A stretch of DNA of 64,000 bases, from NCBI GenBank assembly GCA_963668025.2, contig CAXXTH010000017.1, forward strand, positions 352,001 through 416,000, in the 5' to 3' direction. The DNA comes from Candidatus Hydrogenedentota bacterium (GTDB taxonomy: Bacteria > Hydrogenedentota > Hydrogenedentia > Hydrogenedentales > SLHB01). This document shows, one piece after another, positions 1 through 64,000 of the stretch. The notes under the pieces were generated by a model that was given only the letters and a program-made list of their open reading frames with translations, was not told the DNA's origin and made no database searches. Both the position numbers and the translations under genes were made by a program. Position 1 is the first letter of the stretch. Each line of letters starts with the position of its first letter.

Positions 1-320
1 GAGTAAAAGTAACGCCGCTCTTGCTTCTCGTGGGCGGACTTTTTCTCTCCATGGATAAGGAGCCGGTGAGACTCCAGTTCCACTTTAAAATCGTTTACAG
101 CCAGTCCCGGCATTTCGGCCATGACCAGTATTTCGGAAGGGGTTTCTTCGATTTCCACCACGGGGCCGCCTTGCGCCTGAAAGGAAGAAAACCAAGCGCT
201 CTGTCCGAAGGGCTCCTCTTGTACGGTCCGGCCATGAGCGTAGCGGTCGAACACCGACAGCAGCCGCCCCCGGAGTTCATCAACCGATTCGCGCACGGTA
301 TGGGGAACAAGCGAATGCAT
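1..320 (-). CDS. Hsp20/alpha-crystallin small heat-shock protein (runs off the window edge)
   Basis: Not in the ORF track. Manual translation from the ATG at 320 (GGAGG RBS) gives MHSLVPHTVRES...GPVVEIEETPSEILVMAEMPGLAVNDFKVELESHRLLIHGEKK, typical of an Hsp20 core. Confidence 0.85.
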   Translation of the reverse strand, partial: MHSLVPHTVRESVDELRGRLLSVFDRYAHGRTVQEEPFGQSAWFSSFQAQGGPVVEIEETPSEILVMAEMPGLAVNDFKVELESHRLLIHGEKKSAHEKQERRYFY

Positions 321-675
321 GGATTCCGCGCCTCCTTGGGTTATTTCATCTGTACATACTTTCCCTTTTAAGGAGACAACGGAAAAGCAGGCTTCTATTC
401 CAGGAGGTTTCGGAAAAACAGCGGCTCAACGGGTAAAAAAAACTGTGAGTGCCTGCTTATAGGCAAGGACCTGAGAGACATTGCGCTGAAATGACTATCA
501 TCGGGAAACGAGAGTCAGCAGACACCCACAATTATAAATTATACTTTTTTATTCACATGGAATCAAACGCTTTCCTTCAGCCTGGAGCGCCCCTGGCGGG
601 TGTCCATGCTACACCACGTATTCGCGTTCATTCGCGGTTTCTCAAGTTTATCCACCTTGTTGCGGTTATGCCGCG

Positions 676-1080
676 TCAAGATTTCACTTGCTCCTGCTCT
701 GCCCGCCATTTGCGGTATTTACCGATGTCCAGCCGCACCAAAGACAGACAAGCGGTGATGGCCGTCGCGTCGTCGATCAGTCCCACTATGGGCAGAAAAT
801 CCGGGATAAAATCCAGCGGGCTTAATACGTAGAGCAGCGCCGCCACAATGGCGGCGATGGAGCCAAAGGGGACTTCCGTATAGCTTCTTTTCCAATAATC
901 CGAAACCATGCAAAACATATCGCGAATATCTCCGAGCATCTTAAGCAATGAGCCGGAGTGCGCCTTTTTCATAATCTTGTCTTCATTTTTAACGACCTTT
1001 TTGATGTCATCTTCTTTTATCCTTTTAGACCGCTCCTCGATGATCTTTTCACCATCTTCAACGGTATATTTGGCGCTCAT
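676..1080 (-). CDS. YkvA/DUF1232 family membrane protein
   Basis: Motif LLYVLSPLDFIPDFLPIVGLIDD. Confidence 0.9.
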   Translation of the reverse strand: MSAKYTVEDGEKIIEERSKRIKEDDIKKVVKNEDKIMKKAHSGSLLKMLGDIRDMFCMVSDYWKRSYTEVPFGSIAAIVAALLYVLSPLDFIPDFLPIVGLIDDATAITACLSLVRLDIGKYRKWRAEQEQVKS

Positions 1081-1086
1081 ATCATC

Positions 1087-1974
1087 TCATTCTCCCTGTT
1101 GTGTGTCTTTTCCTGCATCCAACAGGCTGGCCATTTGGGCTTCGAGGGTTTGGATGCGGCGTTCCAAGGCTTCGCTGGGGCGTTCATGCTGGATGCGGTG
1201 GGCGAGGCGTTCAGCCATGAGGTCATCTTGGATGAAGAGGCGGTCGGCCCAGACTTTCAAGAGGGTGGCGAGATAGCGGCGGCCCATTTGGCCGATGCTG
1301 AGGCTCGACATGCCCCACGTGCGGCCATACCACGCGATGGGGATCTCGATGATGTTGTAGTTGCGGATGAGGGCGCTGAGGCTCATTTCGATGGTGATGT
1401 TGAAATGGCTCGCGCGGTAGGGGCCGCATTCCTCGATCACATGGGTGCGGTAGGCCTTGAACGCGTTGGTGAGGTCGTTGAACCGGCTCCAGAACAGGAA
1501 CTGGACCATGCGGTTGACGATGCGATTGGCCACGAGCTTGACGATAGGGTATTTGGACACTTTCGAGCCGTGGCGGAACCGGGAGCCGAAGACGCAGTCG
1601 TAGCCCTCCTCGATCTTGGCGTAATAGCGCAGCGCGTCCTGGGGGTCGTCGGACTGGTCGGCCATGTAGATGATGACGAGGTCGCCGGTGACGAGGTCGA
1701 GGCCCGAGCGGATGGCGCGGCCGAATCCGCCGGGGGGCGTGCGGTCGATGGTGCGGATGTGGGGATTCTCCGCCATGAGGCGCTGGATCACCTGGGGCGT
1801 GCCGTCGCTGCTGTTGTCGTTGACGAGGATGAGTTCGTAGGGTATTTCGTTCGGTTCGAGGACGCGGACCAGTTCACCCACGGTGTTTTCGATGTTCTTT
1901 TCCTCGTTGCGCGAAGGAATCACGAACGAGGCCTTGAGGTGGTGCTTTTGGTTGGACATGGCGTACATCTCCAT
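1087..1974 (-). CDS. Glycosyltransferase family 2 (DPM1-like)
   Basis: VIPSRNEE, VNDNSSDGT, GFGRAIRSGL, MADQSDDP and VFGSRF motifs. Confidence 0.9.
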   Translation of the reverse strand: MEMYAMSNQKHHLKASFVIPSRNEEKNIENTVGELVRVLEPNEIPYELILVNDNSSDGTPQVIQRLMAENPHIRTIDRTPPGGFGRAIRSGLDLVTGDLVIIYMADQSDDPQDALRYYAKIEEGYDCVFGSRFRHGSKVSKYPIVKLVANRIVNRMVQFLFWSRFNDLTNAFKAYRTHVIEECGPYRASHFNITIEMSLSALIRNYNIIEIPIAWYGRTWGMSSLSIGQMGRRYLATLLKVWADRLFIQDDLMAERLAHRIQHERPSEALERRIQTLEAQMASLLDAGKDTQQGE

Positions 1975-1975
1975 A

Positions 1976-2545
1976 TTAGAGCGCGTAAAGAAACGGCGAC
2001 AATATCGAGGCCGATCCGCTCACGAGCATAAGCAGCCCAAGCAGCACGAGTGCGAGGACCACCGGGGCGAGCCAGAACAGCTTGCGCGCCCATAAAAAAG
2101 CCCCCAATTCGATCAGCGCATTACGGTGTCCGGACGCGCCGTCCGTCTGCGACTCAGCAGGCTCCCAATAGGTGGGCGCATCGGGCTTCCACCGGCGCTT
2201 GAGCGGATCTTTGCCGAGTAAAGACATCACCGCGCCCATGGGCGTGATAAGCCCATAGAACACCACGGCCAGCGTAGCGCGTGTCATGAACCAATTCAAG
2301 GCGAGGGCGAGCTTGAGCCAGCCCGCGAGCAACGGCATCAGGAGGCCAGGCGTGGCGAGTCCCGCAAGGGCCATGAGCGCGGCTATGTCGATGAAGAGCC
2401 ATGGAGGGCCGCCCATTTCGCCGGCGCGCCAACTGTGGAAGCCCCACCGTAGCAGGCCCAGCACCGCAACTGCCGCTGCCATGACAAGTCCGAACCGGCG
2501 CTGTTCGCGGCGGCTATGGATGTCTATTTCGTCAAACGTGTCCAT
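1976..2545 (-). CDS. SxtJ-family membrane protein fused to a C-terminal DUF5989 (SxtK-like) peptide
   Basis: RRFGL...VFYGLITPMG...GKDPL...TYW (SxtJ), then ELGAFLWARKLFWLAP...SPFLYAL (DUF5989). Confidence 0.8.
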   Translation of the reverse strand: MDTFDEIDIHSRREQRRFGLVMAAAVAVLGLLRWGFHSWRAGEMGGPPWLFIDIAALMALAGLATPGLLMPLLAGWLKLALALNWFMTRATLAVVFYGLITPMGAVMSLLGKDPLKRRWKPDAPTYWEPAESQTDGASGHRNALIELGAFLWARKLFWLAPVVLALVLLGLLMLVSGSASILSPFLYAL

Positions 2546-2692
2546 ACCGTTCTATTGTTCCACCTCTTTCGATTCCGGTGAATCTCGGGCTATACCGAGG
2601 ATATTGTATAGATTGAATCACACATTTGTCTTTTCTATTTCAAATATTATGGATCCTCGTAGTGCAGCATAACCGCAACCAAAGATCCAGAT

Positions 2693-2817
2693 TTCACCAC
2701 GAAATACACGAAACACACTAAAATCTGAAGCTTTGAGAAAGTCCTCCACATAAATATTGCGCTTAAACACGACAATAAGCTGAGTCACTTTAGTGTATTT
2801 CGTGTATTTAGTGGTAA
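2693..2817. repeat. Periodic palindromic element (9-nt-period arms, AT-rich loop)
   Basis: TTCACCACGAAATACACGAAACACACTAAA ... TTTAGTGTATTTCGTGTATTTAGTGGTAA. Confidence 0.85.
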
Positions 2818-2830
2818 AAAAGAGCTTCTT

Positions 2831-2912
2831 ATGGCCGAATTACGATATAAGGAGGAGGTCTTCGCCATCCCTTGCTAATTTCGGCCATCACCCAACGGTG
2901 GCTATCCATGTC
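2831..2912 (+). pseudogene. Internally deleted GxxExxY protein remnant
   Basis: ATG at 2831 gives MAELRYKEEVFAI (GxxExxY-like N-terminus), joined out of frame to LANFGHHPTVAI (GxxExxY-like C-terminal LxNFG motif). Confidence 0.65.
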
Positions 2913-2971
2913 GATAAACTTTCATACGCTGATTCTCCCATCCGCATACCCAAATCCAATGCAATATGCCT

Positions 2972-4783
2972 TTAGTCCAGTTCCAGCGATTCCCGCCAGG
3001 CGTCATCGCGGGGCCAAGGCTCCTGGAGTTCTTTATCCAGCAGAAACGAGCCCATGGCCAGGTAATCCATGTCCGTGCGCATGAAGCACGCATAGGCCTC
3101 GGCGGGCGTGCAAACAATGGGTTCGCCGCGCACGTTAAACGAGGTGTTGATCACAAGGGGGCAGCCCGTGCGCGCGTGAAATGCGGTGATGAGCCGGTGG
3201 TAGAGCGGGTTGTCCGCCGCATCGACGGTTTGAATGCGGGCCGAATTGTCCACGTGCGTCACGGCGGGGATTTCCGAACGCGCCACACGCAGTTTGCCGA
3301 AGCCTTCGGCCTGCTGCTCTTCGGGCGACAAAGCGCGCAGCCGGTCTGCCCGCACGGAAGCCACGAGGAGCATGTAGGGGCTGTCGCACGGCAGCTCGAA
3401 ATATTCCGCCGCGTGTTCGCGCAGCACCGAGGGCGCGAAGGGGCGGAAGGATTCGCGGAACTTTATTTTAAGGTTGAGTTTCGACTGCATTTCCGGCGCG
3501 CGGGGGTCGGCGAGGATACTGCGTGAGCCCAATGCCCGGGGGCCAAATTCCATGCGCCCCTGGAACCAGCCCACGATTTTCCACCGCGCCAGCAGTTCGG
3601 CCACGAGGCGGCACATTTCGCCTTCTTCCAGCCGTTCATAGGGAATTTTGTACGCATCGAGATACGACTGGATGATCTCATCCGAAAAACTGGGGCCGAG
3701 GTACGAGCCTTGCTGTGTACGCGCGCTGGGCGTGCGCGGATGGCCGAGCAATTGATGCCATGCAAACAGGGCGCACCCGAGGGCATTGCCCGCGTCGCCT
3801 GCGGCGGGTTGAATCCACATGCGCTCGAAGGGGCCTTCACGCAATATACGGCCATTGGCGACGCAGTTTAGCGCCACGCCGCCCGCTAGGACAAGATTGC
3901 GCTGGCCGGTCTCCGCGTGGGCCGTCCTCGCCAAACGAAGTACGATGTCCTCGAGCACCACTTGGATGGAACTCGCCAGGTCCATTTCACGCTGGGTGAT
4001 GGGCGATTCGGGCGTACGGGGCGGGCCGCCGAAGAGGTCCGCGAAACGGCGGTTGGTCATGCGCAAGCCCGCGCAATAGTCGAAATACTCCATATTTAGC
4101 CGGTACGAACCGTCGTCCTTGATGTCGGCCAGTTCGCGGCGGATCACGTCCTCGAAACGTGGCTCACCATATGGCGCGAGGCCCATCAGCTTGTATTCGC
4201 CGCTGTTCACGCGGAAACCGGTGAAGTACGTGAAGGCCGAATACAGCAAGCCGAGGGAATGGGGGAACGGGATCTCCTTGGTTAGCTCGATATGATTGCC
4301 CTTGCCGATGCCCTGCGTGGTGGTGGCCCATTCACCCACGCCGTCGAGGGTCAGGATCGCCGCTTCCTCGAAGGGACTCGGGAAAAACGCGGCGGTGGCA
4401 TGGGATTCGTGGTGGGCGCAAAACAGCACTTCGCCGCGATAGCCCAAGGCCCGCCGCAAGGTCCGGCGCATAAACAGCTTATCCTTGAGCCAAGGCGGCA
4501 TCTGCTCCCAGAACGACTGGATGCCCTTCGGGGCCATGGCCAGGTAGGTCATGAGAAGCCGTTCAAATTTGAGAAACGGCTTGTCATAAAAGGCCACGTA
4601 ATCGATGTCATTTATGGTGATGCCGCCCGCCTCGAGACAATACGCCACCGCATGATAGGGAAAGCCAGGGTCATGCTTTTTGCGGGTGAACCGTTCTTCC
4701 TGTGCGGCGGCCACAATCGTGCCATCGCGCAGCAGGCATGCGGCGCTATCGTGGTAAAACGCAGATATGCCAAGTATATACAT
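2972..4783 (-). CDS. O-carbamoyltransferase (NodU/CmcH family)
   Basis: ILGISAFYHDSAACL, EERFTRKKH, HHESH, GEYKLMGLAPYG, GRMEFGPRALG and NTSFNVRGEPIV motifs. Confidence 0.96.
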   Translation of the reverse strand: MYILGISAFYHDSAACLLRDGTIVAAAQEERFTRKKHDPGFPYHAVAYCLEAGGITINDIDYVAFYDKPFLKFERLLMTYLAMAPKGIQSFWEQMPPWLKDKLFMRRTLRRALGYRGEVLFCAHHESHATAAFFPSPFEEAAILTLDGVGEWATTTQGIGKGNHIELTKEIPFPHSLGLLYSAFTYFTGFRVNSGEYKLMGLAPYGEPRFEDVIRRELADIKDDGSYRLNMEYFDYCAGLRMTNRRFADLFGGPPRTPESPITQREMDLASSIQVVLEDIVLRLARTAHAETGQRNLVLAGGVALNCVANGRILREGPFERMWIQPAAGDAGNALGCALFAWHQLLGHPRTPSARTQQGSYLGPSFSDEIIQSYLDAYKIPYERLEEGEMCRLVAELLARWKIVGWFQGRMEFGPRALGSRSILADPRAPEMQSKLNLKIKFRESFRPFAPSVLREHAAEYFELPCDSPYMLLVASVRADRLRALSPEEQQAEGFGKLRVARSEIPAVTHVDNSARIQTVDAADNPLYHRLITAFHARTGCPLVINTSFNVRGEPIVCTPAEAYACFMRTDMDYLAMGSFLLDKELQEPWPRDDAWRESLELD

Positions 4784-4850
4784 GGACTATCCTTGCTCAA
4801 CAGGACGAATAACGGCCCTTCGTTGCGCCAGTGTGCCCCATATAGCCCCT

Positions 4851-4894
4851 AAAAGCAAGGAACCTCTCACCCGTTTCCGGTAGTGAGAGGTTCC
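4851..4894 (-). terminator. Probable intrinsic terminator after rplL
   Basis: GGAACCTCTCAC...GTGAGAGGTTCC stem followed on the minus strand by TTGCTTTT. Confidence 0.6.
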
Positions 4895-4917
4895 CATGCA
4901 ATAGGGCGAACGACGGA

Positions 4918-5310
4918 TCATTTGCCTTTAAGTTCGATAGTAGCGCCGACGGCCTCGAGCTTCTCTTTGATCTCTTTGGCCTCTTCTTCGGTCGCGCCTT
5001 CTTTAACGGCCTTAGGAGCGCCGTCAACCAGATCCTTGGCTTCTTTCAAGCCAAGGCCGGTCATCGCACGCACTTCCTTGATGACCTGGATCTTCTGCGA
5101 ACCAACGTCTTTCAGGATCACGTCGAACTCGGTGGGGCCTTCATCTTCGACGGGCGCGGCAGCGCCGGCCATCGGCATCATGCCGCCCATCATCATGGGG
5201 GCCGCAGCCGTTACACCGAACTTCTCTTCAAACATCTTCACCAATTCGCTGATCTCGAGCACGCTCAGCTCGGACACGCTCTGTACGATGGCTTCTAATT
5301 TCTCCGACAT
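4918..5310 (-). CDS. rplL: 50S ribosomal protein L7/L12
   Basis: MSEKLEAIV...[10 protein letters not shown]...TEFDVIL...[27 protein letters not shown]. Confidence 0.98.
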
Positions 5311-5344
5311 GGCATATATCTCCAATTCCTGTTATAGGGCCGTG

Positions 5345-5878
5345 TTAGGCCGCTTGGGTTTCTTCTTTTTTCTTGCGGATTTGATCCAGCACGTTCACGA
5401 AATCGCGATTCGGCGCGTTGATAACGCTGACGAAATTGCGCAGCGGCATCGAAATGACGCCCACCAACTGGCCCAACAGGGCTTCGCGCGAAGGCAAGCT
5501 CGCCAGGGCGTCTAACTGCTCTTTCGAGATCACTACTCCCTCGAGAACGCCGCCCGCCATGGACACCTTCTCGACTTCTTTATTGTATTCCTTGAGCACT
5601 TTGGCGGGAGCGACCGGATCCGCACAGAAGGCCCATGCCGTCGGGCCCTCGAGATATTTCACCGCACCCGACAAGCCCAATTCATCCAGCGCACGCTTCA
5701 CCAGCGTGTTTTTATACACCTTGAGCAGGACGTTTTCGTCGCGCAGTTTCTTGCGCAAGACCGTGGACTGCAAGGCATTGATGCCGATGAAGCGCGTGGC
5801 GATAGCCACCTTGCTTTGTTGCAGCCGATCCTTAAACTCCTGAATGGCTTGTTCTTTTTCTTGCGTCGGCAATTGCAT
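5345..5878 (-). CDS. rplJ: 50S ribosomal protein L10
   Basis: LRKKLR...KVYKNTLVKRAL...GPTAWAF...LASLPSREALLGQL; directly upstream of rplL. Confidence 0.97.
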   Translation of the reverse strand: MQLPTQEKEQAIQEFKDRLQQSKVAIATRFIGINALQSTVLRKKLRDENVLLKVYKNTLVKRALDELGLSGAVKYLEGPTAWAFCADPVAPAKVLKEYNKEVEKVSMAGGVLEGVVISKEQLDALASLPSREALLGQLVGVISMPLRNFVSVINAPNRDFVNVLDQIRKKKEETQAA

Positions 5879-5899
5879 TCACCTCCCTTCGGCCTGCAC

Positions 5900-6022
5900 A
5901 TAAAAAAACCGCACCGTCTGAAGACAGTGCGGGACAGATCACAGTTGTGTATATCCGTCCGTGCTCCCAGTCTCGGCAGGCAGAGATTAAGGCCTATAGG
6001 CCGCCGGCTGTCTTCGACGTGA
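5900..6022 (-). promoter_or_regulatory. Ribosomal protein L10 leader (autoregulatory RNA) with attenuator hairpin
   Basis: Minus strand GTCGAAGACAGCCGGCGG...TTAA...CCTGCCGAGAC, followed by CCGCACTGTC-TTCA-GACGGTGCGG-TTTTTT before the rplJ RBS. Confidence 0.8.
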
Positions 6023-6048
6023 ACATCGGATGACCGATTTATGAGGAA

Positions 6049-6078
6049 ACCTTATCAAATCCAAAACTAGAAAGTCAA
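6049..6078 (-). promoter_or_regulatory. Sigma70-type promoter of rplJL
   Basis: TTGACT-N18-TAAGGT with an extended TG. Confidence 0.5.
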
Positions 6079-6264
6079 GAAATCAACATCGCTTGCAGCG
6101 GTGAAGAATAGCGGCGCCCCAGGGTCAGGCGTTGAGGTGATGCGGGTTAGACGGGGGGTGGCGAGGCCGACAGGCGACAGGAGGGGCAGCGGCTGTGCGT
6201 AAAGCCGGTGAATGGATGGGCGAGACGTGTAGGGCGGCGGCGCAACCGGGAACGCGCGGGCGCC

Positions 6265-7701
6265 CTATGCGGAACTGAAGCGGATCTGGATGGCCTCGGT
6301 GCAGAGGGCGTCATATTGTTCGCGGGACAGGGTGGCGTTGCGCAGGGCTTCGAGGAGGCGATGGGCAAGGTTTCTGGCGGAGCCAAAGCCTTTTGGAAAG
6401 TGGGCGGCCAGAAGGCTGCCATCCTCCAGGAGTTGCATGAGCAGATGGGCTATCTGCATCAAGAGGTAGTAGATCTTGCTGGCCTGTTCGTTTTGGGTAT
6501 AGGCGTGTTCGAGGTTGTAGCCGCCGTTTTTCTGCACGTTGAATGCTTCATTTTCAATCTTCCAGCGTAAGCGTCCTCCTTCATTGGCCAAGGCGGCCGC
6601 ATTGTGCGCGGATACGGATACGTTGGTCACCCATTTGAACTTGGTTTTCTTTATCATGCCTTCCGCGTCCGGGCGGGTGTCCACGCATTCGAGCACGGAC
6701 AGGATGTGTTCACGCCGCTCGGAATCGCGGTAGGGGATGTCGTTGACCCAGCGAAACTGCTGGTGGATTTCCTTCTTGTTGCCGCAACGCCACGTAAGCT
6801 GGTTTTCGGGCGTCGCGGCCGCGAGGCTCTCGAATTCTTCGTTCACGGTGGCCAATTGGCCGTCCGTGAGCGTAATCATGAACTTCCAGCCATATTGCTG
6901 GCACAGCCGAAACACCGGTCCCGTGGCGTACAGGCCGTCCATCGCCAACAGCAGCGGCAAGCGGGGGAATCGGGCATGCAGGCGTGGGGCCAGCCGGTAG
7001 AAGGCTTTGGTCTCGCAATCCTGCTTGCGTTGTTGCTCGCTTTTCGCCAGGTCTTTCTCTGGATTCTCAATGAACTCCGTCATGAGCGAAAAGACCCACC
7101 CGTTTGGCGTGACGATCTTGGACTCCAGCACGGGATGGTAGTAGGTGATCTTGCCGCTCTTGTGCTTGCGCGTGAGGCAATGGGCGCAGTGGCGATGATC
7201 ATAACTGCGTGTCCCCGTGGCGTCGATGGCCGCCACGTAGTAGCGCCCGAACAGGCGGTGGGGGTACAACACCTTCTTGTCGATGAGCGTCTGCGTCATG
7301 CCGGAAACGAGTTCCTGGACCGCCTCGAACGGCAAACCGCGAAATACCCCGTTCATCGTATCGCCATGCGGCACGCTGTCCACGTCAAACAAGACCTTGT
7401 ACAGATGGACCATGAACGTCGTGTACAACTGCAGGCGGACTTGCCGGCGCGCCCCGAGCCGGCATGCGAACATCAGCACTCCCAAGAACACCAGCGACGC
7501 GACACTGTAGTCCACGTCGCCGGCTTGCTCGGGTTTGCGGGGATCGGGCAAGCCCGCAAAGCGCTTGCGCACCGGGCCAAAGAAGTGGGTGAACGTCCTC
7601 AAGAAGGCCCGGATGATTTCCGGATGCTCTTCTTGCGGGTTTGCAGGAACTGCCGTTGGGCCGCGCCCATGGCCTCGACGAGCTTCTTGAGCTTTTTCCA
7701 T
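6265..7701 (-). CDS. DDE transposase
   Basis: LPDPR, PHGDT, AIDATG, KQDCE, MDGLY and GRLRWKIENEAFN motifs. Confidence 0.92.
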   Translation of the reverse strand: MEKAQEARRGHGRGPTAVPANPQEEHPEIIRAFLRTFTHFFGPVRKRFAGLPDPRKPEQAGDVDYSVASLVFLGVLMFACRLGARRQVRLQLYTTFMVHLYKVLFDVDSVPHGDTMNGVFRGLPFEAVQELVSGMTQTLIDKKVLYPHRLFGRYYVAAIDATGTRSYDHRHCAHCLTRKHKSGKITYYHPVLESKIVTPNGWVFSLMTEFIENPEKDLAKSEQQRKQDCETKAFYRLAPRLHARFPRLPLLLAMDGLYATGPVFRLCQQYGWKFMITLTDGQLATVNEEFESLAAATPENQLTWRCGNKKEIHQQFRWVNDIPYRDSERREHILSVLECVDTRPDAEGMIKKTKFKWVTNVSVSAHNAAALANEGGRLRWKIENEAFNVQKNGGYNLEHAYTQNEQASKIYYLLMQIAHLLMQLLEDGSLLAAHFPKGFGSARNLAHRLLEALRNATLSREQYDALCTEAIQIRFSSA

Positions 7702-7946
7702 TCCTCAATCCATTGCGCCACTTCGCGGCGCAATTCACGGGGCACGTGGAGGGTGCGGGTCTTCCCGCCCTCCTTCCACGTCAGCAGGGCCGTTTCATGG
7801 ATCGGCCCTTCCTGGACGCACCGGCAGCGCGGGTTCCCGCAGCGGCTGCGGGTGATGGTGAGCGTGGCGGGAAGAAAGGGCCCCAGACGCGCCAGGCGCG
7901 CCTGGACCTTGCGTCCCGCCGAGTTCGTGACAGGTTTCCCTTCCAT
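7599..7946 (-). CDS. DUF6788-family small Cys/His protein within the IS
   Basis: ATLTITRSRCGNPRCRCVQEGPIH...WKEGGKTRTLHVP. Confidence 0.8.
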   Translation of the reverse strand: MEGKPVTNSAGRKVQARLARLGPFLPATLTITRSRCGNPRCRCVQEGPIHETALLTWKEGGKTRTLHVPRELRREVAQWIEEWKKLKKLVEAMGAAQRQFLQTRKKSIRKSSGPS

Positions 7947-8183
7947 GTACGGAAGTATATATACTTCCGTACCAGAAGTCAACAAAAAAAAGCGCCGATG
8001 CGAAGAAAAAACTCCCCGCACCGGCGCATCCTCAACTCATTCAACTGCTTCTACGCGAAAAAAAAGCGGTTCTTCACCGCTGCATCGCTTGGGCCTGCAT
8101 GGATTGCGAACGGCGCATGCTCCTGCTTCAGCCAGCCACCGGGATGCCCAAAAACTTGCCAAGAGGCATCTCTCGATGCTCAT

Positions 8184-8218
8184 AAAGAGGAGGCCCCCGC
8201 ACGAGAGGCCTCCTCTTT
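8184..8218 (-). terminator. Hairpin terminator downstream of the EF-hand gene
   Basis: AAAGAGGAGGCC...GGCCTCCTCTTT. Confidence 0.55.
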
Positions 8219-8245
8219 GGCTAAAACGCTCTCTGAAGTCTGGCT

Positions 8246-8839
8246 TTACCCATTATCTTCGGACGCGGTGCTGGCACTATCTCCCTGGGTTGCGTCCTGT
8301 GGGCCGCCAGGCCCGCCCGGGCCGCCGGGACCATGAGGGCCGCGAGGCGGGTGGGCTTCTTGCCAAGTTTTAAACTCTTCGAGCGTTAGCGCGCTATTCT
8401 TGTCTGCGTCCATCTCGTCAAATTGCGTCGAGGGATCGCCGCCAGGCCCCATGCCTTCTGGGGGGCCGCCAGGGCCGCGCCGCTGGCCTTTGCCTTGTTC
8501 GCAAGCGCCTTTGTCTTGTTCATCGCCTGGGGGTGGAGCCATGCCTTCCGGACCGCCCGGGCCGCCTGGACGCGGATTGGCTTTGTGCCACGCCACAAAT
8601 TCTTCCTTAGTCACGGCGCCGCTCGAATCGGTATCCATGGCGTTGAACATCGCCGTAAAATCCGGCTTCGGCGGCGGTTGCGGAGTTGTTGCATCCGTGG
8701 TGGTTGTTTCCGTGGTGGTGCTCCCGGTGTCGGCAGCCCACACGGCGTTCATCACGGTGGGGCTTAAGGCGAACCCCGCAAGCAGCGCCGCGCCTATGGC
8801 GGCGTAAGAAAGTAAGCGCGTTTTCGTTTTCTCGTACAT
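8246..8839 (-). CDS. Secreted EF-hand protein with Gly/Pro-rich linkers
   Basis: Signal peptide; two EF-hand loops, DTDSSGAVTKEE and DADKNSALTLEE. Confidence 0.85.
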   Translation of the reverse strand: MYEKTKTRLLSYAAIGAALLAGFALSPTVMNAVWAADTGSTTTETTTTDATTPQPPPKPDFTAMFNAMDTDSSGAVTKEEFVAWHKANPRPGGPGGPEGMAPPPGDEQDKGACEQGKGQRRGPGGPPEGMGPGGDPSTQFDEMDADKNSALTLEEFKTWQEAHPPRGPHGPGGPGGPGGPQDATQGDSASTASEDNG

Positions 8840-8954
8840 AACACAAACCTCCTTCGGTTGGTTATCATCCGTATTGGTTCAATTCGTCTTGCGGGCCTCT
8901 TTGCCCGCCATCCAAAGCTTACCTTGCCAACATGACAGCGGCATGGTCGTTCAC

Positions 8955-8970
8955 ATTACATGAATGTAAT
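8955..8970. promoter_or_regulatory. Cop/Cus-box-like response-regulator site
   Basis: Near-palindrome ATTACATGAATGTAAT between the divergent EF-hand and response-regulator genes. Confidence 0.55.
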
Positions 8971-9016
8971 CTTCGTGATGGCGCATGAAGCAGTGCGGCA
9001 TGATATACTGCGGGGC

Positions 9017-9691
9017 ATGAGAGTGCTGGTCGTAGAAGATGAAAAACAGATAGCGTCTTTCGTACGTAAAGGCCTGGAGGAGCAAGGCTTTGACGTGCAG
9101 GTCTGCGGCAATGGCGACGAGGCGTATGCGATCGCGGTTACGCAGCCGTTTGATGTGCTCGTCCTAGATATCATGCTGCCCGGCCGCGATGGACTCAGCA
9201 TCCTAAAGAATCTCCGCAAGCAAAAAAATCCCGTGCCGGTCATTTTGCTTACGGCCCGCTCCGAGTTGGATGAACGTATAGAAGGCCTCGAGCTGGGCGC
9301 TGATGACTACATGACAAAGCCGTTTTTCGTCGAAGAACTCGTGGCGCGCATTCATGCGGTCGTGCGCCGAACGGCGGGCGAGGGACTGAGCATCTTGAAT
9401 GCAGGCGGATTATCGGTGAACCTGCTTTCCCGCGAAGCGAAACATAATGGGGAGCCGGTCCACCTTACCGTCCGGGAATTCAGCTTGCTCGAATATCTCA
9501 TGCGCGCCCCGGGCCGCGTATTCACCCGCACGCAGATCCTCGAACATGTATGGGGGTATGATTTCGACCCCAACACCAATCTCGTGGATGTGCATATCCA
9601 GCGCTTGCGCAAAAAGATCAGTGCGGACTCTTTCGAGCGCTACATCGAGACCGTGCGCGGCGTGGGATACCGTTTCCGCAAAATGCCCTGA
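9017..9691 (+). CDS. OmpR/PhoB-family response regulator (CusR/CopR-like), probably leaderless
   Basis: MRVLVVEDE, LDIMLPGRDG, GADDYMTKPF, VWGYDFDPNTNLVDVHIQRLRKK, ETVRGVGY; TG-A-TATACT lies 7 nt before the ATG. Confidence 0.95.
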   Translation: MRVLVVEDEKQIASFVRKGLEEQGFDVQVCGNGDEAYAIAVTQPFDVLVLDIMLPGRDGLSILKNLRKQKNPVPVILLTARSELDERIEGLELGADDYMTKPFFVEELVARIHAVVRRTAGEGLSILNAGGLSVNLLSREAKHNGEPVHLTVREFSLLEYLMRAPGRVFTRTQILEHVWGYDFDPNTNLVDVHIQRLRKKISADSFERYIETVRGVGYRFRKMP

Positions 9692-9701
9692 GCAGGAGTT
9701 C

Positions 9702-10472
9702 CTATCTCGAACCGCCATGCCGTTCAAGGCGGAAGGCTTCCCCATCCCACACGACATATGATTGGTGATTCATCCAATCGCCAGTATTGATGTATAGCCG
9801 TACTCCATGTGGTGTGGAGATGTGTTCCAGCATCGGATGATGGCTATGCCCGCACATGACCACGTCCGCTTCATCCCGTTCGAGGACGCCGCGCGCGAAA
9901 CGCAGCAACGCCTCGACTTCCGGCCCCTTGCTAAGGTCTTCCGCGCCGAACATGTGGCGGCTGCCCCGGGATACTCTCTGGGCGAGCGCCATGGCCCAAT
10001 CGGGATGAAGCAGTCGAAAAAGGCCGATTACGAGCGGCGCGCGGGCAATGCGCTTATAAATCCGGTAGGCCCGGTCCTCGGGATTGATGCCATCGCCGTG
10101 GGCGAAAAGCACGCGCTGGCCGCCAAAATCCAGTGTTACCGGTTCGCAATGAATCTCGAATCCCAGGTAATCCCGTAAAAAGCGTCCCGCCCAAAAATCA
10201 TGGTTGCCACACACGAAATGGAACGCCATGCCATGATCGCGCAGATCCACGAAGGCCCGCAATACATGAAAATAGTCCGAAAAAATCACATGGCGGTACT
10301 CGAACCAAAAATCAAAGAGATCGCCCAACAGAATCATCCGCTGGAATCGGGCGGGATCGACGCCACGGAGAAAGGCCGTGAAATGCTCCATGTTTTCCCG
10401 TCCGTCGGGGGCCACATTGAGATGGATATCCGACAAGATCAAGGTGTTCTTGGCGGGGAACAGGCCGGTCAT
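9702..10472 (-). CDS. lpxH: UDP-2,3-diacylglucosamine diphosphatase (LpxH-like metallophosphoesterase)
   Basis: SDIHL, GDLFDFWFEY, GNHD, HGD and GHSH motifs. Confidence 0.85.
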   Translation of the reverse strand: MTGLFPAKNTLILSDIHLNVAPDGRENMEHFTAFLRGVDPARFQRMILLGDLFDFWFEYRHVIFSDYFHVLRAFVDLRDHGMAFHFVCGNHDFWAGRFLRDYLGFEIHCEPVTLDFGGQRVLFAHGDGINPEDRAYRIYKRIARAPLVIGLFRLLHPDWAMALAQRVSRGSRHMFGAEDLSKGPEVEALLRFARGVLERDEADVVMCGHSHHPMLEHISTPHGVRLYINTGDWMNHQSYVVWDGEAFRLERHGGSR

Positions 10473-11116
10473 TTGAGGAAGCCGAATTTGCTCAGTGGCC
10501 AGAAACGGAGGACGGCCTTGCCCACGATAGCTTTGTCGTGGATAGCTTTAAAACTCCGGCTGTCCTTGCTGACGCTTCGGTTATCACCCAAAACATAATA
10601 CTCACCTGTCGCCAGTCGGACCTCGGGATCGCGTTCCCGCCTGTCCATGGCGTCTTTAGGGAGATAATTTTCTTCAACAGGATGATTATCGACAAATACG
10701 CGCCCTTCCGCGATACGGACCGATACATAGGGCTCCGCGGATTCTTGAGCGCCCACGACATTGCCCCGGGGTGCGGGCGGGCCTTCCGCGATCACCCGCT
10801 TCACATACCGTTTATTGGAGCTGTCGGGGCTGTCGAAAATGATAATGTCCCGGGGCTTGATGGCTTGGACGCCGCCCAGGAGCCCCATGCTGCTCAATAA
10901 GTGGGGCAATTTAAAAACGAGTATCTGGTCGTTTTCCTGAAGCGTGGGCAGCATGGACTCGCCTTGAACTTCATATCCTTCAATGACGAATGATTTGAGC
11001 ACGATGAAAATCGCTAGGAACAGCACGACGAGCTTCACGAGTTCACGCACTTCGCGTTTCAACTCGCGCTTCACTTCATCCGGAGTCTTTTCCGTGCTCG
11101 ATGGGTTCCCGTTCAC
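10469..11116 (-). CDS. lepB: Signal peptidase I
   Basis: GESMLPTL, YVKRVIA, GDNRSVSKDSR and RFWP motifs. Confidence 0.95.
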   Translation of the reverse strand: MNGNPSSTEKTPDEVKRELKREVRELVKLVVLFLAIFIVLKSFVIEGYEVQGESMLPTLQENDQILVFKLPHLLSSMGLLGGVQAIKPRDIIIFDSPDSSNKRYVKRVIAEGPPAPRGNVVGAQESAEPYVSVRIAEGRVFVDNHPVEENYLPKDAMDRRERDPEVRLATGEYYVLGDNRSVSKDSRSFKAIHDKAIVGKAVLRFWPLSKFGFLK

Positions 11117-11120
11117 CTGT

Positions 11121-11750
11121 TCATGTTCCTTTTTGCCGGCAGGGCGCTACTTGAAATCTACCATGCTTCAAGGCCTTCTGCAAATCCGGCATGTTTTGTA
11201 TGGGGTCGAGAAACTCCGTCGTGAAACGCCCCACGTCACGCAACACATGGGCGTCGCTCGCGGCAATTCCTGGAACCCGAACGGTTTGGGCGATCTTGGC
11301 CGCGAGTTTGCGTTCATGCTCTTGCATGTTCACGCTGCACACTTCCATGGCAGCCAGCTTGAGTGTCAGAAGCCGTTCGTCAAAACCCATGCCCGCTCGA
11401 GTAGGATGGGCCGCCACACATACCGCGCCAAATTCATGGGCGATGCGAATGGCCTCGGCGGGCTCCCAGCCGCGCTTGAAAGACGCCACGGCGTGGGCCG
11501 GAACGCCATATATCAGCAGATCGCCTTTGTTCGATGTATACTCGAAACCAGAAAGCACTAGAAAACCAAGATGCCCGGATTGCTTCACTAGCGCGTCCAG
11601 TTCATCTTGCGGCCATTGCTGGTGGTGTTCCGTTATGACCAGCCCATCCACGCCCGCCGCAATGGCTTGGGCGATAAGCCGGGAGGGGTCAATCTGGCTG
11701 CAAGCCGAATACCGTTTCGTATGCAGATGGATATCGAGAAATAGCCCCAT
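11121..11750 (-). CDS. PHP domain phosphoesterase
   Basis: DIHLHT, ITEHH, AHP and SDAH motifs. Confidence 0.9.
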   Translation of the reverse strand: MGLFLDIHLHTKRYSACSQIDPSRLIAQAIAAGVDGLVITEHHQQWPQDELDALVKQSGHLGFLVLSGFEYTSNKGDLLIYGVPAHAVASFKRGWEPAEAIRIAHEFGAVCVAAHPTRAGMGFDERLLTLKLAAMEVCSVNMQEHERKLAAKIAQTVRVPGIAASDAHVLRDVGRFTTEFLDPIQNMPDLQKALKHGRFQVAPCRQKGT

Positions 11751-11757
11751 GCGCCGC

Positions 11758-12858
11758 CTATGCCCGAGAACCTGCCGTTAGCCCGAGCACGGCTGGGATC
11801 GGCGAATCCGTACGATAACGCGGAACCAGTATTTCCTGGCCGCCCACCAATTGCCGTGCGAGGAACAAAATAGATGCGGGATGAACATAGGCCAGTTCTT
11901 TAAGGTATTGCCACCACGCACCTCCCTGGATAACGCGGCCGAGCAACATGGCGGTCACGCGCATGGGATCGCCGCCGAGCTGGGCTTCCATATTTTCCGC
12001 TAAGACGGCTCCCGAACGCTCTCCTTCTTCCAAGATGTGCTGGAGGCGTTGCTGAATATCTTGGGCCAAATGGCACGCATCGTGATACCGTTGAAGAAAT
12101 TCACCCCAGCCGGGATCACGCTGGCGCACGATTTCATTGAGCAATCCCACTTGCACCTCCAGCGGGCGCTCCTCGAGGGCCGCCGCCGCATGGGGGCTTA
12201 AAAGCAAATAAGAAAAGGCCATGCGCAGGAAATGGCTGGCCTCTTGCATGGGCAGGCTGTCTTCAGGGCGCTGGGGATACTCGCCATGCAGCATCAAAGC
12301 GCGCTTTTGGAAGTCCGGCACCAGGGGCAATGGTTCCGGGAAAGCGGCATAATTGTATTCCAGCCCGCTGGCTATCAGGTAGCCCCGTGCGGCTTTCACG
12401 AAGTTTTTCGCGTCGAGCGCCGCTTCCGCTTGCCGGTAGAATTCTTCTTGCATGCGCCCACGCACGCGCAACAACTCATAGGCTTGGGCCGCACTGGTGT
12501 ATTTGCCCAGCCGCACCGCGTTGTCGGCTAAGAGCATGAGCAATTCCGACGGAAGCCGGGCGGGACGGTCTGCTTTGAGTTCTTGTTGAATATGCGCCCA
12601 TGTCTGCCGCTCTTGAACCCGTTTGAGGATTTCTCGAAACGCATAAGTTTCTTCTTCTTGCCCGGGCAGCAGATAAGCATATTTGGGTGAATCAAAAAAC
12701 TCGGTTTCACTACCGCGCGCGGGCGAAAACGGCATGAACAAAAGCCGGAAATTGACAATATCGCCATCGGCTATCGCCTTCGCCAGTGCCTTCGCCACGA
12801 TTTCGGGCTCTGGCGCTACTAGGTCTTCCGCTTTTTTTTTGCGCCGCAGCCATGCCAT
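11758..12858 (-). CDS. Hypothetical alpha-helical protein
   Basis: Long ORF starting MAWLRRKKK, closely following the J-domain gene. Confidence 0.7.
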   Translation of the reverse strand: MAWLRRKKKAEDLVAPEPEIVAKALAKAIADGDIVNFRLLFMPFSPARGSETEFFDSPKYAYLLPGQEEETYAFREILKRVQERQTWAHIQQELKADRPARLPSELLMLLADNAVRLGKYTSAAQAYELLRVRGRMQEEFYRQAEAALDAKNFVKAARGYLIASGLEYNYAAFPEPLPLVPDFQKRALMLHGEYPQRPEDSLPMQEASHFLRMAFSYLLLSPHAAAALEERPLEVQVGLLNEIVRQRDPGWGEFLQRYHDACHLAQDIQQRLQHILEEGERSGAVLAENMEAQLGGDPMRVTAMLLGRVIQGGAWWQYLKELAYVHPASILFLARQLVGGQEILVPRYRTDSPIPAVLGLTAGSRA

Positions 12859-12860
12859 AC

Positions 12861-13445
12861 CTAATTCCTCTCCGCCAAAATAGCTGCTACAGTCTTTGCC
12901 CGCTCCTCCCAGTTCACTTGAGGCGGCGTGACATGCACATATGGCAGCCGCTCGAGTATCTGCTGGTAGAGTGTTTGCCGGTAATGCCGCAAAATACGGA
13001 AGGCATGGCGTTCGTGCGCCATGTCCCAATTGCTGGCCTCGACGCATTCTTTATTGCGTCCGGCATCGAGCATGGTTTCTTCGATATACCGCGACAGAAA
13101 ATCCCGAATCCGGCGGTCAAAATCACGGCGAAGCTGTTCCGCCTCCGGCTGCCCGGCTTCAACCGCGGCGCACCAAGCTGCTTCAAGCTCTATCAGGCCG
13201 TTGCGCTCATTCCAGTACGCTTCGCGCAACGCACTATCGCTCAAGATCATAAACGCCGCGTTGAGCTGGGCCATTTCGAGCAGATACCGCGAACGCCGCT
13301 CTTCGGTAATCTCGACTTCGGCGATTTCGCACACGAGATTCTTCATGCGCCGCCGGTACTCTTTGCGCACTTCGCCAGGCTTCGCATCTATGGGAAGGCC
13401 CAGTATGGCGAAATAATCGATGTATCCGTCTTCTCGATTTTCCAT
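12861..13445 (-). CDS. J-domain-like (DnaJ-type) protein lacking HPD
   Basis: DYFAILGL...EVRKEYRRRM...MAQLNAAFMILSDSALREAY. Confidence 0.75.
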   Translation of the reverse strand: MENREDGYIDYFAILGLPIDAKPGEVRKEYRRRMKNLVCEIAEVEITEERRSRYLLEMAQLNAAFMILSDSALREAYWNERNGLIELEAAWCAAVEAGQPEAEQLRRDFDRRIRDFLSRYIEETMLDAGRNKECVEASNWDMAHERHAFRILRHYRQTLYQQILERLPYVHVTPPQVNWEERAKTVAAILAERN

Positions 13446-13521
13446 GAATCACCTATGTTTTGGCCGAACCCGTATTGTAGACGCTCGATACCCCTCGGGA
13501 CAAGGCCGGCGGCCTAAACCC

Positions 13522-13591
13522 GCAGCCTGGGCGTCTCGCCCATGAAAAGTAGGCGCCAGCGCGTGCAACATGGGCGGGACGCCCATGCTAC
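13522..13591. repeat. REP doublet (REPIN-like)
   Basis: GCAGCCTGGGCGTCTCGCCCATG ... CATGGGCGGGACGCCCATGCTAC as an inverted pair. Confidence 0.8.
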
Positions 13592-13638
13592 GTTCGAGAA
13601 TCATCGGGCTGTTTATTTGCCATATCGCTGGGTGTCCT

Positions 13639-16107
13639 TTACGGCAGGCGGAGGTAATCATCGGCGGCGGACTCCTCTTGAGACGCCTGTCCGCCCGTGC
13701 GGACAATGCGCACGTCCAGCGGCCCCATGGTATCAATATGGATATCCCGCTGCGGGTAGGCGATGGAAATGCCCGCTTCCCGGAAAAGCTTGTCAATACG
13801 AAACCGTATATCGCTCGCCACGACACGGGAATCCGTAGACTCGGCCAGTTCGAGCCAGTAATAGGCGGTGAAGGCCAGGGCGTTATCTCCAAAATCCTCG
13901 AAGAGCACGAGCGGCTCGGGATTTTGTAGAATCTTCCCATGCTCCTCGAGCACCAGCATCATCAGTTTCGATACTTCCCGCACCGGCGAGCCATACGCCA
14001 CGCCGACGCTGACTTGGAATCGGATAATACGGTCTGACAGCGTCCAGTTGGTTACATTCTTCTCGAGGAAAGAACTGTTGGGCACCAGAATCTCGATGCC
14101 GTCAAAGCGCCGCACTTGGGAACAGCGCGCCCCGATGGACGATATGCGGCCATGAACGCCATCGACACTGATGATATCGCCCACTTTGATGGGACGCTCG
14201 ATGAGCATGAGCAGCCCGCTGATGAAATTGTTGATCAGGTTCTGCGCACCAAAACCCACGCCGATGGCCAATGCGCCTCCAAAGAATGCAAAGACCGTGA
14301 GAGGAATCTTAACCGTGTTCAGCGCAAAAAACACGGCCACGAGAATAAGCAGGTAATATACGCTCGTTTGAATGGGGGCTGCCCGCCCCTCATCCAAATG
14401 AAAGCGCTGCGCCACGACCCGGCGGATCAACGCGGAAATGCGGCGTGCGAATAAAAGGCCCGCGAATAGCAAGAGCAGGGCATATGCCACTTTGCTGGCG
14501 GTAATGCTGCGTTTGGCCCCATTTTCCTCCACGGTGAACAATTCAAAATCCCAAATGGTTTCAACGTGCCGGGCAATCTTGACAGCGCTCGAGCGAAGGC
14601 GCTCCCATAGGGATACATTGAGCGTGCGTTCTTCGAGTTCGCTCTGCCAGCGGCGCAGCAATTGCTCGACATCTTTCATCCGATTAGACATCTGAGTCAT
14701 TTTTGCCGCGCGCTCTTCGTAGGCCTTGAGCGTGTCTTCCGCCTGCGTTTTCGTGCTGGCTCCCGCCGCGCCCGAAGCGAGCTGCTGGCGCTGGTTGGCC
14801 ACGAGCGTCAGCGCTAATTGCAGATTTGTTTCGGAATATGGCTTCCACTGTTCGATGATCTTCGACATGGACGTGATCATATCGCGCGCATTCGCCAGGC
14901 TATCGTAGCTGGGGTTTTGCGCCACGGCAAAACGGTTGCGCCAGATCTTTTCTTGGGCGGACAACAGATCCTGGTCGATTTGGCTCGATTCGACGACATA
15001 GCGTGCGGTATCGGCGCGGGCTTTACACGCTTCGACGGACGACTCGAGCATGGAAATCCGCTGGGTGTATAATTCCGGCGTCTCTCCTTCCGCTGGCGGA
15101 GTTTCACGGGCGGACTTGAGTTCCGCGCGGGCCTGCTCCAGCGCCGCTTGGGCCGATTCATCCGCCCCTGCCGCCTTATCGAGTTCTTTCTGTAGTGTTT
15201 TCCGATCGGCTGCGATAGTCGCCAGCTTCTCATCCAGCACCGGCTGCGTCAGCACCGCCAACGTGGAAGCAATTGAAATTTTGCGCTGCACGAACTGGAT
15301 GTACTTCCGTTTATTCTCGATGGATTCCTGGGCGGTTTGGCGTTCCGCTTGCGTCAGCGCTAAGGCGGCCCTCGTGGCGAGCACTTCGGCATCCGCCAAG
15401 TCTTTCAGCCATTGAAGCCGGTTCTTTTGCGCCGGATCTTGCACGCTGTCGAGCGCCTCGGCGGCTTTCCGGGCTTTCTGTTCCGCCGTGGCCAAAGCCG
15501 CTTGACTGGCCGCGGCAAAATGGCTGGTGATCGATTCCTCGGCCTCGAGCGCCTCGCTTTCCAATTTGGCGGCATGGCTCGAATCCCGCAGACTGTCCGC
15601 CAGATCAATCGTCGCCTGTTTGGGATCCGAAAACCCTTGCCAGGCGGCGATCTGCGCATCCAAGTCGGCTTCCGCCGCACGCACTTCCTTCAATTTGCGC
15701 AAGGCGTCTTTGTGGCGCTCCAAGCTACGCACCAGAAAACGGTACTGCCGCGTTTGTTCCGCTATCTCTTCCGGCGTCGCGCCAAGCTGTAACGGCGCGC
15801 CGCTCTCTTCCGCTGCTTGCGCCCGGGCATATTGATCTTTGGCTTCAATCTGGGCCGTATCCAGGCGGGCGAGTTCTTCATCAAGTGAAGGCGCGGGCGC
15901 TGGGGCTGGCGAGGCCGCATCTTTGGACGTTTCGCCTACAGCCTTTTGAAGCAGCGTGCTTTGGCCATATACAGGGGCAGCCAGCAGCAACATGCAACAA
16001 CAAAGCATCACCACATAACCGCCGCCGGTTCGCTTCAATATCGGGAAACGTAACGAAATACACATTCGGTGAACCATAACGCTCCTTCTCAATTCCAACC
16101 AATACAA
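13639..16107 (-). CDS. Large mechanosensitive channel, MscK/MscS family (start uncertain)
   Basis: Coiled-coil periplasmic region followed by GVGFGAQNLINNFISG, ERPIKVGD, VPNS, VTNWT, VGVAYGS and FGDNAL. Confidence 0.92.
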   Translation of the reverse strand: MYWLELRRSVMVHRMCISLRFPILKRTGGGYVVMLCCCMLLLAAPVYGQSTLLQKAVGETSKDAASPAPAPAPSLDEELARLDTAQIEAKDQYARAQAAEESGAPLQLGATPEEIAEQTRQYRFLVRSLERHKDALRKLKEVRAAEADLDAQIAAWQGFSDPKQATIDLADSLRDSSHAAKLESEALEAEESITSHFAAASQAALATAEQKARKAAEALDSVQDPAQKNRLQWLKDLADAEVLATRAALALTQAERQTAQESIENKRKYIQFVQRKISIASTLAVLTQPVLDEKLATIAADRKTLQKELDKAAGADESAQAALEQARAELKSARETPPAEGETPELYTQRISMLESSVEACKARADTARYVVESSQIDQDLLSAQEKIWRNRFAVAQNPSYDSLANARDMITSMSKIIEQWKPYSETNLQLALTLVANQRQQLASGAAGASTKTQAEDTLKAYEERAAKMTQMSNRMKDVEQLLRRWQSELEERTLNVSLWERLRSSAVKIARHVETIWDFELFTVEENGAKRSITASKVAYALLLLFAGLLFARRISALIRRVVAQRFHLDEGRAAPIQTSVYYLLILVAVFFALNTVKIPLTVFAFFGGALAIGVGFGAQNLINNFISGLLMLIERPIKVGDIISVDGVHGRISSIGARCSQVRRFDGIEILVPNSSFLEKNVTNWTLSDRIIRFQVSVGVAYGSPVREVSKLMMLVLEEHGKILQNPEPLVLFEDFGDNALAFTAYYWLELAESTDSRVVASDIRFRIDKLFREAGISIAYPQRDIHIDTMGPLDVRIVRTGGQASQEESAADDYLRLP

Positions 16108-16340
16108 CCAACGGGCTATAGCATACCGCGTATTCCACCCGGATGGGAATAGGCGCAGGGCCCCCCTTGTTTACATTAAACAGAGCGGGAATTTCTGGGC
16201 TCCCCCCGGCCCATCCCGCTCCTTCCCGCCTATTCTTGCTTAGAAGCGCCTCACCAGCGGGTGAGGCGCTTCCCCCCAACACAAGAAACGCAAAAACAAA
16301 TTCGCAACACTACATACAGTCGGCTGAAGTAAGATCCATT

Positions 16341-16482
16341 TTTTAGACAGGATTTACAAGATGAGAGAAGATCGCAACGATTCTCTGTAAAGCTATACGA
16401 GGAAGACTCCAAACGTGTTTTTTTACGTGGCGGAATTGCCATCAAATAAAAATCTTGTCAATCCCGCAAATCCGGCCTAAAA
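16341..16482. repeat. Degenerate periodic palindromic element
   Basis: TTTTAGACAGGATTTACAAGATGAGAGAAGAT ... ATCTTGTCAATCCCGCAAATCCGGCCTAAAA. Confidence 0.65.
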
Positions 16483-16513
16483 GAATCCTCCCATGAACGG
16501 AGGTTGGCCTGGC

Positions 16514-16543
16514 ATTCGCATTCATTCGCGTCTATTCGCGGTT
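16514..16543. repeat. Solo arm of a 10-nt-period repeat
   Basis: ATTCGCATTC-ATTCGCGTCT-ATTCGCGGTT; a related solo arm lies at 620-639. Confidence 0.65.
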
Positions 16544-16621
16544 CAAAAATGGACTCCATGGCCCTTATGGGATACAATTCCGCCCGATAAATGCAATCGC
16601 CCCATGTCAAGGAGAAATTTC

Positions 16622-18023
16622 ATGGCTATCCGCCTATATAATACCCTTACACGCAGTAAAGAAGAATTCACGCCCGCCGAGCCGCCAAAGGTCAAGATGT
16701 ACACGTGCGGCCCGACAGTGTACAACTACGCCCATATCGGCAATCTGCGTACGTTCATGTTCGAGGATTTGCTCCGCCGCTTTCTCCAATACCGGGGCTT
16801 CGATGTCAAGCATGTCATGAACCTTACCGATGTGGAAGACAAAATCATCCGAACCTGCCGCGAGACAGGTGTCAAGCGGGAAGAGCTTACCAAGCGATTC
16901 ACACAAGCGTTCTTCGAGGATCTCGATACCTTGGGCATCAAACGCGCGGACGCCTATCCCCGCCGCCACTGAATATATTGATGAGATGGTGGCCATGATC
17001 CAGACCTTGATGCAAAAGGGCCATGCCTATGAGTCAAAGGGCAGCTACTATTTCCGGTTGAGCACCTTTCCTGAGTATGGCAAATTGAGCCATTTCGACA
17101 TCGACATGCTCGAACAAGGCGCAAGCGGCCGCGTGGACAGCGACGAATATGAAACCGACGACGTACGCGATTTCGCTCTGTGGAAGGCCTACGACGAAGA
17201 CGACGGCGCGATCTACTGGGAAACCCCGCTGGGAAAGGGCCGCCCCGGCTGGCATATCGAATGCTCCTGCATGAGCATGAAGCTGCTGGGGCCTTCGCTC
17301 GATATCCATTGCGGCGGTGTGGACAACATGTTCCCCCATCATGAAAACGAGATCGCCCAATCGGAATGCACGACAGGCCAGCCCTTCGTGCGTTATTGGC
17401 TCCACAGCGCTCATTTGCTGGTGGAGAACCGGAAGATGGCGAAATCGTCCGGCAACTTCTTCACCTTGCGCGATCTCCTCGAAAAGGGGCATGACCCCAT
17501 GGCCATTCGATGGGTGCTCCTGGCCACGCATTACCGACAGCCCAGCAATTTCACCTTTGAAGCCCTCGACGCCGCCAAGGAATCCCTGCGCCGCATCGCG
17601 GATTTCCGTGAACGCCTCTCGGGCGTCAAACAAGAAACGGGGCTTGGCCTGGCGGGCGAAATAAATGCGTGCGAAGAGGAATTCGGTGCGGCGCTGGATG
17701 ATGACCTGAACATATCCGGAGCGCTCGGCGTGGTCTTCGAATTTATCCGCAACACCAATAAACGCATGGATAACGGCGAATTGAGCGCCTCGGGCGCGCG
17801 CAACGCATTGGAATTGCTGGATCGGTTCAACGCCGTGGCGGGTGTTTTCGCGCCTGCGCGGAATGATGAAGCGCCGCAAGAAATCCTTGCGCTGGTGCGG
17901 GAACGAGGGGAAGCGCGCCGCTCCCGCAATTTCGCACGGGCCGACGCCATCCGCGATGAATTGGCGGCGCAAGGGTGGGTTATCGAAGACACGCCCGATG
18001 GCCCCCGCGTCAAACGCATCTAG
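16622..18023 (+). CDS. cysS: Cysteine--tRNA ligase, split by a +1 frameshift near 16958-16961 as assembled
   Basis: First frame has MYTCGPTVYNYAHIGN; second frame has DFALWK, GRPGWHIECS, FPHHENE and KMAKS. Confidence 0.95.
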
Positions 18024-18029
18024 CCATTT

Positions 18030-18062
18030 CCCGTGGCATGGGCGGGATCGCCATGCCACGGG
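18030..18062. repeat. REP-like hairpin after cysS
   Basis: CCCGTGGCATGGGCGGGATCGCCATGCCACGGG. Confidence 0.6.
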
Positions 18063-18186
18063 AGCTAGTTTTTTCACCAATAGGTGAGAGCGATGCTGGC
18101 AACGCGGAGGGAATCTTTGCCGTGAACAGGCGGCGTTCTTAGGAATGGGCAAGAATCCCATGCTTCTAATCTGGCGATTTGGATAG

Positions 18187-18214
18187 GGAACCAAACGAGT
18201 CACATCGTGTTTAA
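18187..18214 (+). promoter_or_regulatory. ECF-type (autoregulatory) promoter
   Basis: GGAACC-N16-GTTTAA upstream of the ECF sigma gene. Confidence 0.6.
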
Positions 18215-18229
18215 CTTCATGGAAGCAAG

Positions 18230-18826
18230 GTGCCAAACAGGATGAGCGGCCCGTCAGATTGGGAGCTGGTGTCGCGTGCCCGTGAAGGTAATGACGATGC
18301 CTTTGCGGAATTGGTGCGCCGCTACCAATCGCCAGTCATACACTTTTGCCAGCGCATGCTCGGGTCGTTGCAAGAAGCCGAAGACCTTGCCCAGGAAAGC
18401 TTCATGCGCGTGTATCGCTATTTGCCGCGTCTCAGGCCCGACGCTAAGTTCTCGACGGTCCTGTTCGGCATCACACGCAATCTGGCGCTCAACGCGATTC
18501 GAGACGGCAAGCGCCGGGGCCGGGGCGCTGCTGTTTCGCTCTCACAAGACGCAAACGGCGAATGGGAGCGCCCGATTCCCGATAAACGCGCACAGCCCGA
18601 TGAAGCCGCCCGGCGTATGGAAATTGAATCGTTGCTGGCGCAAGCCCTGGAGGGCTTGTCGCCAGAACATCGTGAAGTGCTCTTGTTGCGGGAATTTCAA
18701 GGCATGGACTACGAGACGATTGCCCGCATCGTCCAGACGCGCCCAGGCACGGTGAAAAGCCGGCTGGCCCGTGCGCGGGAGCAGCTTCGAGCGCGATTGA
18801 TTGCGCTCGGAGGGGAGTTGGTGTGA
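18230..18826 (+). CDS. ECF RNA polymerase sigma factor (RpoE/SigW-like)
   Basis: AFAELVRRYQ, AEDLAQESF and YETIARI...GTVKSRLARAR motifs. Confidence 0.95.
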   Translation: MPNRMSGPSDWELVSRAREGNDDAFAELVRRYQSPVIHFCQRMLGSLQEAEDLAQESFMRVYRYLPRLRPDAKFSTVLFGITRNLALNAIRDGKRRGRGAAVSLSQDANGEWERPIPDKRAQPDEAARRMEIESLLAQALEGLSPEHREVLLLREFQGMDYETIARIVQTRPGTVKSRLARAREQLRARLIALGGELV

Positions 18827-19461
18827 TGAACGAAAAACAGCGCAATGAATTATCGGCTTATCTAGACGGAGAGGCCTGCCCGCTCAATGACATCGAGCAA
18901 CTATTGCGGGAAGAACCGGAAGCGGCGCGGTATGTAGCGGAGTTAAAACAACTCTCGGCACGGCTGCACACTCTGCCCGCGCCGGAAATCCACCCGGCAT
19001 TCGCCACGCGCGTCATGGCGCGCGTGAAAAACGAGCGTATGGAGCATCGGCGGCCGTGGGCGCGCGTATGGCTGCCCGTGGCTGCGGCCGCGGTGTTCCT
19101 ACTTATGGCGGGAGGATATTGGCTCCAAACAGAAACCGGGCAAGGCCTGTCTGGCACTGAAGTAGTACAGCCTGCGCCCGATATGCTCGCGGAAGCCATC
19201 GAATCACGAATAGAAACGAGTGAGGATTTACCGTCCATCGAACCTCTTCTGCTCACCCCTGATGCGGACGCGGTCTTCTTGCCTCCGAGTGAACAAGAAG
19301 AGACCGTTGTGCTTGCAGCGCTTACGGATTTTTCGCCTAGCGTTCTCGATTCAACGCCGGCGGACGACTTGGAAACCATGCTAGACTCGCTGAGCGACGA
19401 GGAGTCACAAACCCTGTATGCGCTCATTGCCGAGTATGTTGGAAAGGAGGATATGTCATGA
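18823..19461 (+). CDS. Membrane anti-sigma factor
   Basis: ELSAYLDGE N-terminus, one TM helix, overlaps the sigma stop codon. Confidence 0.85.
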   Translation: MMNEKQRNELSAYLDGEACPLNDIEQLLREEPEAARYVAELKQLSARLHTLPAPEIHPAFATRVMARVKNERMEHRRPWARVWLPVAAAAVFLLMAGGYWLQTETGQGLSGTEVVQPAPDMLAEAIESRIETSEDLPSIEPLLLTPDADAVFLPPSEQEETVVLAALTDFSPSVLDSTPADDLETMLDSLSDEESQTLYALIAEYVGKEDMS

Positions 19462-20183
19462 ATCCGCACAAATGGGCTATTTTTATGATGATAGTGTTCG
19501 CCGTGGCGCCTTGGTGTGCGGCTCAGGCCGTTGATCCGCCCAACACATCCGCACCCGTTCCGGCCCCAGCCTCACCTGTTCCAGGGCCGGGCATGCCGGG
19601 CATGGCGCCCAGCGGGCCTCCGGCAGGCATGCCAGGAATTCAACCGCCCCAAGCGGCTGAAGTGCAAGATGCTTTTCCGCCGGATTGGAAAAACAAGGAC
19701 GTGCGAGAGCTGATCGAAATGGCCCGGCTCGCCAAGCTCACCCGGGAAGCCGGGCTTAATGACGAACAAACAATTCTGTTGATCCGCCGCTACGAGGAAG
19801 TTAAGGAGCAAACAGCAGCCCTTGGCAAGGAACGTGCGGAAGCCACCGCGAATTTACGCAAAGTGGTCGAGAGCAATGCCAGTGATGAAGAAGCCGAAAA
19901 AGCGCTCGAAATCCTTCGTGATGTCGACCGCCGGTTTGCTGAAATGCGGATCGGGGCCATCGAACGCTTTGGCGAAGGCCTTACTCCCATGCAGCGCGCC
20001 AAAATGTGCCTTGGCATGCAGGATTTCCGGCAAGATATGATGAAGATGATCGACCACGCCCGTGAACGCCGCCAATCCGCTGATGGCGGGAACGACAAGC
20101 GCCAAATCAACCCTACTACCTGCAGCTCGGATGGACCTGAGACGACTCCTGCTCCGGCGGCTCCCTCCACTCCCCAGCCCTAA
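19458..20183 (+). CDS. Periplasmic Spy/CpxP-like helical protein
   Basis: Signal peptide, LNDEQ and LTPMQ motifs; third gene of the ECF operon. Confidence 0.7.
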   Translation: MNPHKWAIFMMIVFAVAPWCAAQAVDPPNTSAPVPAPASPVPGPGMPGMAPSGPPAGMPGIQPPQAAEVQDAFPPDWKNKDVRELIEMARLAKLTREAGLNDEQTILLIRRYEEVKEQTAALGKERAEATANLRKVVESNASDEEAEKALEILRDVDRRFAEMRIGAIERFGEGLTPMQRAKMCLGMQDFRQDMMKMIDHARERRQSADGGNDKRQINPTTCSSDGPETTPAPAAPSTPQP

Positions 20184-20190
20184 GCCGGAG

Positions 20191-20229
20191 GCCGCCCTGG
20201 GAGGCGCACCATCCCAGCCTCCCAGGGCA
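20191..20229 (+). terminator. Hairpin after the ECF operon
   Basis: GCCCTGGGAGGC...GCCTCCCAGGGC, then ATAGTTTT. Confidence 0.55.
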
Positions 20230-20518
20230 TAGTTTTCCGTCCCAAAAATTATCCGCTCACGATGCGGACATAATTTTTATGGCACCCTAATCCTGCCAGC
20301 GCTCACACTACGGCCTTCTCTTGAACATGCCTTATCAATCACGAAAAATACTGCATTCCAATAATAAAAAAACTGGCGAACCCGAGGATTCACAACCTCA
20401 TCAGCCAGCAACGCTGGCACTGAAGCCCCTCTCAACATAAAGAGCGCTTTTCTTGCTCTCTCTGGCGTATGCGCCAAATTGGAGCATAGAAAAACGCCCT
20501 GCACCCTATCTCTGCGAA

Positions 20519-22087
20519 TTAGCGTTTCCGTGCAGCCCTGCGAGCAGCGATAACACCCAGCCCAATACAGGCCAGCGCAATGACACATCCGCTGGCGGCA
20601 GGCAAATCACCTGCACTATCCACTTCGAGCGTATATGAAGCGCTTTGGACGCCGGTGCCATCATTGAAATATACGGTATAAACGCCGGCATCACCCGTCT
20701 CGATAGAGGTAAACGACAACGTCTGGGAATTCGTTCCCGTTACACGCGGCGCATCATCGGACAGCACCTCACCATCTTTCTCCCAGTGATAATCCGTAAC
20801 ACTGGCCGGGCCAGTCAAGGTGAGCGCTCCACCGGCAACAACCGGGTTCGCGGGATCCGCAGTGATTTCATACGCAGCGGCGACGCCTTGCGAGCCCGCC
20901 CAGGTCTCTGCGCTATTGCCGCTGCTATACGTAGCCGCTACGGAAGTATCGAGCAGTTTGTAGTTCCCTGCCGCCGCATCCACATATAGTGGATCGCTGA
21001 CGTCTAATGCGGTCCAATGCGCACCTGGATCTACGCTTGCAAACTGAAACTCACAATCCTGGAACACGTTATAGTCGTTCGTTATTGTTCCACCAACACC
21101 CCAAGGATCCCAGCAAGCGACGCCTGGATTGATTCCGTAGAAAACAGAATCGGTTAGAACCACGTTCGACTGCCCCGCTAGCATGATGCCCCGAAGGATG
21201 CCCTCAGCTCCTATGGTTTTTACAAAATCACAGTTATCGATGGTGATGTTGGGCACGACAGGGGGGCAATCACCTGGGCGAACCATCACGATGTCCGTGC
21301 CGGATGGGGGCGTGGCCTTAATGAGACACCGATTCATATTGATGTTGATCGTGGTTACCACATCCCAGAGATTAAATGTGCGAATTCCATATCCCGCATA
21401 ATGAACGATTTCACAATCATTCATCGTCAAATTTAGCGCCTCATAAGTGCCAGCAAGATAAAGGGCCATTCCTGTAGCGCTGGCTTCGATCAGGCAGTTA
21501 TTGAAGACAGCGCTGCCGCCCAAGCTGATGACACCAAAATTGTTCCCTTTGATTGTGCAGTTGTTAAAGGTGTTGGTGCTTCTATTGATTTGTCCAATTG
21601 CAGACTCAACATTTTGGCCAGGATCAAACTCGCAATTCTCGAATGTCGTATTATCGCCGAACCTGCACTCAACAATAAAAGACCAGGGTTCAGGACCATC
21701 GCCATTTTTGTCTATTGATTGAAAAATGAGGTTGCGGATGATGCAGCCATTGGGATAGCCGCCAAATGCGAGTGTACAGACGCTATCGCCTCCCCCTTCG
21801 ACAGTGTATCCTCCCTGGCCAATGATAGTAGGTCGGGGATCGAGGCTGGGCGCTCCTTCCAGCGTCACCACTTTATTAATGAGGATGGTCTCTGCGAATG
21901 GAGCGCTATTGTCGATAATGCGAATGGTGTCGCCGGCTACCGCCGCCGATAATGCATCAGTGACACTTGAATATTGGCCAAAGCCAGGCGTGTGCGTCAC
22001 TTCAAGTATGGCGGCATTTGCGGGGGCAAGTGCCAACATTCCAGCGCATAGAATCACCATGACCAAAGAAAATCGCAGAATGCTCAT
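20519..22087 (-). CDS. Secreted beta-helix (pectin-lyase-like) plus Ig-domain protein with a C-terminal membrane anchor
   Basis: Signal peptide, YSSVTDAL...AGDTI, repeated FxNC turns, WEKDG...DAGVY Ig motif, LPAA-TM-RRAARKR tail. Confidence 0.8.
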   Translation of the reverse strand: MSILRFSLVMVILCAGMLALAPANAAILEVTHTPGFGQYSSVTDALSAAVAGDTIRIIDNSAPFAETILINKVVTLEGAPSLDPRPTIIGQGGYTVEGGGDSVCTLAFGGYPNGCIIRNLIFQSIDKNGDGPEPWSFIVECRFGDNTTFENCEFDPGQNVESAIGQINRSTNTFNNCTIKGNNFGVISLGGSAVFNNCLIEASATGMALYLAGTYEALNLTMNDCEIVHYAGYGIRTFNLWDVVTTININMNRCLIKATPPSGTDIVMVRPGDCPPVVPNITIDNCDFVKTIGAEGILRGIMLAGQSNVVLTDSVFYGINPGVACWDPWGVGGTITNDYNVFQDCEFQFASVDPGAHWTALDVSDPLYVDAAAGNYKLLDTSVAATYSSGNSAETWAGSQGVAAAYEITADPANPVVAGGALTLTGPASVTDYHWEKDGEVLSDDAPRVTGTNSQTLSFTSIETGDAGVYTVYFNDGTGVQSASYTLEVDSAGDLPAASGCVIALACIGLGVIAARRAARKR

Positions 22088-22190
22088 GACTAAAATCCTC
22101 CCTTCCAAGTTATGGTTTCTGTGGCCTCATACATTGGTAAAGCCGTCTTCATCGAGCCTGCCCGCTCAAAGAAAATAGCAATCACCCATA

Positions 22191-22241
22191 CTTACACGTG
22201 CAAGTTAATCGTAATATACGTTAGTTCATTCTTGATGTCAA
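22191..22241 (-). promoter_or_regulatory. Sigma70 promoter plus operator for the beta-helix gene
   Basis: TTGACA(22241-22236)-N17-TATATT(22218-22213), then CTTGCACGTGTAAG. Confidence 0.8.
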
Positions 22242-22272
22242 GAGGGTACTTTAGAGAATCTGAAAAAGCATC

Positions 22273-22326
22273 TTGACAACAGGGTTAAAATGAGATATAT
22301 TACGCCTGAGCTTACACGTGTAAGCT
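22273..22326 (+). promoter_or_regulatory. Sigma70 promoter plus operator for the DUF1559 gene
   Basis: TTGACA(22273)-N17-TATATT(22296), then the perfect palindrome AGCTTACACGTGTAAGCT (22309-22326). Confidence 0.8.
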
Positions 22327-22611
22327 GATTGTCGATGCGTTTTGACAGAAGAGAGAACTCGTTAAAAGGGACCTAACTTGCACCAATGCCGCTTTTTTGA
22401 ATGCTTAGATTTATTCTAAGTATGCCGAAGTTTTTTGTTTATCGATATGTTACGGATCCTTATTGCGTTTGCAGAATACCTATCTTACATATAGGCCCGT
22501 AGGAGAGGAAAATTGCTTGCTTCGTAACGTCAGATTTCGTGCGTCATTATGTCTCGAAGAAATTTTGAATAATAGGAATGAGGGGGCATTTTAAATATAG
22601 GAGGAAATGGT

Positions 22612-23703
22612 ATGCGCCAAAATAGCACTAAACACAGCAGTGGTTTCACGTTAATTGAGTTGCTTGTGGTAATTGCGATCATCGCGATTCTAGCAGCCAT
22701 ATTACTGCCTGCGCTCGCACGAGCGCGGGAAGCCGCACGGCGGGCAAGCTGCCAATCCAATCTGAAACAATGGGGCATTATTTTCAAGATGTATGCCGGG
22801 GAGAACAAGAGCGGGTATTTCCCTCCCAAACAGCAATATAGTAATTATGACTGGTTCATTCCGATGGGTGTTGGCGCGCATGAATTGTTTCCCGACTACT
22901 GGAATGACGCCAGCATCGTAGTATGCCCTTCCGACCCGAGGGGTGTCGGCAACAACCCGTTGGCCACCGGCGCTTCCGAGTACTTTTATATGCCGGAAGA
23001 TATCGGCGAGGCAGTGCGAAATGTTGACACCAGCGTGAATCCTGAAGTGGCTAAGGTTTGCCAAATGACCTTGTTGTCCAATCCCACTTCTTATCTCTAC
23101 ACGCCATGGGCCGTACAGACAATGGCGCAATTGTTTGACATCATGTGGCTCGAAGCAGGATGGGCCGGTGTCTACAAAGAAGTGACCGGTGAAACCTATC
23201 CATATCGGGTAGCCTTGTGGCCAGGAGGGGCTGGTAGCGTCGTAGAAAAAGTAGGATGCCCCGCTACATGGCTCTTCATCAATTACTTGCCCTACATAGG
23301 TGAAAAAGATATCACCTCCGACTGGCTCGCCATTGGCGGCTACCGCAATAACCGCGCCAGTGCCGATGAAGATGGCGCTGCACTTCCCTCCCAATATTAT
23401 AAGCTGCGCGAAGGGATTGAGCGGTTTTTCATCACGGATATCAACAATCCCGCGTCAGGCAGCATCGCCCAAAGCCAGTTGCCCGTCATGTGGGACGCAT
23501 GGTCTGAAAATGAGAACACCGCCAATGACTCCGCTATTGTATATTTCAACCATGTGCCCGGCGGAAGTAATGTTCTTTATGTGGATGGACACGTCGAGTT
23601 CGTGCGTTTCGGCTCAAAATTCCCGATACATGTGCCAGAGGACGGAATTTCCATACTCGAAGATTGCCCTGGACGGTTGAACCTATTCGGAGGCTGGGGT
23701 TGA
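22612..23703 (+). CDS. Prepilin-type N-terminal cleavage/methylation, DUF1559, H-X9-DG domain protein
   Basis: [43 protein letters not shown] and [18 protein letters not shown]. Confidence 0.95.
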
Positions 23704-23923
23704 AAACAGGAGGAAATCCGCCTCGTGTTCCCGTACTCGTAGCATCCATGATATAGCAACACTCGTGGACAAGCATGGCCCTCCTTCCAAAGTCTTTTCG
23801 CATGCTTTGGATGTGGCCGCTTGTCCACTCTGTTCATCTTGAAATATATAAACCAGATGAGACTGAAAAAACATCTCATGAATATAGTAGAATGCTTTGG
23901 CTTTCTTTCATATGGGGAATCTT

Positions 23924-24859
23924 ATGAACGCACCAGCCATTGGCATTATTATCCCGAATTGGAACCGATGCGCCGATACGCTCGAGTGCCTGGATTCGTT
24001 GAGGCTGAGCGCATATCCGCATAGCCAAACCGGCATTTTCGTGAGCGACAACGGCTCGACGGATGGCTCCCTCTCCGCGATACGAGAACGATTCGATGAC
24101 ATGCGCACCCAAAAATGGCGCGAACTGGTTCTTATTGAGAATGGGCGCAACGCCGGATTCGCCGGAGCCGTCAACGCGGCTTATGTCCGCATGGGGCCTG
24201 ATTACGAGTTTATCTTTCTAACGAATAACGATGTGGCGTTCCGGCCGAATACGTTGCAGTGGTTGCTTGACGCCATGCAGCCGGATGATTCCATCGGCAT
24301 TGCAGGCGCGAAAGTGCTGTCATACCGCCATCCTGAAACGCTCGCCCACGGCGCGGGTTATATCCGGCCTTTCTTGTGCGGCACGCGCTCCGTGGATGCT
24401 CCTGAAGCATGCGTTTGTGATTTCGTAACGGGCTGCGCCTTGTGCGTCCGGCGGGCCGTAATCGAACGGCTCGGCGGCTTGCTCGACGAGGAGTATTTCG
24501 CTTATTGGGAAGACACGGACCTGTGCGCGCGGGCGCGGGAAGCCGGTTTCCGTGTGGCCTATTGCCCGGACGCTGAGATACTCCATAAAATCAGCGCTTC
24601 AACGTCCTCCGGTTCCACCCGGCTAACCGCACCCTCCAAGGCTTACCTGGAAACCTTCGGCAAAATGCGTTATGCCCGAAAGCATCTTCCTCTATGGGAA
24701 CGGGCCGTATTTCATGCCCTTTTCGCGATACGGATTCCCTGCTTTATTGCGAGGGCTTTTATATGCGCTCCCCGCCAAGCCTCGCCCGCCGTGCGCGCAT
24801 ATCTGAAGGCGGTCATAGACGGCTGGCGCGGCGGCGCGGGCGGGCCTTATGCGGAATAA
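23924..24859 (+). CDS. Glycosyltransferase family 2
   Basis: IIPNWN, DNGSTDGS, NAGFAGAVN, NND and FAYWEDTDLC motifs. Confidence 0.93.
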   Translation: MNAPAIGIIIPNWNRCADTLECLDSLRLSAYPHSQTGIFVSDNGSTDGSLSAIRERFDDMRTQKWRELVLIENGRNAGFAGAVNAAYVRMGPDYEFIFLTNNDVAFRPNTLQWLLDAMQPDDSIGIAGAKVLSYRHPETLAHGAGYIRPFLCGTRSVDAPEACVCDFVTGCALCVRRAVIERLGGLLDEEYFAYWEDTDLCARAREAGFRVAYCPDAEILHKISASTSSGSTRLTAPSKAYLETFGKMRYARKHLPLWERAVFHALFAIRIPCFIARAFICAPRQASPAVRAYLKAVIDGWRGGAGGPYAE

Positions 24860-24981
24860 GCAAAACCATTTCATCCAAAATGCCGTCCAAACAATGTATA
24901 CGGAAATAGGCAACGGCATATTGGCATCACGCTAGAAATTTTACTATCCTTAGAATCGTTAGAAACGGAGGAGGATTCGCC

Positions 24982-25635
24982 ATGCCAAACACGGCCCCAA
25001 AAATAGAGATGGTGAGCTACAACGCGTTTGCGAAATTGGTGGCGGTGGCGGTTATTTGTGCTGTATCCCTATCGATTCTTGCAGGCGTGCTCGTCTTCGC
25101 TTTGGCGGGCGGATTTGATCGATTTGAAGACCAAGCGCGATACCGCTCGCCGCAAGGCAATGCGCCTCTTGCGCCCAGCGGCGCCTCGATTGCCGTAGCG
25201 GGCCATACCGTTTATGCGCCCGCATACTCCCACATCTATGTCCAGGAAGGCAGCGCCTACCGGCTGGCGGTGACGCTCAGCATTCGGAATACAGACACGA
25301 ATAATCCTATTTTTATAAATTCCGTCATTTACTACAATAGTGAAGGTGCGATGCTTCGCACCTATCTGGATAAACGGCTCGAACTCGCTCCGTTCGCCGC
25401 CGCGGAATTTTTCGTTCCCGAAACAGACACCCAAGGCGGTTCTGGGGCCAGCTTTCTCGTGAAGTGGGACGCCCCCACTTCGGTGAATCCGCCATTAATC
25501 GAATCCGTAATGATTGGCACAAACGGCCAGCAAGGCATCTCGTTTGTATGCACGGGCGTAGTGGCCGATGAAAAACGTCCAACGGACCAGCCTGCGGAAA
25601 CAACCGCCGAAAACTCTCCACAACCTGCGTCATGA
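24982..25635 (+). CDS. DUF3124 domain protein
   Basis: VYAPAYSHIY, TLSIRNTD, GGSGASFLVKW and PLIESVMIG motifs. Confidence 0.85.
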   Translation: MPNTAPKIEMVSYNAFAKLVAVAVICAVSLSILAGVLVFALAGGFDRFEDQARYRSPQGNAPLAPSGASIAVAGHTVYAPAYSHIYVQEGSAYRLAVTLSIRNTDTNNPIFINSVIYYNSEGAMLRTYLDKRLELAPFAAAEFFVPETDTQGGSGASFLVKWDAPTSVNPPLIESVMIGTNGQQGISFVCTGVVADEKRPTDQPAETTAENSPQPAS

Positions 25636-25710
25636 GCGTTGGCATGCGTGGCATCTTACGTGGCCCATGCCTGTTTTTAGTTCTGAGTTTGTAACGCACA
25701 GGGCCTTTTT

Positions 25711-27174
25711 ATGATTCAAATCCCTCAAATCCTCCTTATTGCGGGCGCGATATTATTAGCGAGCGCCGTGGGCAACAAACTGTCTGAGCGTCTGGGCGTG
25801 CCCACGCTGCTGGTGTTCTTGCTGGTCGGCATTCTCGCTGGTTCAGAGGGTCCTGGAGGCATCTATTTTGATAATCCGGAGATTGCGGCGTTTGTAGGCT
25901 CCATCGCCCTTGTCTTCATCTTGTTCGATGGCGGACTGAGTTCCGATTGGCGGCGCATCCGCCCTGTGCTTGGCCGCGGCATCATGCTGTCTACTGTAGG
26001 CGTGGCGGTGACGGCGCTGGTAATGGCCGTGTTTGCGTGGGCAATTCTGGGTCTCCCGATGGTGGATTCTCTCCTCTTAAGCGCCATTATATCATCGACG
26101 GATGCGCCGGCGGTATTCGCCGTTCTCCGTTCGCGGCGCGTGCGCCTGCAAGGGCAATTGGGCCCATTGCTGGAATTCGAGTCCAGCAGTAATGATCCGA
26201 TGGCCGTGTTTTTGACCATTGGACTGCTCCAATATATTACACTGCCGGAGCATTCATGGCTTCAGATGCTCCTGTCGTTTTCTCTAAGCATGCCGATGGG
26301 CATATTGGCAGGCGTGGGCATGGGCAAGCTCGCTTCTTTGTTATTACGCCGTATACGGCTGGACCATGAAGGCCTTTACCCTGTCCTGAGTGTGGCGTTG
26401 GTTCTATTAACTTACGGAGCCAGCGAATGCGTGCATGGAAATGGGTACTTGGCCGTGTATGTGTGCGGCATTGTGCTGGCTGGAAGCGATTTACCCTTCA
26501 AGAGAAGCTTGGTCCGGTTTCATGATGGTATTGGATGGCTCATGCAGATTGCCATGTTCGTGGTGCTTGGGCTGTTGGTTTTCCCAAGCCATCTCTTGCC
26601 TGTGGCGGGGGCTGGCCTGCTCATGGCGTTAGCGCTGATGTTCGTGGCCCGGCCCGCCGCCGTATTGCCGTTAATGCTGGGCAGTGCTTTTTCATGGCCG
26701 CAGCGCATGCTGGTGGCGTGGGTAGGATTGCGCGGCGCAGTTCCTATTGTGCTCGCCACATTTCCCTATACCGCGGGATACCCACATTCCGATCTCATAT
26801 TCAATGTCATTTTCTTTATCGTGCTGGCCTCTTCGCTGATGCAAGGCAGCACAATCATGCTGGCGGCCAGGCGGCTTCATGTGGACGAAACCCTCGTGAC
26901 TCATCCCCGCTACCCCTTGGAGTTTGACAAGAGCGAGGGCAGCCAAAGTGAAACAAGAGAATTTGAAATCCGCCCCGATTCAGTGGTGGTCGGCAAACAA
27001 ATAGCGGAGCTGAAACTGCCGCAAGACGCTCTTATCTTGTTGGTTCGGCGAGGCGGGCGTTTTGTGGTGCCGAAAGGCTCCACGATACTGGACCCGCTGG
27101 ACAACCTCTTGGTGATTGCCGAATCGGCTTCATTTCGCGCCATCGAAGCAATATTAGGTGAAACACGCGCGTGA
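25711..27174 (+). CDS. K+/H+ antiporter (CvrA/NhaP2) with a TrkA-C domain
   Basis: GSEGPGGI, ILFDGG, SSTDA, LEFESSSNDP and GLRGAVPIVLA motifs. Confidence 0.93.
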   Translation: MIQIPQILLIAGAILLASAVGNKLSERLGVPTLLVFLLVGILAGSEGPGGIYFDNPEIAAFVGSIALVFILFDGGLSSDWRRIRPVLGRGIMLSTVGVAVTALVMAVFAWAILGLPMVDSLLLSAIISSTDAPAVFAVLRSRRVRLQGQLGPLLEFESSSNDPMAVFLTIGLLQYITLPEHSWLQMLLSFSLSMPMGILAGVGMGKLASLLLRRIRLDHEGLYPVLSVALVLLTYGASECVHGNGYLAVYVCGIVLAGSDLPFKRSLVRFHDGIGWLMQIAMFVVLGLLVFPSHLLPVAGAGLLMALALMFVARPAAVLPLMLGSAFSWPQRMLVAWVGLRGAVPIVLATFPYTAGYPHSDLIFNVIFFIVLASSLMQGSTIMLAARRLHVDETLVTHPRYPLEFDKSEGSQSETREFEIRPDSVVVGKQIAELKLPQDALILLVRRGGRFVVPKGSTILDPLDNLLVIAESASFRAIEAILGETRA

Positions 27175-27187
27175 TGCGCCGCCGGAA

Positions 27188-27925
27188 TCAGCCGTTCCGC
27201 ACCCAATCGGGTATTTGGGTGATCTGGGTGATGACCTCCACCCCCGGCGCTTCCAGGCGATGGCGTGATTGGTGGCCTTGTGCGATCAGGACACATTGAA
27301 TGCCCATGGCTTGCGCCACTTCATAGTCATGTAACGTGTCGCCCACGAGCAGCACGCGGCCTGGTTCGAGCCTGGAATGGGCCAGCCATACTTGCCCCAG
27401 CTCGACTTTGCTCGCGGCGTAAAAGTCGCCCAGTCCGAGAATGGGGTCCACATACGCCGCGACGCCAAAATGGCGGACGGCCTCCACGAGTGCGCCGTGC
27501 TGGTGGGCAGAGAGAATGGCCTGGGGGATGCCCCGCCGGCGCAGGGTTTCCAACACATCCAGCGCGCCATCGAACAGCGCCGCTTCGTTCCACACCCGCG
27601 ATGTATACTGGGCCACCCATTCATTTGCGGGGCCTTCGAACGGCTCGCGTTCAAGGTCGAATCCCACGGATTTGTAGTAGTCGACAATCGGAAAGGTGAA
27701 TTTGTCGCGATACTCTTCGATGGCCACTAGCGGAAGACCGCGCTGGCGGCACAAAACGTGCAAAATATCCAGGCACAACGCTACGTCATCGAGTAGCGTG
27801 CCATTCCAGTCCCATAAAATATATTGCCATGCTTGGCGGTTGCGCTCGTTCAATCTGATTCTCGCTCCAGTTCGTCCATACGGCCTTCTTTGTGGAAGAT
27901 ATCTACCGCGCTGACGCTTCGGCAT
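27188..27925 (-). CDS. HAD-family phosphatase (start uncertain)
   Basis: WDWNGTLLDD, ILSA and VGDTLHD motifs. Confidence 0.9.
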   Translation of the reverse strand: MPKRQRGRYLPQRRPYGRTGARIRLNERNRQAWQYILWDWNGTLLDDVALCLDILHVLCRQRGLPLVAIEEYRDKFTFPIVDYYKSVGFDLEREPFEGPANEWVAQYTSRVWNEAALFDGALDVLETLRRRGIPQAILSAHQHGALVEAVRHFGVAAYVDPILGLGDFYAASKVELGQVWLAHSRLEPGRVLLVGDTLHDYEVAQAMGIQCVLIAQGHQSRHRLEAPGVEVITQITQIPDWVRNG

Positions 27926-27949
27926 GGTTTTATTGTTCGAAATGGATTC

Positions 27950-28429
27950 CTAGAGCACTTTGATAATAGCCCAGGCCGCCACGAGTATTCCGATGCCCAT
28001 GCCGATAAAACACTTCACGCGGTCTTCTGGAGAACCATCGCTCCGCAAACCCTCGATTGCTGTCCATAAGGCGAACGCCGCTGGCAAGAGGCCGATTAAA
28101 ACAAATTTAGTTTTGCCTAAAATCCCTACCACCACCAAACCGAGCAAGGCCGCATAAAGGCTCGTTTTCCATTCCGCCCGGGGCTGGTAACCGCTCACAC
28201 CCAGCGCTTCCGCGCGGATCTCCGGTTTTCTCTGTTCTTCTGGCCGCAGATAAGGCTCTTCCGCTAACGCATCGAAAGCGGTGCTTTCAGTGGCGTTCGC
28301 CTTCGGCTCGGCCGGAAATTGCTGCGCCGCCGCATGGTCGGCCGCTTCGAGGGCGTCCTGCCCCCCCATCAGCGCCTCGAAACTGGTGGATTCGATGGGC
28401 GTGTTGTTCTTCTCTGGGTCTTGGTTCAT
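27950..28429 (-). CDS. Hypothetical membrane protein
   Basis: Acidic N-terminus, C-terminal TM segments, GGAG RBS. Confidence 0.65.
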   Translation of the reverse strand: MNQDPEKNNTPIESTSFEALMGGQDALEAADHAAAQQFPAEPKANATESTAFDALAEEPYLRPEEQRKPEIRAEALGVSGYQPRAEWKTSLYAALLGLVVVGILGKTKFVLIGLLPAAFALWTAIEGLRSDGSPEDRVKCFIGMGIGILVAAWAIIKVL

Positions 28430-28519
28430 AACCGTATTCTGCTCCTTTTGTTGTTCTGCATAGAGAGGCTGACTCTAACATAGGCGATCCGCGTATGCAA
28501 CGCACGGTGGTCAAGAATC

Positions 28520-30046
28520 TTCAATTCAAACGCCAACTACAACGTCTTGTTTCATGAACACGATGGTGAAGAGGCCGCTTCGCAAATCCAGGCCTTCGAG
28601 GACACTTGGCGCTGGGACCAAACAGCCGCGCGCGCCTATCAGGAAACCGTCGAGGCGGGCGGCCAGCTATCCGAGACGCTTCAGGCGTTCCGCAAGATCG
28701 TCGGCGCTTCGGACATGCTCGCCTATCTCGCCATGATGGCCCCGCGGTTAGCAGAATTAAAACGTGTTCTCAAGCTTACTGGGTCAATATATTTGCATTG
28801 TGACCCTACGGCGAGCCACTACCTCAAACTACTGTTGGATGCGGTATTCGGATCCAAACAATTCCTCAATGAGATTACGTGGAAACGCACGACTTCACAT
28901 AATGACCCGCAACGCTTTGGACGAATAACGGATCGAATACTGTTCTATGCAAAAGGGAAGGCACGAACATTTATCCGCCAGAGTGGCGATTACTCAGAAA
29001 CACAGTTATCTAGATATAAATACGAAGATGGTGGAGGAAAATATCGAGCAGAAAATCTGACCGCTCCTCATTTTTCATCCACCAGGACATGTGAATGGAG
29101 AGGAACCCATCCGGGAAAAAACCGGCAGTGGCGGTTTGGGATAGATGAACTAGAGCGCCTGTACAACGAAGGCCGGATTTTACTTCGCAGCGATGGCTGC
29201 CCCCGCAAAGATGGCTTGAAAGAATACTTGCATGAAGCGCCAGGCCAGGCATTACAGGATCTGTGGGCTGACATCCTCGTCGGTCCAACCTCATCCGAAC
29301 GGCTCGGTTATCCCACGCAGAAGCCTTTGGCTCTCCTGGAACGCATCATCAGTGCATCTTCTTATGAAGGCGATGTCGTCCTTGATCCGTTTTGCGGCTG
29401 TGGCACAGCCATTGACGCCGCGCAAAAATTGGGCCGCCGATGGATCGGTATTGACATCACCCACCTCGCCATCAACCTAATCCGCCACCGCCTGCGCGAC
29501 ACCTACGGCGACGATATCGAATCCTCTTATCATGTCATCGGAGAGCCTGCCTCCGTGCCCGATGCCCGCGTTCTGGCGGAGCAAGATCCGTATCAATTCC
29601 AATGGTGGGCGCTGAGTCTTGTAGGCGCGCGGCCTGTCGAGCAGAAAAAAGGCTCCGACAAAGGTATTGATGGGCGCATCTATTTCCATGAAGGAGATGG
29701 CGAAACCCGCCAAGTGGTGTTATCCGTCAAGGCGGGCAAATCCCAACCCGCGCATGTGCGTGATTTGCTGGGCGTTCTCGAACGGGAGAAAGCCGCCATC
29801 GGCGTGTTGCTCCTCATGCACCCGCCCACCAAGCCCATGCGCGAAGAAGCGGCTACGGCGGGCTTTTACACATCGCCCTGGGGCCAGCATCCCCGGCTGC
29901 AAATCCTTGCCATTTCCGATCTGCTGGAAGGCCGGCGCATCAATATGCCCCGGCTCACGGGTTCCGATAAAACCTACAAAAAAGCCAAAAAACACGTGCA
30001 AAACGGCGGCTCCCAACTGGTGCTCGAAGAGAGCGGCGAATACTGA
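28520..30046 (+). pseudogene. 5'-truncated N6/N4 DNA methyltransferase fused to an Mrr-like endonuclease domain
   Basis: The frame begins FNSNANYNVLF without the preceding DPP, with an in-frame TAG at 28481. It retains GSIYLHCD, YPTQKP, LDPFCGCGT and a C-terminal DKGIDG...SVKAG. Confidence 0.75.
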
Positions 30047-30160
30047 TACCTTTCGCCTTATCTTGCCCACATTCTTCTCCGCCGTTTTTGGAAATCAACA
30101 CGCCCGCTGATATATGGTATTTCAGCAAACTGACATCAACCATGGAGAAGGGCTTCGAAC

Positions 30161-31234
30161 ATGACACCCAAAGCGCGCGTGTTTGCCACTTTTAATCATC
30201 AGATTCCGGATCGCGTTCCTATCGATTATAGCGCAAATCTTGATATTGACCGGCGGCTGAAAGAACACTTCGGCCTGAAGCCTGATGATTGGGAAGGCCT
30301 GCTGGAAGTTCTCGGTGTGGATTTCCGCGCGATAGGCGCTCCGTACACCGGGCCAAAGCTTCACGCGGACATCCCCGATCGCGGTGTGCAGGTGGATGAT
30401 TGGGGAATTCATACGCGCTGGATCGAGCACCCATCCGGCGGTTATTGGGATTTCTGCGATTTCCCGCTGCGCAACGCCACCGAAGAAGAAGTGGCCAATT
30501 GGCCGCTGCCGAATCCGGATGATTATGACTATAGTGGAATCGCCGATTTGTGCCAGCATCATGGACAATACGCCTGTTTCGTGGGGCATCCAGGAACAGG
30601 CGATATCATCAATTGCAATGGCATGCTGCGCGGCATGGAACAAACGCTGATCGATCTGGTGACGGAAGATCCAGCAGGGCTCTTATTGGCCCGCCGCCGT
30701 ACAGACATCCATCTGAAGATGCTCGAACGGATACTCGATGCCGCCAAGGGCGGTGTGGATTTTATGTGGCTGGGCGAAGACCTCGGCTCGCAAATCGCCC
30801 CCATGATTAGCTTGGATACCTTCCGCGCGCAGATCCGTCCATTGCATCAACAGCTAATAGACCTCGCAAAAAGCTACAATCTCCCGGTAATGATTCATAC
30901 ATGCGGCTCCAGCAGTTGGGCGTATGAAGATTTTATCGAAATGGGGATCAACGTGGTCGATACCCTTCAGCCCGAAGCCGTGAACATGTCGCCGGAATAC
31001 CTCAAGAAGGCCTTCGGCGGGCGGCTCGCATTCCATGGCTGCATCTCGACCGCAGGCCCAGTCGCCACAGGCTCTGTCGAGGAAACCGTGGCCTATTGCC
31101 GGAATACCCTCGATATCATGATGCCTGGCGGCGGGTATTGTTTTACGCCCACACATGCGCTTCAAGACAACTCGCCGACGGAAAATGTCTTGGCCATGTA
31201 TGAGACGGGGAAAACATATGGGACATACCGCTAA
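30161..31234 (+). CDS. Uroporphyrinogen decarboxylase-like (URO-D/MtaA-CmuA superfamily) protein
   Basis: PDRVP, LRGME, GEDLG, HTCG and PGGGY motifs. Confidence 0.85.
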   Translation: MTPKARVFATFNHQIPDRVPIDYSANLDIDRRLKEHFGLKPDDWEGLLEVLGVDFRAIGAPYTGPKLHADIPDRGVQVDDWGIHTRWIEHPSGGYWDFCDFPLRNATEEEVANWPLPNPDDYDYSGIADLCQHHGQYACFVGHPGTGDIINCNGMLRGMEQTLIDLVTEDPAGLLLARRRTDIHLKMLERILDAAKGGVDFMWLGEDLGSQIAPMISLDTFRAQIRPLHQQLIDLAKSYNLPVMIHTCGSSSWAYEDFIEMGINVVDTLQPEAVNMSPEYLKKAFGGRLAFHGCISTAGPVATGSVEETVAYCRNTLDIMMPGGGYCFTPTHALQDNSPTENVLAMYETGKTYGTYR

Positions 31235-31285
31235 CGCCCCAGGCGTTGGCGATATGCCCCATATTTAAAAACGTGCTATTGGCGC

Positions 31286-32290
31286 TTACAGCAATTCCGC
31301 GATCTGTACGGCGTTGAGAGCGGCGCCTTTTAGCAGGTTATCCGCCACAATCCACATATCGAGCGCGGTCGGGTGCGAGATGTCTTCACGGATGCGCCCT
31401 ACAAAGGTTTCTCCGCGCCCAACGGCATCGATAGCCAGCGGATATAGTTGATTCGCCAGATCGTCTTGGACAATCACGCCAGGAGCCTTGGACAAAATCT
31501 CCCGCGCCTGCTGGGCGGTCAACTTGATCTTAGTCTCGACATTCACGGACTCGCTATGACCCGTATGGACTGGGACGCGGACGGTCGTGGCCGTGACGCG
31601 GATGCTGGCGTCGCCCATGATCTTTTTAGTCTCGTTGACCATTTTCATTTCTTCGGAGGTGTATCCATTCGCTTCAAAGGCATTGCTTTGCGGGATTTGG
31701 GGAATGCAGTTAAACGCGATTGGATGCGGAAACACCACGCATACCGGATGATTTCCATCCAGCACGGCGCGGCTCTGCGCGTCCAGTTCCGCCAACGCCT
31801 TGACGCCCGCTCCCGAAACCGCCTGGTAGGTGGACACAACGACCCGCGTGATCGTCGCGGCGTCATGCAACGGCTTGAGAATCACCACCATTTGAATCGT
31901 CGAGCAATTCGGATTGGCGATGATCCCTTTGTGCTTCGCGATGTCTTGCGGATTCACTTCCGGCACCACAAGGGGCACTTCCGGGTCCATGCGCCATGCG
32001 CTCGAATTATCCACCACCACGCAGCCATCACGCGCCGCGCAAGGAGCATACTTCAAGCTCGTGCCGCCGCCCGCGCTGAACAGCGCCACATCGACGCCCT
32101 TGAAGGAATCTTCACACAGCACTTCCACCGGCAGCTTCTCTCCCTTAAAGGCCAGCGTCTTCCCCTTGGATTTCTCGGAAGCGAGCAACTTAATGGATTT
32201 AATGGGAAAGTTGCGCTCTTCGAGCGTTTTGAGCATTTGCGAGCCGACGAGCCCGGTGGCCCCGGCGACCGCGACGACTTTGGGGGTCAT
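31286..32290 (-). CDS. asd: Aspartate-semialdehyde dehydrogenase
   Basis: GATGLVG, DNSSAWRM, ANPNCST, RVPV and DNLLKGAALN motifs. Confidence 0.97.
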   Translation of the reverse strand: MTPKVVAVAGATGLVGSQMLKTLEERNFPIKSIKLLASEKSKGKTLAFKGEKLPVEVLCEDSFKGVDVALFSAGGGTSLKYAPCAARDGCVVVDNSSAWRMDPEVPLVVPEVNPQDIAKHKGIIANPNCSTIQMVVILKPLHDAATITRVVVSTYQAVSGAGVKALAELDAQSRAVLDGNHPVCVVFPHPIAFNCIPQIPQSNAFEANGYTSEEMKMVNETKKIMGDASIRVTATTVRVPVHTGHSESVNVETKIKLTAQQAREILSKAPGVIVQDDLANQLYPLAIDAVGRGETFVGRIREDISHPTALDMWIVADNLLKGAALNAVQIAELL

Positions 32291-32549
32291 GGCCTGTTTT
32301 CTCCTCTTACAAACGGTTGCGATTGATTGATATGCCCTTATGCACAAAATATGGGCGAGCCCACCTGCGAATGCCCGGCGGTGAGTCGCATAATATAACG
32401 CAACGATACGCAATATTTCCAACTCACTTGCTTTTTCCACGTGGCCGATGTACAAAATCAACCTGCCCGTGATTATTACCTAAACGCTTTCGGAAGCGTT
32501 TATGTTTCCACAGTCAGGCCCGCATCATTCTCGAAGGAGCAGCACTATC

Positions 32550-33302
32550 ATGCAAGACAACGGACGCATACTCGCCATTCATTGCCATCCAGACGACGCC
32601 GAGTTCACCTGCGGCGGCACACTGTCGCTGTTGCGAAAGAAAGGCTACGATGTCCATATCGCCACGATGACCGCAGGCAACGCTGGAAGCCATGAGGAAT
32701 CACATTTCGTCACGGGCGGCGTCCGCCGGGAAGAAGCGCGAAAATCCGCCGAATCGATTGGCGCGCATTACTACTGCCTTGAAGTGGATGATCTCTGTGT
32801 CGATGTGACCGACTTTTTACGGCGGCGCGTCACCGGCCTCATCCGCATGGTGGACCCCTTCCTGATCATCGCGCCTCCTCCCGAGGATTACATGTTCGAC
32901 CACGAGAACACCAGCCGCCTCGTGCGCGACGCCACGTTTTGCGCGCCAATCCCTTTGTATGGCGCGCAAGGAAGTTATCCAGGCGCCTCGACGCTTCCAT
33001 ATCTCTATTATACTTCTCCTACCTCGGGCCACGATCAGTACGGCCATTTCGTCGAGATGCCCATCATAATTGACATCACCACGGCCATCGAGACGAAGAA
33101 GGCCATGCTCGCCTGCCATGCGAGCCAGCGCGAATGGCTTAGGCTTAAACACGGCATGGATGAATATATCGAGTCCGCATTGGCTTGGTCCGCCGAGACT
33201 GGTAAAAGCGCCTGCTGCGCCTATGCGGAAGGATTCCGCCAGTATCTCGGCCCCTATTACCCGAATGACGATATCCTCAGCCAAATTTTGAGGAAAGAAT
33301 GA
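32550..33302 (+). CDS. PIG-L family deacetylase
   Basis: HPDD, RREE, DHE, HASQ and AEGF motifs. Confidence 0.9.
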   Translation: MQDNGRILAIHCHPDDAEFTCGGTLSLLRKKGYDVHIATMTAGNAGSHEESHFVTGGVRREEARKSAESIGAHYYCLEVDDLCVDVTDFLRRRVTGLIRMVDPFLIIAPPPEDYMFDHENTSRLVRDATFCAPIPLYGAQGSYPGASTLPYLYYTSPTSGHDQYGHFVEMPIIIDITTAIETKKAMLACHASQREWLRLKHGMDEYIESALAWSAETGKSACCAYAEGFRQYLGPYYPNDDILSQILRKE

Positions 33303-33341
33303 GAGTAAGGATATGAGGCCCCACCAGCCTTGATATGGCGG

Positions 33342-34079
33342 CTACATGCCCATATCGTTCATGGTTTTTTCTTGCTGCTGGGTGTGGGTATCGGCGATGC
33401 CTTGCGCGCCGCCACGCATGCGCGAGCCGGCTGATGACGCTCCTGCGTTGCTCATGGCGTTCAATTGCTGCTGCATGCCTAGGCCTGTTACGGCGCCTGC
33501 CATCCCTGCTCCACCTCCTTGTGGGGCTCCTCCGGGCGGATATACCGCGCCTGCCAATGGATCATACGTAAAATCCTGGCCGTTCGATGCTTTCGGCACC
33601 GCCAGCATATAGCGGGGCGCTAAGACTTGCAACGCGGGCGGATACTTGCCATTGGCGCGGGCGTATGTTGCGACGGCGCTGCGCAGGGCTTGCAATGACA
33701 ATGCATCATTACTATTCAAGGCGGCGGGGCTTGCCAGCGCGGGCGCGGGAGATGCCGCCGCACGGCCCTCGAGCAGATTGCCGGTTGCCGGGTCATACCC
33801 ATAAGGCGAACCGTCCGGCTGCTTCGGGATTTCCGTGAGATATCCTTCCCGAACCATCGCCTCGAGAGAGGGCGGATTCACGCCTTTTTCCGCGCGATAT
33901 GCCTGAATGGCTTCTTGCGGCCCAAGCTTGCCGGTAACCTGTTTGGCGTAATTGATTGCCTGAAAACCTTGCTTGGCGTTTTGAGCATCCATGCTCGAGC
34001 CTATTGCCGCCGCCCCGAGTATTTCCAGCCCGCATCCCGCCAATGGCAACACCAACAACACGAAAATGATACAACGCAT
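33342..34079 (-). CDS. Lipoprotein with two pseudopilin-head-like repeats
   Basis: Lipobox LAGC; repeats YRAEKGVNPPSLEAMV...YGYDP and YARANGKYPPALQVLA...FTYDP. Confidence 0.6.
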   Translation of the reverse strand: MRCIIFVLLVLPLAGCGLEILGAAAIGSSMDAQNAKQGFQAINYAKQVTGKLGPQEAIQAYRAEKGVNPPSLEAMVREGYLTEIPKQPDGSPYGYDPATGNLLEGRAAASPAPALASPAALNSNDALSLQALRSAVATYARANGKYPPALQVLAPRYMLAVPKASNGQDFTYDPLAGAVYPPGGAPQGGGAGMAGAVTGLGMQQQLNAMSNAGASSAGSRMRGGAQGIADTHTQQQEKTMNDMGM

Positions 34080-34341
34080 AGTGCAAAATCCTTCTCATAT
34101 GAAAGCATCCCATGAACGATGCCGCTATCAAAAAGAAGCCCTCTTTCCCGAGCGCCACGTTTTATTGATTGTATCATATTAGCCAAAGGCTGCTTCCAAC
34201 ATCTTGCTTTAAGAAAAAATTGTAACTGCCTAGCCGTTTCCGTTGTATTGTGTGGGATGCGGCTTCCTTATGACGCATACCTGCACTTGCATCAAAAAGA
34301 CCTTTGAAGAATCGCAATTCCTCAAAGGTCTTTTTTCATGC

Positions 34342-34401
34342 CCACAAAAGGCTCAAAAACACAAGAGAGAGATTCTTTACGCCCACGTGCGCCTTCTGTG
34401 G
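34342..34401. repeat. Degenerate periodic palindrome
   Basis: CCACAAAAGGCTCAAAAACACAAGA ... CGTGCGCCTTCTGTGG. Confidence 0.6.
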
Positions 34402-34488
34402 CGAAATGACCGCCATATGGCTGGCCGAGATTCGATTCGTAGTCCTGCGCGGTTTAGGGTAAAATAGTAGAAAAGGAATCCGTGGAGT

Positions 34489-35625
34489 ATGGATAAGATT
34501 TCTGCACAGGGTTGTGGGGTTTTTTTGGGCATTCTAGCGGCAGGCATGGCGCTGGGAGTCTTTTCGGTTCCAGCGCTGGCGCTTGTGGCGGCGTTGCTCG
34601 CGGCGCTGGCGCTCCTGGTGAGTTTTTGGGGGATATGGGAATCGCGGCGGACCCGCAAGGGCGTGGTGTTTGCGGCTGCTGGCGTTATTCTATCACTGGC
34701 GTCGTTGGGCGCCATTGGAGCCGCACTTTTATCCAATGCGGCCGGGGTGAAGACGCCTCAAGACAGCGCCCAGCTCAATGCCCCACAGACCCGCCGGCAA
34801 TCGCCTCCCGCTACGCATGCGATTGCGCCCCCGCCGCTGCCTAAGGAACCTGGCGAACCGGCCAAACCGTCGAGCACAAACAAACCCGTTGAGCCTGATG
34901 CGCGCGTGACGCCGCCCGAAAATGGTACAGCCACTCCCACTCCATCCACGGCTCCGGAAGAAACGACTTCCGCTGATGGCATGCTGCGTTCCGTGGATAT
35001 GGGCCAGCCCCAAGAACAACCGCCTTCTCAGGCGGAGCGCCTGAGCGAACGGATCAGCGCGTTATCCGCGGAAAGCGCAAGCTTGCCGGAAGCGGAATTA
35101 TGGACGAAAGCCAGCGCATTGCGCGCCGATATCCGCGCGCTCGGAAATGATGTGAATACAACGGCTCCACTGGATACGCAACTGGATAAGGTGATTGCAG
35201 ACAAATTGGAGCGCAAGGCGGAGGAGCCGCTTGCCCAGGCGCAACAAACATATAACGGGGGGGAGCTCGAAAAAGCCATCGCGGCAGCCCGCCAAGTATA
35301 CGCGGTGTTTCAAGCGCCGGATGCGCCGCTGCTTGCAAATCCCCAATCCCTGCAATCCAAGGCATGGAGCCAAGCGCAGATGATCGAAAAAACCGCCCAG
35401 GCGCGCATGGAAATGGCCGATAATCCCGCAGTGCGGTTCCGGCTGCGCGGCATCATGGGCGGCGCGGAACACACATACGCCTTGCTCGATGATCTGCTAC
35501 TGGGCAAGCAAGCCAGCGTGCGCGTTGGCGACCGGCTCGATACATTTCGCGTGGATAGCATAGACGCCAAACAAGGCACGGTAATACTCAGCCGGGGCTC
35601 GAAAACCGCCACGATCTTTCGCTGA
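34489..35625 (+). CDS. Membrane protein with a Pro-rich linker and a C-terminal GspC/PilP-like beta domain
   Basis: N-terminal TMs; C-terminal FRLRGIMG...VRVGDRLDTFRVDSID...VIL. Confidence 0.55.
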   Translation: MDKISAQGCGVFLGILAAGMALGVFSVPALALVAALLAALALLVSFWGIWESRRTRKGVVFAAAGVILSLASLGAIGAALLSNAAGVKTPQDSAQLNAPQTRRQSPPATHAIAPPPLPKEPGEPAKPSSTNKPVEPDARVTPPENGTATPTPSTAPEETTSADGMLRSVDMGQPQEQPPSQAERLSERISALSAESASLPEAELWTKASALRADIRALGNDVNTTAPLDTQLDKVIADKLERKAEEPLAQAQQTYNGGELEKAIAAARQVYAVFQAPDAPLLANPQSLQSKAWSQAQMIEKTAQARMEMADNPAVRFRLRGIMGGAEHTYALLDDLLLGKQASVRVGDRLDTFRVDSIDAKQGTVILSRGSKTATIFR

Positions 35626-35687
35626 AACGGGCTTATATTCGAGATGTTCATGGCCTAGCATGCAGCCAGGCCATGAACAATGCAATC

Positions 35688-36584
35688 CTAAAAAGCAGTT
35701 AGATGGCGGAATGCCTCGTACCGTTTTTCGATGATCTCGCGGTCAATTTCGGTCAGCCGTGCGGGGCCGAATTGTTCGCAGGTGAAGGAGGCGGTCACGG
35801 TGCCGTAGACCACCGCCCGTTTCAACGACGCCAGATCGATGGTCTCATATTGGGCCAGATAGCCCATGAATCCTCCGGCGAACGAATCGCCCGCCCCCGT
35901 CGGATCAGCTACATGGGTGAGCGGGAACGCCGGAACCGCGAAGATGTCATCCTGCCGGAACAGCATGCAGCCATGCTCGCCTTTTTTGACGACGACGATG
36001 GAAGGCCCCAGCAACAATATGGCGCGCGCGCCTTTCACCACGTTGGATTCACCGGTCAGGTCTTTCACTTCGGAATCATTAATAATCAACACATCCACCC
36101 GCGCCAGCACCTTGAGGAGATCCTCCCGCGTGGTGTTGATCCACATGTTCATGGTGTCCAGGCCCACAAAAGCCGCCCCGGCCTGGTCTAGCACGGAGAT
36201 CTGAAGCGTGGGATGGATGTTAGCCAGAAAAAGGAATTTCGCTTTGCGGGCCGCATCCGTCAATTTGGGCTGGAATTGCTCGAATACGTTGAGCTGGGTG
36301 TCCAGGGTGTCCCGCTGGTTTACATCTTCATGGTACCGGCCCGACCAGCGGAACGTTTTTCCGGGGGCGTGTTCGAGGCCGTCGATATCAACGCCGCGAC
36401 CCGCTAGCAAATCCACATGGGCTTGGGGAAAATCATCGCCCACAACGCCCACCACGTGCACTTTCGTGTAATGGGAGGCCGCGAGTGAAAAATAGGTGGC
36501 CGCGCCGCCCAATCCATCCAGATTGCGCCCCGCGGGGCTTTCGACGGTGTCCAAGGCCACGGAACCAACGACGGTAACGCTCAT
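35688..36584 (-). CDS. PfkB family sugar/nucleoside kinase
   Basis: GSVALD, LGGAATY and DPTGAGDSFAGG motifs. Confidence 0.93.
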   Translation of the reverse strand: MSVTVVGSVALDTVESPAGRNLDGLGGAATYFSLAASHYTKVHVVGVVGDDFPQAHVDLLAGRGVDIDGLEHAPGKTFRWSGRYHEDVNQRDTLDTQLNVFEQFQPKLTDAARKAKFLFLANIHPTLQISVLDQAGAAFVGLDTMNMWINTTREDLLKVLARVDVLIINDSEVKDLTGESNVVKGARAILLLGPSIVVVKKGEHGCMLFRQDDIFAVPAFPLTHVADPTGAGDSFAGGFMGYLAQYETIDLASLKRAVVYGTVTASFTCEQFGPARLTEIDREIIEKRYEAFRHLTAF

Positions 36585-36705
36585 GGGATGCTGCTCCTTT
36601 GGTTGCATGTCCGGGCGCAAATGCTATACGCAGGATTATCGCGCCACTTTCGTACAGTTTCTTCAACAAGATACAAATCATTTAATATAGATACGCGGAG
36701 AACTG

Positions 36706-36766
36706 GCCACGAAAGGCGCAAGAGCCACCGCAGAATGATTTTTGCGTTTCTTGCACCTGTTGTGGC
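36706..36766. repeat. Periodic palindrome
   Basis: GCCACGAAAGGCGCAAGAGCCACCGCAGAA ... TTTTGCGTTTCTTGCACCTGTTGTGGC. Confidence 0.65.
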
Positions 36767-36859
36767 GTATCACGTTTTTTCTGTTTTTATATGTGATTAC
36801 CCCGAATATACGTATTTCACTTGGCAACTGGTGGGGCAAGCCCCACCCACATGCTTGCG

Positions 36860-38926
36860 TTAATGCGCCTCATCCGCGCCTACCTCGGCAGGTTCTTCGC
36901 TCCGCTTCTCGAAATCGAATTCCTCTGTCTTCGGGATTTGCTGTGGAATACGCACCTCGCATTTATCGCCGTCGCAATAGAGGTCCTGGGCCTCGTCCGT
37001 ATTGAGATCATAGAACTCGATAGGCTTCAGCCGCGCGATGGCATGCTGGTACATCTCCGCGCTGATTTCTTGATACGGGGCTTGGGCGTACTGGTGGTCG
37101 CTCAAGGGAAGAAAACTGACGGATTTCAATCGTGATTCGTACAGCTCGAGAATCTGCGGCAGATCACACGCCTCTTCGGGGCGGAAAGTCACGGTGACGC
37201 TCACCTGATTATCGGCCCAGTAATATTGCATCTGCGCCGCATTCTCGACTTGCTCCCAGATGGATACGTCGTTCTTCGAACGTTCGAAATTCATGGACTC
37301 GACTGGAAACGAGACCACCCATGTGTTGTCCCCGTAGACGGATTCCTCGATGTGGTAGCCCGCATTGCGCAATGGCTCGACGAGCGGGCTGGTTTTGTCA
37401 AGGCGGATGGCGCGCAGATAATAGCGGGAATGGGGGTAATGGATGCCCGGCGTCACGCCAGGGAGCAGCGAGACCGTGCCGCTGGGCTTTACGCTGGTCT
37501 TCTTGATGCTCTCGGGAATGCACAGCCACTGGGCGTAAATGCGGTCCAGATCGCAGATATATTGGTAGCCTTTATCGCACCACTCGAGATGGGCGCGCCG
37601 GCCATGCTTCTCGAAGGATTCGACAATGCCGGACTGCGACAATCCGATGCGACGGTTGCGCAGCATGATGGCGTTGGTGCGCTCGTTGTGCGTCGGAATG
37701 AGGGTCACTGTTTTGGCGTATAAATAGGCAAACTTGAGGGTGCGTTTATATTCATCGAAGCTTTCATGCAGCGACGGGAAGGTTTCAACGAGGTTGCAGA
37801 TCTCGTAGGATTCGAGGCTTTGTTCGGCGCAAGGATTTGTACCGGCGACTTTAACATCACGGTACGTAGGCCCGTCTTTCAAGCGGCCATACGCGCGCGC
37901 GTTTTCGAGCCAGAAGTAGCCGGGCTCGCCATTTTTGGCGGTTTGTTCGCCCAGCATCCGGTAATCCATGCCCATGGAGGCGGAAACGCTGTTGTTTGAA
38001 GCCCAGCGCCAAGCCATCAGTTTTTTACTGTTCAATTCCGGGTCTTTGAGTTTAAGGTACTCCGCATCGCCAGGATCGCCCAGGGCCAGTTCCGCCGTCC
38101 GGCGCACGCCTCCGGATACGACGCATTTCCCGATGACATTCATCAGGTCCGTGATATCCACGGAGCTGATGCGGTCGCCCGTGCGGGGCTGCAGAATGGC
38201 GTGGATATTCTCGATGCAGTCCATCAACGGCTTGGGGCCGGGGGCAATGCCGCCAAAAGTGCGGATGGGCGACCCGAGCGGGCGTATTTTCGAATAATCA
38301 ATGTGTAGCGGCAGCTTGTCCCGCCCGGCATAGGACTCGAGCACGCAACGGACCAGATCGACCCAGCCCTCTTTCGAGTCATCCACCACATGCGTGTAAT
38401 CGGCGGTCTTGGGCTCATGTATCAGCAATGCGCCCGCGCCTTTCGTATCGAACGCCACGCCCACGCCCAGCAGGGACATATCCATCAAAAAGCAAAATGG
38501 TTCGGAAAAACTAAAATCTATCTCCGCCGTGGACACAAAGGCGCAGTTATTTAAAGCAGCCGAGCCCCGCTCATAGATGTAGTCCGTGCCCATCATCCAA
38601 AGGCCACGGCCTGGGGGCAGAAATTTGAATTCCCACATGAGGCGGAACATTTCTTGGGCGGAACGCTGGGCCTTATGAGGGTTCCAAGGCAGCTTGAGGT
38701 TGCGGCAATGGTTGATCTGGATGGTGTAACATCCCTCGACGACCCGGCGCACGGTCTCCCAGTATTCCTCGGTGCGCCCGCCACTATCCGGCACGGCGCG
38801 GGCATAGGTGCGCTTGAAGGTCACATATCCCAGCGGGCCCCATTTAGGCTGGCCGCCTCGATAGCGTTCGATAAAATTGTCCGATAATTTAAAACGTTCT
38901 TTGGCTTCAAACAGCATTTCTTTCAC
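36860..38926 (-). CDS. nrdJ: Class II (adenosylcobalamin-dependent) ribonucleotide reductase, RTPR-like
   Basis: PPGRGLW, LNNC, GGVRRTA, NPCAEQ, CNL, KPSGT and a C-terminal CDGDKC. Confidence 0.93.
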   Translation of the reverse strand: MKEMLFEAKERFKLSDNFIERYRGGQPKWGPLGYVTFKRTYARAVPDSGGRTEEYWETVRRVVEGCYTIQINHCRNLKLPWNPHKAQRSAQEMFRLMWEFKFLPPGRGLWMMGTDYIYERGSAALNNCAFVSTAEIDFSFSEPFCFLMDMSLLGVGVAFDTKGAGALLIHEPKTADYTHVVDDSKEGWVDLVRCVLESYAGRDKLPLHIDYSKIRPLGSPIRTFGGIAPGPKPLMDCIENIHAILQPRTGDRISSVDITDLMNVIGKCVVSGGVRRTAELALGDPGDAEYLKLKDPELNSKKLMAWRWASNNSVSASMGMDYRMLGEQTAKNGEPGYFWLENARAYGRLKDGPTYRDVKVAGTNPCAEQSLESYEICNLVETFPSLHESFDEYKRTLKFAYLYAKTVTLIPTHNERTNAIMLRNRRIGLSQSGIVESFEKHGRRAHLEWCDKGYQYICDLDRIYAQWLCIPESIKKTSVKPSGTVSLLPGVTPGIHYPHSRYYLRAIRLDKTSPLVEPLRNAGYHIEESVYGDNTWVVSFPVESMNFERSKNDVSIWEQVENAAQMQYYWADNQVSVTVTFRPEEACDLPQILELYESRLKSVSFLPLSDHQYAQAPYQEISAEMYQHAIARLKPIEFYDLNTDEAQDLYCDGDKCEVRIPQQIPKTEEFDFEKRSEEPAEVGADEAH

Positions 38927-38972
38927 CTCATATTTCCTTCAAAGCGCCCCCGCTTAGCCTGCCCCAAGTCCC

Positions 38973-39755
38973 CTATACATTTCCATGAGGTGTTTTCACC
39001 CATGGCAGTCCATCCACGTACTCGGCTTCATAATCCCCAAACACATTTGGATACCGTTTGCGGACTATATCGAACACCTTGCCAAAGACAAGGCGGATCT
39101 CCTCTTCCGCGTGCGGATCCGTGCGTACCTCCAGAACATGGCGGAGCGTCCGAAAATTGCATGTCCAGCCTACGGATGTCGCCAGTCCGATGGGGGCCAT
39201 GCGCCGGAAGGCCGAGGTCAGCTTCTTCTTCCGGTCGAAAGCGCTCTCTTCATCGATTTGATATAACTCGGCCAGTTGCCGCTGTAGCTCCTCTAATTGC
39301 TCCATGGTGCGGACGAAAATCTCCATCGCCTCTTCGCTTTCCCGGATGTGGGTGGGCGCCCAGGCAGACAAAGAATCGAGGCGCACATATCGCAGCGATT
39401 CCTGGGAGATGGCCGTGCCGGCGCGGTGGCGCACCAGTTCGTGGGTGAATACGCGGCTTACATCCGCGAACACAAAGTTCACCGTGGCGTGCTCGAGCAC
39501 GCTGCCATGGCCAGAAGCAAGGATATTCGCCATATAGGGGGCATTGCCCTGCCGTACGCGGGTGACATTGGGATTAAGCCCCGGCTCGAAGGAGCGGTAG
39601 CATAAGCGCCCATAGAATTCGCATAGCCGTTCGCCATCGCTCGGCGCATCGGTATTCCATTCCGGCGCGCCGAGATGCTCGAGATAGGCGGTCAAGCCTT
39701 CTTCCACGACTTGAGTCTCACCGACTAAAAAAACCTTGGGTTCTATGAGTTTCAT
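38973..39755 (-). CDS. thyX: Flavin-dependent thymidylate synthase
   Basis: GRLCY, GHGSVLEH, THELVRHR...SQESLRY and HAEEEIR motifs. Confidence 0.95.
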   Translation of the reverse strand: MKLIEPKVFLVGETQVVEEGLTAYLEHLGAPEWNTDAPSDGERLCEFYGRLCYRSFEPGLNPNVTRVRQGNAPYMANILASGHGSVLEHATVNFVFADVSRVFTHELVRHRAGTAISQESLRYVRLDSLSAWAPTHIRESEEAMEIFVRTMEQLEELQRQLAELYQIDEESAFDRKKKLTSAFRRMAPIGLATSVGWTCNFRTLRHVLEVRTDPHAEEEIRLVFGKVFDIVRKRYPNVFGDYEAEYVDGLPWVKTPHGNV

Positions 39756-39865
39756 GCGGCAGCCCTATCCTCGTCTATTTGCTTTGCGCGATGAATCCGC
39801 AAGCCATGCCATGGAGGGGGCATTATAGACTCTCCTTTCCTGTTCTGTCCAATGGAAGAGCAGCA

Positions 39866-39954
39866 CCGCAACATGTGGTAGCCAATACTAAATACTATAC
39901 CATATATTAGGTATCTCCAGGAATAAAAATCCCAATGCGGCCTAGATGTTGAAT
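39866..39954. promoter_or_regulatory. Two or three NrdR boxes upstream of thyX-nrdJ
   Basis: CAACATGTGG (39869), CCATATATTA (39900, 31 bp away) and CTAGATGTTG (39942) approximate the core CwAtATaTwG. Confidence 0.7.
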
Positions 39955-40114
39955 GGTGAAGAGATAGCAGATGGCCAGTCATTCCCTTCATCGGCTGGTC
40001 ATGGCGCAAAACGGAGATCTGGCATATCGAATTGGGAGAGCACATTATGCTTGACAAAAGCCATGGGTAGATACGAAAGTAAGAGATGTATTCAATCAAG
40101 GAGGGGAGGGAATA

Positions 40115-41860
40115 GTGGCGGAGTCTCCTAAACACCCGCCGGTGGATCCAGTCCTCATCCTGCATCCGGCGTTTTTAGCGGTATTTCCCATTCTGGGATT
40201 GTATGCCCATAACGTGGCATACACGCCGCTCGAAGCGCTATGGAGGCCTCTTTGGATTGCAGGCGTGGGAGCCATGGCCTTGTGGTTCGTGCTGGCTTTG
40301 GCGTTGCGGCGGCTTCACAAAGCGGCGGTTGTGGCGTCCTTGCTGGTGATAACATGCTTATCCGGCTGGCAAGTGCTCGAATTCACCATTCATAGCACCT
40401 TGCCGTATGTGGGGCAAATCCCCACGGTGGGTTATTATGTGGCTTTCGGGCTGCTGATGCTCCTCATGCTGGCGGCCATTCTACGGCGGGAATGGAGCCA
40501 TCCGCGAAAAGCACTGGCTTGGGCGGGAGTAGCGGCCGCCACGGGCTTGCTTGTAGTTTTGAACGCGGAGCTGGCGCTTTTTGGCGCGCAAAATCGCGGC
40601 GCGGCATGGTATATTTCGCTGTATTTGGTATTTGCCGTCGCGCTGCTGCTCATCACGCTGCGGGCCTCGTGGGATTTTAAGGCTATTTCGCGCACGGCCA
40701 ACTGGTTTGGCGCCATTTTAGTGGTGTTGTATGTGGCGCTCATTGCCTTCAATCGCGCACAGCTCACCCCCATAGAGCCGCCCCCATTCGAAATGCCCGC
40801 GCTTGCGCCACGCGCTCAAAATGAATCGCCGTATCCGGATATCTATGTGATCTTGCTGCGCGGATATCCCCGCGCGGATATGCTGCGCAGCCAGCTCGGA
40901 TTTAATAACTTGCTGTTTGAAGAGGAAATGGCCGCGCTGGGCTTTCAAACCGCGGCGCGCAGCACCGCCAATTATACGGATGGAGGGCTTTCACTAGCCG
41001 CCTTGCTTAACATGGATTACGTGCAGGCGCTGGTTCCTGAGACATGCCTTCTTGATGAGGCGTCTGCCAGCCTGTATCGGAACAATCGGGCTTTCCAGCT
41101 ATTCCGGCAGGCCGGTTACGCCATTGCAGCCTTCTCGACCGGATTCGAATCGATGGAGCTATATGGGCAATCCGACCTGTATCTTGCCCCTCCGCACACG
41201 ATGACGGAATTCGAGCTGGTGTTTTTTAGTGAAACCGCCGGTTCGCGGGCGCTCCAGTGGTATTATGAGCACCGGTATGCCAATCCCGCGTATTGGCGAT
41301 TTGAACCGCGCCGCAAGCGGATCGAGTATGCATTTACCGAACTGCCCAAGCTGGCCGCCGCCGAATCCGATGCGCCACGGCTAGTCGTGGCAGCCCTCGC
41401 CATCCCCGCGCCGCCTTTCTTGTTTACGCGCGAAGGCCTTCGCGCTAAACCATTCGGCCCACCGGCCGTAGGTGATGATACGGCGTATCAAGGCACCGCG
41501 CAGCAATTTTTCGATTCGTTCACGGAGCAAATCCAATATGCCAGCCAGCGGCTCCTAGAAACAGCCAAGGGCATTTTAACAGCATCGCGCTGTCCGCCTG
41601 TGATCATTATTGCGTCCGGCCAGGGAATCGGCGGCGGAGAAGAAAATGAAGAAACAGCAGTATGCGCAAATGCCCTATGGGTGCGATTCCCAGAGGAATC
41701 AAGCGCCCAAGATGCATTTCCTGAAAACCTTAGCTTAGTGAATGTACTGCGAATTACCGCCAATCACGCGCTGGGCGCGCAATTGCCATTATTGCCTGAC
41801 ACGGTATATGCCGCCACTGGAGACACCGTCGGCAGCCTGCAAGCATCCGCCGCGCCCTAA
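40115..41860 (+). CDS. Multi-TM membrane protein with a degenerate sulfatase/LTA-synthase-like domain
   Basis: Many N-terminal TMs, PDIYVILLRGYPRAD and IIIASGQG; the metal ligands look substituted. Confidence 0.6.
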   Translation: MAESPKHPPVDPVLILHPAFLAVFPILGLYAHNVAYTPLEALWRPLWIAGVGAMALWFVLALALRRLHKAAVVASLLVITCLSGWQVLEFTIHSTLPYVGQIPTVGYYVAFGLLMLLMLAAILRREWSHPRKALAWAGVAAATGLLVVLNAELALFGAQNRGAAWYISLYLVFAVALLLITLRASWDFKAISRTANWFGAILVVLYVALIAFNRAQLTPIEPPPFEMPALAPRAQNESPYPDIYVILLRGYPRADMLRSQLGFNNLLFEEEMAALGFQTAARSTANYTDGGLSLAALLNMDYVQALVPETCLLDEASASLYRNNRAFQLFRQAGYAIAAFSTGFESMELYGQSDLYLAPPHTMTEFELVFFSETAGSRALQWYYEHRYANPAYWRFEPRRKRIEYAFTELPKLAAAESDAPRLVVAALAIPAPPFLFTREGLRAKPFGPPAVGDDTAYQGTAQQFFDSFTEQIQYASQRLLETAKGILTASRCPPVIIIASGQGIGGGEENEETAVCANALWVRFPEESSAQDAFPENLSLVNVLRITANHALGAQLPLLPDTVYAATGDTVGSLQASAAP

Positions 41861-41875
41861 ACATGGCCAAATGGC

Positions 41876-42742
41876 TTATTGGCCCGTTCCGGACATCATT
41901 TGCTCCGCATTGCGCAATATCTCGTTTTGGCTACCCGCCGCATCGGATTCATCGAAGGTGTCGTCCATGGCCGGAGGGGTGTTGCGCCGCTGGCGCAGCA
42001 ACCAGCGGATAGCTTTCGCGTCATCATAAGCGGAGTCCCAAGAGTTGTGTTCCGTCCCGGGATACTCCGTGTATTTGATTTTTCCGCCAGCGGCTTTAAT
42101 TGCATCCACCATGTGGCGCGATTCGTCCGGGGGCACTACGTTGTCCTCGGCCCCATGAAACGCCCAGATGGGGAGTTTCGCTAAGGCCGGCGCATCTTCG
42201 ACGCGTCCGCCGCCGCAGATGGGCATCAGCGCGGAGAACAATTCGGGATGGGCGGCTCCGTAATACCAGGTGGCGTATCCGCCCATCGAGATGCCAGTAA
42301 GCGCGATGCGTTCCCGGTCCACGTTATATTCGCCGATGGTTTGTTTGATGGATTTCTCGATAGGCTTGACACCTTTATCCCAGTACCCGGACGCCGGACA
42401 TTGCGGCATGGCCACCAGGCAGGGGAAACGGTCCGCATGCCGCCTTATGGCGCGGCCAATGCCTACCTCCGTTTGCAGCATGCCGTCCTTGCCCCGCTCG
42501 CCCATGCCATGTAGGAAGACCACGAGCGGCCAGGCCTTCCCGGGATCATAATCGCGCGGCACATAGAGCACATAATAGGAAGGTTTTCCATCAATGAGGG
42601 CTACTTTGTTAATAAAACCCGTTTGAATGCCTGCACGCATGGCGGCAAGTCCTTTCATGTTCATCGTGGCGCAACCGCTCGAAACTATCGCTACGGCGAG
42701 CAGAACAGCCACCGTCCACATATACGTCATCCGGCGTATCAT
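41876..42742 (-). CDS. Alpha/beta hydrolase lipoprotein (esterase/peptidase type)
   Basis: SSGC lipobox, FLHGMGERG, GISMGG, HGAEDNVV and HNSW motifs. Confidence 0.88.
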   Translation of the reverse strand: MIRRMTYMWTVAVLLAVAIVSSGCATMNMKGLAAMRAGIQTGFINKVALIDGKPSYYVLYVPRDYDPGKAWPLVVFLHGMGERGKDGMLQTEVGIGRAIRRHADRFPCLVAMPQCPASGYWDKGVKPIEKSIKQTIGEYNVDRERIALTGISMGGYATWYYGAAHPELFSALMPICGGGRVEDAPALAKLPIWAFHGAEDNVVPPDESRHMVDAIKAAGGKIKYTEYPGTEHNSWDSAYDDAKAIRWLLRQRRNTPPAMDDTFDESDAAGSQNEILRNAEQMMSGTGQ

Positions 42743-42950
42743 GCCAGTTTTCCTTTCCAGATTCGTGTGAATGGCTGAAGCCGGGCGCTAAGGAGAGCCT
42801 GCTCAAGCAGGCTAAGCGGCCAGGTGCTTTGAGTATCAACCTTCTCTTTCTCGGTTTTTACTATATCACCCTGCTCAAGCAAGCTAAAAGGACGGCGATT
42901 CTATAACCTTCCTTTCTCAATTTATAGACATTGCATCCTCTCATATTGCC

Positions 42951-44852
42951 CTACTGCATCCGGGCCTGCACGCTTGGGAAGCGGTTCATGTCCGTGTGGG
43001 GCAGAAACAGGGACGCCATGTATTCGTCCATGTAGCCCGGCGTGTTGCTCAGATCCATATAGGTCATTCGGCGGGCGATGTCAAGCTGGCGTTTCCGGTA
43101 CTCTTGCGACACGGCCACCATGTAGGAGCCCATGAGCGAGGCGTTGCCGATGTATTGGAAGCGTTCCCGGGGGATGTCGGGCGCGAGGCCGAGGATGATG
43201 GTCTTCTCGAGATCGAGGAAACGGCCAAAACCGCCCGCGATATAAATTCGCGCCAGATCCTCGAAGCCGATGCCAATGTGCTGAAGCATAAGCGAGCAGG
43301 CGGAATAGATGGCCCCCTTGGCGCGCACGATGTTTTCGATGTCCATCTCGCTGATGGCGATGGCTTCGCCGTTGGCGCTTTCTTCGGCGGAAGCGATGAT
43401 ATACCGCGCCCGCTTGCCGTCGTTCTTGATGTACGGCGACGGGCGGTCGCGGTCGAGTTTTCCCGCGGGATTGAGCCATCCCGTGATGAACAGGTTCGCC
43501 AGCAGCTCGATCATGCCCGAGCCGCAGATGCCTTGGGGCGCTCCTCCGCCAATGGTGTGATATCGCGCCGCGCCGGTATCGGGGTCCACATCGACGCTCT
43601 CGATGGCCCCGTGTGCTGCGCGCATGCCACACTGGATGCCGCCACCTTCAAAGGCGGGGCCTGCGGAACAAGCGCAGCTCATCAGAAAATCGCTATTGCC
43701 CACCACGAGCTCGCCGTTTGTGCCGATGTCGATAAACAGGCTGATCTCCTCGGATTCGGCGGCGAGGTCGGTGCATAGGAGGCCCGCCGTGATGTCGCCT
43801 CCTACGTAGCTGCCATTGTTGGGCGAGAAACAAATCCAGGAATCGGGATTGATCGGCAGGCCCACTTCGGCTGCGGTGACATAGGGCACTTCGAGCACCG
43901 TGGGAGTGTACGGATCTAGCCGGATGTACTCTGGATCAAGCCCCAGAAGCAAATGGTTCATGGTGGTGTTGCCCGAGATGACGGCATTGGTGATCTCCTC
44001 GGGTTCAACGCCGTTCTCTTCGGCGGTTTTTGTGATGAGCGTATTGATGGTGTCCAAGACACGCATACGCAATTCTTCGAGGCGTTCGGGCCGTTTCGCA
44101 TAGTTGATGCGGCTGATGATATCGAGGCCGCACACCACTTGGCCGTTATACGCCGTGTGGGTGGACATGATCCGCGCCACGGTAAGGTTGATGAGCTGCA
44201 CCGCCACGGTCGTGGTGCCCACGTCCACGGCAATGGCGTAATGGCGCGTGGTCTGGTTGCCCGGCTCGATGCGGATGACGTAGAGCTTGTCATCCTCGCG
44301 GACAAGCGTCACCGTGACCGCGCCATCCTTGGCGCGAAGGCTGCCCGCCAAGGTGCGTAGCACGCGCAAGGAATACACCACCTCGTGGCGGCCCCATTGA
44401 AGCTGGATCGCGCGCGTCAGCCGGTCTAGATCCGACAACCCGTCTTCCGGCTGGGGCTGCGGCACGAGAAAGAGCCACTTGACCGCGAGGGGATCATACT
44501 CCCATTCGCGGGGCAGCAATTCGCGGCGGATGAGGTAGGTCTCGTCGCCGTCGGCGAATTGGCCGCCTTCGCGGCCCGAGGGGCGGGGCACTTCAACCGT
44601 GATGTCCGATGTGAGCAAATGGGTCTTGCAAGCCAGCACATAGCCGTCGGCAATCATGGTGGGAGGAAGTGCGCCCCGGCCTTCCGACTCGATCTTGCCT
44701 TGTGTGATGCGGACGATGCATTTGCCGCATGTGCCCTTGCCGCCACAGGGCGACTCGACTTCGACGCCCGCCTTGCGGGCCACATCGAGCAGTTCCGCGC
44801 CAGGCAAGGCCTCCGCGATGGTTCCACTAGGCTCGAATGTCACCTTTGGCAT
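42951..44852 (-). CDS. acsV: Corrinoid reductive activator (RACo/AcsV; 2Fe-2S plus ASKHA DUF4445)
   Basis: CGGKGTCGKC...LAC, DVGTTT, SGNTTM, YVGGD, DIGTNGE, GPAFEG, GICGSG and AGGFG motifs. Confidence 0.92.
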   Translation of the reverse strand: MPKVTFEPSGTIAEALPGAELLDVARKAGVEVESPCGGKGTCGKCIVRITQGKIESEGRGALPPTMIADGYVLACKTHLLTSDITVEVPRPSGREGGQFADGDETYLIRRELLPREWEYDPLAVKWLFLVPQPQPEDGLSDLDRLTRAIQLQWGRHEVVYSLRVLRTLAGSLRAKDGAVTVTLVREDDKLYVIRIEPGNQTTRHYAIAVDVGTTTVAVQLINLTVARIMSTHTAYNGQVVCGLDIISRINYAKRPERLEELRMRVLDTINTLITKTAEENGVEPEEITNAVISGNTTMNHLLLGLDPEYIRLDPYTPTVLEVPYVTAAEVGLPINPDSWICFSPNNGSYVGGDITAGLLCTDLAAESEEISLFIDIGTNGELVVGNSDFLMSCACSAGPAFEGGGIQCGMRAAHGAIESVDVDPDTGAARYHTIGGGAPQGICGSGMIELLANLFITGWLNPAGKLDRDRPSPYIKNDGKRARYIIASAEESANGEAIAISEMDIENIVRAKGAIYSACSLMLQHIGIGFEDLARIYIAGGFGRFLDLEKTIILGLAPDIPRERFQYIGNASLMGSYMVAVSQEYRKRQLDIARRMTYMDLSNTPGYMDEYMASLFLPHTDMNRFPSVQARMQ

Positions 44853-44884
44853 GGGGTGCTTCCTGGTTACAAAAGCAATCATTT

Positions 44885-45026
44885 TCTGGGGGACCCTTTC
44901 TTTCGCAGAAAGGGTCCCCCAGACCCCCCTCCCAAAGAACTCTCATTTGCTCCGCGAGCAACGCCTAATCAAAGGTTTTTGGAAAGGGGTTCGGGGAAAA
45001 CCTTTTTGCAAAAAGGTTTTCCCCGA
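44885..45026. repeat. Cruciform double-hairpin repeat between acsC and acsV
   Basis: TCTGGGGGACCCTTTC...GAAAGGGTCCCCCAGA and the perfect 36-bp palindrome TCGGGGAAAACCTTTTTGCAAAAAGGTTTTCCCCGA. Confidence 0.8.
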
Positions 45027-45065
45027 TCTTCGTATCCACAATATACCCGCATTCATCTTCCGAGA

Positions 45066-46412
45066 CTACGCCGCGAGCACGTTTTTTATGAAACTCTCGA
45101 GATCGCCCGCTTCTTGCGGCCCTACGATGATTTCCCAGCCGGGCATGGCTTCCTCGAGTTCACCCGAGATCTGCGCCACGTAGCCGGGAATGACGATTTT
45201 GCGGTTCTTGGTTTTCGATTCGAGCTCGAATTCTTTGGCGAACTTGCCGATCTTGTCGCCGCCAAATTTGCCCGCCGCCCAGGATGTCAGCACGCTCATG
45301 CCCTCACATTCGGGTATCAGCAGCCAGGCCGAGAGGCCCGCGTTTTCGATTTCGCCCGACACGATGAAGTAGGTGAGCGAGAAGTTGGTGGTGACGAATG
45401 TCGGGCTCGTATCCGTAGGCTCGCCGATGGCATAAATCTTCGGCTCGACTTGGATGGGCTTCTGCGGGTCGGTATAAATATTTTGTCGCAGCGCCAGCAG
45501 CGACACCATCACCGCCGGGTCGAATTCGGGCAGAATCACAATGCCGCCGTACTTGGTGATCTCGAGGCCCGCCTCGACGGCGTCATCCATGGCGTTGCCT
45601 GTGTTCACGTAGGCGAGGGACGGGTAACCGAGCGTCTTGAGGCCCGTCTTGAGCGCGCCGCGCCGCATGATGATATGGTTTTGCACGTGTTCGCAAAGGC
45701 TGTCCGCTCTCAATTCAAGCAGGATATCGCGAAATTCCGCCGCCATGCAGGTTTCGACCATGGCCGCGAGGGCGTTGAAATTGTCCGCCGCCAACGCCAG
45801 CACGGCCCCATTCGCCTTAGCCGCTTCACACAGCGGGCCCACGGTTTCGGGCGTGGCTGATGCAAGGATGGGCTTGCGGCCCTTGAGCGTTTCAGACGCC
45901 GCCATAAGCAGGCTGGAATCGTCCGTGCGCACCACGATTGCGCCGCCCCACAAGGCCGCCACGCGCTCGATGCAGGCCAGATAGGCGTCGCGCGAGCCGC
46001 TCGAGCAGGCCACGCTGATGGCGTTGAGGCGGAGCTGTTCGCCGACGCGGTCCAGCGTGTAATCGGCCACGGCCTTCACGCGCGCTTCGAGTTCCGCAAT
46101 GTCCATGGCGTCATCCACGGCCACGCCGATGCCCGTCTCGTGGACAAAGGTTTTTTCATGGCGGTATGCAACCGTTTCTCCGCCCACGGAGAAGGCCCGC
46201 TCCCCCGCGCCGATAACGATGGTGCGGATGGGCGGTTCAGCAGCCGCACCGAGGATGGCCTTGGCTTCCTCGGACGCATAAGGGCATTCGGATAACTCGG
46301 CTTTCTTCGCCGCGAGCTTCATGGCGAAGGCCAGGCACGTGTTCGAGCCGCATTCCTTGCAATTCGTTTTCGGGAGCAGTTTTTGTATCTGCAAGCCAGT
46401 CAAGGGGGCCAT
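45066..46412 (-). CDS. acsC: Corrinoid iron-sulfur protein large subunit (CdhE/gamma)
   Basis: LPKTNCKECGSNTCLAFA...CPY, IYTDPQKP, TTNFSLTY and GMSVLTSWAAGKF motifs. Confidence 0.96.
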   Translation of the reverse strand: MAPLTGLQIQKLLPKTNCKECGSNTCLAFAMKLAAKKAELSECPYASEEAKAILGAAAEPPIRTIVIGAGERAFSVGGETVAYRHEKTFVHETGIGVAVDDAMDIAELEARVKAVADYTLDRVGEQLRLNAISVACSSGSRDAYLACIERVAALWGGAIVVRTDDSSLLMAASETLKGRKPILASATPETVGPLCEAAKANGAVLALAADNFNALAAMVETCMAAEFRDILLELRADSLCEHVQNHIIMRRGALKTGLKTLGYPSLAYVNTGNAMDDAVEAGLEITKYGGIVILPEFDPAVMVSLLALRQNIYTDPQKPIQVEPKIYAIGEPTDTSPTFVTTNFSLTYFIVSGEIENAGLSAWLLIPECEGMSVLTSWAAGKFGGDKIGKFAKEFELESKTKNRKIVIPGYVAQISGELEEAMPGWEIIVGPQEAGDLESFIKNVLAA

Positions 46413-46434
46413 GGTGCATGATCTCCTGGCGCCG

Positions 46435-49400
46435 TTATTCGGGCCGGTTGTTGGCGGACAGCTTCTGTACGTTGCGCCGCAGGATTTCCAATGATTCGGG
46501 ATGGTGCAAGATGAGCAAGTCCGCGCCGCTGGTGAGCAGCGTCATAGCGGTCTGCACTTCCCACAACACCGCGCGTTTCTCGATAGCGCCCCAATTCGGG
46601 AACGACGACTCGAGCGCATGGCCTTCCTTGGCCTTCCAGGCCTCCTGGCCCACATGCCCGAACAAGGGGAAGGCCAGCGACGCATCGCCGCCGAATCCTG
46701 TTAGGCGGATGCGTTCCATGACCGAGAAGGTGTATTCGAGGCCGTAACCCAGTGCGCCCACCATGGGGTCCATGATAATGCGGTCGCGAGGCAGGTCCAT
46801 GTTACCGAGCAGGATATTGAGCTGTTTGGCGAGGTTCACGTCAATCGGGCTCTGCGCCACGACGCAATGGCCATAGGCCAGCGCCGCGCCCGCTATGGTG
46901 CGGTAATTGTCGCCTTCCACCCAATTGAGCAGGAGGCGCTCGCCCGCGCAACCCGAGGCGACTTTTTTCATCACCTCATTGGTGGAATCGAAGTGGCTAT
47001 GGCCGGTGATGATGAGCGGCACATCCACGGCGGCGAGGATATCCTTCACCAGCGCCAGGGCGTCATCGGGACTTTTGCCACCCTTTTCGGGATGCGTGCC
47101 TTCGAGGCGCACCGAGATGATCTCCGCACCGTATTGCTCGACGGCGGCCTTCGCCATCTCGGCGGGCTTGGCCGCGAGATCGCCCCAGACGCCCCGCAGC
47201 ACCGGCGACAGCTTCGGGCTAACGGTGTCGAACACTTCAAGCGCAAAGACCGGCGAATTCGGAATGGAGCCCTCGAAATAGTGGAACGGCAGGCAATTCT
47301 GGCCGCCAAGGGCCACCGTGCGGCCACGGGTGCCGCCATCGGCGGATGTCGCGCCCAGCACCACGGCCTGAATGGTCTCGCCGGGCGATTCGCTGGGCAG
47401 GGCGAAAGCCGACACTTCAGCCAGCTTCTCCGCCGCATAACGCGTGGGAGCTTTCACCTCAACCACTTCGATCACCGGTTTCACCGGCGCTTCCGCGATT
47501 GGAGAGAGTGGGAGCGTGGCAGGCGCGGGAGCCATTGGCGGGGCGGCAATGGCCATGCCCAGTGGCGCAATGCCTTGTAACACCCCCGCAATCGCGCCTA
47601 CCACGTCCACAAGCAGTTCTCTTTTTAGGTCAGGAGAGGGCTTCACTTCAAGTTCTTCTTTCAGAGAGGCCTTGATATCCTCCATGATCGATTTCCGCAG
47701 TTCCGGCACTAGCTCCGTCTTGAGCGTGTCTTTCAACTGCGCGGATACTGTATCTGTAATCTGCTTAAATAATGCTGACAATAGATCGCCAGCTCCGCCG
47801 TTGCTGCCCGGAATGTGGGCTGCCGCAGGCGGCGCCGGGGCTGGCGGCGTGGAAAGCGCGGCGGCCGATTCGGCGGGCTTGGCCTTTGGTGCGATGGCAA
47901 CGAATTTAGGCTCCGGTTTCGGGGCCGCCTTGGGCGCTGAGGCCTCTGCCTTGGCTTCGGGCGAGGCCATTTCGTAGACATCTTCCTTGCCTACCCACAT
48001 CGTCGCCATGTCTTCCATCGTGACGGCGGGATGGCCTACTTTTTCCATGTAGGCTTTGATTTCCTGTGGATCCGTGGCGATGGTTTCATCGGCGATCTTG
48101 CCCCACAAATCCGGGAGTTCCAAGGCTTTCGCGCGCGACTTAAAATCGTCCGCCAGGATATCCTTGAGTTCCTTCGGCATCCAGACGACGCGCGCAAGCC
48201 CGCCATCGGCGTAGAGGAACTTCGGGCTTGAGAGGAAGGCCTTGCCCACGCCCATGAAGCCGGGCGTCTGGACGCCGCCGCCCACCATGCCCGCGAGCGA
48301 ACTGAACGGCATGCCGATGGGCGTGTCGCCAGGGAATTCGCGATTGACGATCATGACGCCGTTGCACTCGGGCACATAGGCCACGATGCTCTCGAAACAG
48401 CCGCACGAGGTCATGGGGTTGTCCATGATGCTGTAGGCCGTGAAGCTCTTGATGGCCTTGTGCGAGTTTTTATACACGTATTCGTTGACGCCTTCCCATA
48501 TGCCGCGCTTCGGGTCAAGGCAGCGCCCCTTCTCGACGGGCTGGTTCGGGCCGGTCTCATCGATCTCGTGGGCAGCCTTGCCATCGAGCCAGTTGTACGC
48601 GCCGCACAGGCCGAGGCGTTCGGGCGTGATGATGCATACATGATCTGGCGCGAATGATTGGCACAGCAGGCAGCTATAAAATGTCTCGACGGATTCGTCG
48701 GTCATGGCCGCCAAGCGGTGGTTGCGCTCGATATACACCTTACGCGCATGGGCGAGGCGTCGCTCGACCTCTTCTTTTTCCGTCACCAGCGTGACCTTGA
48801 CCTTGTCCACGATGGCCGGATATTCATCCAGGAATTTGGCATGTAGAATCTCGCCATAGTGTTTCAGACGCAAACCTTTAGCGAAACCGCCCTTGCTGAC
48901 GCGCGTCCACACGATGTCGCGCTGGCCCATATGCCAAAGGCCTTCCGCGCCGTTCAGCAGATGGTGAATCTGGCGTTCGAGAATAGGCTCGAAATCGGAC
49001 TGCATCTTGCGGCCCGCCACTTCGACCCAAATGGCCAGCGGCAGCGCCGTGCCCTCGGGCACCTGGTCGATATCCGGGCCGATAATCTCGATCTCGCCGT
49101 CATTGATATCGTCCAGTTCGACCATGGTGGCGAATTCGAAGGCGGGCGTGATGTTGCCGCCGAATTCGGCATGCACGTCGGCCTTCCGGATGCGTTCGCC
49201 CTCGAAGGCGGGGCCGTAGGGCACGGGCACAGGCACATTTGCCACTTTAATTTTGCAGCCGCGCACCTCGAGGGAGCGTTCGACGATTCTATCAAGGGGC
49301 ACATTGCTCACCACGTGTTCGTAGGTGCAGACGCCCGTGGGCAGGATCTCGGGGATATCCGTGTCGGCGATGGTCGGGAAACCGTAATTGATCGCGCCCG

Positions 49401-50181
49401 CCGCCGCTGCGTATTTCTCCTGGTCCACCTCGCCCAGCGCCATGACAAAGGCGAAGATGCGGTTCTTGTTGTAGCGCAGGTTTCGCTCGAAGTCGCCGGG
49501 CTGCACGCCGCCGAACGATAGAGCGGCGCGGCTGGCGAAACCGAGGGCATAGATGGCCGCCGACACATCATGGCCGAAGGGCACGAGGCGCGTCTCCCAG
49601 CCCAACTGCACGCCTTCGGCGGCGAGCTGTTCTGCGAAGGTCACGCCATCGACCGCACCCGCCATGAAGACATACAGGTTCTTCTCCTGCAACTGCCGGG
49701 CGATCTTCACCGCCGTGGCGTTGTCCGGCGCGGCTCCCACCACGGCCGCGAAACCGGGCGCGGTGCCATCCACGAATTCGATGCCGCGTTCGCGCATGAT
49801 CACGTCGTTGGCCGCACCGAGCCAGATCCCATCGACGGGATTCGGGCCGATCAGATATTTGCACGCTTCGATGGCCTCGAAGGCAAACAGCGTAGCCACG
49901 CCCGCGTCGAGTGCGTCGCCCAGATAGGGCAGCCATACATTCTCGGATGGCGGCTCGGGCAGCAGGTTGTGGCAGTCTTGCATCACCTCGACGAGGTCGC
50001 TTAGTTTCTGCACTTTCCGGCCCGTAAACGAATAAATGACCGGAAGATAATAGGCCGTGCCGGGGAATCCCACGGGATGCTCGGCCCCCTTGGCTTCGAT
50101 AGTCCGCGCAAGCATGGCGTTGGCCCGCTCGACGGCTTCCTTGGCTCCTACGATGGCGTCGGTGCAAATGGCCTTAGACAT
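46435..50181 (-). CDS. acsB: Fused acetyl-CoA synthase (AcsB) plus CoFeSP small subunit (AcsD)
   Basis: About 730 N-terminal aa with A-cluster ligands (CLLCQSF, HVC, LCGAY, SCGCFE); Pro/Ala linker; C-terminal GGTRG...PFHYFEG...ALEVFD...SPIDVNLAKQLN...ALGYGLEY...MERIRL (AcsD). Confidence 0.93.
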   Translation of the reverse strand: MSKAICTDAIVGAKEAVERANAMLARTIEAKGAEHPVGFPGTAYYLPVIYSFTGRKVQKLSDLVEVMQDCHNLLPEPPSENVWLPYLGDALDAGVATLFAFEAIEACKYLIGPNPVDGIWLGAANDVIMRERGIEFVDGTAPGFAAVVGAAPDNATAVKIARQLQEKNLYVFMAGAVDGVTFAEQLAAEGVQLGWETRLVPFGHDVSAAIYALGFASRAALSFGGVQPGDFERNLRYNKNRIFAFVMALGEVDQEKYAAAAGAINYGFPTIADTDIPEILPTGVCTYEHVVSNVPLDRIVERSLEVRGCKIKVANVPVPVPYGPAFEGERIRKADVHAEFGGNITPAFEFATMVELDDINDGEIEIIGPDIDQVPEGTALPLAIWVEVAGRKMQSDFEPILERQIHHLLNGAEGLWHMGQRDIVWTRVSKGGFAKGLRLKHYGEILHAKFLDEYPAIVDKVKVTLVTEKEEVERRLAHARKVYIERNHRLAAMTDESVETFYSCLLCQSFAPDHVCIITPERLGLCGAYNWLDGKAAHEIDETGPNQPVEKGRCLDPKRGIWEGVNEYVYKNSHKAIKSFTAYSIMDNPMTSCGCFESIVAYVPECNGVMIVNREFPGDTPIGMPFSSLAGMVGGGVQTPGFMGVGKAFLSSPKFLYADGGLARVVWMPKELKDILADDFKSRAKALELPDLWGKIADETIATDPQEIKAYMEKVGHPAVTMEDMATMWVGKEDVYEMASPEAKAEASAPKAAPKPEPKFVAIAPKAKPAESAAALSTPPAPAPPAAAHIPGSNGGAGDLLSALFKQITDTVSAQLKDTLKTELVPELRKSIMEDIKASLKEELEVKPSPDLKRELLVDVVGAIAGVLQGIAPLGMAIAAPPMAPAPATLPLSPIAEAPVKPVIEVVEVKAPTRYAAEKLAEVSAFALPSESPGETIQAVVLGATSADGGTRGRTVALGGQNCLPFHYFEGSIPNSPVFALEVFDTVSPKLSPVLRGVWGDLAAKPAEMAKAAVEQYGAEIISVRLEGTHPEKGGKSPDDALALVKDILAAVDVPLIITGHSHFDSTNEVMKKVASGCAGERLLLNWVEGDNYRTIAGAALAYGHCVVAQSPIDVNLAKQLNILLGNMDLPRDRIIMDPMVGALGYGLEYTFSVMERIRLTGFGGDASLAFPLFGHVGQEAWKAKEGHALESSFPNWGAIEKRAVLWEVQTAMTLLTSGADLLILHHPESLEILRRNVQKLSANNRPE

Positions 50182-52129
50182 TGAGCGCTCTCCGGTCTTT
50201 CATGTCGAACAGTTTACGTTCCGCTTTCTTGTTGATCCCCAGGGCGTCGCGCTTCTTCTCGATATGGGCGCAGATCACCTCGATAGCCTTATGGACATCG
50301 GACTCGTAATGGAACTTGGCCCCCACTTCGGCCTCGAGGCCTTGCGTGAGGTATTCGGTGACATTCTTCGAGCCCATGGTGTGGAAAGGATGGCCCAGCA
50401 CCACATCCACGCCCGACGCCACGAAGTAATGGCCGATAGCCACGGCCTTTTCGCTCATCCACTCGGGGGCCGCGCCGATGGCGGGCACCTCGGAGAGGTC
50501 GTTGCCGAGTCCGCCTTCTTCAACGATGTACGTAGCGGCCATGAGAATACGGGAGTTGTCCACGCACGAACCCATATGCAGCACCGGCGGAATGCCCACC
50601 GCCTCGCACACTTCGCGCAGGCTGTCGCCCGCCATTTGAAGAGCCGTCTCGGGCGTGAGCAGCCCCGCTTTGCCGCAGGCCACCGCCGCGCAACCCGTCT
50701 GCAAGACGAGCACATTGCGCTTGATCAGCTCCTTGGCCAACGTGAGGATGTATTCATCCATCTTGCCGTGGCGCGCATTGGTGCAGCCCACGATGCCGCA
50801 CACGCCGCGAATGCGGCCCGTGATGATGGCGTCATTGAGCGGGCGGAAGCTCTTGCGGAATGTGCCGCCTAGGATGTTGAAAATCGTCTCCGTGCTGAAT
50901 CCAGCCACGAGCGGACTGCGGTGATCGGGGATGGCCACCTTTTTCGGATCCCGGTTCGGGAAATTATCAATGGCTTTCCAGAGAATCGCCTTGGCGGACG
51001 CCAGGCCGTCCTCGGGCTCGTAGTTCACCGGCTCCGCGCCGATATTCATGGCGATGGGGCTGGTGGTCAGAATCTTGGTGTGGTAGCACTTCGCCACTTC
51101 CGGCAGCGAGGCCATGCAGCACTGCACATCGGTGATCATGAGTTCGACGGCGCCCGTGATGATGGCGAGTTCCTGCTGAAGGAAATTACCCGCCACGGAT
51201 ACGCCGTGGCGCATGAGCACTTCGTTTGCCGTGCAGCAGATGCCCGCGAGGTTGATCCCCTCCGCGCCCACTTTCTTCGCGGCGGCCACCATCTCGGGGT
51301 CGTTCGCCGCCACCACCAGCATCTCCGTGAGCGCCGGTTCATGGCCATGCACGAGGACATTCACCATTTTTTCTTCGAGGACGCCCAAATTCGCCTTGGC
51401 CTTAACGGGCTTTGGCGTGCCGAACAGGATGTCGCTCACGGCAGTGGCGATCATTGAACCGCCCCAGCCATCGGCAAGGGACGTTTTGAGTGCGCCTCGA
51501 ATGATGTTTTTATAGTCATGGTCCACGCCGATATGGGTGCGGTGCAGGCATTCCACTACGGAGGCGTCCACGCCGCCCGGTGCGATTTTCATGTGGTCCC
51601 ACACGCTTTGGCGTGGCTTGGGCGCCAGTTCGAGGGTTTTCAGTTTGCCTTCCTGCAAGCGGAATTCATCCAGAAACAGCTCGGCCAGATTGCGCACGAC
51701 ATCAAGGGTGTCCACACCCGCTTCCTCGACGCCCCATGCCCGGGCGGCGGAGCGCAGCTTGCGCTCGTCGCTGATCTTGTAATCGCCGCCGTTGCCTTCG
51801 CCGACGCGCTTAAGCAACAGCACCAAGTGGCGGCCATGGTCCGAATGGGCCGCCGTGCCAGCCGCCACTTCACGGAGCAGATTGCGCGCCACGACGGTGT
51901 CCAGGGTCGCGCCGCATACGCCCGGCGTGAAGTCAGATATCTTGCAAGGCCCCATATGGCAAATGCGGCAGCACGTGCCTTCCGAGCCAAAGGTGCAGGG
52001 CTTACCTTGTTCATCCGCCCTCGAGAAAGCATCGTTCTCGACGCCGTCCGCATCGGCTTTCCTGAGCATTTCGATGCTTGCCTGATCAACGGCCAAGTCT
52101 TCGATGCGCCGCTCACGATCATCCGCCAT
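50174..52129 (-). CDS. cooS: Anaerobic Ni-CO dehydrogenase catalytic subunit (AcsA)
   Basis: CTFGSEGTCCRICHMGPC, HSDH, HGHEP, GICCT, DVQC, GCTN, TGC, GSCVDNSR and PEWMSEKA motifs. Confidence 0.97.
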   Translation of the reverse strand: MADDRERRIEDLAVDQASIEMLRKADADGVENDAFSRADEQGKPCTFGSEGTCCRICHMGPCKISDFTPGVCGATLDTVVARNLLREVAAGTAAHSDHGRHLVLLLKRVGEGNGGDYKISDERKLRSAARAWGVEEAGVDTLDVVRNLAELFLDEFRLQEGKLKTLELAPKPRQSVWDHMKIAPGGVDASVVECLHRTHIGVDHDYKNIIRGALKTSLADGWGGSMIATAVSDILFGTPKPVKAKANLGVLEEKMVNVLVHGHEPALTEMLVVAANDPEMVAAAKKVGAEGINLAGICCTANEVLMRHGVSVAGNFLQQELAIITGAVELMITDVQCCMASLPEVAKCYHTKILTTSPIAMNIGAEPVNYEPEDGLASAKAILWKAIDNFPNRDPKKVAIPDHRSPLVAGFSTETIFNILGGTFRKSFRPLNDAIITGRIRGVCGIVGCTNARHGKMDEYILTLAKELIKRNVLVLQTGCAAVACGKAGLLTPETALQMAGDSLREVCEAVGIPPVLHMGSCVDNSRILMAATYIVEEGGLGNDLSEVPAIGAAPEWMSEKAVAIGHYFVASGVDVVLGHPFHTMGSKNVTEYLTQGLEAEVGAKFHYESDVHKAIEVICAHIEKKRDALGINKKAERKLFDMKDRRALNV

Positions 52130-52161
52130 TATCTATCCTCTCCAGTTGGCTCGCGTGCAAT

Positions 52162-52512
52162 CTACTGATTGCCCTTAGGAGCAAAGGTCTTTTCTTCGGT
52201 CGTCCATTGCATAAACTCCACGACCGTTCCCGCGTCGTATATAAAAGCGGCCACCACGTTCTCCATGGCCTGGAACGGGCCAAGAATCACGTTCTTGCCT
52301 GAGATTTCCCGTTCCAAATCATCCGTCGTGAAGGCCAAGTGCGGCTGCATGCGCAACGGGCCCGTGACGGGCGAATCGGATTCATAGCGCAAATACTCGA
52401 TTCGATACGGATGATTGCCCGGCTCCGTCACGAACACCTTCGTCTCCGCCACGTAAATCTCGCCGTCGTGTTTTTCATCCGTCGGCAGTCCCAAATGATG
52501 AAACTCTCGCAT
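52162..52512 (-). CDS. Small VOC/glyoxalase-like protein
   Basis: FHHLG...IEYL...PHLAF...DDL...VEFM pattern; GGGAG RBS. Confidence 0.65.
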   Translation of the reverse strand: MREFHHLGLPTDEKHDGEIYVAETKVFVTEPGNHPYRIEYLRYESDSPVTGPLRMQPHLAFTTDDLEREISGKNVILGPFQAMENVVAAFIYDAGTVVEFMQWTTEEKTFAPKGNQ

Positions 52513-52529
52513 GGCTTTCTCTCCCTTAG

Positions 52530-52577
52530 GTACCATGGCCGTCCCAGCCATGCGCATGGGCGGGACGCCCATGCTAC
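52530..52577. repeat. REP doublet within the acs operon
   Basis: GTACCATGGCCGTCCCAGCCATG-CG-CATGGGCGGGACGCCCATGCTAC; the right unit is identical to 13569-13591. Confidence 0.8.
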
Positions 52578-52616
52578 GGTATTCAAGATCATGAGCCGCT
52601 CTAGCAAAAAATGGCG

Positions 52617-53378
52617 TCAAGCCGCCATGTATCCGAGCATGTGTTCCGCCGCTTGGTATGCGGCGCTATTCTTGGATAGCTCGAACACAGGCGCGCCGGT
52701 GGCGTCTTGCCTGGCCACCTCGGGGTCTTCCGGCAGGCCGCCAAGCACCTTCACGGGAGTGCCCGCGAACAGCTCTTCGGCGCGGGCCAGGCAGGCCTCA
52801 TCTCGAAGCCGGTTAATCACGACACCCATGTGACCCGCCTTCATTTCCATCTCGAGGGCGAGGTCATATAGCCGCCGCGCCGTCAAAATGCCGCGCGCGG
52901 AAGGGTCGGCCACGAATACCAGCCAATCCGTTTGCTGCACGGTGCGGCGGCTCAGATTTTCAAGTCCTGCTTCGTTATCTATCACCACGGCGGGGTACTG
53001 GCCAGATAATTTCGATAGCACGCCCCGCAACACATTATTCGCGTAACAGTAACAGCCGGGGCCTTCCGAGCGGCCCATGGCGATCAGGTCGAACCCTTGC
53101 GCCTCGACCAGCGACTCCTGGATCTTCATGTCCAGCAAGTCCTGTTTGCTGACACCCCCCGCAATGCCCGCTTGCGCGATGGCCTTGGCCTCCTCGCGCA
53201 CGCCGCCCACGGTGTTCGACACCTGCACGCCCAGCAGCGCATCGAGGCACATGTTCGGATCGGCGTCCACGGCCAATACGGGGCCTTTGCCCCATTCGCC
53301 CAATAGGCGCACCGCTAACGCCGCCAGCGTGGTTTTCCCTACGCCGCCCTTGCCTGTCACCGCCAGCGTCCAGCTCAT
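52617..53378 (-). CDS. cooC: CooC/AcsF nickel-insertion ATPase
   Basis: GKGGVGKT, DADPN, GCYC and DNEAGLENLSR motifs. Confidence 0.93.
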   Translation of the reverse strand: MSWTLAVTGKGGVGKTTLAALAVRLLGEWGKGPVLAVDADPNMCLDALLGVQVSNTVGGVREEAKAIAQAGIAGGVSKQDLLDMKIQESLVEAQGFDLIAMGRSEGPGCYCYANNVLRGVLSKLSGQYPAVVIDNEAGLENLSRRTVQQTDWLVFVADPSARGILTARRLYDLALEMEMKAGHMGVVINRLRDEACLARAEELFAGTPVKVLGGLPEDPEVARQDATGAPVFELSKNSAAYQAAEHMLGYMAA

Positions 53379-54289
53379 CCCAAGATCTTCTTCATGGTTT
53401 CAGCGACGGCTTTAATATGCGCGGGCGAAGAGCCACAGCAACCGCCAATGAATTTCGCACCAGCCTTCAACAGCACCGGAACGGCATGCTCATATACATC
53501 AGGCGTGGCCTTGAACACTGTCTTGCCGTTTTCATCCACCATGGGTTTGCCCGCGTTGCCTTTCACCCAGATGGGCACATCATCGCCGCATTGGGCGAAC
53601 AACTCGGCGATATGGGCGAAAGTCTCGATGCCCGCCCCGCAGTTCGCGCCCACGAAGCTCGCGCCCATGGACTTCGCCAGTTCATAGGTCTGGAGGATGC
53701 TGACGCCCATCATGGTGAATTCATTGTTTTCACCCGAATCGAAGGTCATCGACACGCCCACCGGGAGTTCCGGCGCGCCGCGCAGGCAGCCGCGCAATGC
53801 CGCCGCCACTTCCACCAGATCGCTCTGCGTCTCGACGACAATCGCATCAGCCCCGCCATCGGCGAAAGCCTTGGCTTGTTCCGCGGCGGACGCCTCGACC
53901 TCTTCCTCGGACACTTCGCCCATCATGACGATCTTGCCGCAGGGACCGAGCGAGCCGAATACATAGGCTTTGCCCAATGCCGCTTTCTTCGAGATCTCCG
54001 CACCGGCTTTGGTCAGTTCATACGCCCGCTCCGCGATGCCGTGCTTGGCGAGTACGATGTGGTTGCTGTTGAAGGTATTGGTCAGGATGACCTGCGAGCC
54101 CGCGTCCACATAGCCCTTGGCCACTTGGAATACCTTGTCCGGCTCGTCCACATTCCACGTATCACACATCTGGCCCGGTTTCGCGCCGAGTTTCGCCATT
54201 TCGGTGCCCCAAGCGCCGTCCGTGCATAACGGGGGGAGGTCTTTGAAGTTTTCTTTGGTCAGTTTCTTCGTCGCATCAAACTGCATCAT
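53375..54289 (-). CDS. Stand-alone homocysteine S-methyltransferase domain (MetH N-terminal module)
   Basis: DGAWGT, AGSQVILTNTF, GSLGP, ETQSD, and the Zn ligands GANCG and GGCCG. Confidence 0.9.
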   Translation of the reverse strand: MMQFDATKKLTKENFKDLPPLCTDGAWGTEMAKLGAKPGQMCDTWNVDEPDKVFQVAKGYVDAGSQVILTNTFNSNHIVLAKHGIAERAYELTKAGAEISKKAALGKAYVFGSLGPCGKIVMMGEVSEEEVEASAAEQAKAFADGGADAIVVETQSDLVEVAAALRGCLRGAPELPVGVSMTFDSGENNEFTMMGVSILQTYELAKSMGASFVGANCGAGIETFAHIAELFAQCGDDVPIWVKGNAGKPMVDENGKTVFKATPDVYEHAVPVLLKAGAKFIGGCCGSSPAHIKAVAETMKKILG

Positions 54290-54318
54290 ATGCCTCGCTT
54301 TCTTATGGGCTCCCGCCG

Positions 54319-55386
54319 TTAAAATCCGTACTTGCTCTTCAGCAGTTGGCTCGTCGCGCCGAGTTTCTGGAACACCTGCTCCGCGTCCGCCACTTCCATC
54401 GAGCCCGTGCCGCACGACGGCGTGATAAAGGCCTGTTCCAGAATCACTTGCTTGTCGATGCCCGCCTTCTGCGCTAGATTGTCTGCAAGCGTCTCAAACC
54501 TCGCCGCCAAGCCTTCCGGACTCTGTTCACGGATAGCAGGACTTGTCGGTACTACGCCCCAGGCCAGCGCGTTATGGTTGTCCATAAGATGGCGCTTCAT
54601 AGGCTCGGGATACAGGGCCACGGTTTCACCATAGTCAAATGCATCGAAGTTCAGGATATCGACACCCGCGTCCACGAGGATGGACCACTCGGTGTTGCCG
54701 CAGCAGTGGATGCCCGCGAATGCGCCTTCCAGGTGGACCGCCTCGATCACTTCGTTCAACCGCGCCACCACGTCATCGCGTTGCACGGACACGTAGGTCG
54801 AACTGCCGAAGGCCGACAAGATGGGCTCGTCAATGAAGCAGATGATATTTTCCGCATAGGGTTTGAACTTCTGGATCTGCCAGCGACATTTCATGGCCAG
54901 GGCCTTCACCACGACATCCAGGAACTCTTCGTTGTAATAAATGGCGCGCTTGTTCTCGTCCACGATGGTCAGTGCAAAACTGATGGGGCCGGTGGTTTGG
55001 CATTTGATGTACGGCAGCTTGGCCCCCAGCGATTTCACTTTCGCCTCGAGGGCGGGAATGCCCGCGCTGAACGCCGGGCTGATGGCCCCCGCCGAGCAGT
55101 CGTTCTCTTCTTCCGCCAGCATGTAGCCTTCATAAAACGCCGCCAGCTCTTCCGAGTAATCGCCCGAGGTGTCGATGTACATGCGCGACTTCGCCTCGTC
55201 GATTACGACGCGCGGGACGCCCTCGGAATACTGGATCTCCATCTGCTCGTGCAAGCCCAGCTTGGGCAATTGCGGCCAGATGGGGGCTGTGGGGATGCTG
55301 CTGAAGATCAGCTCGATGGCCTTCGCGGGGTCCGCATAAGGCAGCGAACCAATCGCCGTGGCTGTGCATTTCGCCTTGATGTCCAT
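54319..55386 (-). CDS. Core MetE-like (MesB-type) methionine synthase
   Basis: TAIGSLP, WPQLP, TGPIS, IDEP, GIHCC, WGVVPT and TPSCG motifs; no MetE N-terminal half. Confidence 0.8.
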   Translation of the reverse strand: MDIKAKCTATAIGSLPYADPAKAIELIFSSIPTAPIWPQLPKLGLHEQMEIQYSEGVPRVVIDEAKSRMYIDTSGDYSEELAAFYEGYMLAEEENDCSAGAISPAFSAGIPALEAKVKSLGAKLPYIKCQTTGPISFALTIVDENKRAIYYNEEFLDVVVKALAMKCRWQIQKFKPYAENIICFIDEPILSAFGSSTYVSVQRDDVVARLNEVIEAVHLEGAFAGIHCCGNTEWSILVDAGVDILNFDAFDYGETVALYPEPMKRHLMDNHNALAWGVVPTSPAIREQSPEGLAARFETLADNLAQKAGIDKQVILEQAFITPSCGTGSMEVADAEQVFQKLGATSQLLKSKYGF

Positions 55387-55455
55387 AGTTTGCTCTCCTT
55401 ACTGCTTTGCGTTTCAGCAGGGCGTCTATTATCCGAAATAGGCCCCGGGGCCCCA

Positions 55456-56259
55456 TTATACCAGCTTGGCTTCACTTCCAATGCGCGCTTTAGCGCTCTC
55501 CCACAACTCCTCAAATACGCCTCTTAGCCGTTCATCGGCGATATCCACCAGCGGTGCGCTGTCGCGGTCCGCCCGGCGAATCGTTTCGTCATACGGCAGC
55601 CAGCCCAGCACATCCTCGCCCGCGCACGCTTGCGTGATGAACGCATGGTCTTCCGGCGACGCGATTTTATTGGCGATGACCGCCACGCGCTGGACGCCGA
55701 TCTCCGCCGCCATGCGCCGCACCGCCGCTGCTGTTTCGACCGAACGCGCGCCGGGCTCCACCACCACCACCATGAGGTCCACGCCCTTGGCCGTCGCCCG
55801 GCCCAAATGCTCCAGGCCCGCTTCGAAATCAATAATGACGCAATCGTCTTTATACAGAATCACGTCCGTCATCAACGCCCGCAGCATCACGCTCTCGGGG
55901 CACGCGCACCCCGAGCCGCCGCTCTCGACCGCTCCCAACACCAGCAGATGAATGCCCCGGAATGAAGCCGATTCCTGTTCGGCGATATCCGACACATGGG
56001 GATTGAGTTTGAAAATTTGGCCGTATTGCTTGACCTTCGCGCCCGTGCGCTCCTCGATAAGGGCGCGCCGCTCCGAGAGGGGGATGATCGCGTTACGGCC
56101 TTCCAGAGGCATGCCGAGGGCCTCCGCCAGGTTCGCATCCGGATCAGCGTCCACCGCCAGCACGCGCAACCCTTCGGCAGCCGCCAAATGGGCGAACATC
56201 GCCGCGATAGTGGACTTGCCCACGCCGCCTTTGCCGCTGACCGCGATCTTGAATCCCAT
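55456..56259 (-). CDS. cooC: CooC nickel-insertion ATPase (second paralog)
   Basis: GKGGVGKS, DADPDANL, GCACPE and DFEAGLEHLGR motifs. Confidence 0.93.
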   Translation of the reverse strand: MGFKIAVSGKGGVGKSTIAAMFAHLAAAEGLRVLAVDADPDANLAEALGMPLEGRNAIIPLSERRALIEERTGAKVKQYGQIFKLNPHVSDIAEQESASFRGIHLLVLGAVESGGSGCACPESVMLRALMTDVILYKDDCVIIDFEAGLEHLGRATAKGVDLMVVVVEPGARSVETAAAVRRMAAEIGVQRVAVIANKIASPEDHAFITQACAGEDVLGWLPYDETIRRADRDSAPLVDIADERLRGVFEELWESAKARIGSEAKLV

Positions 56260-56326
56260 GAAGGCCCTTTCTGCTGGGCGGGATTTATAAACTCATCACA
56301 TCACATCACATCAACCCAGCCTCAAA

Positions 56327-56355
56327 ATGGTATCCCAATCATGGCGCGGCGTCAA
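56327..56355 (-). promoter_or_regulatory. Sigma70 promoter of the cooC-acs operon
   Basis: TTGACG-N17-TACCAT. Confidence 0.6.
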
Positions 56356-56436
56356 ACATATTAATTTTTGATTCCGTATTACTGGCTCGCCCTGATTTCT
56401 AGGGCTCTATCCACTGAGATCGTTGTGAGAATCAGA

Positions 56437-56609
56437 TTTTCACCACGGGGGCACGGGGAACACAGGGGAGGTGTTCTGTAGTTATTTTTCCATTGAAGCG
56501 ATGTCTCGGATATATTTAGAGGCATGAATAAAGCATAACTATTGAGCGTATTATTTTAAGCGACTGCATTTTAAGCCGCCCCGTGTTCCCCGTGCCCCCG
56601 TGGTGAAAA
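56437..56609. repeat. Periodic palindromic element with a 27-bp perfect stem
   Basis: TTTTCACCACGGGGGCACGGGGAACAC ... GTGTTCCCCGTGCCCCCGTGGTGAAAA around an AT-rich loop of ~110 nt. Confidence 0.9.
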
Positions 56610-56715
56610 AACCTTGTTATACATCCCGTTTACGTGCGGCTTGCCCTCGCGCGGTTCATCGGGTAATGTGATGGGGCCATGTTAAAGAATAACGGCTCAT
56701 CAAAGGAGAACATCA

Positions 56716-57567
56716 ATGAAACTGAATAAAGAAATGGCGGATATTTATGTGCCCGATGGCCTGGAAATAGACCAAGCCCTCGCGCGCACCACCCATATGG
56801 CGGTTGGAGCCCATCAGGACGACCTCGAGATCATGGCCTTTGCAGGCATACTGGCCTGTTTCCAACGCCCGGACAAATGGTTTTCCGCCGTCGTGGTGAC
56901 GGATGGGCGGGGTTCCGCGCGTGATAACATCTACAAGGACTACACGGACGAGGAAATGCGGCTGGTGCGCCTTAAAGAGCAGAAAAAGGCGGCCTTCGTC
57001 GGCGAATACGCCACGCAAGCGTTTCTGGATTATCCAAGCTCCGCCGTGAAAGACGGGAAAAACAAGGCCCCGGTCGAAGATCTGCACGCGCTATTCACCG
57101 TTGCGAAGCCGGAAGTGGTCTATACGCATAATTTAGGCGACAAACACGACACGCACGTGGGCGTGGCGTTGAAGACCATCGAAGCCCTGCGACGCCTGCC
57201 CGAGGCGGACCGCCCGAAGCAGGTGCTTGGCTGCGAAGTGTGGCGCGATCTCGATTGGATGACCGATTCGGACAAGCTACCCCTCGATTGCTCGCTCCAC
57301 GAAAATCTGCAAGCCGCCTTGTTGGGCGTGTTCGACTCCCAGATCGCTGGCGGCAAGCGCTATGACCTCGCCACGATGGGCCGCCGCAAGGCCCATGCGA
57401 CCTACTTCGCCTCCCACGGCGTCGACGAGACCACCGGCCTGAATTTCGCCATGAACTTGACGCCGCTGGTGCTGGATACGAGCCTGGAGCCGTTATCCTG
57501 GATACAAGCCCATATCGACCGTTTCCGTGAAGAAGTGACCGCACGCATCAACAAACTACAAGGCTGA
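56716..57567 (+). CDS. PIG-L family deacetylase
   Basis: AHQDD, VTDG, RLKEQ, DKHDTH and DSQ motifs. Confidence 0.85.
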   Translation: MKLNKEMADIYVPDGLEIDQALARTTHMAVGAHQDDLEIMAFAGILACFQRPDKWFSAVVVTDGRGSARDNIYKDYTDEEMRLVRLKEQKKAAFVGEYATQAFLDYPSSAVKDGKNKAPVEDLHALFTVAKPEVVYTHNLGDKHDTHVGVALKTIEALRRLPEADRPKQVLGCEVWRDLDWMTDSDKLPLDCSLHENLQAALLGVFDSQIAGGKRYDLATMGRRKAHATYFASHGVDETTGLNFAMNLTPLVLDTSLEPLSWIQAHIDRFREEVTARINKLQG

Positions 57568-57585
57568 TCGTTGAATGTGAGGAGT

Positions 57586-57625
57586 AAAAAGGCTCAACGG
57601 CTAATCATCCGTTGAGCCTTTTTTT
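57586..57625. terminator. Bidirectional intrinsic terminator
   Basis: AAAAAGGCTCAACGG...CCGTTGAGCCTTTTTTT between convergent genes. Confidence 0.85.
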
Positions 57626-57630
57626 GCGTA

Positions 57631-58680
57631 TTATTCTGGCGCGCTTCGCGCGACCCGAAAACCGACGGCGTGATTGCCCGCGTCCGGATGGCCATTGGTG
57701 CGATAGGCCGTGCGGCAAAAATCGGTTCCGGGCTGCTGCCAGCTTCCGCCCCAGCATCCCCCCCGCAACACACGCAATTCGCCCGTGGCAGGCCCCATGG
57801 GATTCGCATCGCCCGTGGGCGGCTCCTCGTACCAGTCCTGGCACCATTCCCACACATTCCCGCTCATGTCATGTACGCCCACAGGGCTGGCGCATCGAAA
57901 ATAGCCGCGTGGCGTGAGGTAAGGGAATTCCGTGAACGCCAGAGGATTGTTATAACCGGTGATCAGATCATAATAATTCACCCGGCCAAAGGAAATCGTG
58001 TCCGAAGAACAAGCGTATTTCCACGCGCCGCCCGAACCGCCGTCCGGCAACGCCACCGAGTCGAGGCGCGTATCCCAGCCCGCCGCACGCTCCCATTCCG
58101 CCTCCGTCGGCAGGCGGTATCCATGGGGCCACGGGGTGATAGGCTCCCAGGTGGACAAGTCATAACAAGCGTCCAGGCCTTCCATTTCGCTCAACCAATT
58201 GCAGTACGCCGCCGCGCCATACCAAGTCACATGGACCACGGGGAAATCATTCATGTTCACGTTTTCACGTACGCGGACCAGGAATTCGTTGTTTACGAAT
58301 AGGAGCTGCGCATCCGCCTGGCTGGCCTTGTAGATGCGCTTGAGCGAACCGCCCGCATAGACATCGCCGCCGCTATACGACGAGCCGTCCTCGTTGGAGA
58401 GAAGGCCTTGCTGATACGCCCAGTTAAGCACCTTCGCGTATTCCGCGTTGGCGGTTTCGTATTTCCCTATGCAATAGGCATCAAGCTGGACAAAACGCGG
58501 CGGGGAGGATTGCGCCGTCCCGGCGTCATTCAGCACATCCGCCGCCCCCATTTGAAACCATCCGCCCGCCACGCCTACTATAGGAGGCGCTACGGATTGC
58601 GGCGGCAGCGCCGGACAGCCCGCCAGTAAAATGCCCGTGGCCAAAATCCCAAAAGCCCTGTGTTTCCATTGTGTGCGCAT
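57631..58680 (-). CDS. FGE-sulfatase/SUMF1-fold lipoprotein
   Basis: LAGC lipobox, FQMG, PVVHVTW, RLPTEAEWE, DMSGNVWEW, RGG and GFR motifs. Confidence 0.9.
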   Translation of the reverse strand: MRTQWKHRAFGILATGILLAGCPALPPQSVAPPIVGVAGGWFQMGAADVLNDAGTAQSSPPRFVQLDAYCIGKYETANAEYAKVLNWAYQQGLLSNEDGSSYSGGDVYAGGSLKRIYKASQADAQLLFVNNEFLVRVRENVNMNDFPVVHVTWYGAAAYCNWLSEMEGLDACYDLSTWEPITPWPHGYRLPTEAEWERAAGWDTRLDSVALPDGGSGGAWKYACSSDTISFGRVNYYDLITGYNNPLAFTEFPYLTPRGYFRCASPVGVHDMSGNVWEWCQDWYEEPPTGDANPMGPATGELRVLRGGCWGGSWQQPGTDFCRTAYRTNGHPDAGNHAVGFRVARSAPE

Positions 58681-58898
58681 CGCTAATCCCTTATGTACCG
58701 GTACACCTGTATATTTTGTCTTATGGTTCTCCGCCATTGTATGCATTTAGTCTTGACCATCCAACATGCCAAGGAGCTGGGATTTGATGAGCACGACGAC
58801 AGCGCAGCTTGCGCGGGTGTTCAAGCCTCTTCCCCTCCTTCGCCAACCTTTGAGACCGGCCAATTGATGTCTCTGCCGCCCGAAAACGCATCTATCGG

Positions 58899-61382
58899 CT
58901 AAAACACGCCATAGGGATCGAGGTCCACTTTAAGCTGCACGTTCGAGGTCGCAGGGCTTGCATTGAACACTTCGCGTACGGCGCGCACTAACGCATTGAG
59001 CCTTGTGGCGCGGTGTGAGAGCAAGCCGATATTCCAGCGGTACTTTTTTTTCACCTTGCGCACCGTGGCGGGCGCGGGGCCGATGATCTCGATTCCCTGG
59101 TATCCCAAGGCTTCGCGTTGTTCCCGCACGAGACGGTGCAATAGCGCCGTGGCGCGTTCCGCATCAAGGGGATCCTCGCATTCGATGGCGAGATTGGCCA
59201 TGCGGCGGAACGGCGGATAACCCGCCTTTTCACGGTGCGGTATCTCGGCGGCAAAAAAACCTGCGTAATCCTGGGCGGCGGCAAACTGGATGGCGTAATG
59301 CTTGGGGCGGTAGGTCTGGATGATAACCAAGCCGGGCCTGTCGCCCCGGCCCGCGCGCCCGGCCACCTGCGTCAGCAGTTGGAACGCCCCCTCGGCTGCC
59401 CGGAAATCGGGCAGCGCCAGGCCCGCATCGGCGTTGATGATCCCCACCAGTGTGACACCCGGATAATCATGTCCCTTGGCGATCATCTGGGTGCCCACGA
59501 GGATGTCGATCTCCCGCGCCGCGAGCCGGCCCAGGATCTTCGCGTGGCCGCCTTTGCCCGAGGTCGTGTCGGCGTCCATGCGCTCGACGCGCGCATCAGG
59601 AAACGAACGCACGAGCAAATCCTCGACTTTTTGCGTGCCCACGCCAAGAAAGAGAAGGGGATTGAAATAGCACTCGTCGCACACCTGGGGCACTTCGCGC
59701 TGGGCGTTGCAATAGTGGCATTGCAGGTAGCCGCCTTTGGCGTGGTAGGTCATCGTGACTTGGCAGTCATTGCAATAGGCCACCCAGCCGCACGATGGGC
59801 ACATCACGAAGGGCGCGAAGCCCCGGCGGTTGAGCAGGAGTAGCACCTGCCCGCCCGCCTCGACGCGCACCTTCACTTCCGCCTCAAGCCGGCGCGATAA
59901 AAAAGTGGCGTTGCCGGTCTCGCGCACCTCCTGGCGCATGTCGAGCAGCTCGACTTCGGGCAGCGAGGCGTTCGTGGCCCGCCGTGGGAGCAAGATGCGT
60001 TTGGATTTGCCCGCCACGCTGTTGTGATAGGATTCGATGGACGGCGTCGCTGAACCGAGCACGCACACGGCTCCGTTCATCTTGGCGCGCATGATGGCCA
60101 CGTCGCGTGCGTGGTAGCGCGGCGTCTCGCTCTGTTTATACGAGCCATCGTGCTCCTCGTCCACGATCAGCACGCCCAGATTCGGCAACGGCGCGAACAC
60201 CGCCGAACGCGCCCCTACCACGATACGCACTTCCCCGCGCTTCGCCCGCCGCCATTCATCGTAACGTTCGCCCGCGCCAAGCCCGCTGTGCAGCACGGCG
60301 ATGTCCGTGTCGAACCGCGCCTTGAACCGCCCCACGGTTTGCGGGGTAAGGGAGATTTCCGGCACCAAGATGATCGCGCTGCGCCCGAGCGCCAGCGCGC
60401 GCTCGATCACTTGGAGATACACTTCCGTCTTGCCGGAGCCCGTGATGCCTTGCAGCAGAAAAGTCTGGAACGCGCCCAGTTCCATGGCCTCGACGATCGT
60501 GTTATAGGCCGCCTGCTGATCGTCGTTAAGTTCGAGCTTGCACCCCGCGTGGCTGGAGGTTTGGAATTCTGGTATGCGGTAGTGCTCACGCTCTTCGATG
60601 CGGATGTACTCCCTGCTTTCGAGGGCGCGCAGGATGCCCATGTTGGCCTGGTGCTTCTCATACAACAACGGGGCGGGGCGTTCCGGCTCGCCATGCAGCA
60701 AATCGAGATACACCGCCGCCTGCTTCGGCGCGCGGCGTTGAAGCTGTTCGAGTGTTTCCGCGTCCGGGATGTTTTCCTCGATAAGGCGCGCGAACGTCTC
60801 CGTACGCATCCGCACCGATGCCGCTTCCGTTACCGGTTCCGCCAGCAGAATGCCTCGTTTCACGAGCGTTTGGAGCGTATTGCTCAGGGCGGCAGCCCCT
60901 ACGGCTTTCGCAAGCTGGGCCTCCGTCAACGGGCCGCTGCGGTTCAGTTCGCCCACCACGGCGCGCTGGCGGTCGGTATACCGCCCGGCGCTGAGCTGTT
61001 CGAGCACGAGGGTGTAGCGCATTTTGCTCCGCACCCGGATGCCCGCCGGTACGGCGCTTTGCAGCGCCTCACCCCAAGAACAGCAGTAATAATCTGAAAG
61101 CCACCGGCACAGATCGAGAATCTCGCGCGAAAACACGGGCTCTTCATCAGGCAGATCGATAAGTGCGCGCGTTTTCTCGACGGGGCTTTCTTGTTCGAAG
61201 CCCACGATATAGCCCGTCTCGATGCGTTTCTGCACCGGCACGAGGGCGCGCATGCCCGGAGCGGCCCGTCCCCGAAGACTCTCCGGCACCCGGTACGTCA
61301 GTGGCCGCTCCAATGGCATCGGCAATGCGACCTGTGCAAACGGCAGGCAAATTTCTGGTCGTTCCAATGGCAAACGTTTCAC
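58899..61382 (-). CDS. priA: Primosomal protein N'
   Basis: GITGSGKTEVY, VPEISLTPQ, DEEH, NRRG, CxxC knuckles, GTQMIAKG and QVAGRAGR motifs. Confidence 0.97.
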   Translation of the reverse strand: MKRLPLERPEICLPFAQVALPMPLERPLTYRVPESLRGRAAPGMRALVPVQKRIETGYIVGFEQESPVEKTRALIDLPDEEPVFSREILDLCRWLSDYYCCSWGEALQSAVPAGIRVRSKMRYTLVLEQLSAGRYTDRQRAVVGELNRSGPLTEAQLAKAVGAAALSNTLQTLVKRGILLAEPVTEAASVRMRTETFARLIEENIPDAETLEQLQRRAPKQAAVYLDLLHGEPERPAPLLYEKHQANMGILRALESREYIRIEEREHYRIPEFQTSSHAGCKLELNDDQQAAYNTIVEAMELGAFQTFLLQGITGSGKTEVYLQVIERALALGRSAIILVPEISLTPQTVGRFKARFDTDIAVLHSGLGAGERYDEWRRAKRGEVRIVVGARSAVFAPLPNLGVLIVDEEHDGSYKQSETPRYHARDVAIMRAKMNGAVCVLGSATPSIESYHNSVAGKSKRILLPRRATNASLPEVELLDMRQEVRETGNATFLSRRLEAEVKVRVEAGGQVLLLLNRRGFAPFVMCPSCGWVAYCNDCQVTMTYHAKGGYLQCHYCNAQREVPQVCDECYFNPLLFLGVGTQKVEDLLVRSFPDARVERMDADTTSGKGGHAKILGRLAAREIDILVGTQMIAKGHDYPGVTLVGIINADAGLALPDFRAAEGAFQLLTQVAGRAGRGDRPGLVIIQTYRPKHYAIQFAAAQDYAGFFAAEIPHREKAGYPPFRRMANLAIECEDPLDAERATALLHRLVREQREALGYQGIEIIGPAPATVRKVKKKYRWNIGLLSHRATRLNALVRAVREVFNASPATSNVQLKVDLDPYGVF

Positions 61383-61556
61383 ATCCTATTTCAATCCGCT
61401 TGCGGCGGCGCTTCTGATTCGTGGCTCAACCTATTATAGACAAATACGCCTACTCCATGCCCTGGTGCTGATTCTTCATTTCGCTTCACCAACAAATGAA
61501 GGACAAGAAGATGCATGCGCATACATCGCGTATACTGTGGAAAGGAGGCATGCCGC

Positions 61557-62996
61557 ATGAACCTGAAGCGCATCAACGAGACGACGTGGGAAATCCCAAA
61601 AACGGGCGCCATGCTCGTGCCGGGGCGCATCATCGCCAGCGAACGGCTGTTGCCGAAAATCCAGGAGGATAAGGCCGCAGAACAGGTGGCCAACGTCGCC
61701 TGCTTGCCCGGCATCGTGGGCTATGCACTGGCTATGCCCGACGCCCATTGGGGCTACGGTTTCCCCATCGGCGGCGTGGCCGCCACGGATCCCGAACAGG
61801 ATGGAGTCATCTCGCCGGGCGGCGTGGGCTACGACATCAATTGTGGCATCCGGCTCATGACGACGCACTTGGATATCGGCGATATCCGCCCGCGCCTGCG
61901 CGAGGCCGTGGCGGCGCTCTACAATGATATTCCCTCGGGTGTGGGCTCGAGCGGCGCTATACACACCTTGCGCGGTGGCGATTTGGATGCGGTGCTCAAG
62001 AAAGGCGCTCGCTGGGCCATCGAGCAAGGCTATGGCGCGGAAAGCGACCTCGACGCCACCGAGGAGCAGGGATGCCTAGCAAGCGCGGAAGCGGGAGCCG
62101 TCTCCGAGCGGGCGAAGAGCCGGGGCGCGGACCAACTCGGCACGCTAGGCTCAGGCAACCATTTCCTCGAATTGGGCGTGGTCGAGCAGGTGTTCGATGC
62201 CCGCGCGGCGGACGCCTACGGCCTGCGGCCCGGCCAGGTGACGCTGCTCATCCATAGCGGGAGCCGGGGCCTGGGCTACCAGGTGTGCGACGATTCGCTG
62301 GCAGTGATGCTCCGCGCCCAGGCGCGCTACGGCATCCAATTGCCAGACCGCCAGCTCTGCTGCGCACCGGTGAAGAGTCCCGAAGGGCGGGCCTATCTGG
62401 CCGCCATGGCAGCGGCGGCGAACTATGCCTGGGCCAACCGGCAGATTATGATGGAGCTGGCGCGGCGGGCGTTGCAGAAGAGCCTCGGCGTGACACCGCG
62501 CGAACTGGGCGGGCGGCTGCTCTACGACGTATGCCACAACATCGCCAAATTCGAGGAACACGAGGTGGATGGAGCGCGGAGGCGGCTCTGCGTCCACCGT
62601 AAAGGCGCGACGCGCTCGTTTCCGGGCAGCCGGAGAGAAGTGCCGATTGCATACCGCGAAGCTGGCCAGCCCGTGCTCGTGCCCGGCGATATGGGCACGG
62701 CATCCTACGTCTTCGCGGGCGCGGAGGGCGCGCTCGTGCAAACGTTCGGCAGTTCATGCCATGGCGCGGGCCGGGTCATGAGCCGCACGGCGGCGCGCAA
62801 GGCCGAAAGCCCTGAACATCTGCTCGAAGAAATGGCGCGCAACGAAATCATCGTCATGGCGCGCAGCATCAAGACGCTCACCGAAGAAGGCCCAAGGGCC
62901 TATAAAGACATCGACGCCGTGGCGGAAGTGGTGCAACAAGCGGGCCTAGCCCGCCGCGTCGCCCGAATCCGCCCCATCGGCGTCGTGAAAGGGTGA
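61557..62996 (+). CDS. rtcB: RNA ligase RtcB
   Basis: MPDAHWGYGFPIGG, GYDINCG, GSGNHFLE, HSGSRG, HRKGAT, HGAGR and YKD motifs. Confidence 0.96.
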   Translation: MNLKRINETTWEIPKTGAMLVPGRIIASERLLPKIQEDKAAEQVANVACLPGIVGYALAMPDAHWGYGFPIGGVAATDPEQDGVISPGGVGYDINCGIRLMTTHLDIGDIRPRLREAVAALYNDIPSGVGSSGAIHTLRGGDLDAVLKKGARWAIEQGYGAESDLDATEEQGCLASAEAGAVSERAKSRGADQLGTLGSGNHFLELGVVEQVFDARAADAYGLRPGQVTLLIHSGSRGLGYQVCDDSLAVMLRAQARYGIQLPDRQLCCAPVKSPEGRAYLAAMAAAANYAWANRQIMMELARRALQKSLGVTPRELGGRLLYDVCHNIAKFEEHEVDGARRRLCVHRKGATRSFPGSRREVPIAYREAGQPVLVPGDMGTASYVFAGAEGALVQTFGSSCHGAGRVMSRTAARKAESPEHLLEEMARNEIIVMARSIKTLTEEGPRAYKDIDAVAEVVQQAGLARRVARIRPIGVVKG

Positions 62997-63128
62997 GGCG
63001 TTTCTTAATCGATAGAAGTAGGAAAATCTGGTTAAACCGGCCTCTTTTACCTCCAAACCGTACCTGCGGTTTTCGCGCATATGGATCTCGCGGCTCTCAC
63101 TGATTCATATATGCCGCCTTCATGGATC

Positions 63129-63242
63129 AAAAAAAGAGGCGCGGGCGAATTGCCCGCGAATGGAGGGAGGTGCGGGCCCCGCTTAGGGGAGAACCACCGA
63201 GGGGGGCGGTGGTGGAGGTCGCGGGGCCCGCCGTCAGGCTGT
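63129..63242 (-). ncRNA. Candidate small RNA with C-rich loops and an intrinsic terminator
   Basis: GCGGGCCCCGC/GCGGGGCCCGC stem enclosing an ACCACCG/CGGTGGT hairpin, CCTCC-rich linkers, a CGCGGGC/GCCCGCG stem and a T7 tract; no ATG. Confidence 0.6.
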
Positions 63243-63247
63243 ATTGA

Positions 63248-63292
63248 TTAAACCATGTTTTTTATGACGAATGTGTGACAGTTTTTAGACAT
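63248..63292 (-). promoter_or_regulatory. Pho-box-like (OmpR/PhoB) direct repeats plus an extended -10
   Basis: Minus strand ATGTCTAAAAA-CTGTCACACAT-TCGTCATAAAA (11-bp period), then TG-G-TTTAAT. Confidence 0.6.
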
Positions 63293-63321
63293 ATTTTTAA
63301 AGTTTTGGCGGTGTATACGGA

Positions 63322-63828
63322 TTATTCGTCGGTGGAACCATCCGCGTCTGGCTCGTTTCCATCTATCGAGGGAGCAAGATAGGCTTCGGCTTGCGTAGTG
63401 GCTTCCAATACGTCATCGGTCGCCACAATGCGCAGATTAGACCTATCGGGCTGTTCCGCCATTGCCGCGACGCGTTGCACCGCACCCAGGAGGGCGGCTA
63501 AAGGTTTTTCATTCGATTTACTGGCCAGCATGCGGCGTTCGAGCTCTTTGAGCGCGGGTTTAAAATCATTGGAAAGCCAGGACTGAAAAGACGCCTCTGT
63601 TTCGGGAGAGCGGGCGCGGATGCGGTCGAGATATTCCGACGTAAGCTGGGCGAGCTGTTTTGATAAGCCGCGGATTTCATCGCCTTCGGCTCGATGCGCT
63701 TGGGCGCGGGCCAGCAATTGCGCGGGATCTTCCGTGGCTGTGCGCACGACGGCATAACCGATGGCCATGCTTAACGCGCACGCCACCACAAGCGCGGCAG
63801 CGTACCAGCAGGTGCGGGATATAAACAT
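63322..63828 (-). CDS. Hypothetical exported helical protein
   Basis: N-terminal hydrophobic anchor; AGGAG RBS. Confidence 0.65.
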   Translation of the reverse strand: MFISRTCWYAAALVVACALSMAIGYAVVRTATEDPAQLLARAQAHRAEGDEIRGLSKQLAQLTSEYLDRIRARSPETEASFQSWLSNDFKPALKELERRMLASKSNEKPLAALLGAVQRVAAMAEQPDRSNLRIVATDDVLEATTQAEAYLAPSIDGNEPDADGSTDE

Positions 63829-64000
63829 GAACTCATTCTCCTTATCGTAGCAGGCGGCGCAAATGGGCGGGATCAGACTGCCAGGCCAGTGCGCGGGCGA
63901 AATCAGGATACGCCCTCTCCATACATTTGAATTCGGGCGGATGGATGCGCCGCCGTCCAGATGGGCTTTTTTTGACGCCTAAATAGGCGTGCAGCATCTC

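What the first reader, a model, noticed from the sequence alone, without database searches (positions are those of the whole stretch)
620..56609. Dispersed family of 9-10-nt-periodic palindromes with conserved architecture but different sequence
Seen: intergenic elements whose arms are ~3 tandem units of 9-10 nt mirrored across an AT-rich loop. Copies are 2693-2817 (CCACGAAAT ACACGAAAC ACACTAAA), 56437-56609 (CCACGGGGG CACGGGGAA CACAGGGG, 27-bp perfect stem), 16341-16482, 34342-34401 and 36706-36766, with solo arms at 620-639 and 16514-16543. The copies at 2693 and 56437 both start CAGATTT(T)CACCACG and end GTGGT(G)AAAAA, while their arm interiors differ in a compensated way. The copies at 2693 and 16341 are both preceded by AAGATCCA. 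Inference: pairing is maintained, so this may be a non-autonomous mobile element or structured DNA/RNA family distinct from REPs and MITEs, possibly served by GxxExxY nucleases (see the GxxExxY remnant finding).
Basis: partly seen in the sequence, partly recalled or inferred. Interest (0 to 1): 0.75.

Follow-up and report, generated by a model that had tools for sequence, protein, structure and literature searches.

The report
Word-repeat hairpins tied to GxxExxY nuclease
The scattered hairpin-like repeats in this window are real, gene-less or decayed copies of a genome-wide repeat family whose arms also bracket small GxxExxY nuclease genes, which points to a repeat-plus-nuclease selfish element that I could not find described in print.

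Summary
Five of the seven listed sites are members of multi-copy families: 2692-2819, 56437-56609, 16339-16485 (right arm decayed), 16513-16549 and 620-641. Site 36706-36766 is weak and 34342-34401 is not supported. Each arm is a T-run followed by three 8-10-nt words of roughly YRC-RRRR form. The genome holds 573 such arms against 41 in a Markov control, and most are intergenic.

The same arms flank GxxExxY (PF13366, PD-(D/E)XK) genes. This holds for 8 of 12 loci here and 27 of 30 loci from other genomes of the phylum, against 25 of 1500 random ORFs. Each nuclease lineage has its own word. Three of the window's four word families have an intact cognate gene elsewhere in the genome. Window 2696-2906 is a foldback followed by a deleted GxxExxY remnant.

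In congeners of relatives, gene-plus-arms cassettes are absent at 12 of 14 orthologous sites. Seven of those are clean empty sites.

The differences are between word subfamilies.

Against a strict dependence on the gene, one family of genomes has the arms but no GxxExxY gene.

The closest analogue is REPIN-RAYT, but no part is homologous. Earlier notes of this scan report the same class on other DNA. The mechanism is inferred, not shown.

The parts
2664..2691 (+). Leader module (...GCAGCATAACCGCAACCAAAGATCCAGA) that precedes arms of three different word families genome-wide
   Evidence: One search lists the CAACCAAAG motif followed by CACTAAA-, CACGAAG- or CGCGAAT-type arms. The window copy appears there as C17:354676. 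Read directly.
2692..2722 (+). Arm A of foldback 1: T-run plus three words (CACGAAAT, CACGAAAC, CACTAAA)
   Evidence: Homologous to the arms of the C18:314710 cassette.
2723..2788 (+). Spacer of foldback 1, homologous to the spacers of the two foldbacks that flank the intact GxxExxY gene at C18:314710-315054
   Evidence: Alignment. blastn gives 87.5% over 120 nt and 83% over 175 nt.
2789..2819 (+). Arm A' of foldback 1
2831..2906 (+). Internally deleted GxxExxY gene remnant. The start codon and 15 codons (to the stop at 2876-2878) are joined to about 30 nt of the gene's 3' end (2877-2906).
   Evidence: sequence; homology with the C18 cassette runs to 2868, and 2877-2906 matches the gene's 3' end at 90%. 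No second foldback follows.
56437..56467 (+). Arm A of foldback 2: T-run plus CACGGGGG, CACGGGGAA, CACAGGG
56468..56578 (+). Spacer of foldback 2
56579..56609 (+). Arm A' of foldback 2
   Evidence: There are 15 other GGGG-type hits in the genome. No cognate GxxExxY gene was found for this word.
16339..16372 (+). Arm A of a decayed foldback of the ACAAGAT/ACATGAT word family
   Evidence: Matches at 88-96% to the arms around the GxxExxY genes at C17:83206 and C23:139531. 81 other hits.
16448..16485 (+). Decayed partner arm A' of the same foldback
   Evidence: Read. The fold is not better than shuffles (z -1.8).
16513..16549 (+). Solo arm of the CGCGAAT word family in A' orientation, ending in an A-run
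   Evidence: 93.5% over 31 nt to an arm of the C17:511067 cassette. 64 other hits.
620..641 (+). Two-unit fragment of a CGCGAAT-type arm
   Evidence: 92% over 25 nt to the C17:511067 cassette. 37 other hits.
36706..36766 (.). Weakly periodic hairpin; membership uncertain
   Evidence: Fold z -3.35. Only 2 weak genome hits.

Best explanation
**What it is.** The window's elements are gene-less or decayed copies of a superfamily of tandem-word foldback repeats.

**Anatomy.** An arm is a T-run plus three 8-10-nt words of roughly YRC-RRRR form. Two arms face each other across 40-200 nt, or sit back to back. The same arms hug small genes for GxxExxY proteins (PF13366/TIGR04256, a minimal PD-(D/E)XK nuclease with an intact D...ExK motif). 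Two layouts occur: arm-gene-arm, and foldback-gene-foldback.

**Most likely working.** Gene plus arms is a selfish, mobile cassette whose nuclease reads the three words in each arm. The far more numerous gene-less foldbacks are non-autonomous derivatives. They would arise in place by recombination between the two direct-repeat foldbacks that flank a gene, and be spread or kept uniform in trans by the cognate nuclease.

**Shown.**
- The repeat family and its excess over chance.
- Its intergenic location.
- The gene-arm association, both here and across the phylum.
- One word per nuclease lineage.
- Homology of a window copy, spacer included, with a cassette.
- Insertion/deletion polymorphism of whole cassettes, with clean empty sites.

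**Inferred.**
- That the protein binds the words.
- That it cuts.
- That cutting drives copying. The chemistry (cut-and-paste, or break-induced copying) is unknown.
For: **Excess and location**
- 573 arms in the genome; in contigs of at least 100 kb, 545 against 41 in the Markov control.
- 370 of 573 arms lie outside ORFs, although ORFs cover 88.9% of the genome.

**Association with the gene**
- Arms on both sides of 7 of 12 GxxExxY loci, against 25 of 4739 other ORFs (Fisher p 2.4e-13).
- A flank inverted repeat of score 16 or more at 8 of 12 own loci and 27 of 30 loci from 30 other genomes, against 25 of 1500 random ORFs.

**Cognate words in one genome**
- The arms of C18:314710 carry the word of window 2692-2819.
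- The arms of C17:83206 and C23:139531 carry the word of 16339.
- The arms of C17:511067 carry the word of 16513 and 620.

**Homology and phylogeny**
- Window 2696-2906 aligns with the C18 cassette through arm, spacer and gene remnant.
- Words track the protein tree across genera: 17 changes against a shuffled mean of 25.9, with 0 of 200 shuffles as low. A starred clade of 22 proteins all carries CAC-RRAG-type words.
- Words repeat exactly within arms while linkers vary.

**Protein**
- The residues G-x-G, E, Y, D, E-x-K, Q, Y are invariant in 35 sequences.
- The model has pLDDT 95.4. Its nearest folds are Cas4, Hjc and lambda exonuclease.

**Mobility**
- Of 14 informative orthologous-site comparisons in congeners, the gene is absent in 12, and 7 of those are empty sites without any arm.

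**Other candidate enzymes excluded**
- 0 of 4 inspected Y1-transposase loci have such arms.
- None of 29 arm-flanked non-GxxExxY ORFs matches a transposase family.
Against: - Arms can exist without the gene. A CAC-word arm model hits 6 of 10 genomes of family f13, which has GxxExxY in 0 of 10. There is still no match at E 0.01 in the five gene-negative, arm-positive genomes re-searched, three of them in f13 and two in f1. In one f13 genome (G078) the arms sit in tandem arrays of about 195 bp.
- Across 135 genomes, 10 have arms and no gene, and 15 have the gene and no CAC-type arm (my count).
- The GGGG family of the window's best copy, and several other word families (CACGAAG, CGCAGAG, CACAGAT, CACAAGA), have no cognate gene in this assembly, which is 93.75% complete.
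- One intact gene (C10:1219644) has no arms.
- No target-site duplication was seen at the empty sites.
- No binding, cleavage or transposition data exist.
- No close relative of this genome was available, so none of the window's own copies could be tested for an empty allele.
Confidence: 0.55

Rival explanations
1. The arms are the primary, self-standing repeat (satellite- or REP-like), spread by some other process. GxxExxY genes are guests that home into them. On this reading the gene-less copies are targets, not derivatives.
For: - Family f13 has arms in 6 of 10 genomes and the gene in 0 of 10, with tandem arrays of arm-bearing units.
- Gene-less copies outnumber genes by far.
- The same intergenic site holds arms of different words in congeners. 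G072 has a CGCGAAG foldback where G070 has a CACAGAG cassette, and G040 and G042 have a solo arm where G038 has a cassette.
- G048 has one foldback where G028 has foldback-gene-foldback, with flanks 93% identical.
Against: - Seven empty orthologous sites hold no arm at all. At those sites the cassette arrived, or left, together with its arms.
- Foldback spacers are homologous between a window copy and the cassette, as expected of copies of one unit.
- Loss of the gene with survival of orphan repeats would also explain f13.
Confidence: 0.2
2. The elements act mainly as structured RNA or DNA (mRNA stabiliser, terminator, regulator), and selection keeps the stem paired.
For: - Strong predicted stems: z -5.8 and -9.2.
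- Intergenic location.
- Two-fold lower density in divergent spacers (0.23 per kb) than in tandem or convergent ones (0.47 and 0.44 per kb).
Against: - No per-copy compensation: the partner is the nearest arm in 2 of 29 and 1 of 19 pairs.
- Linkers differ between partners, and solo arms are common.
- The T-run lies before the stem, not after it, on both strands.
- No Rfam family matches at threshold.
- This reading does not explain why a nuclease gene sits inside.
Confidence: 0.1
3. They are ordinary MITEs of a DDE insertion sequence, or REPINs served by a RAYT (Y1 transposase).
For: - The genome holds 20 Y1_Tnp matches, some of them RAYT-like and flanked by their own REPs.
- One GAAG-type composite of about 235 bp has 15 or more copies at 85-92% identity, like a MITE.
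Against: - 0 of 4 inspected Y1 loci have three-word arms. The two RAYT-like loci among them carry other palindromes.
- None of 29 arm-flanked non-GxxExxY ORFs hits a transposase family. They are housekeeping, membrane or unknown proteins.
- No target duplication was seen.
Confidence: 0.05

Closest known systems
REPIN-RAYT systems (REPtron): REP doublets with a REP-associated tyrosine transposase (PMC3337134 and PMC3116915; search listing and abstracts only)
   Same: Hundreds of short intergenic inverted-repeat elements with a spacer. They are non-autonomous, each population is matched to one small enzyme gene that is itself flanked by the repeats, and several populations with their own genes live in one genome.
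   Different: - The enzyme is a PD-(D/E)XK fold (PF13366), not an HUH/Y1 transposase.
- The arms are three tandem words plus a T-run, not a single short hairpin.
- The Y1 loci inspected here carry no three-word arms, and the two RAYT-like ones carry other palindromes.
- The genes are often multi-copy and often decayed (about 6 of 13 loci here, counting the window's remnant).
- The mechanism is unknown.
MITEs and their parent insertion sequences
   Same: Short elements with terminal inverted repeats, dispersed, with gene-carrying and gene-less forms.
   Different: No transposase family lies between the arms. No target duplication was seen. The only associated protein is a 125-aa nuclease-fold protein.
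Free-standing homing endonuclease genes, including PD-(D/E)XK types (I-Bth0305I appears at rank 50 of the fold search)
   Same: A small nuclease gene that is present or absent at a fixed site between host genes, with frequent decay of the gene.
   Different: Seven empty alleles show no recognisable palindromic site. The gene carries repeat arms with it, and the genome holds hundreds of gene-less arm copies.
Cas4 / RecB-like and Hjc nucleases (nearest solved folds: 4ic1, 4r5q, 2wiw)
   Same: The PD-(D/E)XK core and its catalytic D...ExK.
   Different: TM-score is only 0.5-0.6 and identity 12-21%. There is no sequence match to any PDB chain. The protein has no iron-sulfur or extra domain, and its context is different.

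Membership tests
GxxExxY-associated tandem-word foldback repeats (a class known only from this scan's notes, not from print) | Arm built of about three tandem 8-10-nt units | tested here: met
   Window arms at 2697-2722, 2788-2814, 16513-16541, 56444-56468 and 56578-56603 pass 20 of 24 unit matches. 16346-16372 passes at 18 of 24.
GxxExxY-associated tandem-word foldback repeats | Arms in inverted pairs | tested here: met
   Met for 2692-2819 and 56437-56609. The pair at 16339-16485 is decayed. 16513 and 620 are solo.
GxxExxY-associated tandem-word foldback repeats | The same word flanks a GxxExxY gene in the same genome | tested here: met
   Met for 3 of the window's 4 word families. Not met for the GGGG word of 56437-56609.
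GxxExxY-associated tandem-word foldback repeats | The gene-arm association exceeds the background | tested here: met
   7 of 12 against 25 of 4739. 27 of 30 and 8 of 12 against 25 of 1500.
REPIN-RAYT | A Y1/HUH transposase gene flanked by the repeat | tested here: not met
   20 Y1_Tnp matches. 0 of 4 inspected loci have three-word arms within 600 nt.
MITE of a DDE insertion sequence | A full-length element with the same ends that encodes a transposase | tested here: not met
   None of 29 arm-flanked non-GxxExxY ORFs hits a transposase family.
MITE of a DDE insertion sequence | Target-site duplication | tested here: inconclusive
   None is visible at copy boundaries or empty sites. The flanks are 70-93% identical, so short duplications could be hidden.
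Any Rfam family | Score at or above the gathering threshold | tested here: not met
   The only gathering-level hit in the window is the L10 leader. The elements give only eukaryotic miRNA-hairpin models far below threshold.
Homing endonuclease gene | The empty allele carries the uninterrupted recognition site | tested here: inconclusive
   Seven empty alleles have no arm-like palindrome. One congener has a single foldback at the site (G048). The recognition site is unknown.
PD-(D/E)XK nuclease superfamily (PF13366 PDDEXK_3 / TIGR04256) | Family profile match and catalytic D...ExK | tested here: met
   E 1e-33 to 2e-42 for five proteins. TIGR04256 at 126-141 bits. D69, E79 and K81 are invariant in 35 sequences. 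Enzyme activity is not testable here.

The most novel reading that the evidence does not exclude
GxxExxY proteins are the mobilising enzymes of a widespread, undescribed class of bacterial selfish element. A 125-aa PD-(D/E)XK nuclease reads three tandem words in each of two inverted arms and copies or moves arm-bounded DNA: itself, gene-less foldbacks, and perhaps arm-bounded cargo genes. The nuclease lineage and its word co-diversify. This would be a REPIN-RAYT-like partnership built from wholly different parts, and it would give a first function to Pfam PF13366.
Probability: 0.4. Interest if true: 0.9.

Novelty: categorically new. Interest (0 to 1): 0.78.

Why it matters
PF13366/TIGR04256 is a large family. 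It is present in 112 of 135 genomes of this phylum, and its function is listed as unknown in the 2012 survey of PD-(D/E)XK enzymes (PMC3424549, passage read).

A specific DNA partner, tandem words in inverted arms with one word per lineage, gives this family a testable substrate. It would also define a second kind of repeat-enzyme partnership in bacteria beside REPIN-RAYT.

The repeats fill a sizeable share of intergenic DNA here and sit inside operons. They could therefore affect expression, genome rearrangement and assembly breaks.

This genome carries at least seven word-gene pairs side by side, which makes it a natural test bed for specificity.

Tried and rejected
**Empty alleles of the window's own copies**
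- The nearest genomes held are other genera, 64-75% identical in the flanking genes and without synteny.
- A metagenome scan with the neighbouring PIG-L protein gave nothing closer than 73% amino-acid identity.
- Laying contigs of four runs on window 1-20000 gave no contig that joins across an element.

**Expression**
- No RNA holder is listed among the sequencing runs, so expression could not be examined.

**Homodimer prediction for the nuclease**
- The job returned no verdict.

**Other searches that gave nothing usable**
I used the phylum search instead.
- The PDB sequence search found no hit.

**Readings rejected**
- Chance or low complexity.
- Per-copy compensatory pairing.
- RAYT or DDE-transposase service.
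- An Rfam family.
- Intrinsic terminator: the T-run precedes the stem (one search finds none at the element).

**Not resolved**
- The leader and tail modules of the composite repeats were followed only as far as their boundaries. Their role is not resolved.

**Literature**
- 'GxxExxY': 3 papers.
- 'PDDEXK_3', 'PF13366' or 'TIGR04256': 2 papers.
- 'PDDEXK' with 'inverted repeats' and 'intergenic': 1 paper.
- Of these, I read the matching passage in the reverse-transcriptase classification preprint and in the 2012 PD-(D/E)XK survey; neither links the family to repeats. The others I judged from title and abstract only.
- Supplements were not opened.
Full report
**1. The observation**

The two best copies are as described.
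- Arms 2692-2722 and 2789-2819 are 31 nt long, 90% complementary and 66 nt apart.
- Arms 56437-56467 and 56579-56609 are 31 nt long, 97% complementary and 111 nt apart.
- These are the two strongest inverted repeats within 250 nt in the whole window.
- As single-stranded DNA they fold far better than dinucleotide shuffles: z -5.8 and -9.2, with 0 of 200 shuffles as good.
- Each arm is a T-run, then CAC, then three units of 8-10 nt.

The other listed sites fare as follows.
- 16339-16372 is a good arm, but its partner at 16448-16485 has decayed (z -1.8).
- 16513-16549 and 620-641 are solo arms of a different word, CGCGAAT.
- By blastn-short these arm stretches have 81, 64, 37 and 15 other hits in the genome, for 16334-16380, 16505-16550, 610-650 and 56432-56475.
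- 34336-34406 has no other hit and folds like shuffles (z -0.43).
- 36700-36770 is a hairpin (z -3.35) with 2 weak hits.

So five of seven sites hold, one is open and one fails.

**2. A genome-wide family**

The window is C17:352001-416000 of a 6.15-Mb assembly in 24 contigs.
- A profile of CAC-word arms finds 126 arms at E 0.01 or better and 182 at E 1 or better.
- A word-blind scan looked for three 8-mers at 8-10-nt spacing with 20 of 24 matches. It finds 573 arms. In contigs of at least 100 kb there are 545, against 41 in an order-3 Markov control of the same contigs.
- 370 of 573 arms lie outside greedy ORFs, which cover 88.9% of the DNA.
- About 423 arms fall into 13 word families: ACAAGAT 86, CACTAAA/CACGAAA 55, CGCAAAG 52, CGCGAAT 48, CACAAAG 33, CGCAGAG 29, CACGAAG 24, CACGGGG 24, and others.
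- Arms occur facing inward across a spacer, back to back around a central TCCGGA, and solo.
- Their density is 0.47 per kb in tandem spacers, 0.44 in convergent spacers and 0.23 in divergent spacers.

**3. The link to GxxExxY genes**

- TIGR04256 matches 15 places, about 12 loci, in this genome.
- Ten of the 12 loci have inverted tandem-unit arms in their flanks, eight of them at score 16 or more. Among random ORFs the figure is 25 of 1500.
- By the strict arm caller, 7 of 12 loci have arms on both sides, against 25 of 4739 other ORFs (p 2.4e-13).
- Each locus has its own word, and these words are the window's words:

| Cassette | Word | Window site |
|---|---|---|
| C18:314710 | CACTAAA/CACGAAA | 2692-2819 |
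| C17:83206 and C23:139531 | ACAAGAT | 16339 |
| C17:511067 | CGCGAAT | 16513 and 620 |

- Window 2696-2906 aligns with the C18 cassette through arm, spacer and arm, then the first 15 codons of the gene, then about 30 nt of its 3' end. The first copy is therefore the upstream foldback of a cassette whose gene has been deleted internally.
- No cognate gene was found for the GGGG word of the second copy.
- The paralogues share only 33-36% identity but keep G-x-G, E, Y, D, E-x-K, Q and Y.
- They match PF13366 at E 1e-33 to 2e-42.
- The fold model (pLDDT 95.4) is a minimal PD-(D/E)XK core. It is nearest to Cas4, Hjc and lambda exonuclease at TM-score 0.5-0.6.

**4. Beyond this genome**

- The family is in 112 of 135 genomes of the phylum.
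- I took the best-scoring locus of each of 30 genomes. 27 have a flank inverted repeat of score 16 or more built of words such as CACAGAG, CACGAAG, CACAAAG, CACGGAG, CGCGAAT and CACAGAT. 19 pass the strict caller on both sides.
- On a tree of 37 proteins the word labels need 17 changes, against a shuffled mean of 25.9, and 0 of 200 shuffles are as low. A starred clade of 22 proteins holds only CAC-RRAG-type words, and four CGCGAAT proteins from other genera form one clade.
- Co-inheritance alone would produce some of this signal. But non-coding words kept across genera argue for constraint on the words.
- The arms usually hug the gene: the proximal arm tends to end within about 60 nt upstream of the start codon and to begin within about 70 nt downstream of the stop.
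- Two layouts occur: arm-gene-arm, and foldback-gene-foldback.

**5. Mobility**

The window's own copies could not be tested, because no close relative is held. I therefore tested six cassettes of relatives against their congeners.

| Cassette | Gene present | Empty, no arm | Gene-less arms | Not inspected |
|---|---|---|---|---|
| L026 | | G084, G085, G088, G091, G092 | | |
| L053 | G071 | | G072 (foldback of another word) | |
| L025 | | | | G118 |
| L041 | | G022 | | |
| L032 | | | G048 (single foldback, same word, flanks 93% identical) | |
| L048 | G041 | G039 | G040, G042 (solo arms of another word) | |
| Total (14) | 2 | 7 | 4 | 1 |

- In G088 the neighbouring genes abut stop-to-start exactly where G087 carries a 533-bp insert that holds both arms and the gene.
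- Cassettes therefore come and go together with their arms.
- I saw no target duplication.

**6. Pairing**

- Within the CAC-word families, an arm's partner is its nearest relative in only 2 of 29 inward pairs and 1 of 19 back-to-back pairs. Partner identity is 0.82-0.84, against 0.94 for the best non-partner.
- Within arms the word is repeated exactly. For AGAG-type arms, the second word is identical in 22 of 30 and the third in 28 of 30, while the second linker takes eight or more forms.
- What is kept is the word, on both arms, not the stem of each copy. This fits a protein that reads words better than it fits an RNA stem.

**7. Evidence against a strict gene dependence**

- A sequence model of CAC-word arms hits 107 of 135 genomes.
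- Counted by hand: 97 genomes have gene and arms, 15 the gene only, 10 arms only and 13 neither. The odds ratio is 8.4 and p is 2.8e-5. Kin are not independent.
- Family f13 has arms in 6 of 10 genomes and the gene in 0 of 10. No match appears at E 0.01 in the five gene-negative, arm-positive genomes I re-searched, three of them from f13 and two from f1.
- In the f13 genome G078 the arms sit in tandem arrays of about 195 bp at contig ends.
- Orphan repeats that survive loss of the gene would explain this. So would the rival reading in which the arms are primary and the gene is a guest.

**8. Other rivals**

- The genome has 20 Y1-transposase matches. None of the four loci inspected has a three-word arm within 600 nt, and the two RAYT-like ones are flanked by other palindromes.
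- None of 29 arm-flanked non-GxxExxY ORFs matches a transposase family. They include PdxJ, ArgRS, aspartokinase, sulfatases, a CAP12/Pycsar-type TIR protein and membrane proteins of no family.
- No Rfam family fits.

**9. Composite repeats**

This module precedes arms of three word families.
- With a CACTAAA arm and a GTAG-footed REP hairpin it forms a core of about 100 copies. A tail of about 40 copies follows.
- A GAAG-type composite of about 235 bp has 15 or more copies at 85-92% identity.
- The arms are thus modules in BIME-like mosaics. I did not resolve what the leader and tail do.

**10. Comparison and novelty**

- The system works like REPIN-RAYT (abstracts seen) but shares no part with it.
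- The 2012 survey lists PF13366 as function unknown (passage read).
- My three literature searches found nothing that links this family to repeats.
- Earlier notes of this scan report the same class in at least 24 other genomes. I treated them as leads and re-tested the association, the cognate words and the presence/absence here.

**Verdict**

- The link to GxxExxY is strongly supported.
- The compensated-pairing inference is not supported.
- The mechanism (the nuclease reads the words and drives copying) is my best reading at about 0.55, and it is untested.

Noticed in passing
window 16493-18023: The cysS gene reads in two overlapping frames. ORF 16493-16972 covers tRNA-synt_1e positions 2-100 and ORF 16830-18023 covers positions 99-300. 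This is a frameshift or a sequencing error.
   Followed up: no
window 13521-13595 and 52530-52578: Another palindromic repeat family, GC-rich and unrelated to the word arms, also matches beside the C8:160731 locus. It is probably one of the genome's ordinary REPs.
   Followed up: no
G000 genome-wide, e.g. L054 (C12:197700-198200) and L055 (C17:183450-183950): A composite repeat made of leader, CACTAAA arm, GTAG-footed REP hairpin and tail. The core has about 100 copies and the tail about 40. The roles of the leader and tail are unknown.
   Followed up: partly
G000 C10:529060-529286 and 15 or more other places (L056): A MITE-like composite of about 235 bp at 85-92% identity. It carries a GAAG-word foldback, and its spacer holds a second word array (CACAGATG type).
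   Followed up: partly
G000 C18:136452-143889, C23:323152-328133, C17:1301521-1303490 (L058, L141, L145, L146): Back-to-back arm pairs bound slots of 1-1.7 kb. The slots hold non-nuclease genes: paralogous membrane proteins of no Pfam family, a CAP12/Pycsar-type TIR protein, and weak Nuc_deoxyrib_tr-like proteins.
   Followed up: partly
L167-L170 (G078, family f13): Tandem arrays of a unit of about 195 bp. Each unit has a back-to-back CACAGAG arm pair around an A-rich loop. The arrays sit at contig ends, in genomes with no GxxExxY match.
   Followed up: partly
G000 C10:169558-169670 and C17:285754-285863: Inverted arrays of a 7-nt unit (GGGTCTA/GGGTTTA type), a different periodic palindrome family.
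   Followed up: no
G000, nine places (e.g. C8:17897-18250): Nine Y1 transposase copies of 163 aa with nearly equal scores, as in an active IS200/IS605-type element. Three more diverged Y1 loci were also found; of the two I inspected that look RAYT-like, both have their own flanking palindromes.
   Followed up: partly
L053 against L181; L048 against L184 and L186: The same intergenic site, directly after a stop codon, is occupied in congeners by elements of different words. This suggests an insertion hot spot or replacement of one element by another.
   Followed up: partly

Follow-up and report, generated by a model that had tools for sequence, protein, structure and literature searches.

A CODH/ACS operon with a MesB-like methionine synthase gene and no AcsE in Hydrogenedentota: a possible folate-independent methyl route to methionine

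A CODH/ACS operon that lacks acsE and carries two putative homocysteine methyltransferase genes raises the question of where the methyl group of the corrinoid iron-sulfur protein (CoFeSP) goes. We analyzed such an operon in a window of 64,000 nt (C17:352001-416000; positions below are those within the window) from a Hydrogenedentota genome that is 93.75% complete. The operon (42951-56259) lies on the minus strand and is tightly packed, with intergenic gaps of -8 to 183 nt according to ORF coordinates. Its gene order is cooC, MetE-like barrel, PF02574 homocysteine methyltransferase, cooC, small ORF, cooS, acsB-acsD fusion, acsC and acsV, confirming the same-strand gene run listed in a first-pass annotation of this DNA. 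The flanks hold unrelated housekeeping genes (PriA, RtcB, FGE-sulfatase, PIG-L, esterase, ThyX and class II RNR), and searches for SAM, methionine and B12 riboswitches found none upstream of this operon or of its counterparts in 14 related loci.

The operon's first gene, cooC1 (55456..56259), encodes a MinD/CooC-type Ni-insertion ATPase (PF01656 CbiA, 71 bits), and cooC2 (52617..53378; PF01656, 52.6 bits) encodes an acsF-type Ni-insertion ATPase conserved across related loci. The catalytic subunit of Ni-CODH is encoded by cooS (50174..52129; PF03063, 550 bits; TIGR01702, 632 bits). The acsB::acsD fusion (46435..50181; 1248 aa) joins ACS (NF040764, 1051 bits over residues 11-725), through an Ala/Pro-rich linker of ~200 aa, to the CoFeSP small subunit (delta-subunit models over about residues 833/936-1245). 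The corrinoid-binding large subunit of CoFeSP is encoded by acsC (45066..46412; NF003195, 508 bits), and a RACo-type reductive activator of CoFeSP, with Fer2, RACo_linker, Raco_middle and RACo_C_ter domains, by acsV (42951..44882), which scores 677 bits against NF040756, under the model cut-off of 800. As in the classical Moorella-type cluster, CooS, AcsB, AcsC, AcsD, CooC and AcsV are all present; unlike in that cluster, AcsE is missing, AcsB and AcsD are fused via a disordered linker, and a MesB-like gene is added. Classical operons also occur in the same phylum, where AcsE is present and AcsB is unfused (726-758 aa) and 52-59% identical to AcsB here.

The MesB-like protein, P0001 (54319..55386; 355 aa), had been labeled core-MetE, and this label proved weaker than noted: P0001 gave no Pfam match even at E ≤ 10 (PF01717 was not matched), no PDB match by sequence search, and a sole, weak NCBIfam match (NF002119, 18.9 bits). 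Fold and motifs speak for the label. The AF2 model (pLDDT 75.8, pTM 0.83) retrieved MetE as the top Foldseek match (1xpg_A, E = 3.8e-8), followed by UROD and MtaA. Across 18 aligned family members, residues S14, D186, H227, C229, D248 and C325 do not vary, and in a profile of 131 superfamily representatives the conserved residues match positions S433, D599 and C726 of E. coli MetE, listed as homocysteine and Zn residues by Price 2021 (PMC7857596). The H/C/D/C spacing (+2, +21, +98) matches that of H215/C217/D236/C312, the zinc residues given for core-MetE by Deobald 2020 (PMC7005905). Over its full length, P0001 is 35% identical (234 bits) to a protein of Methanomassiliicoccales, a group assigned MesB only in Price 2021 (PMC7857596). 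Judging from the model and the aligned residues, P0001 is a MetE-type barrel that keeps its zinc and homocysteine sites.

The nearest characterized system is MesB (core-MetE) of Dehalococcoides mccartyi, cbdbA481 or DET0516 (Deobald 2020, PMC7005905; Price 2021, PMC7857596). P0001 shares with it a chain of about 345-355 aa that forms one MetE-type barrel and lacks the folate-binding half, an H-x-C...D...C zinc site and the homocysteine-binding Ser and Asp; it too is found only beside AcsC/AcsD, with CoFeSP as the predicted methyl source. Unlike D. mccartyi MesB, P0001 has no PF01717 match, and the likeness drawn here to DET0516 is one of fold and motifs. The gene here is also part of the CODH/ACS operon, with a cooC gene on either side, whereas the D. 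mccartyi gene is described as adjoining SAM synthetase and SAH hydrolase genes (Deobald 2020, PMC7005905). Some methanogens have mesB-acsC-acsD operons, in which mesB likewise clusters with both CoFeSP subunit genes, an arrangement read by Price 2021 (PMC7857596) as a direct functional link. Unlike these, the module described here is bacterial, spans many bacterial phyla, includes cooS, two cooC, acsV and the acsB-acsD fusion, and in many loci carries a second, PF02574 methyltransferase.

In our operon the latter is P0002 (53375..54289), a stand-alone homocysteine S-methyltransferase domain (PF02574, 191.9 bits) of 304 aa if translation starts, as is likely, at the ATG at 54289; the open frame itself extends to a GTG at 54415. 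Its identity to the N-terminal domain of MetH is 25-28%, for both the E. coli enzyme and the one encoded in this genome, and the three cysteines that bind Zn in E. coli MetH (C247/C310/C311) have aligned counterparts in P0002. Residue alignments thus bear out intact zinc and homocysteine sites in both methyltransferases of the operon.

As first noted, the window contains no acsE, metF, folD or fhs, and the absence of acsE extends to the whole genome at its 93.75% completeness: PF00809 matched only folP (C9) and MetH (C6), and AcsE queries from four related classical operons matched only the MetH pterin module in this genome and nothing in 80 module loci. Within Hydrogenedentota, the MesB-like gene and AcsE alternate. 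More specifically, acsB occurs in 13 of 135 genomes; in the five with a P0001 homologue the pterin-binding matches are folP and MetH only, and every one of the other eight, which lack a P0001 homologue, encodes one or more short pterin-binding ORFs, with the ORF in four of them lying within the acs cluster (246-270 bits against the AcsE model NF005719). Beyond this phylum the exclusion is not absolute. Among 50 module-bearing genomes from many phyla, pterin matches are limited to folP-like and MetH-like ones in 33; 9 also encode, elsewhere in the genome, a short ORF that is AcsE/MT2-like, and another 8 gave an ambiguous picture.

Since two Zn homocysteine methyltransferases occupy the usual place of AcsE, CoFeSP probably donates its methyl group straight to methionine, and we put the probability that the module is a folate-independent route from CoFeSP methyl to homocysteine at roughly 55%. 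A MesB-type core methionine synthase would have replaced AcsE in a self-contained, horizontally spread CODH/ACS module, with P0002 added in this lineage as a second, MetH-type homocysteine-binding module. RACo (AcsV) would hold the CoFeSP corrinoid (AcsC plus the ACS-tethered AcsD part) as Co(I), ACS would exchange methyl groups between acetyl-CoA and this corrinoid, and CooS would interconvert CO and CO2. P0001, and probably also P0002, would then transfer the methyl group of CH3-Co(III)FeSP to a zinc-activated homocysteine thiolate to give methionine, for a net conversion of acetyl-CoA and homocysteine to methionine, CO2, CoA and reduced ferredoxin. This route would supplement the usual MetF/MetH pathway and not replace it. 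Forming a thioether from a methyl-corrinoid is downhill by an estimated 20-30 kJ/mol, roughly; we therefore take methionine as the sink, not the source. The present analysis does not show ACS running in the cleavage direction suggested earlier. The idea of a CoFeSP-to-methionine route is itself already published (Deobald 2020, PMC7005905; Price 2021, PMC7857596). The donation of methyl groups from CoFeSP to MesB, which the first-pass annotation called established, is in that work a prediction: the only methyl donor demonstrated in vitro for core-MetE in Deobald 2020 (PMC7005905) is methylcob(III)alamin, and Price 2021 (PMC7857596) calls for biochemical tests.

The strict either/or with AcsE within the phylum would also fit a MesB-like enzyme that stands in for AcsE in reverse, with methionine/homocysteine as the methyl carrier instead of tetrahydrofolate. 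P0001 would then load Co(I)-CoFeSP for acetyl-CoA synthesis, and methionine would be loaded by MetH, or by the PF02574 module fed from other corrinoid methyltransferase systems. Such a scheme would give a role to two distinct, adjacent Hcy/Met-binding enzymes, and the genome has a corrinoid protein and three URO-D-type methyltransferases, with no pterin-type MT2 found. Genes for a small B12 protein and a RACo-like activase adjoin the PF02574 gene in some loci, and methylthiol:corrinoid transfer is carried out by MtsA of Methanosarcina. We nevertheless regard this scheme as improbable: demethylation of a thioether by Co(I) is uphill by the same estimated 20-30 kJ/mol, AcsE is easily gained by gene transfer and is used in eight genomes of the phylum, and our literature search found no experiment in which methionine methylated a corrinoid protein.

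Elsewhere in the genome, the complete methyl branch was found only in part: metF (C17:638797), fhs (C17:813520) and folD (C10:54457) are present, all outside the window, and acsE is not. As the genome also encodes a full-length MetH (1214 aa), the operon is not needed for methionine synthesis. The analogy drawn earlier with Dehalococcoides therefore fails: in contrast to the host here, with its CODH, MetF, Fhs and MetH, Dehalococcoides is described as lacking metF, acsE and metH/metE as well as CODH. The presence of fhs, folD and metF would suit a genuine Wood-Ljungdahl module, in which an archaeal-like CoFeSP exchanges methyl groups directly with a pterin carrier, making AcsE dispensable and the MesB-like enzyme a methionine side branch. 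Consistent with such a module, the Ala/Pro-rich ~200 aa preceding the AcsD part include an amphipathic helix, and the alignment to NF003375, the long model of the delta subunit, begins at residue 833. We consider it unlikely, however, since AcsC and the AcsD barrel are closest, among PDB chains, to the AcsE-dependent CoFeSP of Moorella and Carboxydothermus (368 bits for AcsC, to 2h9a_A; 303 bits for AcsD, to the Moorella small subunit 4djd_D), the matches including no archaeal chain for comparison. Moreover, fhs is present in only 25 of the 50 module-bearing genomes, and G061, a complete 8.6-Mb chromosome, has the module without fhs or an AcsE-like ORF. Direct pterin exchange also leaves the fixed MesB-like gene and its alternation with AcsE unexplained. 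Since 47 of these 50 genomes have metF and 38 have a long MetH-like ORF, the need for methionine would by itself be a poor reason to retain an operon of 13 kb that demands so much metal.

A relative of P0001 is encoded in at least 558 of 593 candidate stretches of species genomes representing over ten phyla, and 80 related loci were kept for neighborhood counts. MesB-like relatives in these loci are 62-78% identical, and cooC adjoins the gene in 79 of the 80. Where at least 6 kb of downstream sequence is available (54 loci), cooS is found in 51 and acsB in 50; acsC is present in 45 of 49 with at least 8.5 kb; and fusion to acsD is seen in 46 of the 50 acsB frames that are complete. Beyond these, no flanking gene is shared by more than 7 of the 80. 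The arrangement is thus a conserved module and no accident of one genome. Nine of the 80 loci (L007, L010, L012-L016, L019) carry a copy of P0002 (60-75% identity) at the equivalent site, and five of the nine belong to the 61 loci for which both flanks are available; a second homocysteine methyltransferase is absent in 29 of these 61 and is therefore not essential to the module.

P0002 resembles MtgE, the stand-alone PF02574 Zn domain (module 3) of split MetH in Phaeobacter and Ruegeria, which takes its methyl group from a separately encoded corrinoid protein (Price 2018, as cited in PMC12478193). That precedent could mean that both methyltransferases ride in the operon without using CoFeSP, drawing on free methylcobamide, S-methylmethionine/SAM or another corrinoid protein, with CODH/ACS serving CO or acetyl-CoA metabolism independently. 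The best NCBIfam models for P0002, of YitJ and BHMT types (PRK08645, 209 bits; PRK07534, 184 bits; both under cut-off), and the separate small B12 protein in the genome agree with this. Unlike MtgE, however, P0002 has no adjoining pterin module or MetH-type B12 protein in the window, the sole corrinoid protein of its operon is CoFeSP, and across the 80 loci the module has no second conserved corrinoid protein. Together with the near-invariable pairing of cooC and the MesB-like gene at high identity across phyla, this leaves such passengers quite doubtful. Direct methyl transfer from CoFeSP also receives weak support from a predicted AcsC-P0001 complex, which scored 0.41 (best of 3 controls, 0.01), with 100% contact agreement between runs and partner pLDDT ≥ 88. 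Of 80 solved complexes 58 attained the co-fold mark, as did 2 of 110 mismatched pairs; at scores ≤ 0.60, only 7 of the 80 solved complexes passed it, along with both of those mismatches.

The remaining gene, a small ORF (52162..52512; 116 aa from ATG), had been called a small VOC protein. The ORF exists and has no Pfam match, and a language-model search gave, as a lead only, nearest atlas clusters named "putative VOC" (score 0.97). With no counterpart in the 80 related loci and a paralogue of 29% identity at C10:214773, it is a lineage-specific insertion outside the conserved module.

The gene run that the first-pass annotation had described at window positions 42951-56259 was borne out by ORF, Pfam and NCBIfam calls: it comprises nine closely spaced ORFs on the minus strand, and only the labels "core-MetE" and "VOC" required further work. 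Read along that strand, these are cooC1 (55456-56259); the gene for P0001, a 355-aa protein without a Pfam match (54319-55386); the gene for P0002, which carries a PF02574 homocysteine S-methyltransferase domain (53375-54289, the open frame extending to 54415); cooC2 (52617-53378); a small ORF (52162-52512); cooS (50174-52129); an acsB-acsD fusion encoding 1248 aa (46435-50181); acsC (45066-46412); and acsV/RACo (42951-44882). Both CoFeSP subunits, AcsC and AcsD, are therefore encoded within P0001's own operon, and the genes flanking the operon are housekeeping genes unrelated to it. The small ORF, which separates cooC2 from cooS, is a lineage-specific insertion, with a 29% identical paralogue at position 214773 of contig C10 and no counterpart in 80 related loci.

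The explanation that we favor, with a probability of roughly 0.55, is that the module passes the CoFeSP methyl group to homocysteine independently of folate. AcsB, CoFeSP, CooS, two Ni-insertion ATPases and a reductive activator would be enough to interconvert acetyl-CoA with a Co-bound methyl group and CO2, and the only partners for that methyl group within the module would be thiol methyltransferases; in sequence alignments, the zinc and homocysteine sites are retained in both P0001 and P0002. Formation of a thioether from a methyl-corrinoid is downhill by an estimated 20-30 kJ/mol, and for this reason methionine is taken to be the product of the transfer. A predicted AcsC-P0001 complex lends weak support to contact between the two proteins: its score was 0.41 (best control, 0.01), on a scale with a mark that 58 of 80 solved complexes passed, against 2 of 110 mismatched pairs, and on which passing scores of ≤0.60 belonged to only 7 of the 80 solved complexes, plus both passing mismatches. 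The runs agreed in 100% of contacts, with partner pLDDT values ≥88.

P0001 itself gave no Pfam match at E ≤ 10, nothing useful in the PDB either by sequence or by an 18-sequence profile, and a sole family match, at 18.9 bits, to the archaeal methionine synthase model NF002119. PF01717 (Meth_synt_2) likewise found no match in P0001, in the genome studied (G000), or in the module's gene of 50 module-bearing genomes. [quoted passage not shown] In passages of Price 2021 (PMC7857596), the MesB threshold is ≥130 bits against DET0516 (173 in profiling), and Methanomassiliicoccales are said to have MesB only. None of the retrieved P0001 relatives matched DET0516 exactly in length and ligand positions, and the cluster names were mostly "hypothetical". 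Against E. coli MetE, a broader profile, built from 131 more distant representatives, gave three collinear motifs with weak individual scores, pairing S14 with S433, D186 with D599 and C325 with C726, which are among the homocysteine and zinc residues named in E. coli numbering in a passage of Price 2021 (PMC7857596); hhalign of the 18-sequence profile with the same protein was not significant (probability 0.66).

The second methyltransferase, P0002, is a full PF02574 domain standing alone (191.9 bits over the whole protein), 25-28% identical to the N-terminal domains of MetH from E. coli and from the genome studied. Its Cys 217, 284 and 285 align with C247, C310 and C311 of E. coli MetH, which we take to be the Zn ligands of that enzyme. 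The nearest described relatives in function are MtgE proteins, stand-alone homocysteine modules of split methionine synthases that, in a passage of PMC12478193, receive the methyl group from a separate corrinoid protein. P0002 differs from these in lacking their partners, separate MetH-type B12 and pterin modules: the genome holds no stand-alone pterin module, and the one small B12 protein of the genome is encoded on contig C10, among URO-D-type genes. That C10 cluster (581950-586031; L110:3951-8032), in which three URO-D-family (MtaA/MtvB-like) genes surround the small B12-binding protein, constitutes a corrinoid methyltransferase system, and no stand-alone pterin-type MT2 occurs in the genome. 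Among the related loci, a B12 protein precedes the PF02574 gene in L056, L068, L070 and L073, accompanied in L056, L068 and L073 by a RACo-like activase. In some Verrucomicrobiota-type loci (L073:4557-8571, L056:3990-4062), genes for a small B12-binding protein, a Fer2-less RACo-like activase and an AraC/PocR regulator come before the module, and they adjoin an uptake cluster (TonB receptor/ABC) that is headed by an AdoCbl-II riboswitch.

The remaining folate genes were sought in the whole genome (6.15 Mb, 24 contigs, 93.75% complete), in which the window spans positions 352001-416000 of contig C17. The first-pass annotation had found no acsE in the operon, and this absence extends to the genome: PF00809 matched folP and a 1214-aa MetH and nothing else, and AcsE proteins of related genomes, as queries, matched only the MetH pterin module, the same search recovering AcsE from four of the phylum's classical operons. 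Unlike classical bacterial CODH/ACS (AcsA-E), the module thus has no AcsE. In contrast, metF, fhs and folD, which that annotation had reported absent from the window, are present elsewhere in the genome, as is MetH; the genome holds a single ACS and a single CoFeSP, both in the module. Only acsE is missing, therefore; the other genes of the folate methyl branch are retained, as is an ordinary methionine synthase. The analogy drawn with Dehalococcoides, whose incomplete Wood-Ljungdahl pathway has no metF, acsE, MetH/MetE or CODH, does not fit, because metF, MetH and also cooS are present here and lack of acsE is the only common trait. The annotation's observation was confirmed, and its interpretation was supported in part.

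Synteny, which the first-pass annotation had proposed to survey, is conserved around the MesB-like gene. More than 4470 P0001 relatives were found at E ≤ 0.001 (8000 candidates scored), the best being 62-78% identical, and in the species-genome collection at least 558 species genomes have a relative (558 of 593 candidate stretches). These carriers span Planctomycetota, Verrucomicrobiota, Lentisphaerota, Kiritimatiellota, Spirochaetota, Acidobacteriota, Hydrogenedentota, Bacillota and other phyla; the 80 loci retained come from the same groups (Lentisphaerae/Victivallales included) and from Bacteroidales, KSB1 and others. Where enough downstream sequence was available, cooS was found in 51/54 and acsB in 50/54 loci (≥6 kb), and acsC in 45/49 (≥8.5 kb); acsB is fused to acsD (frame >1100 aa) in 46 of 50 complete acsB frames, and AcsE-like sequence occurs in none of the 80 loci. 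A PF02574 gene lies upstream of the MesB-like gene in 27 of the 61 loci with both flanks (36-48% identical to P0002), lies downstream, as in the genome studied, in 5 (60-75% identical), and is lacking in 29. Most constant is cooC, which adjoins the MesB-like gene in 79/80 loci. It is improbable, in our judgment, that the methionine genes merely hitch-hike in the operon with no contact with CoFeSP, a reading that is difficult to reconcile with so fixed a position between two cooC genes. Beyond the module, no flanking gene recurs in more than 7 of the 80 loci; recurrent flanking "clusters" proved to be antisense shadow ORFs, plus the AraC/PocR regulator (7 loci). Within the genome's own taxonomic family, the module is present in 2 of 24 relatives, a patchiness that fits horizontal spread.

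Comparison within the phylum indicated that the MesB-like gene and acsE alternate. Of 135 species genomes of Hydrogenedentota, 13 have acsB, and a P0001 homologue occurs in five of these (G000, G009, G024, G125 and G164), in which the pterin-binding proteins are folP and MetH only. In each of the other eight, without a P0001 homologue, one or more short pterin-binding ORFs are present; in G012, G033, G091 and G092 this ORF lies inside the acs cluster and has an NF005719 (AcsE model) score of 246-270 bits (cut-off 259), and their AcsB proteins are unfused and only 52-59% identical to that of G000. In G164, which belongs to the same family, the MesB-like gene is in two pieces with an in-frame TAG (L108/L109, G164:C125:26980-27904), and the acsB frame has only 846 aa; the split may reflect decay or an assembly error.

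In 50 module-bearing genomes of many phyla, by our classification, pterin matches were only folP-like and MetH-like in 33, a short AcsE/MT2-like ORF was found elsewhere in 9, and 8 were ambiguous. These genomes contain metF (47/50), a MetH-like long ORF (38/50) and fhs (25/50), and none has full-length MetE. Because most of them are MAGs whose completeness is unstated, one absence on its own is weak evidence and the pattern over many genomes is stronger; one carrier without fhs or AcsE, G061, is a complete 8.6-Mb chromosome. Open frames of ~820 aa with MTHFR and weak pterin-binding matches (G082:C161:617-2659, next to fhs; G084:C78:17372-19312) may encode a fused MetF-methyltransferase. The either/or relationship with AcsE, together with the adjoining homocysteine/methionine enzymes, would also fit an acetyl-CoA pathway whose soluble methyl carrier is methionine/homocysteine in place of tetrahydrofolate: PF02574 modules, drawing on MetH or on other corrinoid methyltransferase systems, would load methionine, and the MesB-like enzyme, running in reverse, would methylate CoFeSP in place of AcsE. 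This scheme is thermodynamically unattractive, and we give it little credence; if true, it would mean a folate-independent methyl branch in hundreds of bacterial species now scored "Wood-Ljungdahl positive".

The fusion protein bears on a further explanation, namely that CoFeSP here is archaeal-like and needs no AcsE. The AcsB-AcsD linker (window 46990-47620, residues ~726-935) is Ala/Pro-rich with one amphipathic helix and is probably disordered, judging from its composition; the alignment of the long delta-subunit model, NF003375, starts at residue 833. The linker is reminiscent of archaeal CdhD, whose N-terminus is disordered according to the ACDS preprint; the preprint also states that archaeal CoFeSP transfers the methyl group unaided. 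An archaeal barrel for the AcsD part was nevertheless dropped, because the closest PDB chains are bacterial (Moorella AcsD), and half of the module carriers have no fhs, so that we regard this explanation as unlikely, and methyl transfer from CoFeSP to homocysteine as the better account.

The literature that we found on AcsE-less bacterial acs operons with MesB consists of three items. Passages of Deobald 2020 (PMC7005905) demonstrate methylcobalamin:homocysteine transfer by core-MetE. Those of Price 2021 (PMC7857596) define MesB, found only in genomes with AcsC/AcsD, report mesB-acsC-acsD operons in methanogens with CoFeSP as the predicted donor, and remark of more distant MesB-like proteins that, where the genome encodes other methionine synthases, they "might have another function". 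In gut Oscillospirales genomes with CODH/ACS, acsE was undetected in 78%, for which the passage in question (PMC11338639) gives no explanation. In main texts, we found no published description of the bacterial AcsE-less module, its acsB-acsD fusion, its alternation with AcsE, or its frequent second PF02574 enzyme, although S1 Table of Price 2021 may list members. CODH/ACS genes are commonly taken in genome surveys as acetogenesis or CO2 fixation; as the module has no AcsE and half of the sampled genomes have no Fhs, that reading may be wrong for carriers. The module poses a clean and testable question, i.e., whether methyl groups flow toward acetyl-CoA or methionine in carriers, and, with all partners in one operon, it lends itself to a clean test of the prediction that the methyl donor of core methionine synthases is CoFeSP.

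As for the operon's surroundings, a riboswitch search upstream found none in the window or in 14 related loci, its two AdoCbl-II matches being assigned to adjacent TonB-receptor genes on the opposite strand, and a promoter and terminator scan gave counts equal to chance expectation. The 450-nt gap upstream of cooC1 contains a long inverted repeat (56434-56612; arms of ~27 nt, ~110 nt apart), which produced a spurious MIR398 match. Elsewhere in the window, a ribosomal protein L10 leader (5894-6035) is barely at the gathering score (44.6 versus 44 bits). ThyX and a B12-dependent ribonucleotide reductase of class II are encoded a few kb from the operon, past its acsV end (36860-39755), the reductase being another B12-dependent function close to the module.

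Follow-up and report, generated by a model that had tools for sequence, protein, structure and literature searches.

In this Candidatus Hydrogenedentota bacterium, acetyl-CoA synthase (AcsB) and the CoFeSP small subunit (AcsD) are encoded as a single polypeptide, with a full AcsB at the N terminus, a linker of ~200 residues that carries a conserved helix, and a complete AcsD barrel at the C terminus. The gene lies on a 64,000-nucleotide stretch (GCA_963668025.2, CAXXTH010000017.1:352001-416000), hereafter the window. The fused architecture is common in uncultured bacteria, where it forms a large, routinely auto-annotated family and is no rarity. The fusion is genuine, ancient and inherited as a unit, and we consider it probable that it keeps AcsD covalently leashed to the AcsB C terminus and that the helix within the leash serves as an interaction module.

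The fusion (Table 1) is a single ATG-started ORF, and both the ORF listing and the translation show zero internal stops across its 1248 residues. The ATG and the cooS stop fall within an 8-nt overlap of the two genes (ATGTCTAA), and GGAG lies 8 nt upstream of the ATG. An ORF of such length, with two full-length domain matches, far exceeds what chance would yield. The first-pass annotation had described one uninterrupted reading frame holding a full AcsB, a ~200-aa linker and an apparently complete AcsD; the stop-free translation and the Pfam, NCBIfam and PDB matches all agree with that description, and the approximate module coordinates given there were correct to within a few codons. It had also seen no convincing internal RBS or start, and we likewise find no good Shine–Dalgarno sequence before any ATG, GTG or TTG candidate in residues 726-945 (the linker region). 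An internal start giving a separate AcsD was rejected on these grounds, and also because the Met positions are unconserved.

Table 1. Coordinates of the fusion, its parts and the neighbouring genes, counted from the first letter of the window.
Feature	Residues	Position	Strand	Basis or remarks
acsB::acsD fusion ORF		46435..50181	(-)	ATG-started, 1248 aa, 134.3 kDa
AcsB module (A1, A2, A3 with cysteine motif)	1-727	48001..50181	(-)	Pfam, NCBIfam, PDB
Linker segment 1	728-797	47791..48000	(-)	70 aa, A 20, P 13
Helical block (GDLLSALFKQ...GVLQGIAPLG)	798-875	47557..47790	(-)	alignments and AF2
Linker segment 2	876-913	47443..47556	(-)	38 aa, A 9, P 9
Conserved lead-in to AcsD (RYAAEKLAEVSAFALP...)	914-935	47377..47442	(-)	identity 0.36
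AcsD module, CoFeSP small subunit TIM barrel	936-1248	46438..47376	(-)	Pfam, NCBIfam, PDB, AF2
acsC, CoFeSP large subunit (FeS domain and CdhD-type barrel)		45066..46412	(-)	NF003195, Pfam
RACo/AcsV, reductive activator of CoFeSP		42951..44882	(-)	in 22/30 fused-type loci
cooS/acsA, Ni-CODH catalytic subunit		50174..52129	(-)	in 24/30 fused-type loci
cooC1, nickel-insertion ATPase homologue		52617..53378	(-)	in 22/30 fused-type loci
orf355, MesB-like core methionine synthase (probable)		54319..55386	(-)	fold search and motif spacing
cooC2, second CooC/MinD-family ATPase		55456..56259	(-)	in 21/30 fused-type loci

The AcsB module is matched along its length by the NCBIfam equivalog NF040764 (CODH_ACS_al_bet; residues 11-725 against model positions 2-704 of 705, 1051 bits versus a cutoff of 800) and by three Pfam domains (CODH_A_N 23-110, CdhC 318-472 and ACS_CODH_B_C 483-725). 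The N-terminal A1 (CODH-binding) domain is present. All of the A-cluster cysteines had been claimed for this protein, and we find six in the pattern CxxC...C...C, CGC: C504, C507, C516, C526, C593 and C595, which we take to be the A-cluster ligands by reference to the Moorella enzyme, are, together with G594, invariant in 43 of 43 fused homologues. Mean pairwise identity of the module within that set is 0.73-0.76. In a PDB sequence search, residues 7-725 align with the full-length ACS chains 7zkj_B, 1ru3_A and 1oao_C.

The AcsD module is similarly complete. Pfam CdhD (PF03599) covers residues 942-1234, the delta-subunit subfamily model NF003376 matches residues 936-1242 (model 13-312 of 313, 352 bits versus a cutoff of 280), and residues 936-1245 align with the Moorella CoFeSP small subunit 4djd_D (13-321 of 323, E 2.6e-88). 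AF2 models the barrel with pLDDT mostly 80-96, and pairwise identity is 0.66. The canonical AcsD model NF040759 (WLP_AcsD) scores 252 bits, short of its cutoff of 430; the module is therefore a diverged branch, outside the narrowly defined canonical group.

Both modules sit in an operon of conserved order, cooC2-cooC1-cooS-acsB::acsD-acsC-RACo. acsC is the fusion's direct neighbour in 26/30 fused-type loci; in the window it starts 22 nt past the fusion stop behind its own SD (AGGAG), and it scores 508 bits against NF003195 (cutoff 306). The neighbours also include methyltransferase-like genes, and no acsE (pterin-binding methyltransferase) was found within the window. The canonical bacterial order is acsB-acsC-...-acsD, unlike the acsB::acsD-acsC arrangement here. 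The catalytic modules themselves are the same as those of characterized bacterial CODH/ACS with free CoFeSP from Moorella thermoacetica, Carboxydothermus hydrogenoformans and Clostridium autoethanogenum (PDB 1oao, 1ru3, 7zkj, 6ytt, 4djd, 2h9a and 9fzy), with which the window shares an A1-A2-A3 AcsB with its cysteine motif, an AcsD barrel and separate AcsC, CooS, CooC and RACo. In those systems AcsB and AcsD are separate and meet transiently, whereas here they form one chain, joined by the ~200-aa linker with its conserved helix.

The first-pass annotation had pictured the linker as two Pro/Ala-rich flexible segments around a helical block, a picture in which composition and AF2 concur. Segment 1 is Ala/Pro/Lys-rich, of variable length and predicted to be disordered (AF2 pLDDT <50); segment 2 is Ala/Pro-rich and also predicted to be disordered, and pairwise identity is 0.21 in each. 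The AF2 model (residues 310-1248, 24 sequences; mean pLDDT 64, pTM 0.46) places helices at 797-811, 814-843 and 851-868, at a low-to-moderate pLDDT of ~39-63, with flanks below 50 on both sides. Alignments locate the conserved core of the helix at 853-870, with a family consensus E-I/V-V-x-E-I-I-x-x-L-S-x-K-F-L-G and a pairwise identity of 0.50 versus 0.21 for each flank. The window's own core has diverged (VVGAIAGVLQG versus the consensus IIxxLSxKFLG), and its subclade carries ~20 extra residues in the helical block. The lead-in to AcsD contains a short predicted helix (916-921); split AcsD proteins do not begin until the position that corresponds to its final stretch (M..IPKEKWTGK).

A disordered-helix-disordered layout is common to 43/43 fused homologues, and the AcsB-AcsD spacing across fused proteins varies from 75 to 270 aa. 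Two fused loci with linkers of 75-81 aa (L017 and L018) have no helix, and a subclade labelled Acidobacteriota, Armatimonadota and NC10 carries an unrelated block in its place; the fusion therefore works without the helix. Searching 1.84 billion representatives with a linker profile (23 sequences) gave 28 matches. The ten that we fetched, which take in all four matches of 376-465 aa (the remaining 18 are of 70-293 aa), comprise eight that are fused proteins, whole or in part, and two unrelated repeat or coiled-coil proteins; none is an archaeal CdhD tail or a stand-alone 'long AcsD' akin to the linker. Judged by these searches, the helix core appears specific to the fused clade, with no homologue detected outside it.

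A parallel for such a helix is found in archaea. A recent preprint (10.64898/2026.07.07.736967) describes archaeal CoFeSP as oligomerizing via a leucine-zipper helix in the disordered CdhD N terminus, and proposes that disordered tails tether ACS to the CoFeSP scaffold; the same text gives the N-terminal region as not conserved in bacterial AcsD, and bacterial CoFeSP oligomerization as unreported. As in archaeal ACDS so described, the fusion has a helix within a disordered region right before the delta-subunit barrel, and would hold ACS close to CoFeSP with no need of a rigid interface. The two differ in that the archaeal tether is non-covalent, with a CdhC that lacks A1, whereas the fusion is tethered through the peptide chain itself and retains A1. 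Moreover, oligomerization is demonstrated for the archaeal helix in that account, whereas the helix of the fusion is known from sequence and prediction.

The shared position raises the alternative that the linker helix mediates self-association in the manner of a coiled coil, bundling tethered ACS-CoFeSP units in convergence with the archaeal ACDS supercomplex. Hydrophobic residues do repeat every 3-4 residues in the helical block, with L/I/V/M/F at 59% of the a/d positions in the best heptad register; the helix core is constrained relative to its flanks; and from residue 833 onwards the protein can be aligned to NF003375, a long-form delta model of 442 positions, at 294 bits, which falls short of the 488-bit cutoff. 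Set against these points, the strongly conserved ...EIIxxLSxKFLG end resembles, in our judgement, a specific docking motif more than a generic zipper, prolines break the helices of the window protein, some lineages have lost or replaced the helix, and no sequence similarity to the archaeal CdhD N-terminal region was detected among the linker-profile matches (28, of which 10 were fetched). Self-association is on balance unlikely, if the most serious competitor. A complex prediction for four copies of residues 792-880 (23-row alignment, no controls) scored 0.10, the mark being 0.42, and counts neither way.

The preferred reading is a covalent leash whose helix would bind a partner protein. Provided that the chain stays intact, tethering of ACS to CoFeSP is certain; a permanently assembled complex, as the first-pass annotation proposed, may be the outcome. 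The AcsB module retains its A1 domain and should therefore still bind the CooS dimer, and pairing of the AcsD module with AcsC, which has its own gene and carries both corrinoid and [4Fe-4S] cluster, is likewise expected to persist. This would give a particle of composition (AcsA)2(AcsB::AcsD)2(AcsC)2, with an ACS:CoFeSP stoichiometry fixed at 1:1 and a methyl carrier unable to diffuse away. With ~110 disordered residues split between two segments, the leash would leave CoFeSP free to detach from ACS while its local concentration is kept high, and the undocked CoFeSP could reach the loading methyltransferase, the RACo activator and the operon's MesB-like methionine synthase. The conserved amphipathic helix in mid-leash would act as a specific protein-binding module. 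In a cryo-EM study of the C. autoethanogenum CODH/ACS-CoFeSP complex (10.1101/2024.08.05.606187), the small subunit lies on ACS A1 and A3 during methyl transfer, which makes AcsD the natural subunit for joining to the A3 end.

The leash might instead be short-lived, with the fusion a polyprotein-like precursor whose Pro/Ala-rich linker is cut after translation, freeing AcsB and AcsD; fusion would then ensure co-translation and equal amounts. Long disordered linkers are generally protease-accessible, and the linker flanks are indeed poorly conserved and length-variable. Yet the variable segments show no obvious conserved motif of a cleavage type, a conserved helix would be unexpected inside a discarded spacer, and the matches of the fusion's neighbour genes include no protease family, all of which makes processing of this kind highly improbable.

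Inheritance as a unit is borne out by the spread of the architecture. A query of linker plus AcsD (residues 726-1248) matched 1,134 proteins of 686-2184 aa (E<=1e-3) among 7,997 scored candidates, the 1,134 being cluster representatives. The first-pass annotation had suggested looking for ACS and CdhD in one polypeptide, and the combination recurs, with PF19436 and PF03599 together in 120/120 of the matches listed. Of the 80 reference-genome loci, 28 encode AcsB and AcsD in a single uninterrupted ORF; two further fused-type loci are interrupted, by a frame change inside AcsB (L028) and by an N run in the linker (L009). It had also been envisaged that close relatives might all be split, but every locus with an AcsB at least 66% identical to that of the window is fused-type, save one whose contig ends inside acsB (L025). 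The phylum labels of the loci are those of the submitters, and the breadth of spread is uncertain because these labels may be unreliable.

In the AcsB tree, the fused proteins form one clade of 29 rows with an SH-like support of 100; 28 of these are fused, and the other comes from a contig that stops within acsB. In the AcsD tree, a single branch (support 100) separates the 29 fused rows from the rest, with 1 change. The fused rows being a single clade on both trees, the architecture therefore stems from one old fusion. In these loci AcsD is truly split off in 26 cases, and all 26 ORFs begin directly at the barrel, without an N-terminal extension. An artefact, in which an assembly, sequencing or gene-calling error (a lost stop or frameshift) joined adjacent genes, is effectively refuted: the interruptions in 2/30 fused-type loci do show such regions to be error-prone in MAGs, but the in-frame architecture is common to 28 independent species-level loci and >1,000 database clusters, protein-level conservation extends to the in-frame helix, and the split relatives are arranged differently, several with acsD upstream of acsB as well as with AcsD starting at the barrel.

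A further candidate partner for the leashed CoFeSP is encoded by orf355, which has no sequence match in Pfam or in the PDB (E<=10 in both). A fold search returns MetE chains at the top (1xpg_A, E 6.8e-08, TM 0.53-0.61), indicating a MetE/URO-D-type barrel. Across 22 sequences, five residues (H227, C229, D248, C325 and D186) never vary and S14 hardly does; D186 and S14 would be the homocysteine-binding Asp and Ser. The spacing of H227/C229/D248/C325 equals that of the MesB zinc ligands 214/216/235/311, at the positions given in a published description (PMC7857596), where mesB is also reported as clustered with Wood-Ljungdahl genes. Likened to MesB by these published positions, orf355 shares with it a place in a WL operon, a MetE-type barrel and an H-x-C...D/E...C site; its identity rests on an Atlas lead, the fold search and motif spacing. 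The tethered CoFeSP probably serves the orf355 product as a second client.

More speculatively, and with rather low confidence, the fusion could be a convergent bacterial analogue of ACDS, in which the mid-linker helix bundles units or clamps them to a shared partner such as the methyltransferase, RACo or MesB, and methyl groups are channelled between acetyl-CoA synthesis and methionine synthesis. If true, a helix-bundled particle would overturn the view, as put in the preprint, of a bacterial CoFeSP without oligomerization or an N-terminal assembly region. The leash itself, found in a large bacterial clade, bears on the dichotomy drawn there between a stable bacterial CODH/ACS with free CoFeSP and an archaeal tail-tethered supercomplex (10.64898/2026.07.07.736967).

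The fusion is a variation on a known enzyme system. The first-pass annotation had allowed that the architecture might already be both common and characterized; common it is, as the 1,134 representatives attest, whereas the literature searched yielded neither description nor characterization, although the fusion could be mentioned in subscription journals or in supplementary tables. Of all Wood-Ljungdahl steps, the passage of the methyl group from CoFeSP to the A-cluster is the hardest to access, because the ACS-CoFeSP encounter is transient; cryo-EM has captured it only recently (10.1101/2024.08.05.606187). A natural one-chain enzyme would offer a ready-made stabilized complex for structural and kinetic work, would provide a template for engineered tethered carbon-fixation modules, and would test how far the ACS-CoFeSP encounter limits flux.

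Annotation names for the fused proteins, among the matches listed, are only 'acetyl-CoA synthase' or 'subunit alpha/beta'. These names omit AcsD, and surveys that seek a separate acsD may therefore score such genomes as lacking it. As a separate observation, a fragmentary gene call whose start falls within the linker can be mistaken for a free-standing AcsD (for example, P0133).

The acsB::acsD reading frame encodes, in Pfam terms, CODH_A_N (residues 23–110), CdhC (318–472), ACS_CODH_B_C (483–725) and CdhD (942–1234). The first-pass annotation had described a single uninterrupted 1248-residue ORF joining a full acetyl-CoA synthase (AcsB, ACS), with its cysteines, to a complete CoFeSP small subunit (AcsD), and each checkable element of that description is borne out. 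The NCBIfam AcsB equivalog NF040764 spans residues 11–725 (1051 bits, cutoff 800), residues 7–725 align with solved ACS chains of Carboxydothermus, Moorella and Clostridium, and 43 of 43 fused homologues retain C504, C507, C516, C526, C593, G594 and C595. At the C-terminal end, the delta-subunit model NF003376 spans residues 936–1242 (352 bits, cutoff 280), with residues 936–1245 aligning to 13–321 of the 323 residues of the Moorella CoFeSP small subunit (4djd_D); on this part the narrow WLP_AcsD model reaches 252 bits, short of its cutoff of 430.

ACS and CdhD in one chain, for which a domain-architecture search had been proposed at first pass, proved to be a recurrent arrangement. Using residues 726–1248 only as query against a 5.8-billion-cluster set (candidates restricted to 686–2184 aa), we obtained 1,134 proteins with E ≤ 1e-3 among 7,997 scored candidates. 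The ACS C-terminal domain occurs together with CdhD in 120/120 of the matches listed, which are mostly 1,140–1,300 aa long and whose source names, where given, are merely 'acetyl-CoA synthase' or 'subunit alpha/beta'. One 376-aa database entry (P0133) is identical to window protein residues 801–1163 at 361/363 positions and has as its start the internal TTG that encodes residue 801; it is a gene call starting inside the linker, which might pass for a stand-alone AcsD.

Loci came from a scan in which each GTDB species was represented by a single genome and two conserved peptides of AcsB served as queries; the best 80 of 590 relatives were classed by ORF. AcsB and AcsD share one unbroken ORF at 28 of these 80 (a contig end cuts four of the 28); two more are of the fused type, one with a frame change within AcsB (L028) and one whose linker contains a run of N (L009). 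The genes are separate at 26 loci, and only acsB is visible at 24, including L025, whose contig stops inside acsB. Across the 80 loci, an AcsB at least 66% identical to that of the window always accompanies a fused-type locus, excepting L025, where the state is not visible; clearly split loci have, without exception, an AcsB at most 64% identical. The first-pass annotation had considered that close relatives might all be split, which is not what these loci reveal.

In the AcsB tree (FastTree, 76 rows; partial AcsB segments of loci L003, L009, L010, L028, L035 and L075 omitted, L028 being kept through its longer AcsB ORF), the 28 fused rows and the truncated L025 together form one clade, with SH-like support of 100. 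Within its larger, 24-row subclade the window branches early, and in the closest split relatives, clusters labelled Actinomycetota, acsD lies upstream of acsB. In the AcsD tree (55 rows; L019 and L024 omitted as truncated) a branch with support of 100 separates the 29 fused rows from all others, which requires the state to change just once. These are quick FastTree trees, unrooted and without bootstraps, so clustering can be read from them and direction cannot. Taken with the conserved operon, both trees point to a single fusion, after which the joined gene was passed on as a unit by descent or transfer. The labels of the fused loci, taken from MAGs as submitted, nominally span a wide range of phyla, among them Lentisphaerota, Verrucomicrobiota, Planctomycetota, Bacteroidota, Bacillota, Thermodesulfobacteriota, Spirochaetota, Acidobacteriota and Armatimonadota.

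The linker of the window protein matches the earlier description of two Pro/Ala-rich segments around a helical block: an Ala/Pro-rich segment of 70 residues, the block itself (798–875) and a second Ala/Pro-rich segment of 38 residues, after which a conserved 22-residue lead-in (RYAAEKLA...) precedes the AcsD barrel. This layout, in which two variable segments (the first Pro/Ala-rich) flank the helix and a conserved lead-in follows, is common to 43/43 homologues, whose AcsD part begins 130–270 aa after AcsB ends. Among 23 main-subclade linkers, mean pairwise identity is 0.50 in the helix core (roughly ...LKxELKxxLTKE(I/V)VxEIIxxLSxKFLG), 0.36 in the lead-in and 0.21 in each disordered flank; the corresponding values across the 43 homologues are 0.73–0.76 for the AcsB domains and 0.66 for AcsD. 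In the window and its nearest relatives the block is ~20 residues longer and its core has diverged somewhat. The extra residues of the window (EDIKASLKEELEVKPSPDL, 47626–47685, residues ~833–852) seem to repeat the ELxxxLK pattern just before them. In an Acidobacteriota/Armatimonadota/NC10-labelled subclade (L026, L027, L029 and L030) the main-subclade helix gives way to another conserved block, ...MAALQxSTAxxLLxAGANMLLM, and two Syntrophales-labelled loci (L017:2354-2578 and L018:8176-8418), with linkers of only 75–81 aa and no helix, are natural helix-less variants of the fusion. An AF2 run on residues 310–1248 with a 24-row alignment (mean pLDDT 64, pTM 0.46) gave a confident AcsD barrel, pLDDT below 50 at 731–797 and 866–914, and helices at 797–811, 814–843 and 851–868, the helical block having pLDDT 39–63.

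A helix in this position has an archaeal counterpart. A 2026 preprint on Methanosarcina ACDS (bioRxiv 10.64898/2026.07.07.736967) describes a leucine-zipper helix, borne on the disordered N-terminal region of CdhD, that oligomerises CoFeSP to hexa- to octamers, and states that conservation of this region does not extend to bacterial AcsD; the helix of the fused clade occupies exactly the analogous place to the one described there. Self-association of the linker helix into an ACDS-like higher-order particle is the main rival to the reading we prefer, and one we consider rather unlikely. Searching a profile of the 23 linkers against 1.84 billion representative proteins gave 28 matches in all; ten were inspected, including all four of 376–465 aa, and comprise eight fused proteins or their fragments and two unrelated repeat proteins; neither an archaeal CdhD nor a stand-alone long AcsD is among the ten. 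Split bacterial AcsD genes in the 80-locus set start right at the barrel. Judged by the inspected matches and these split genes, the linker helix is therefore a clade-specific invention, analogous at most to that of archaeal CdhD.

Our preferred reading keeps the chain intact. According to a cryo-EM study of the C. autoethanogenum complex (10.1101/2024.08.05.606187), the CoFeSP small subunit docks on ACS A1 and A3 during methyl transfer, and the FeS domain of the large subunit touches A3; joining AcsD to the A3 C-terminus would thus tie surfaces that meet anyway. Only what concerns the sequence is demonstrated here; the composition of the complex, the function of the leash and the role of the helix we infer, and we find their combination reasonably probable: the AcsB::AcsD chain would stay intact, its AcsD module binding AcsC and its A1 domain binding CooS, while the two disordered segments would form a leash that holds CoFeSP at high local concentration, 1:1 with ACS, and lets it swing to the loading methyltransferase, RACo and the MesB-like enzyme. 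The helix would, in this reading, be a specific binding module for some partner. Candidate start codons inside the linker are without a convincing Shine–Dalgarno sequence, in keeping with the first-pass view that no convincing internal ribosome-binding site or start is present; post-translational cleavage of the fusion is a minor alternative that we consider very improbable. With the unbroken frame recurring from locus to locus, we dismiss an artefactual fusion as next to impossible.

The fusion belongs to a carbonyl-branch operon on the minus strand. Its ATG, preceded by GGAG, overlaps the cooS stop by 8 nt, and acsC starts 22 nt past the fusion stop, with AGGAG upstream. Operon partners recur in the 30 fused-type loci (AcsC in 26, CooS in 24, CooC1 in 22, RACo in 22 and CooC2 in 21). 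In other fused loci cooC1 directly abuts cooS; orf152 matches no family beyond a weak FAD_binding_2 similarity (E 0.22), has no homologue in the 80 loci, and is either a window-specific insert or a spurious ORF.

Features of the carbonyl-branch operon and of the rest of the window
Feature	Position	Strand	Remarks
SxtJ/DUF5989-like small protein	1976-2545	minus	adjoins carbamoyltransferase
Carbamoyltransferase	2972-4783	minus	
cysS-like fragment	16493-16969	plus	truncated, 159-aa ORF
tRNA-Pro(CGG)	17758-17846	plus	
DUF1559 protein	22612-23700	plus	N-terminal prepilin-type methylation motif
N6/N4 DNA methylase	28547-30043	plus	fused to NACHT-associated inactive restriction endonuclease domain
URO-D-family protein	30161-31231		
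RACo/acsV	42951-44882	minus	CoFeSP reductive activator
acsC	45066-46412	minus	CoFeSP large subunit
acsB::acsD fusion	46435..50181	minus	ATG start, 1248 aa, no internal stop
cooS/acsA	50174-52129	minus	Ni-CODH
orf152	52162-52620	minus	152 aa, between cooC1 and cooS
cooC1	52617-53378	minus	
S-methyltransferase-like gene	53375-54415	minus	stand-alone homocysteine S-methyltransferase domain, PF02574 (MetH Hcy-binding module)
orf355	54319-55386	minus	MesB-like
cooC2	55456-56259	minus	

A pterin-binding (AcsE-type) domain is absent from the window ORFs scanned with Pfam, and the scanned set yielded neither acsE nor any methyl-branch (folate) gene. The CoFeSP-loading enzyme must be encoded elsewhere or by an unusual methyltransferase-like gene here. 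The URO-D-family protein counts among such genes in the window.

Homologues of orf355 are present in 20/30 fused-type loci (56–68% identity) and in just 3/50 non-fused loci (36–40%). By sequence orf355 has no match in Pfam or the PDB; it falls among 'methionine synthase family' clusters of the ESM Atlas (score 0.97), its AF2 model has a pLDDT of 92, and a fold search ranks cobalamin-independent methionine synthases and URO-D at the top. Its invariant H227, C229, D248 and C325 have the same spacing as the zinc ligands published for Dehalococcoides MesB in PMC7857596, which presents MesB as a core methionine synthase that clusters with WL genes and whose proposed methyl source is CoFeSP. The predicted fold and ligand spacing fit a MesB-type core methionine synthase and, given this likeness and the methyl source proposed in that text, the orf355 product is likely to be a second client of the tethered CoFeSP. 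The adjacent S-methyltransferase-like gene, found in 11/30 fused-type and 0/50 non-fused loci, probably has its real start near 54230; its product is a possible second methyl-CoFeSP:homocysteine methyltransferase of the same operon.

Being plentiful in sequence databases, where it is annotated automatically, the architecture is not a rarity. The first-pass annotation had allowed that it might be both common and characterised: common it is, and we found no mention of an AcsB–AcsD fusion in the full-text literature searched, a corpus outside which most subscription journals lie. The novelty lies in recognising that a large monophyletic clade has a covalent ACS–CoFeSP tether and a conserved, clade-specific linker helix.

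Elsewhere in the window, the SxtJ/DUF5989-like and carbamoyltransferase genes form a pair that recalls saxitoxin-type clusters, of which just these two genes are present, and a DNA methylase is fused to an inactive endonuclease domain. The cysS-like fragment covers no more than the first third of the catalytic domain of class-I cysteinyl-tRNA synthetase; tRNA-Pro(CGG) follows ~0.8 kb downstream, overlapped by a 400-aa minus-strand ORF that is probably spurious. The labels of the closest database matches of the fusion and the DUF1559 protein suggest that the window comes from a PVC-group or related uncultured bacterium, since the pairing of an N-methylation motif with DUF1559 typifies Planctomycetota and other PVC members related to them.
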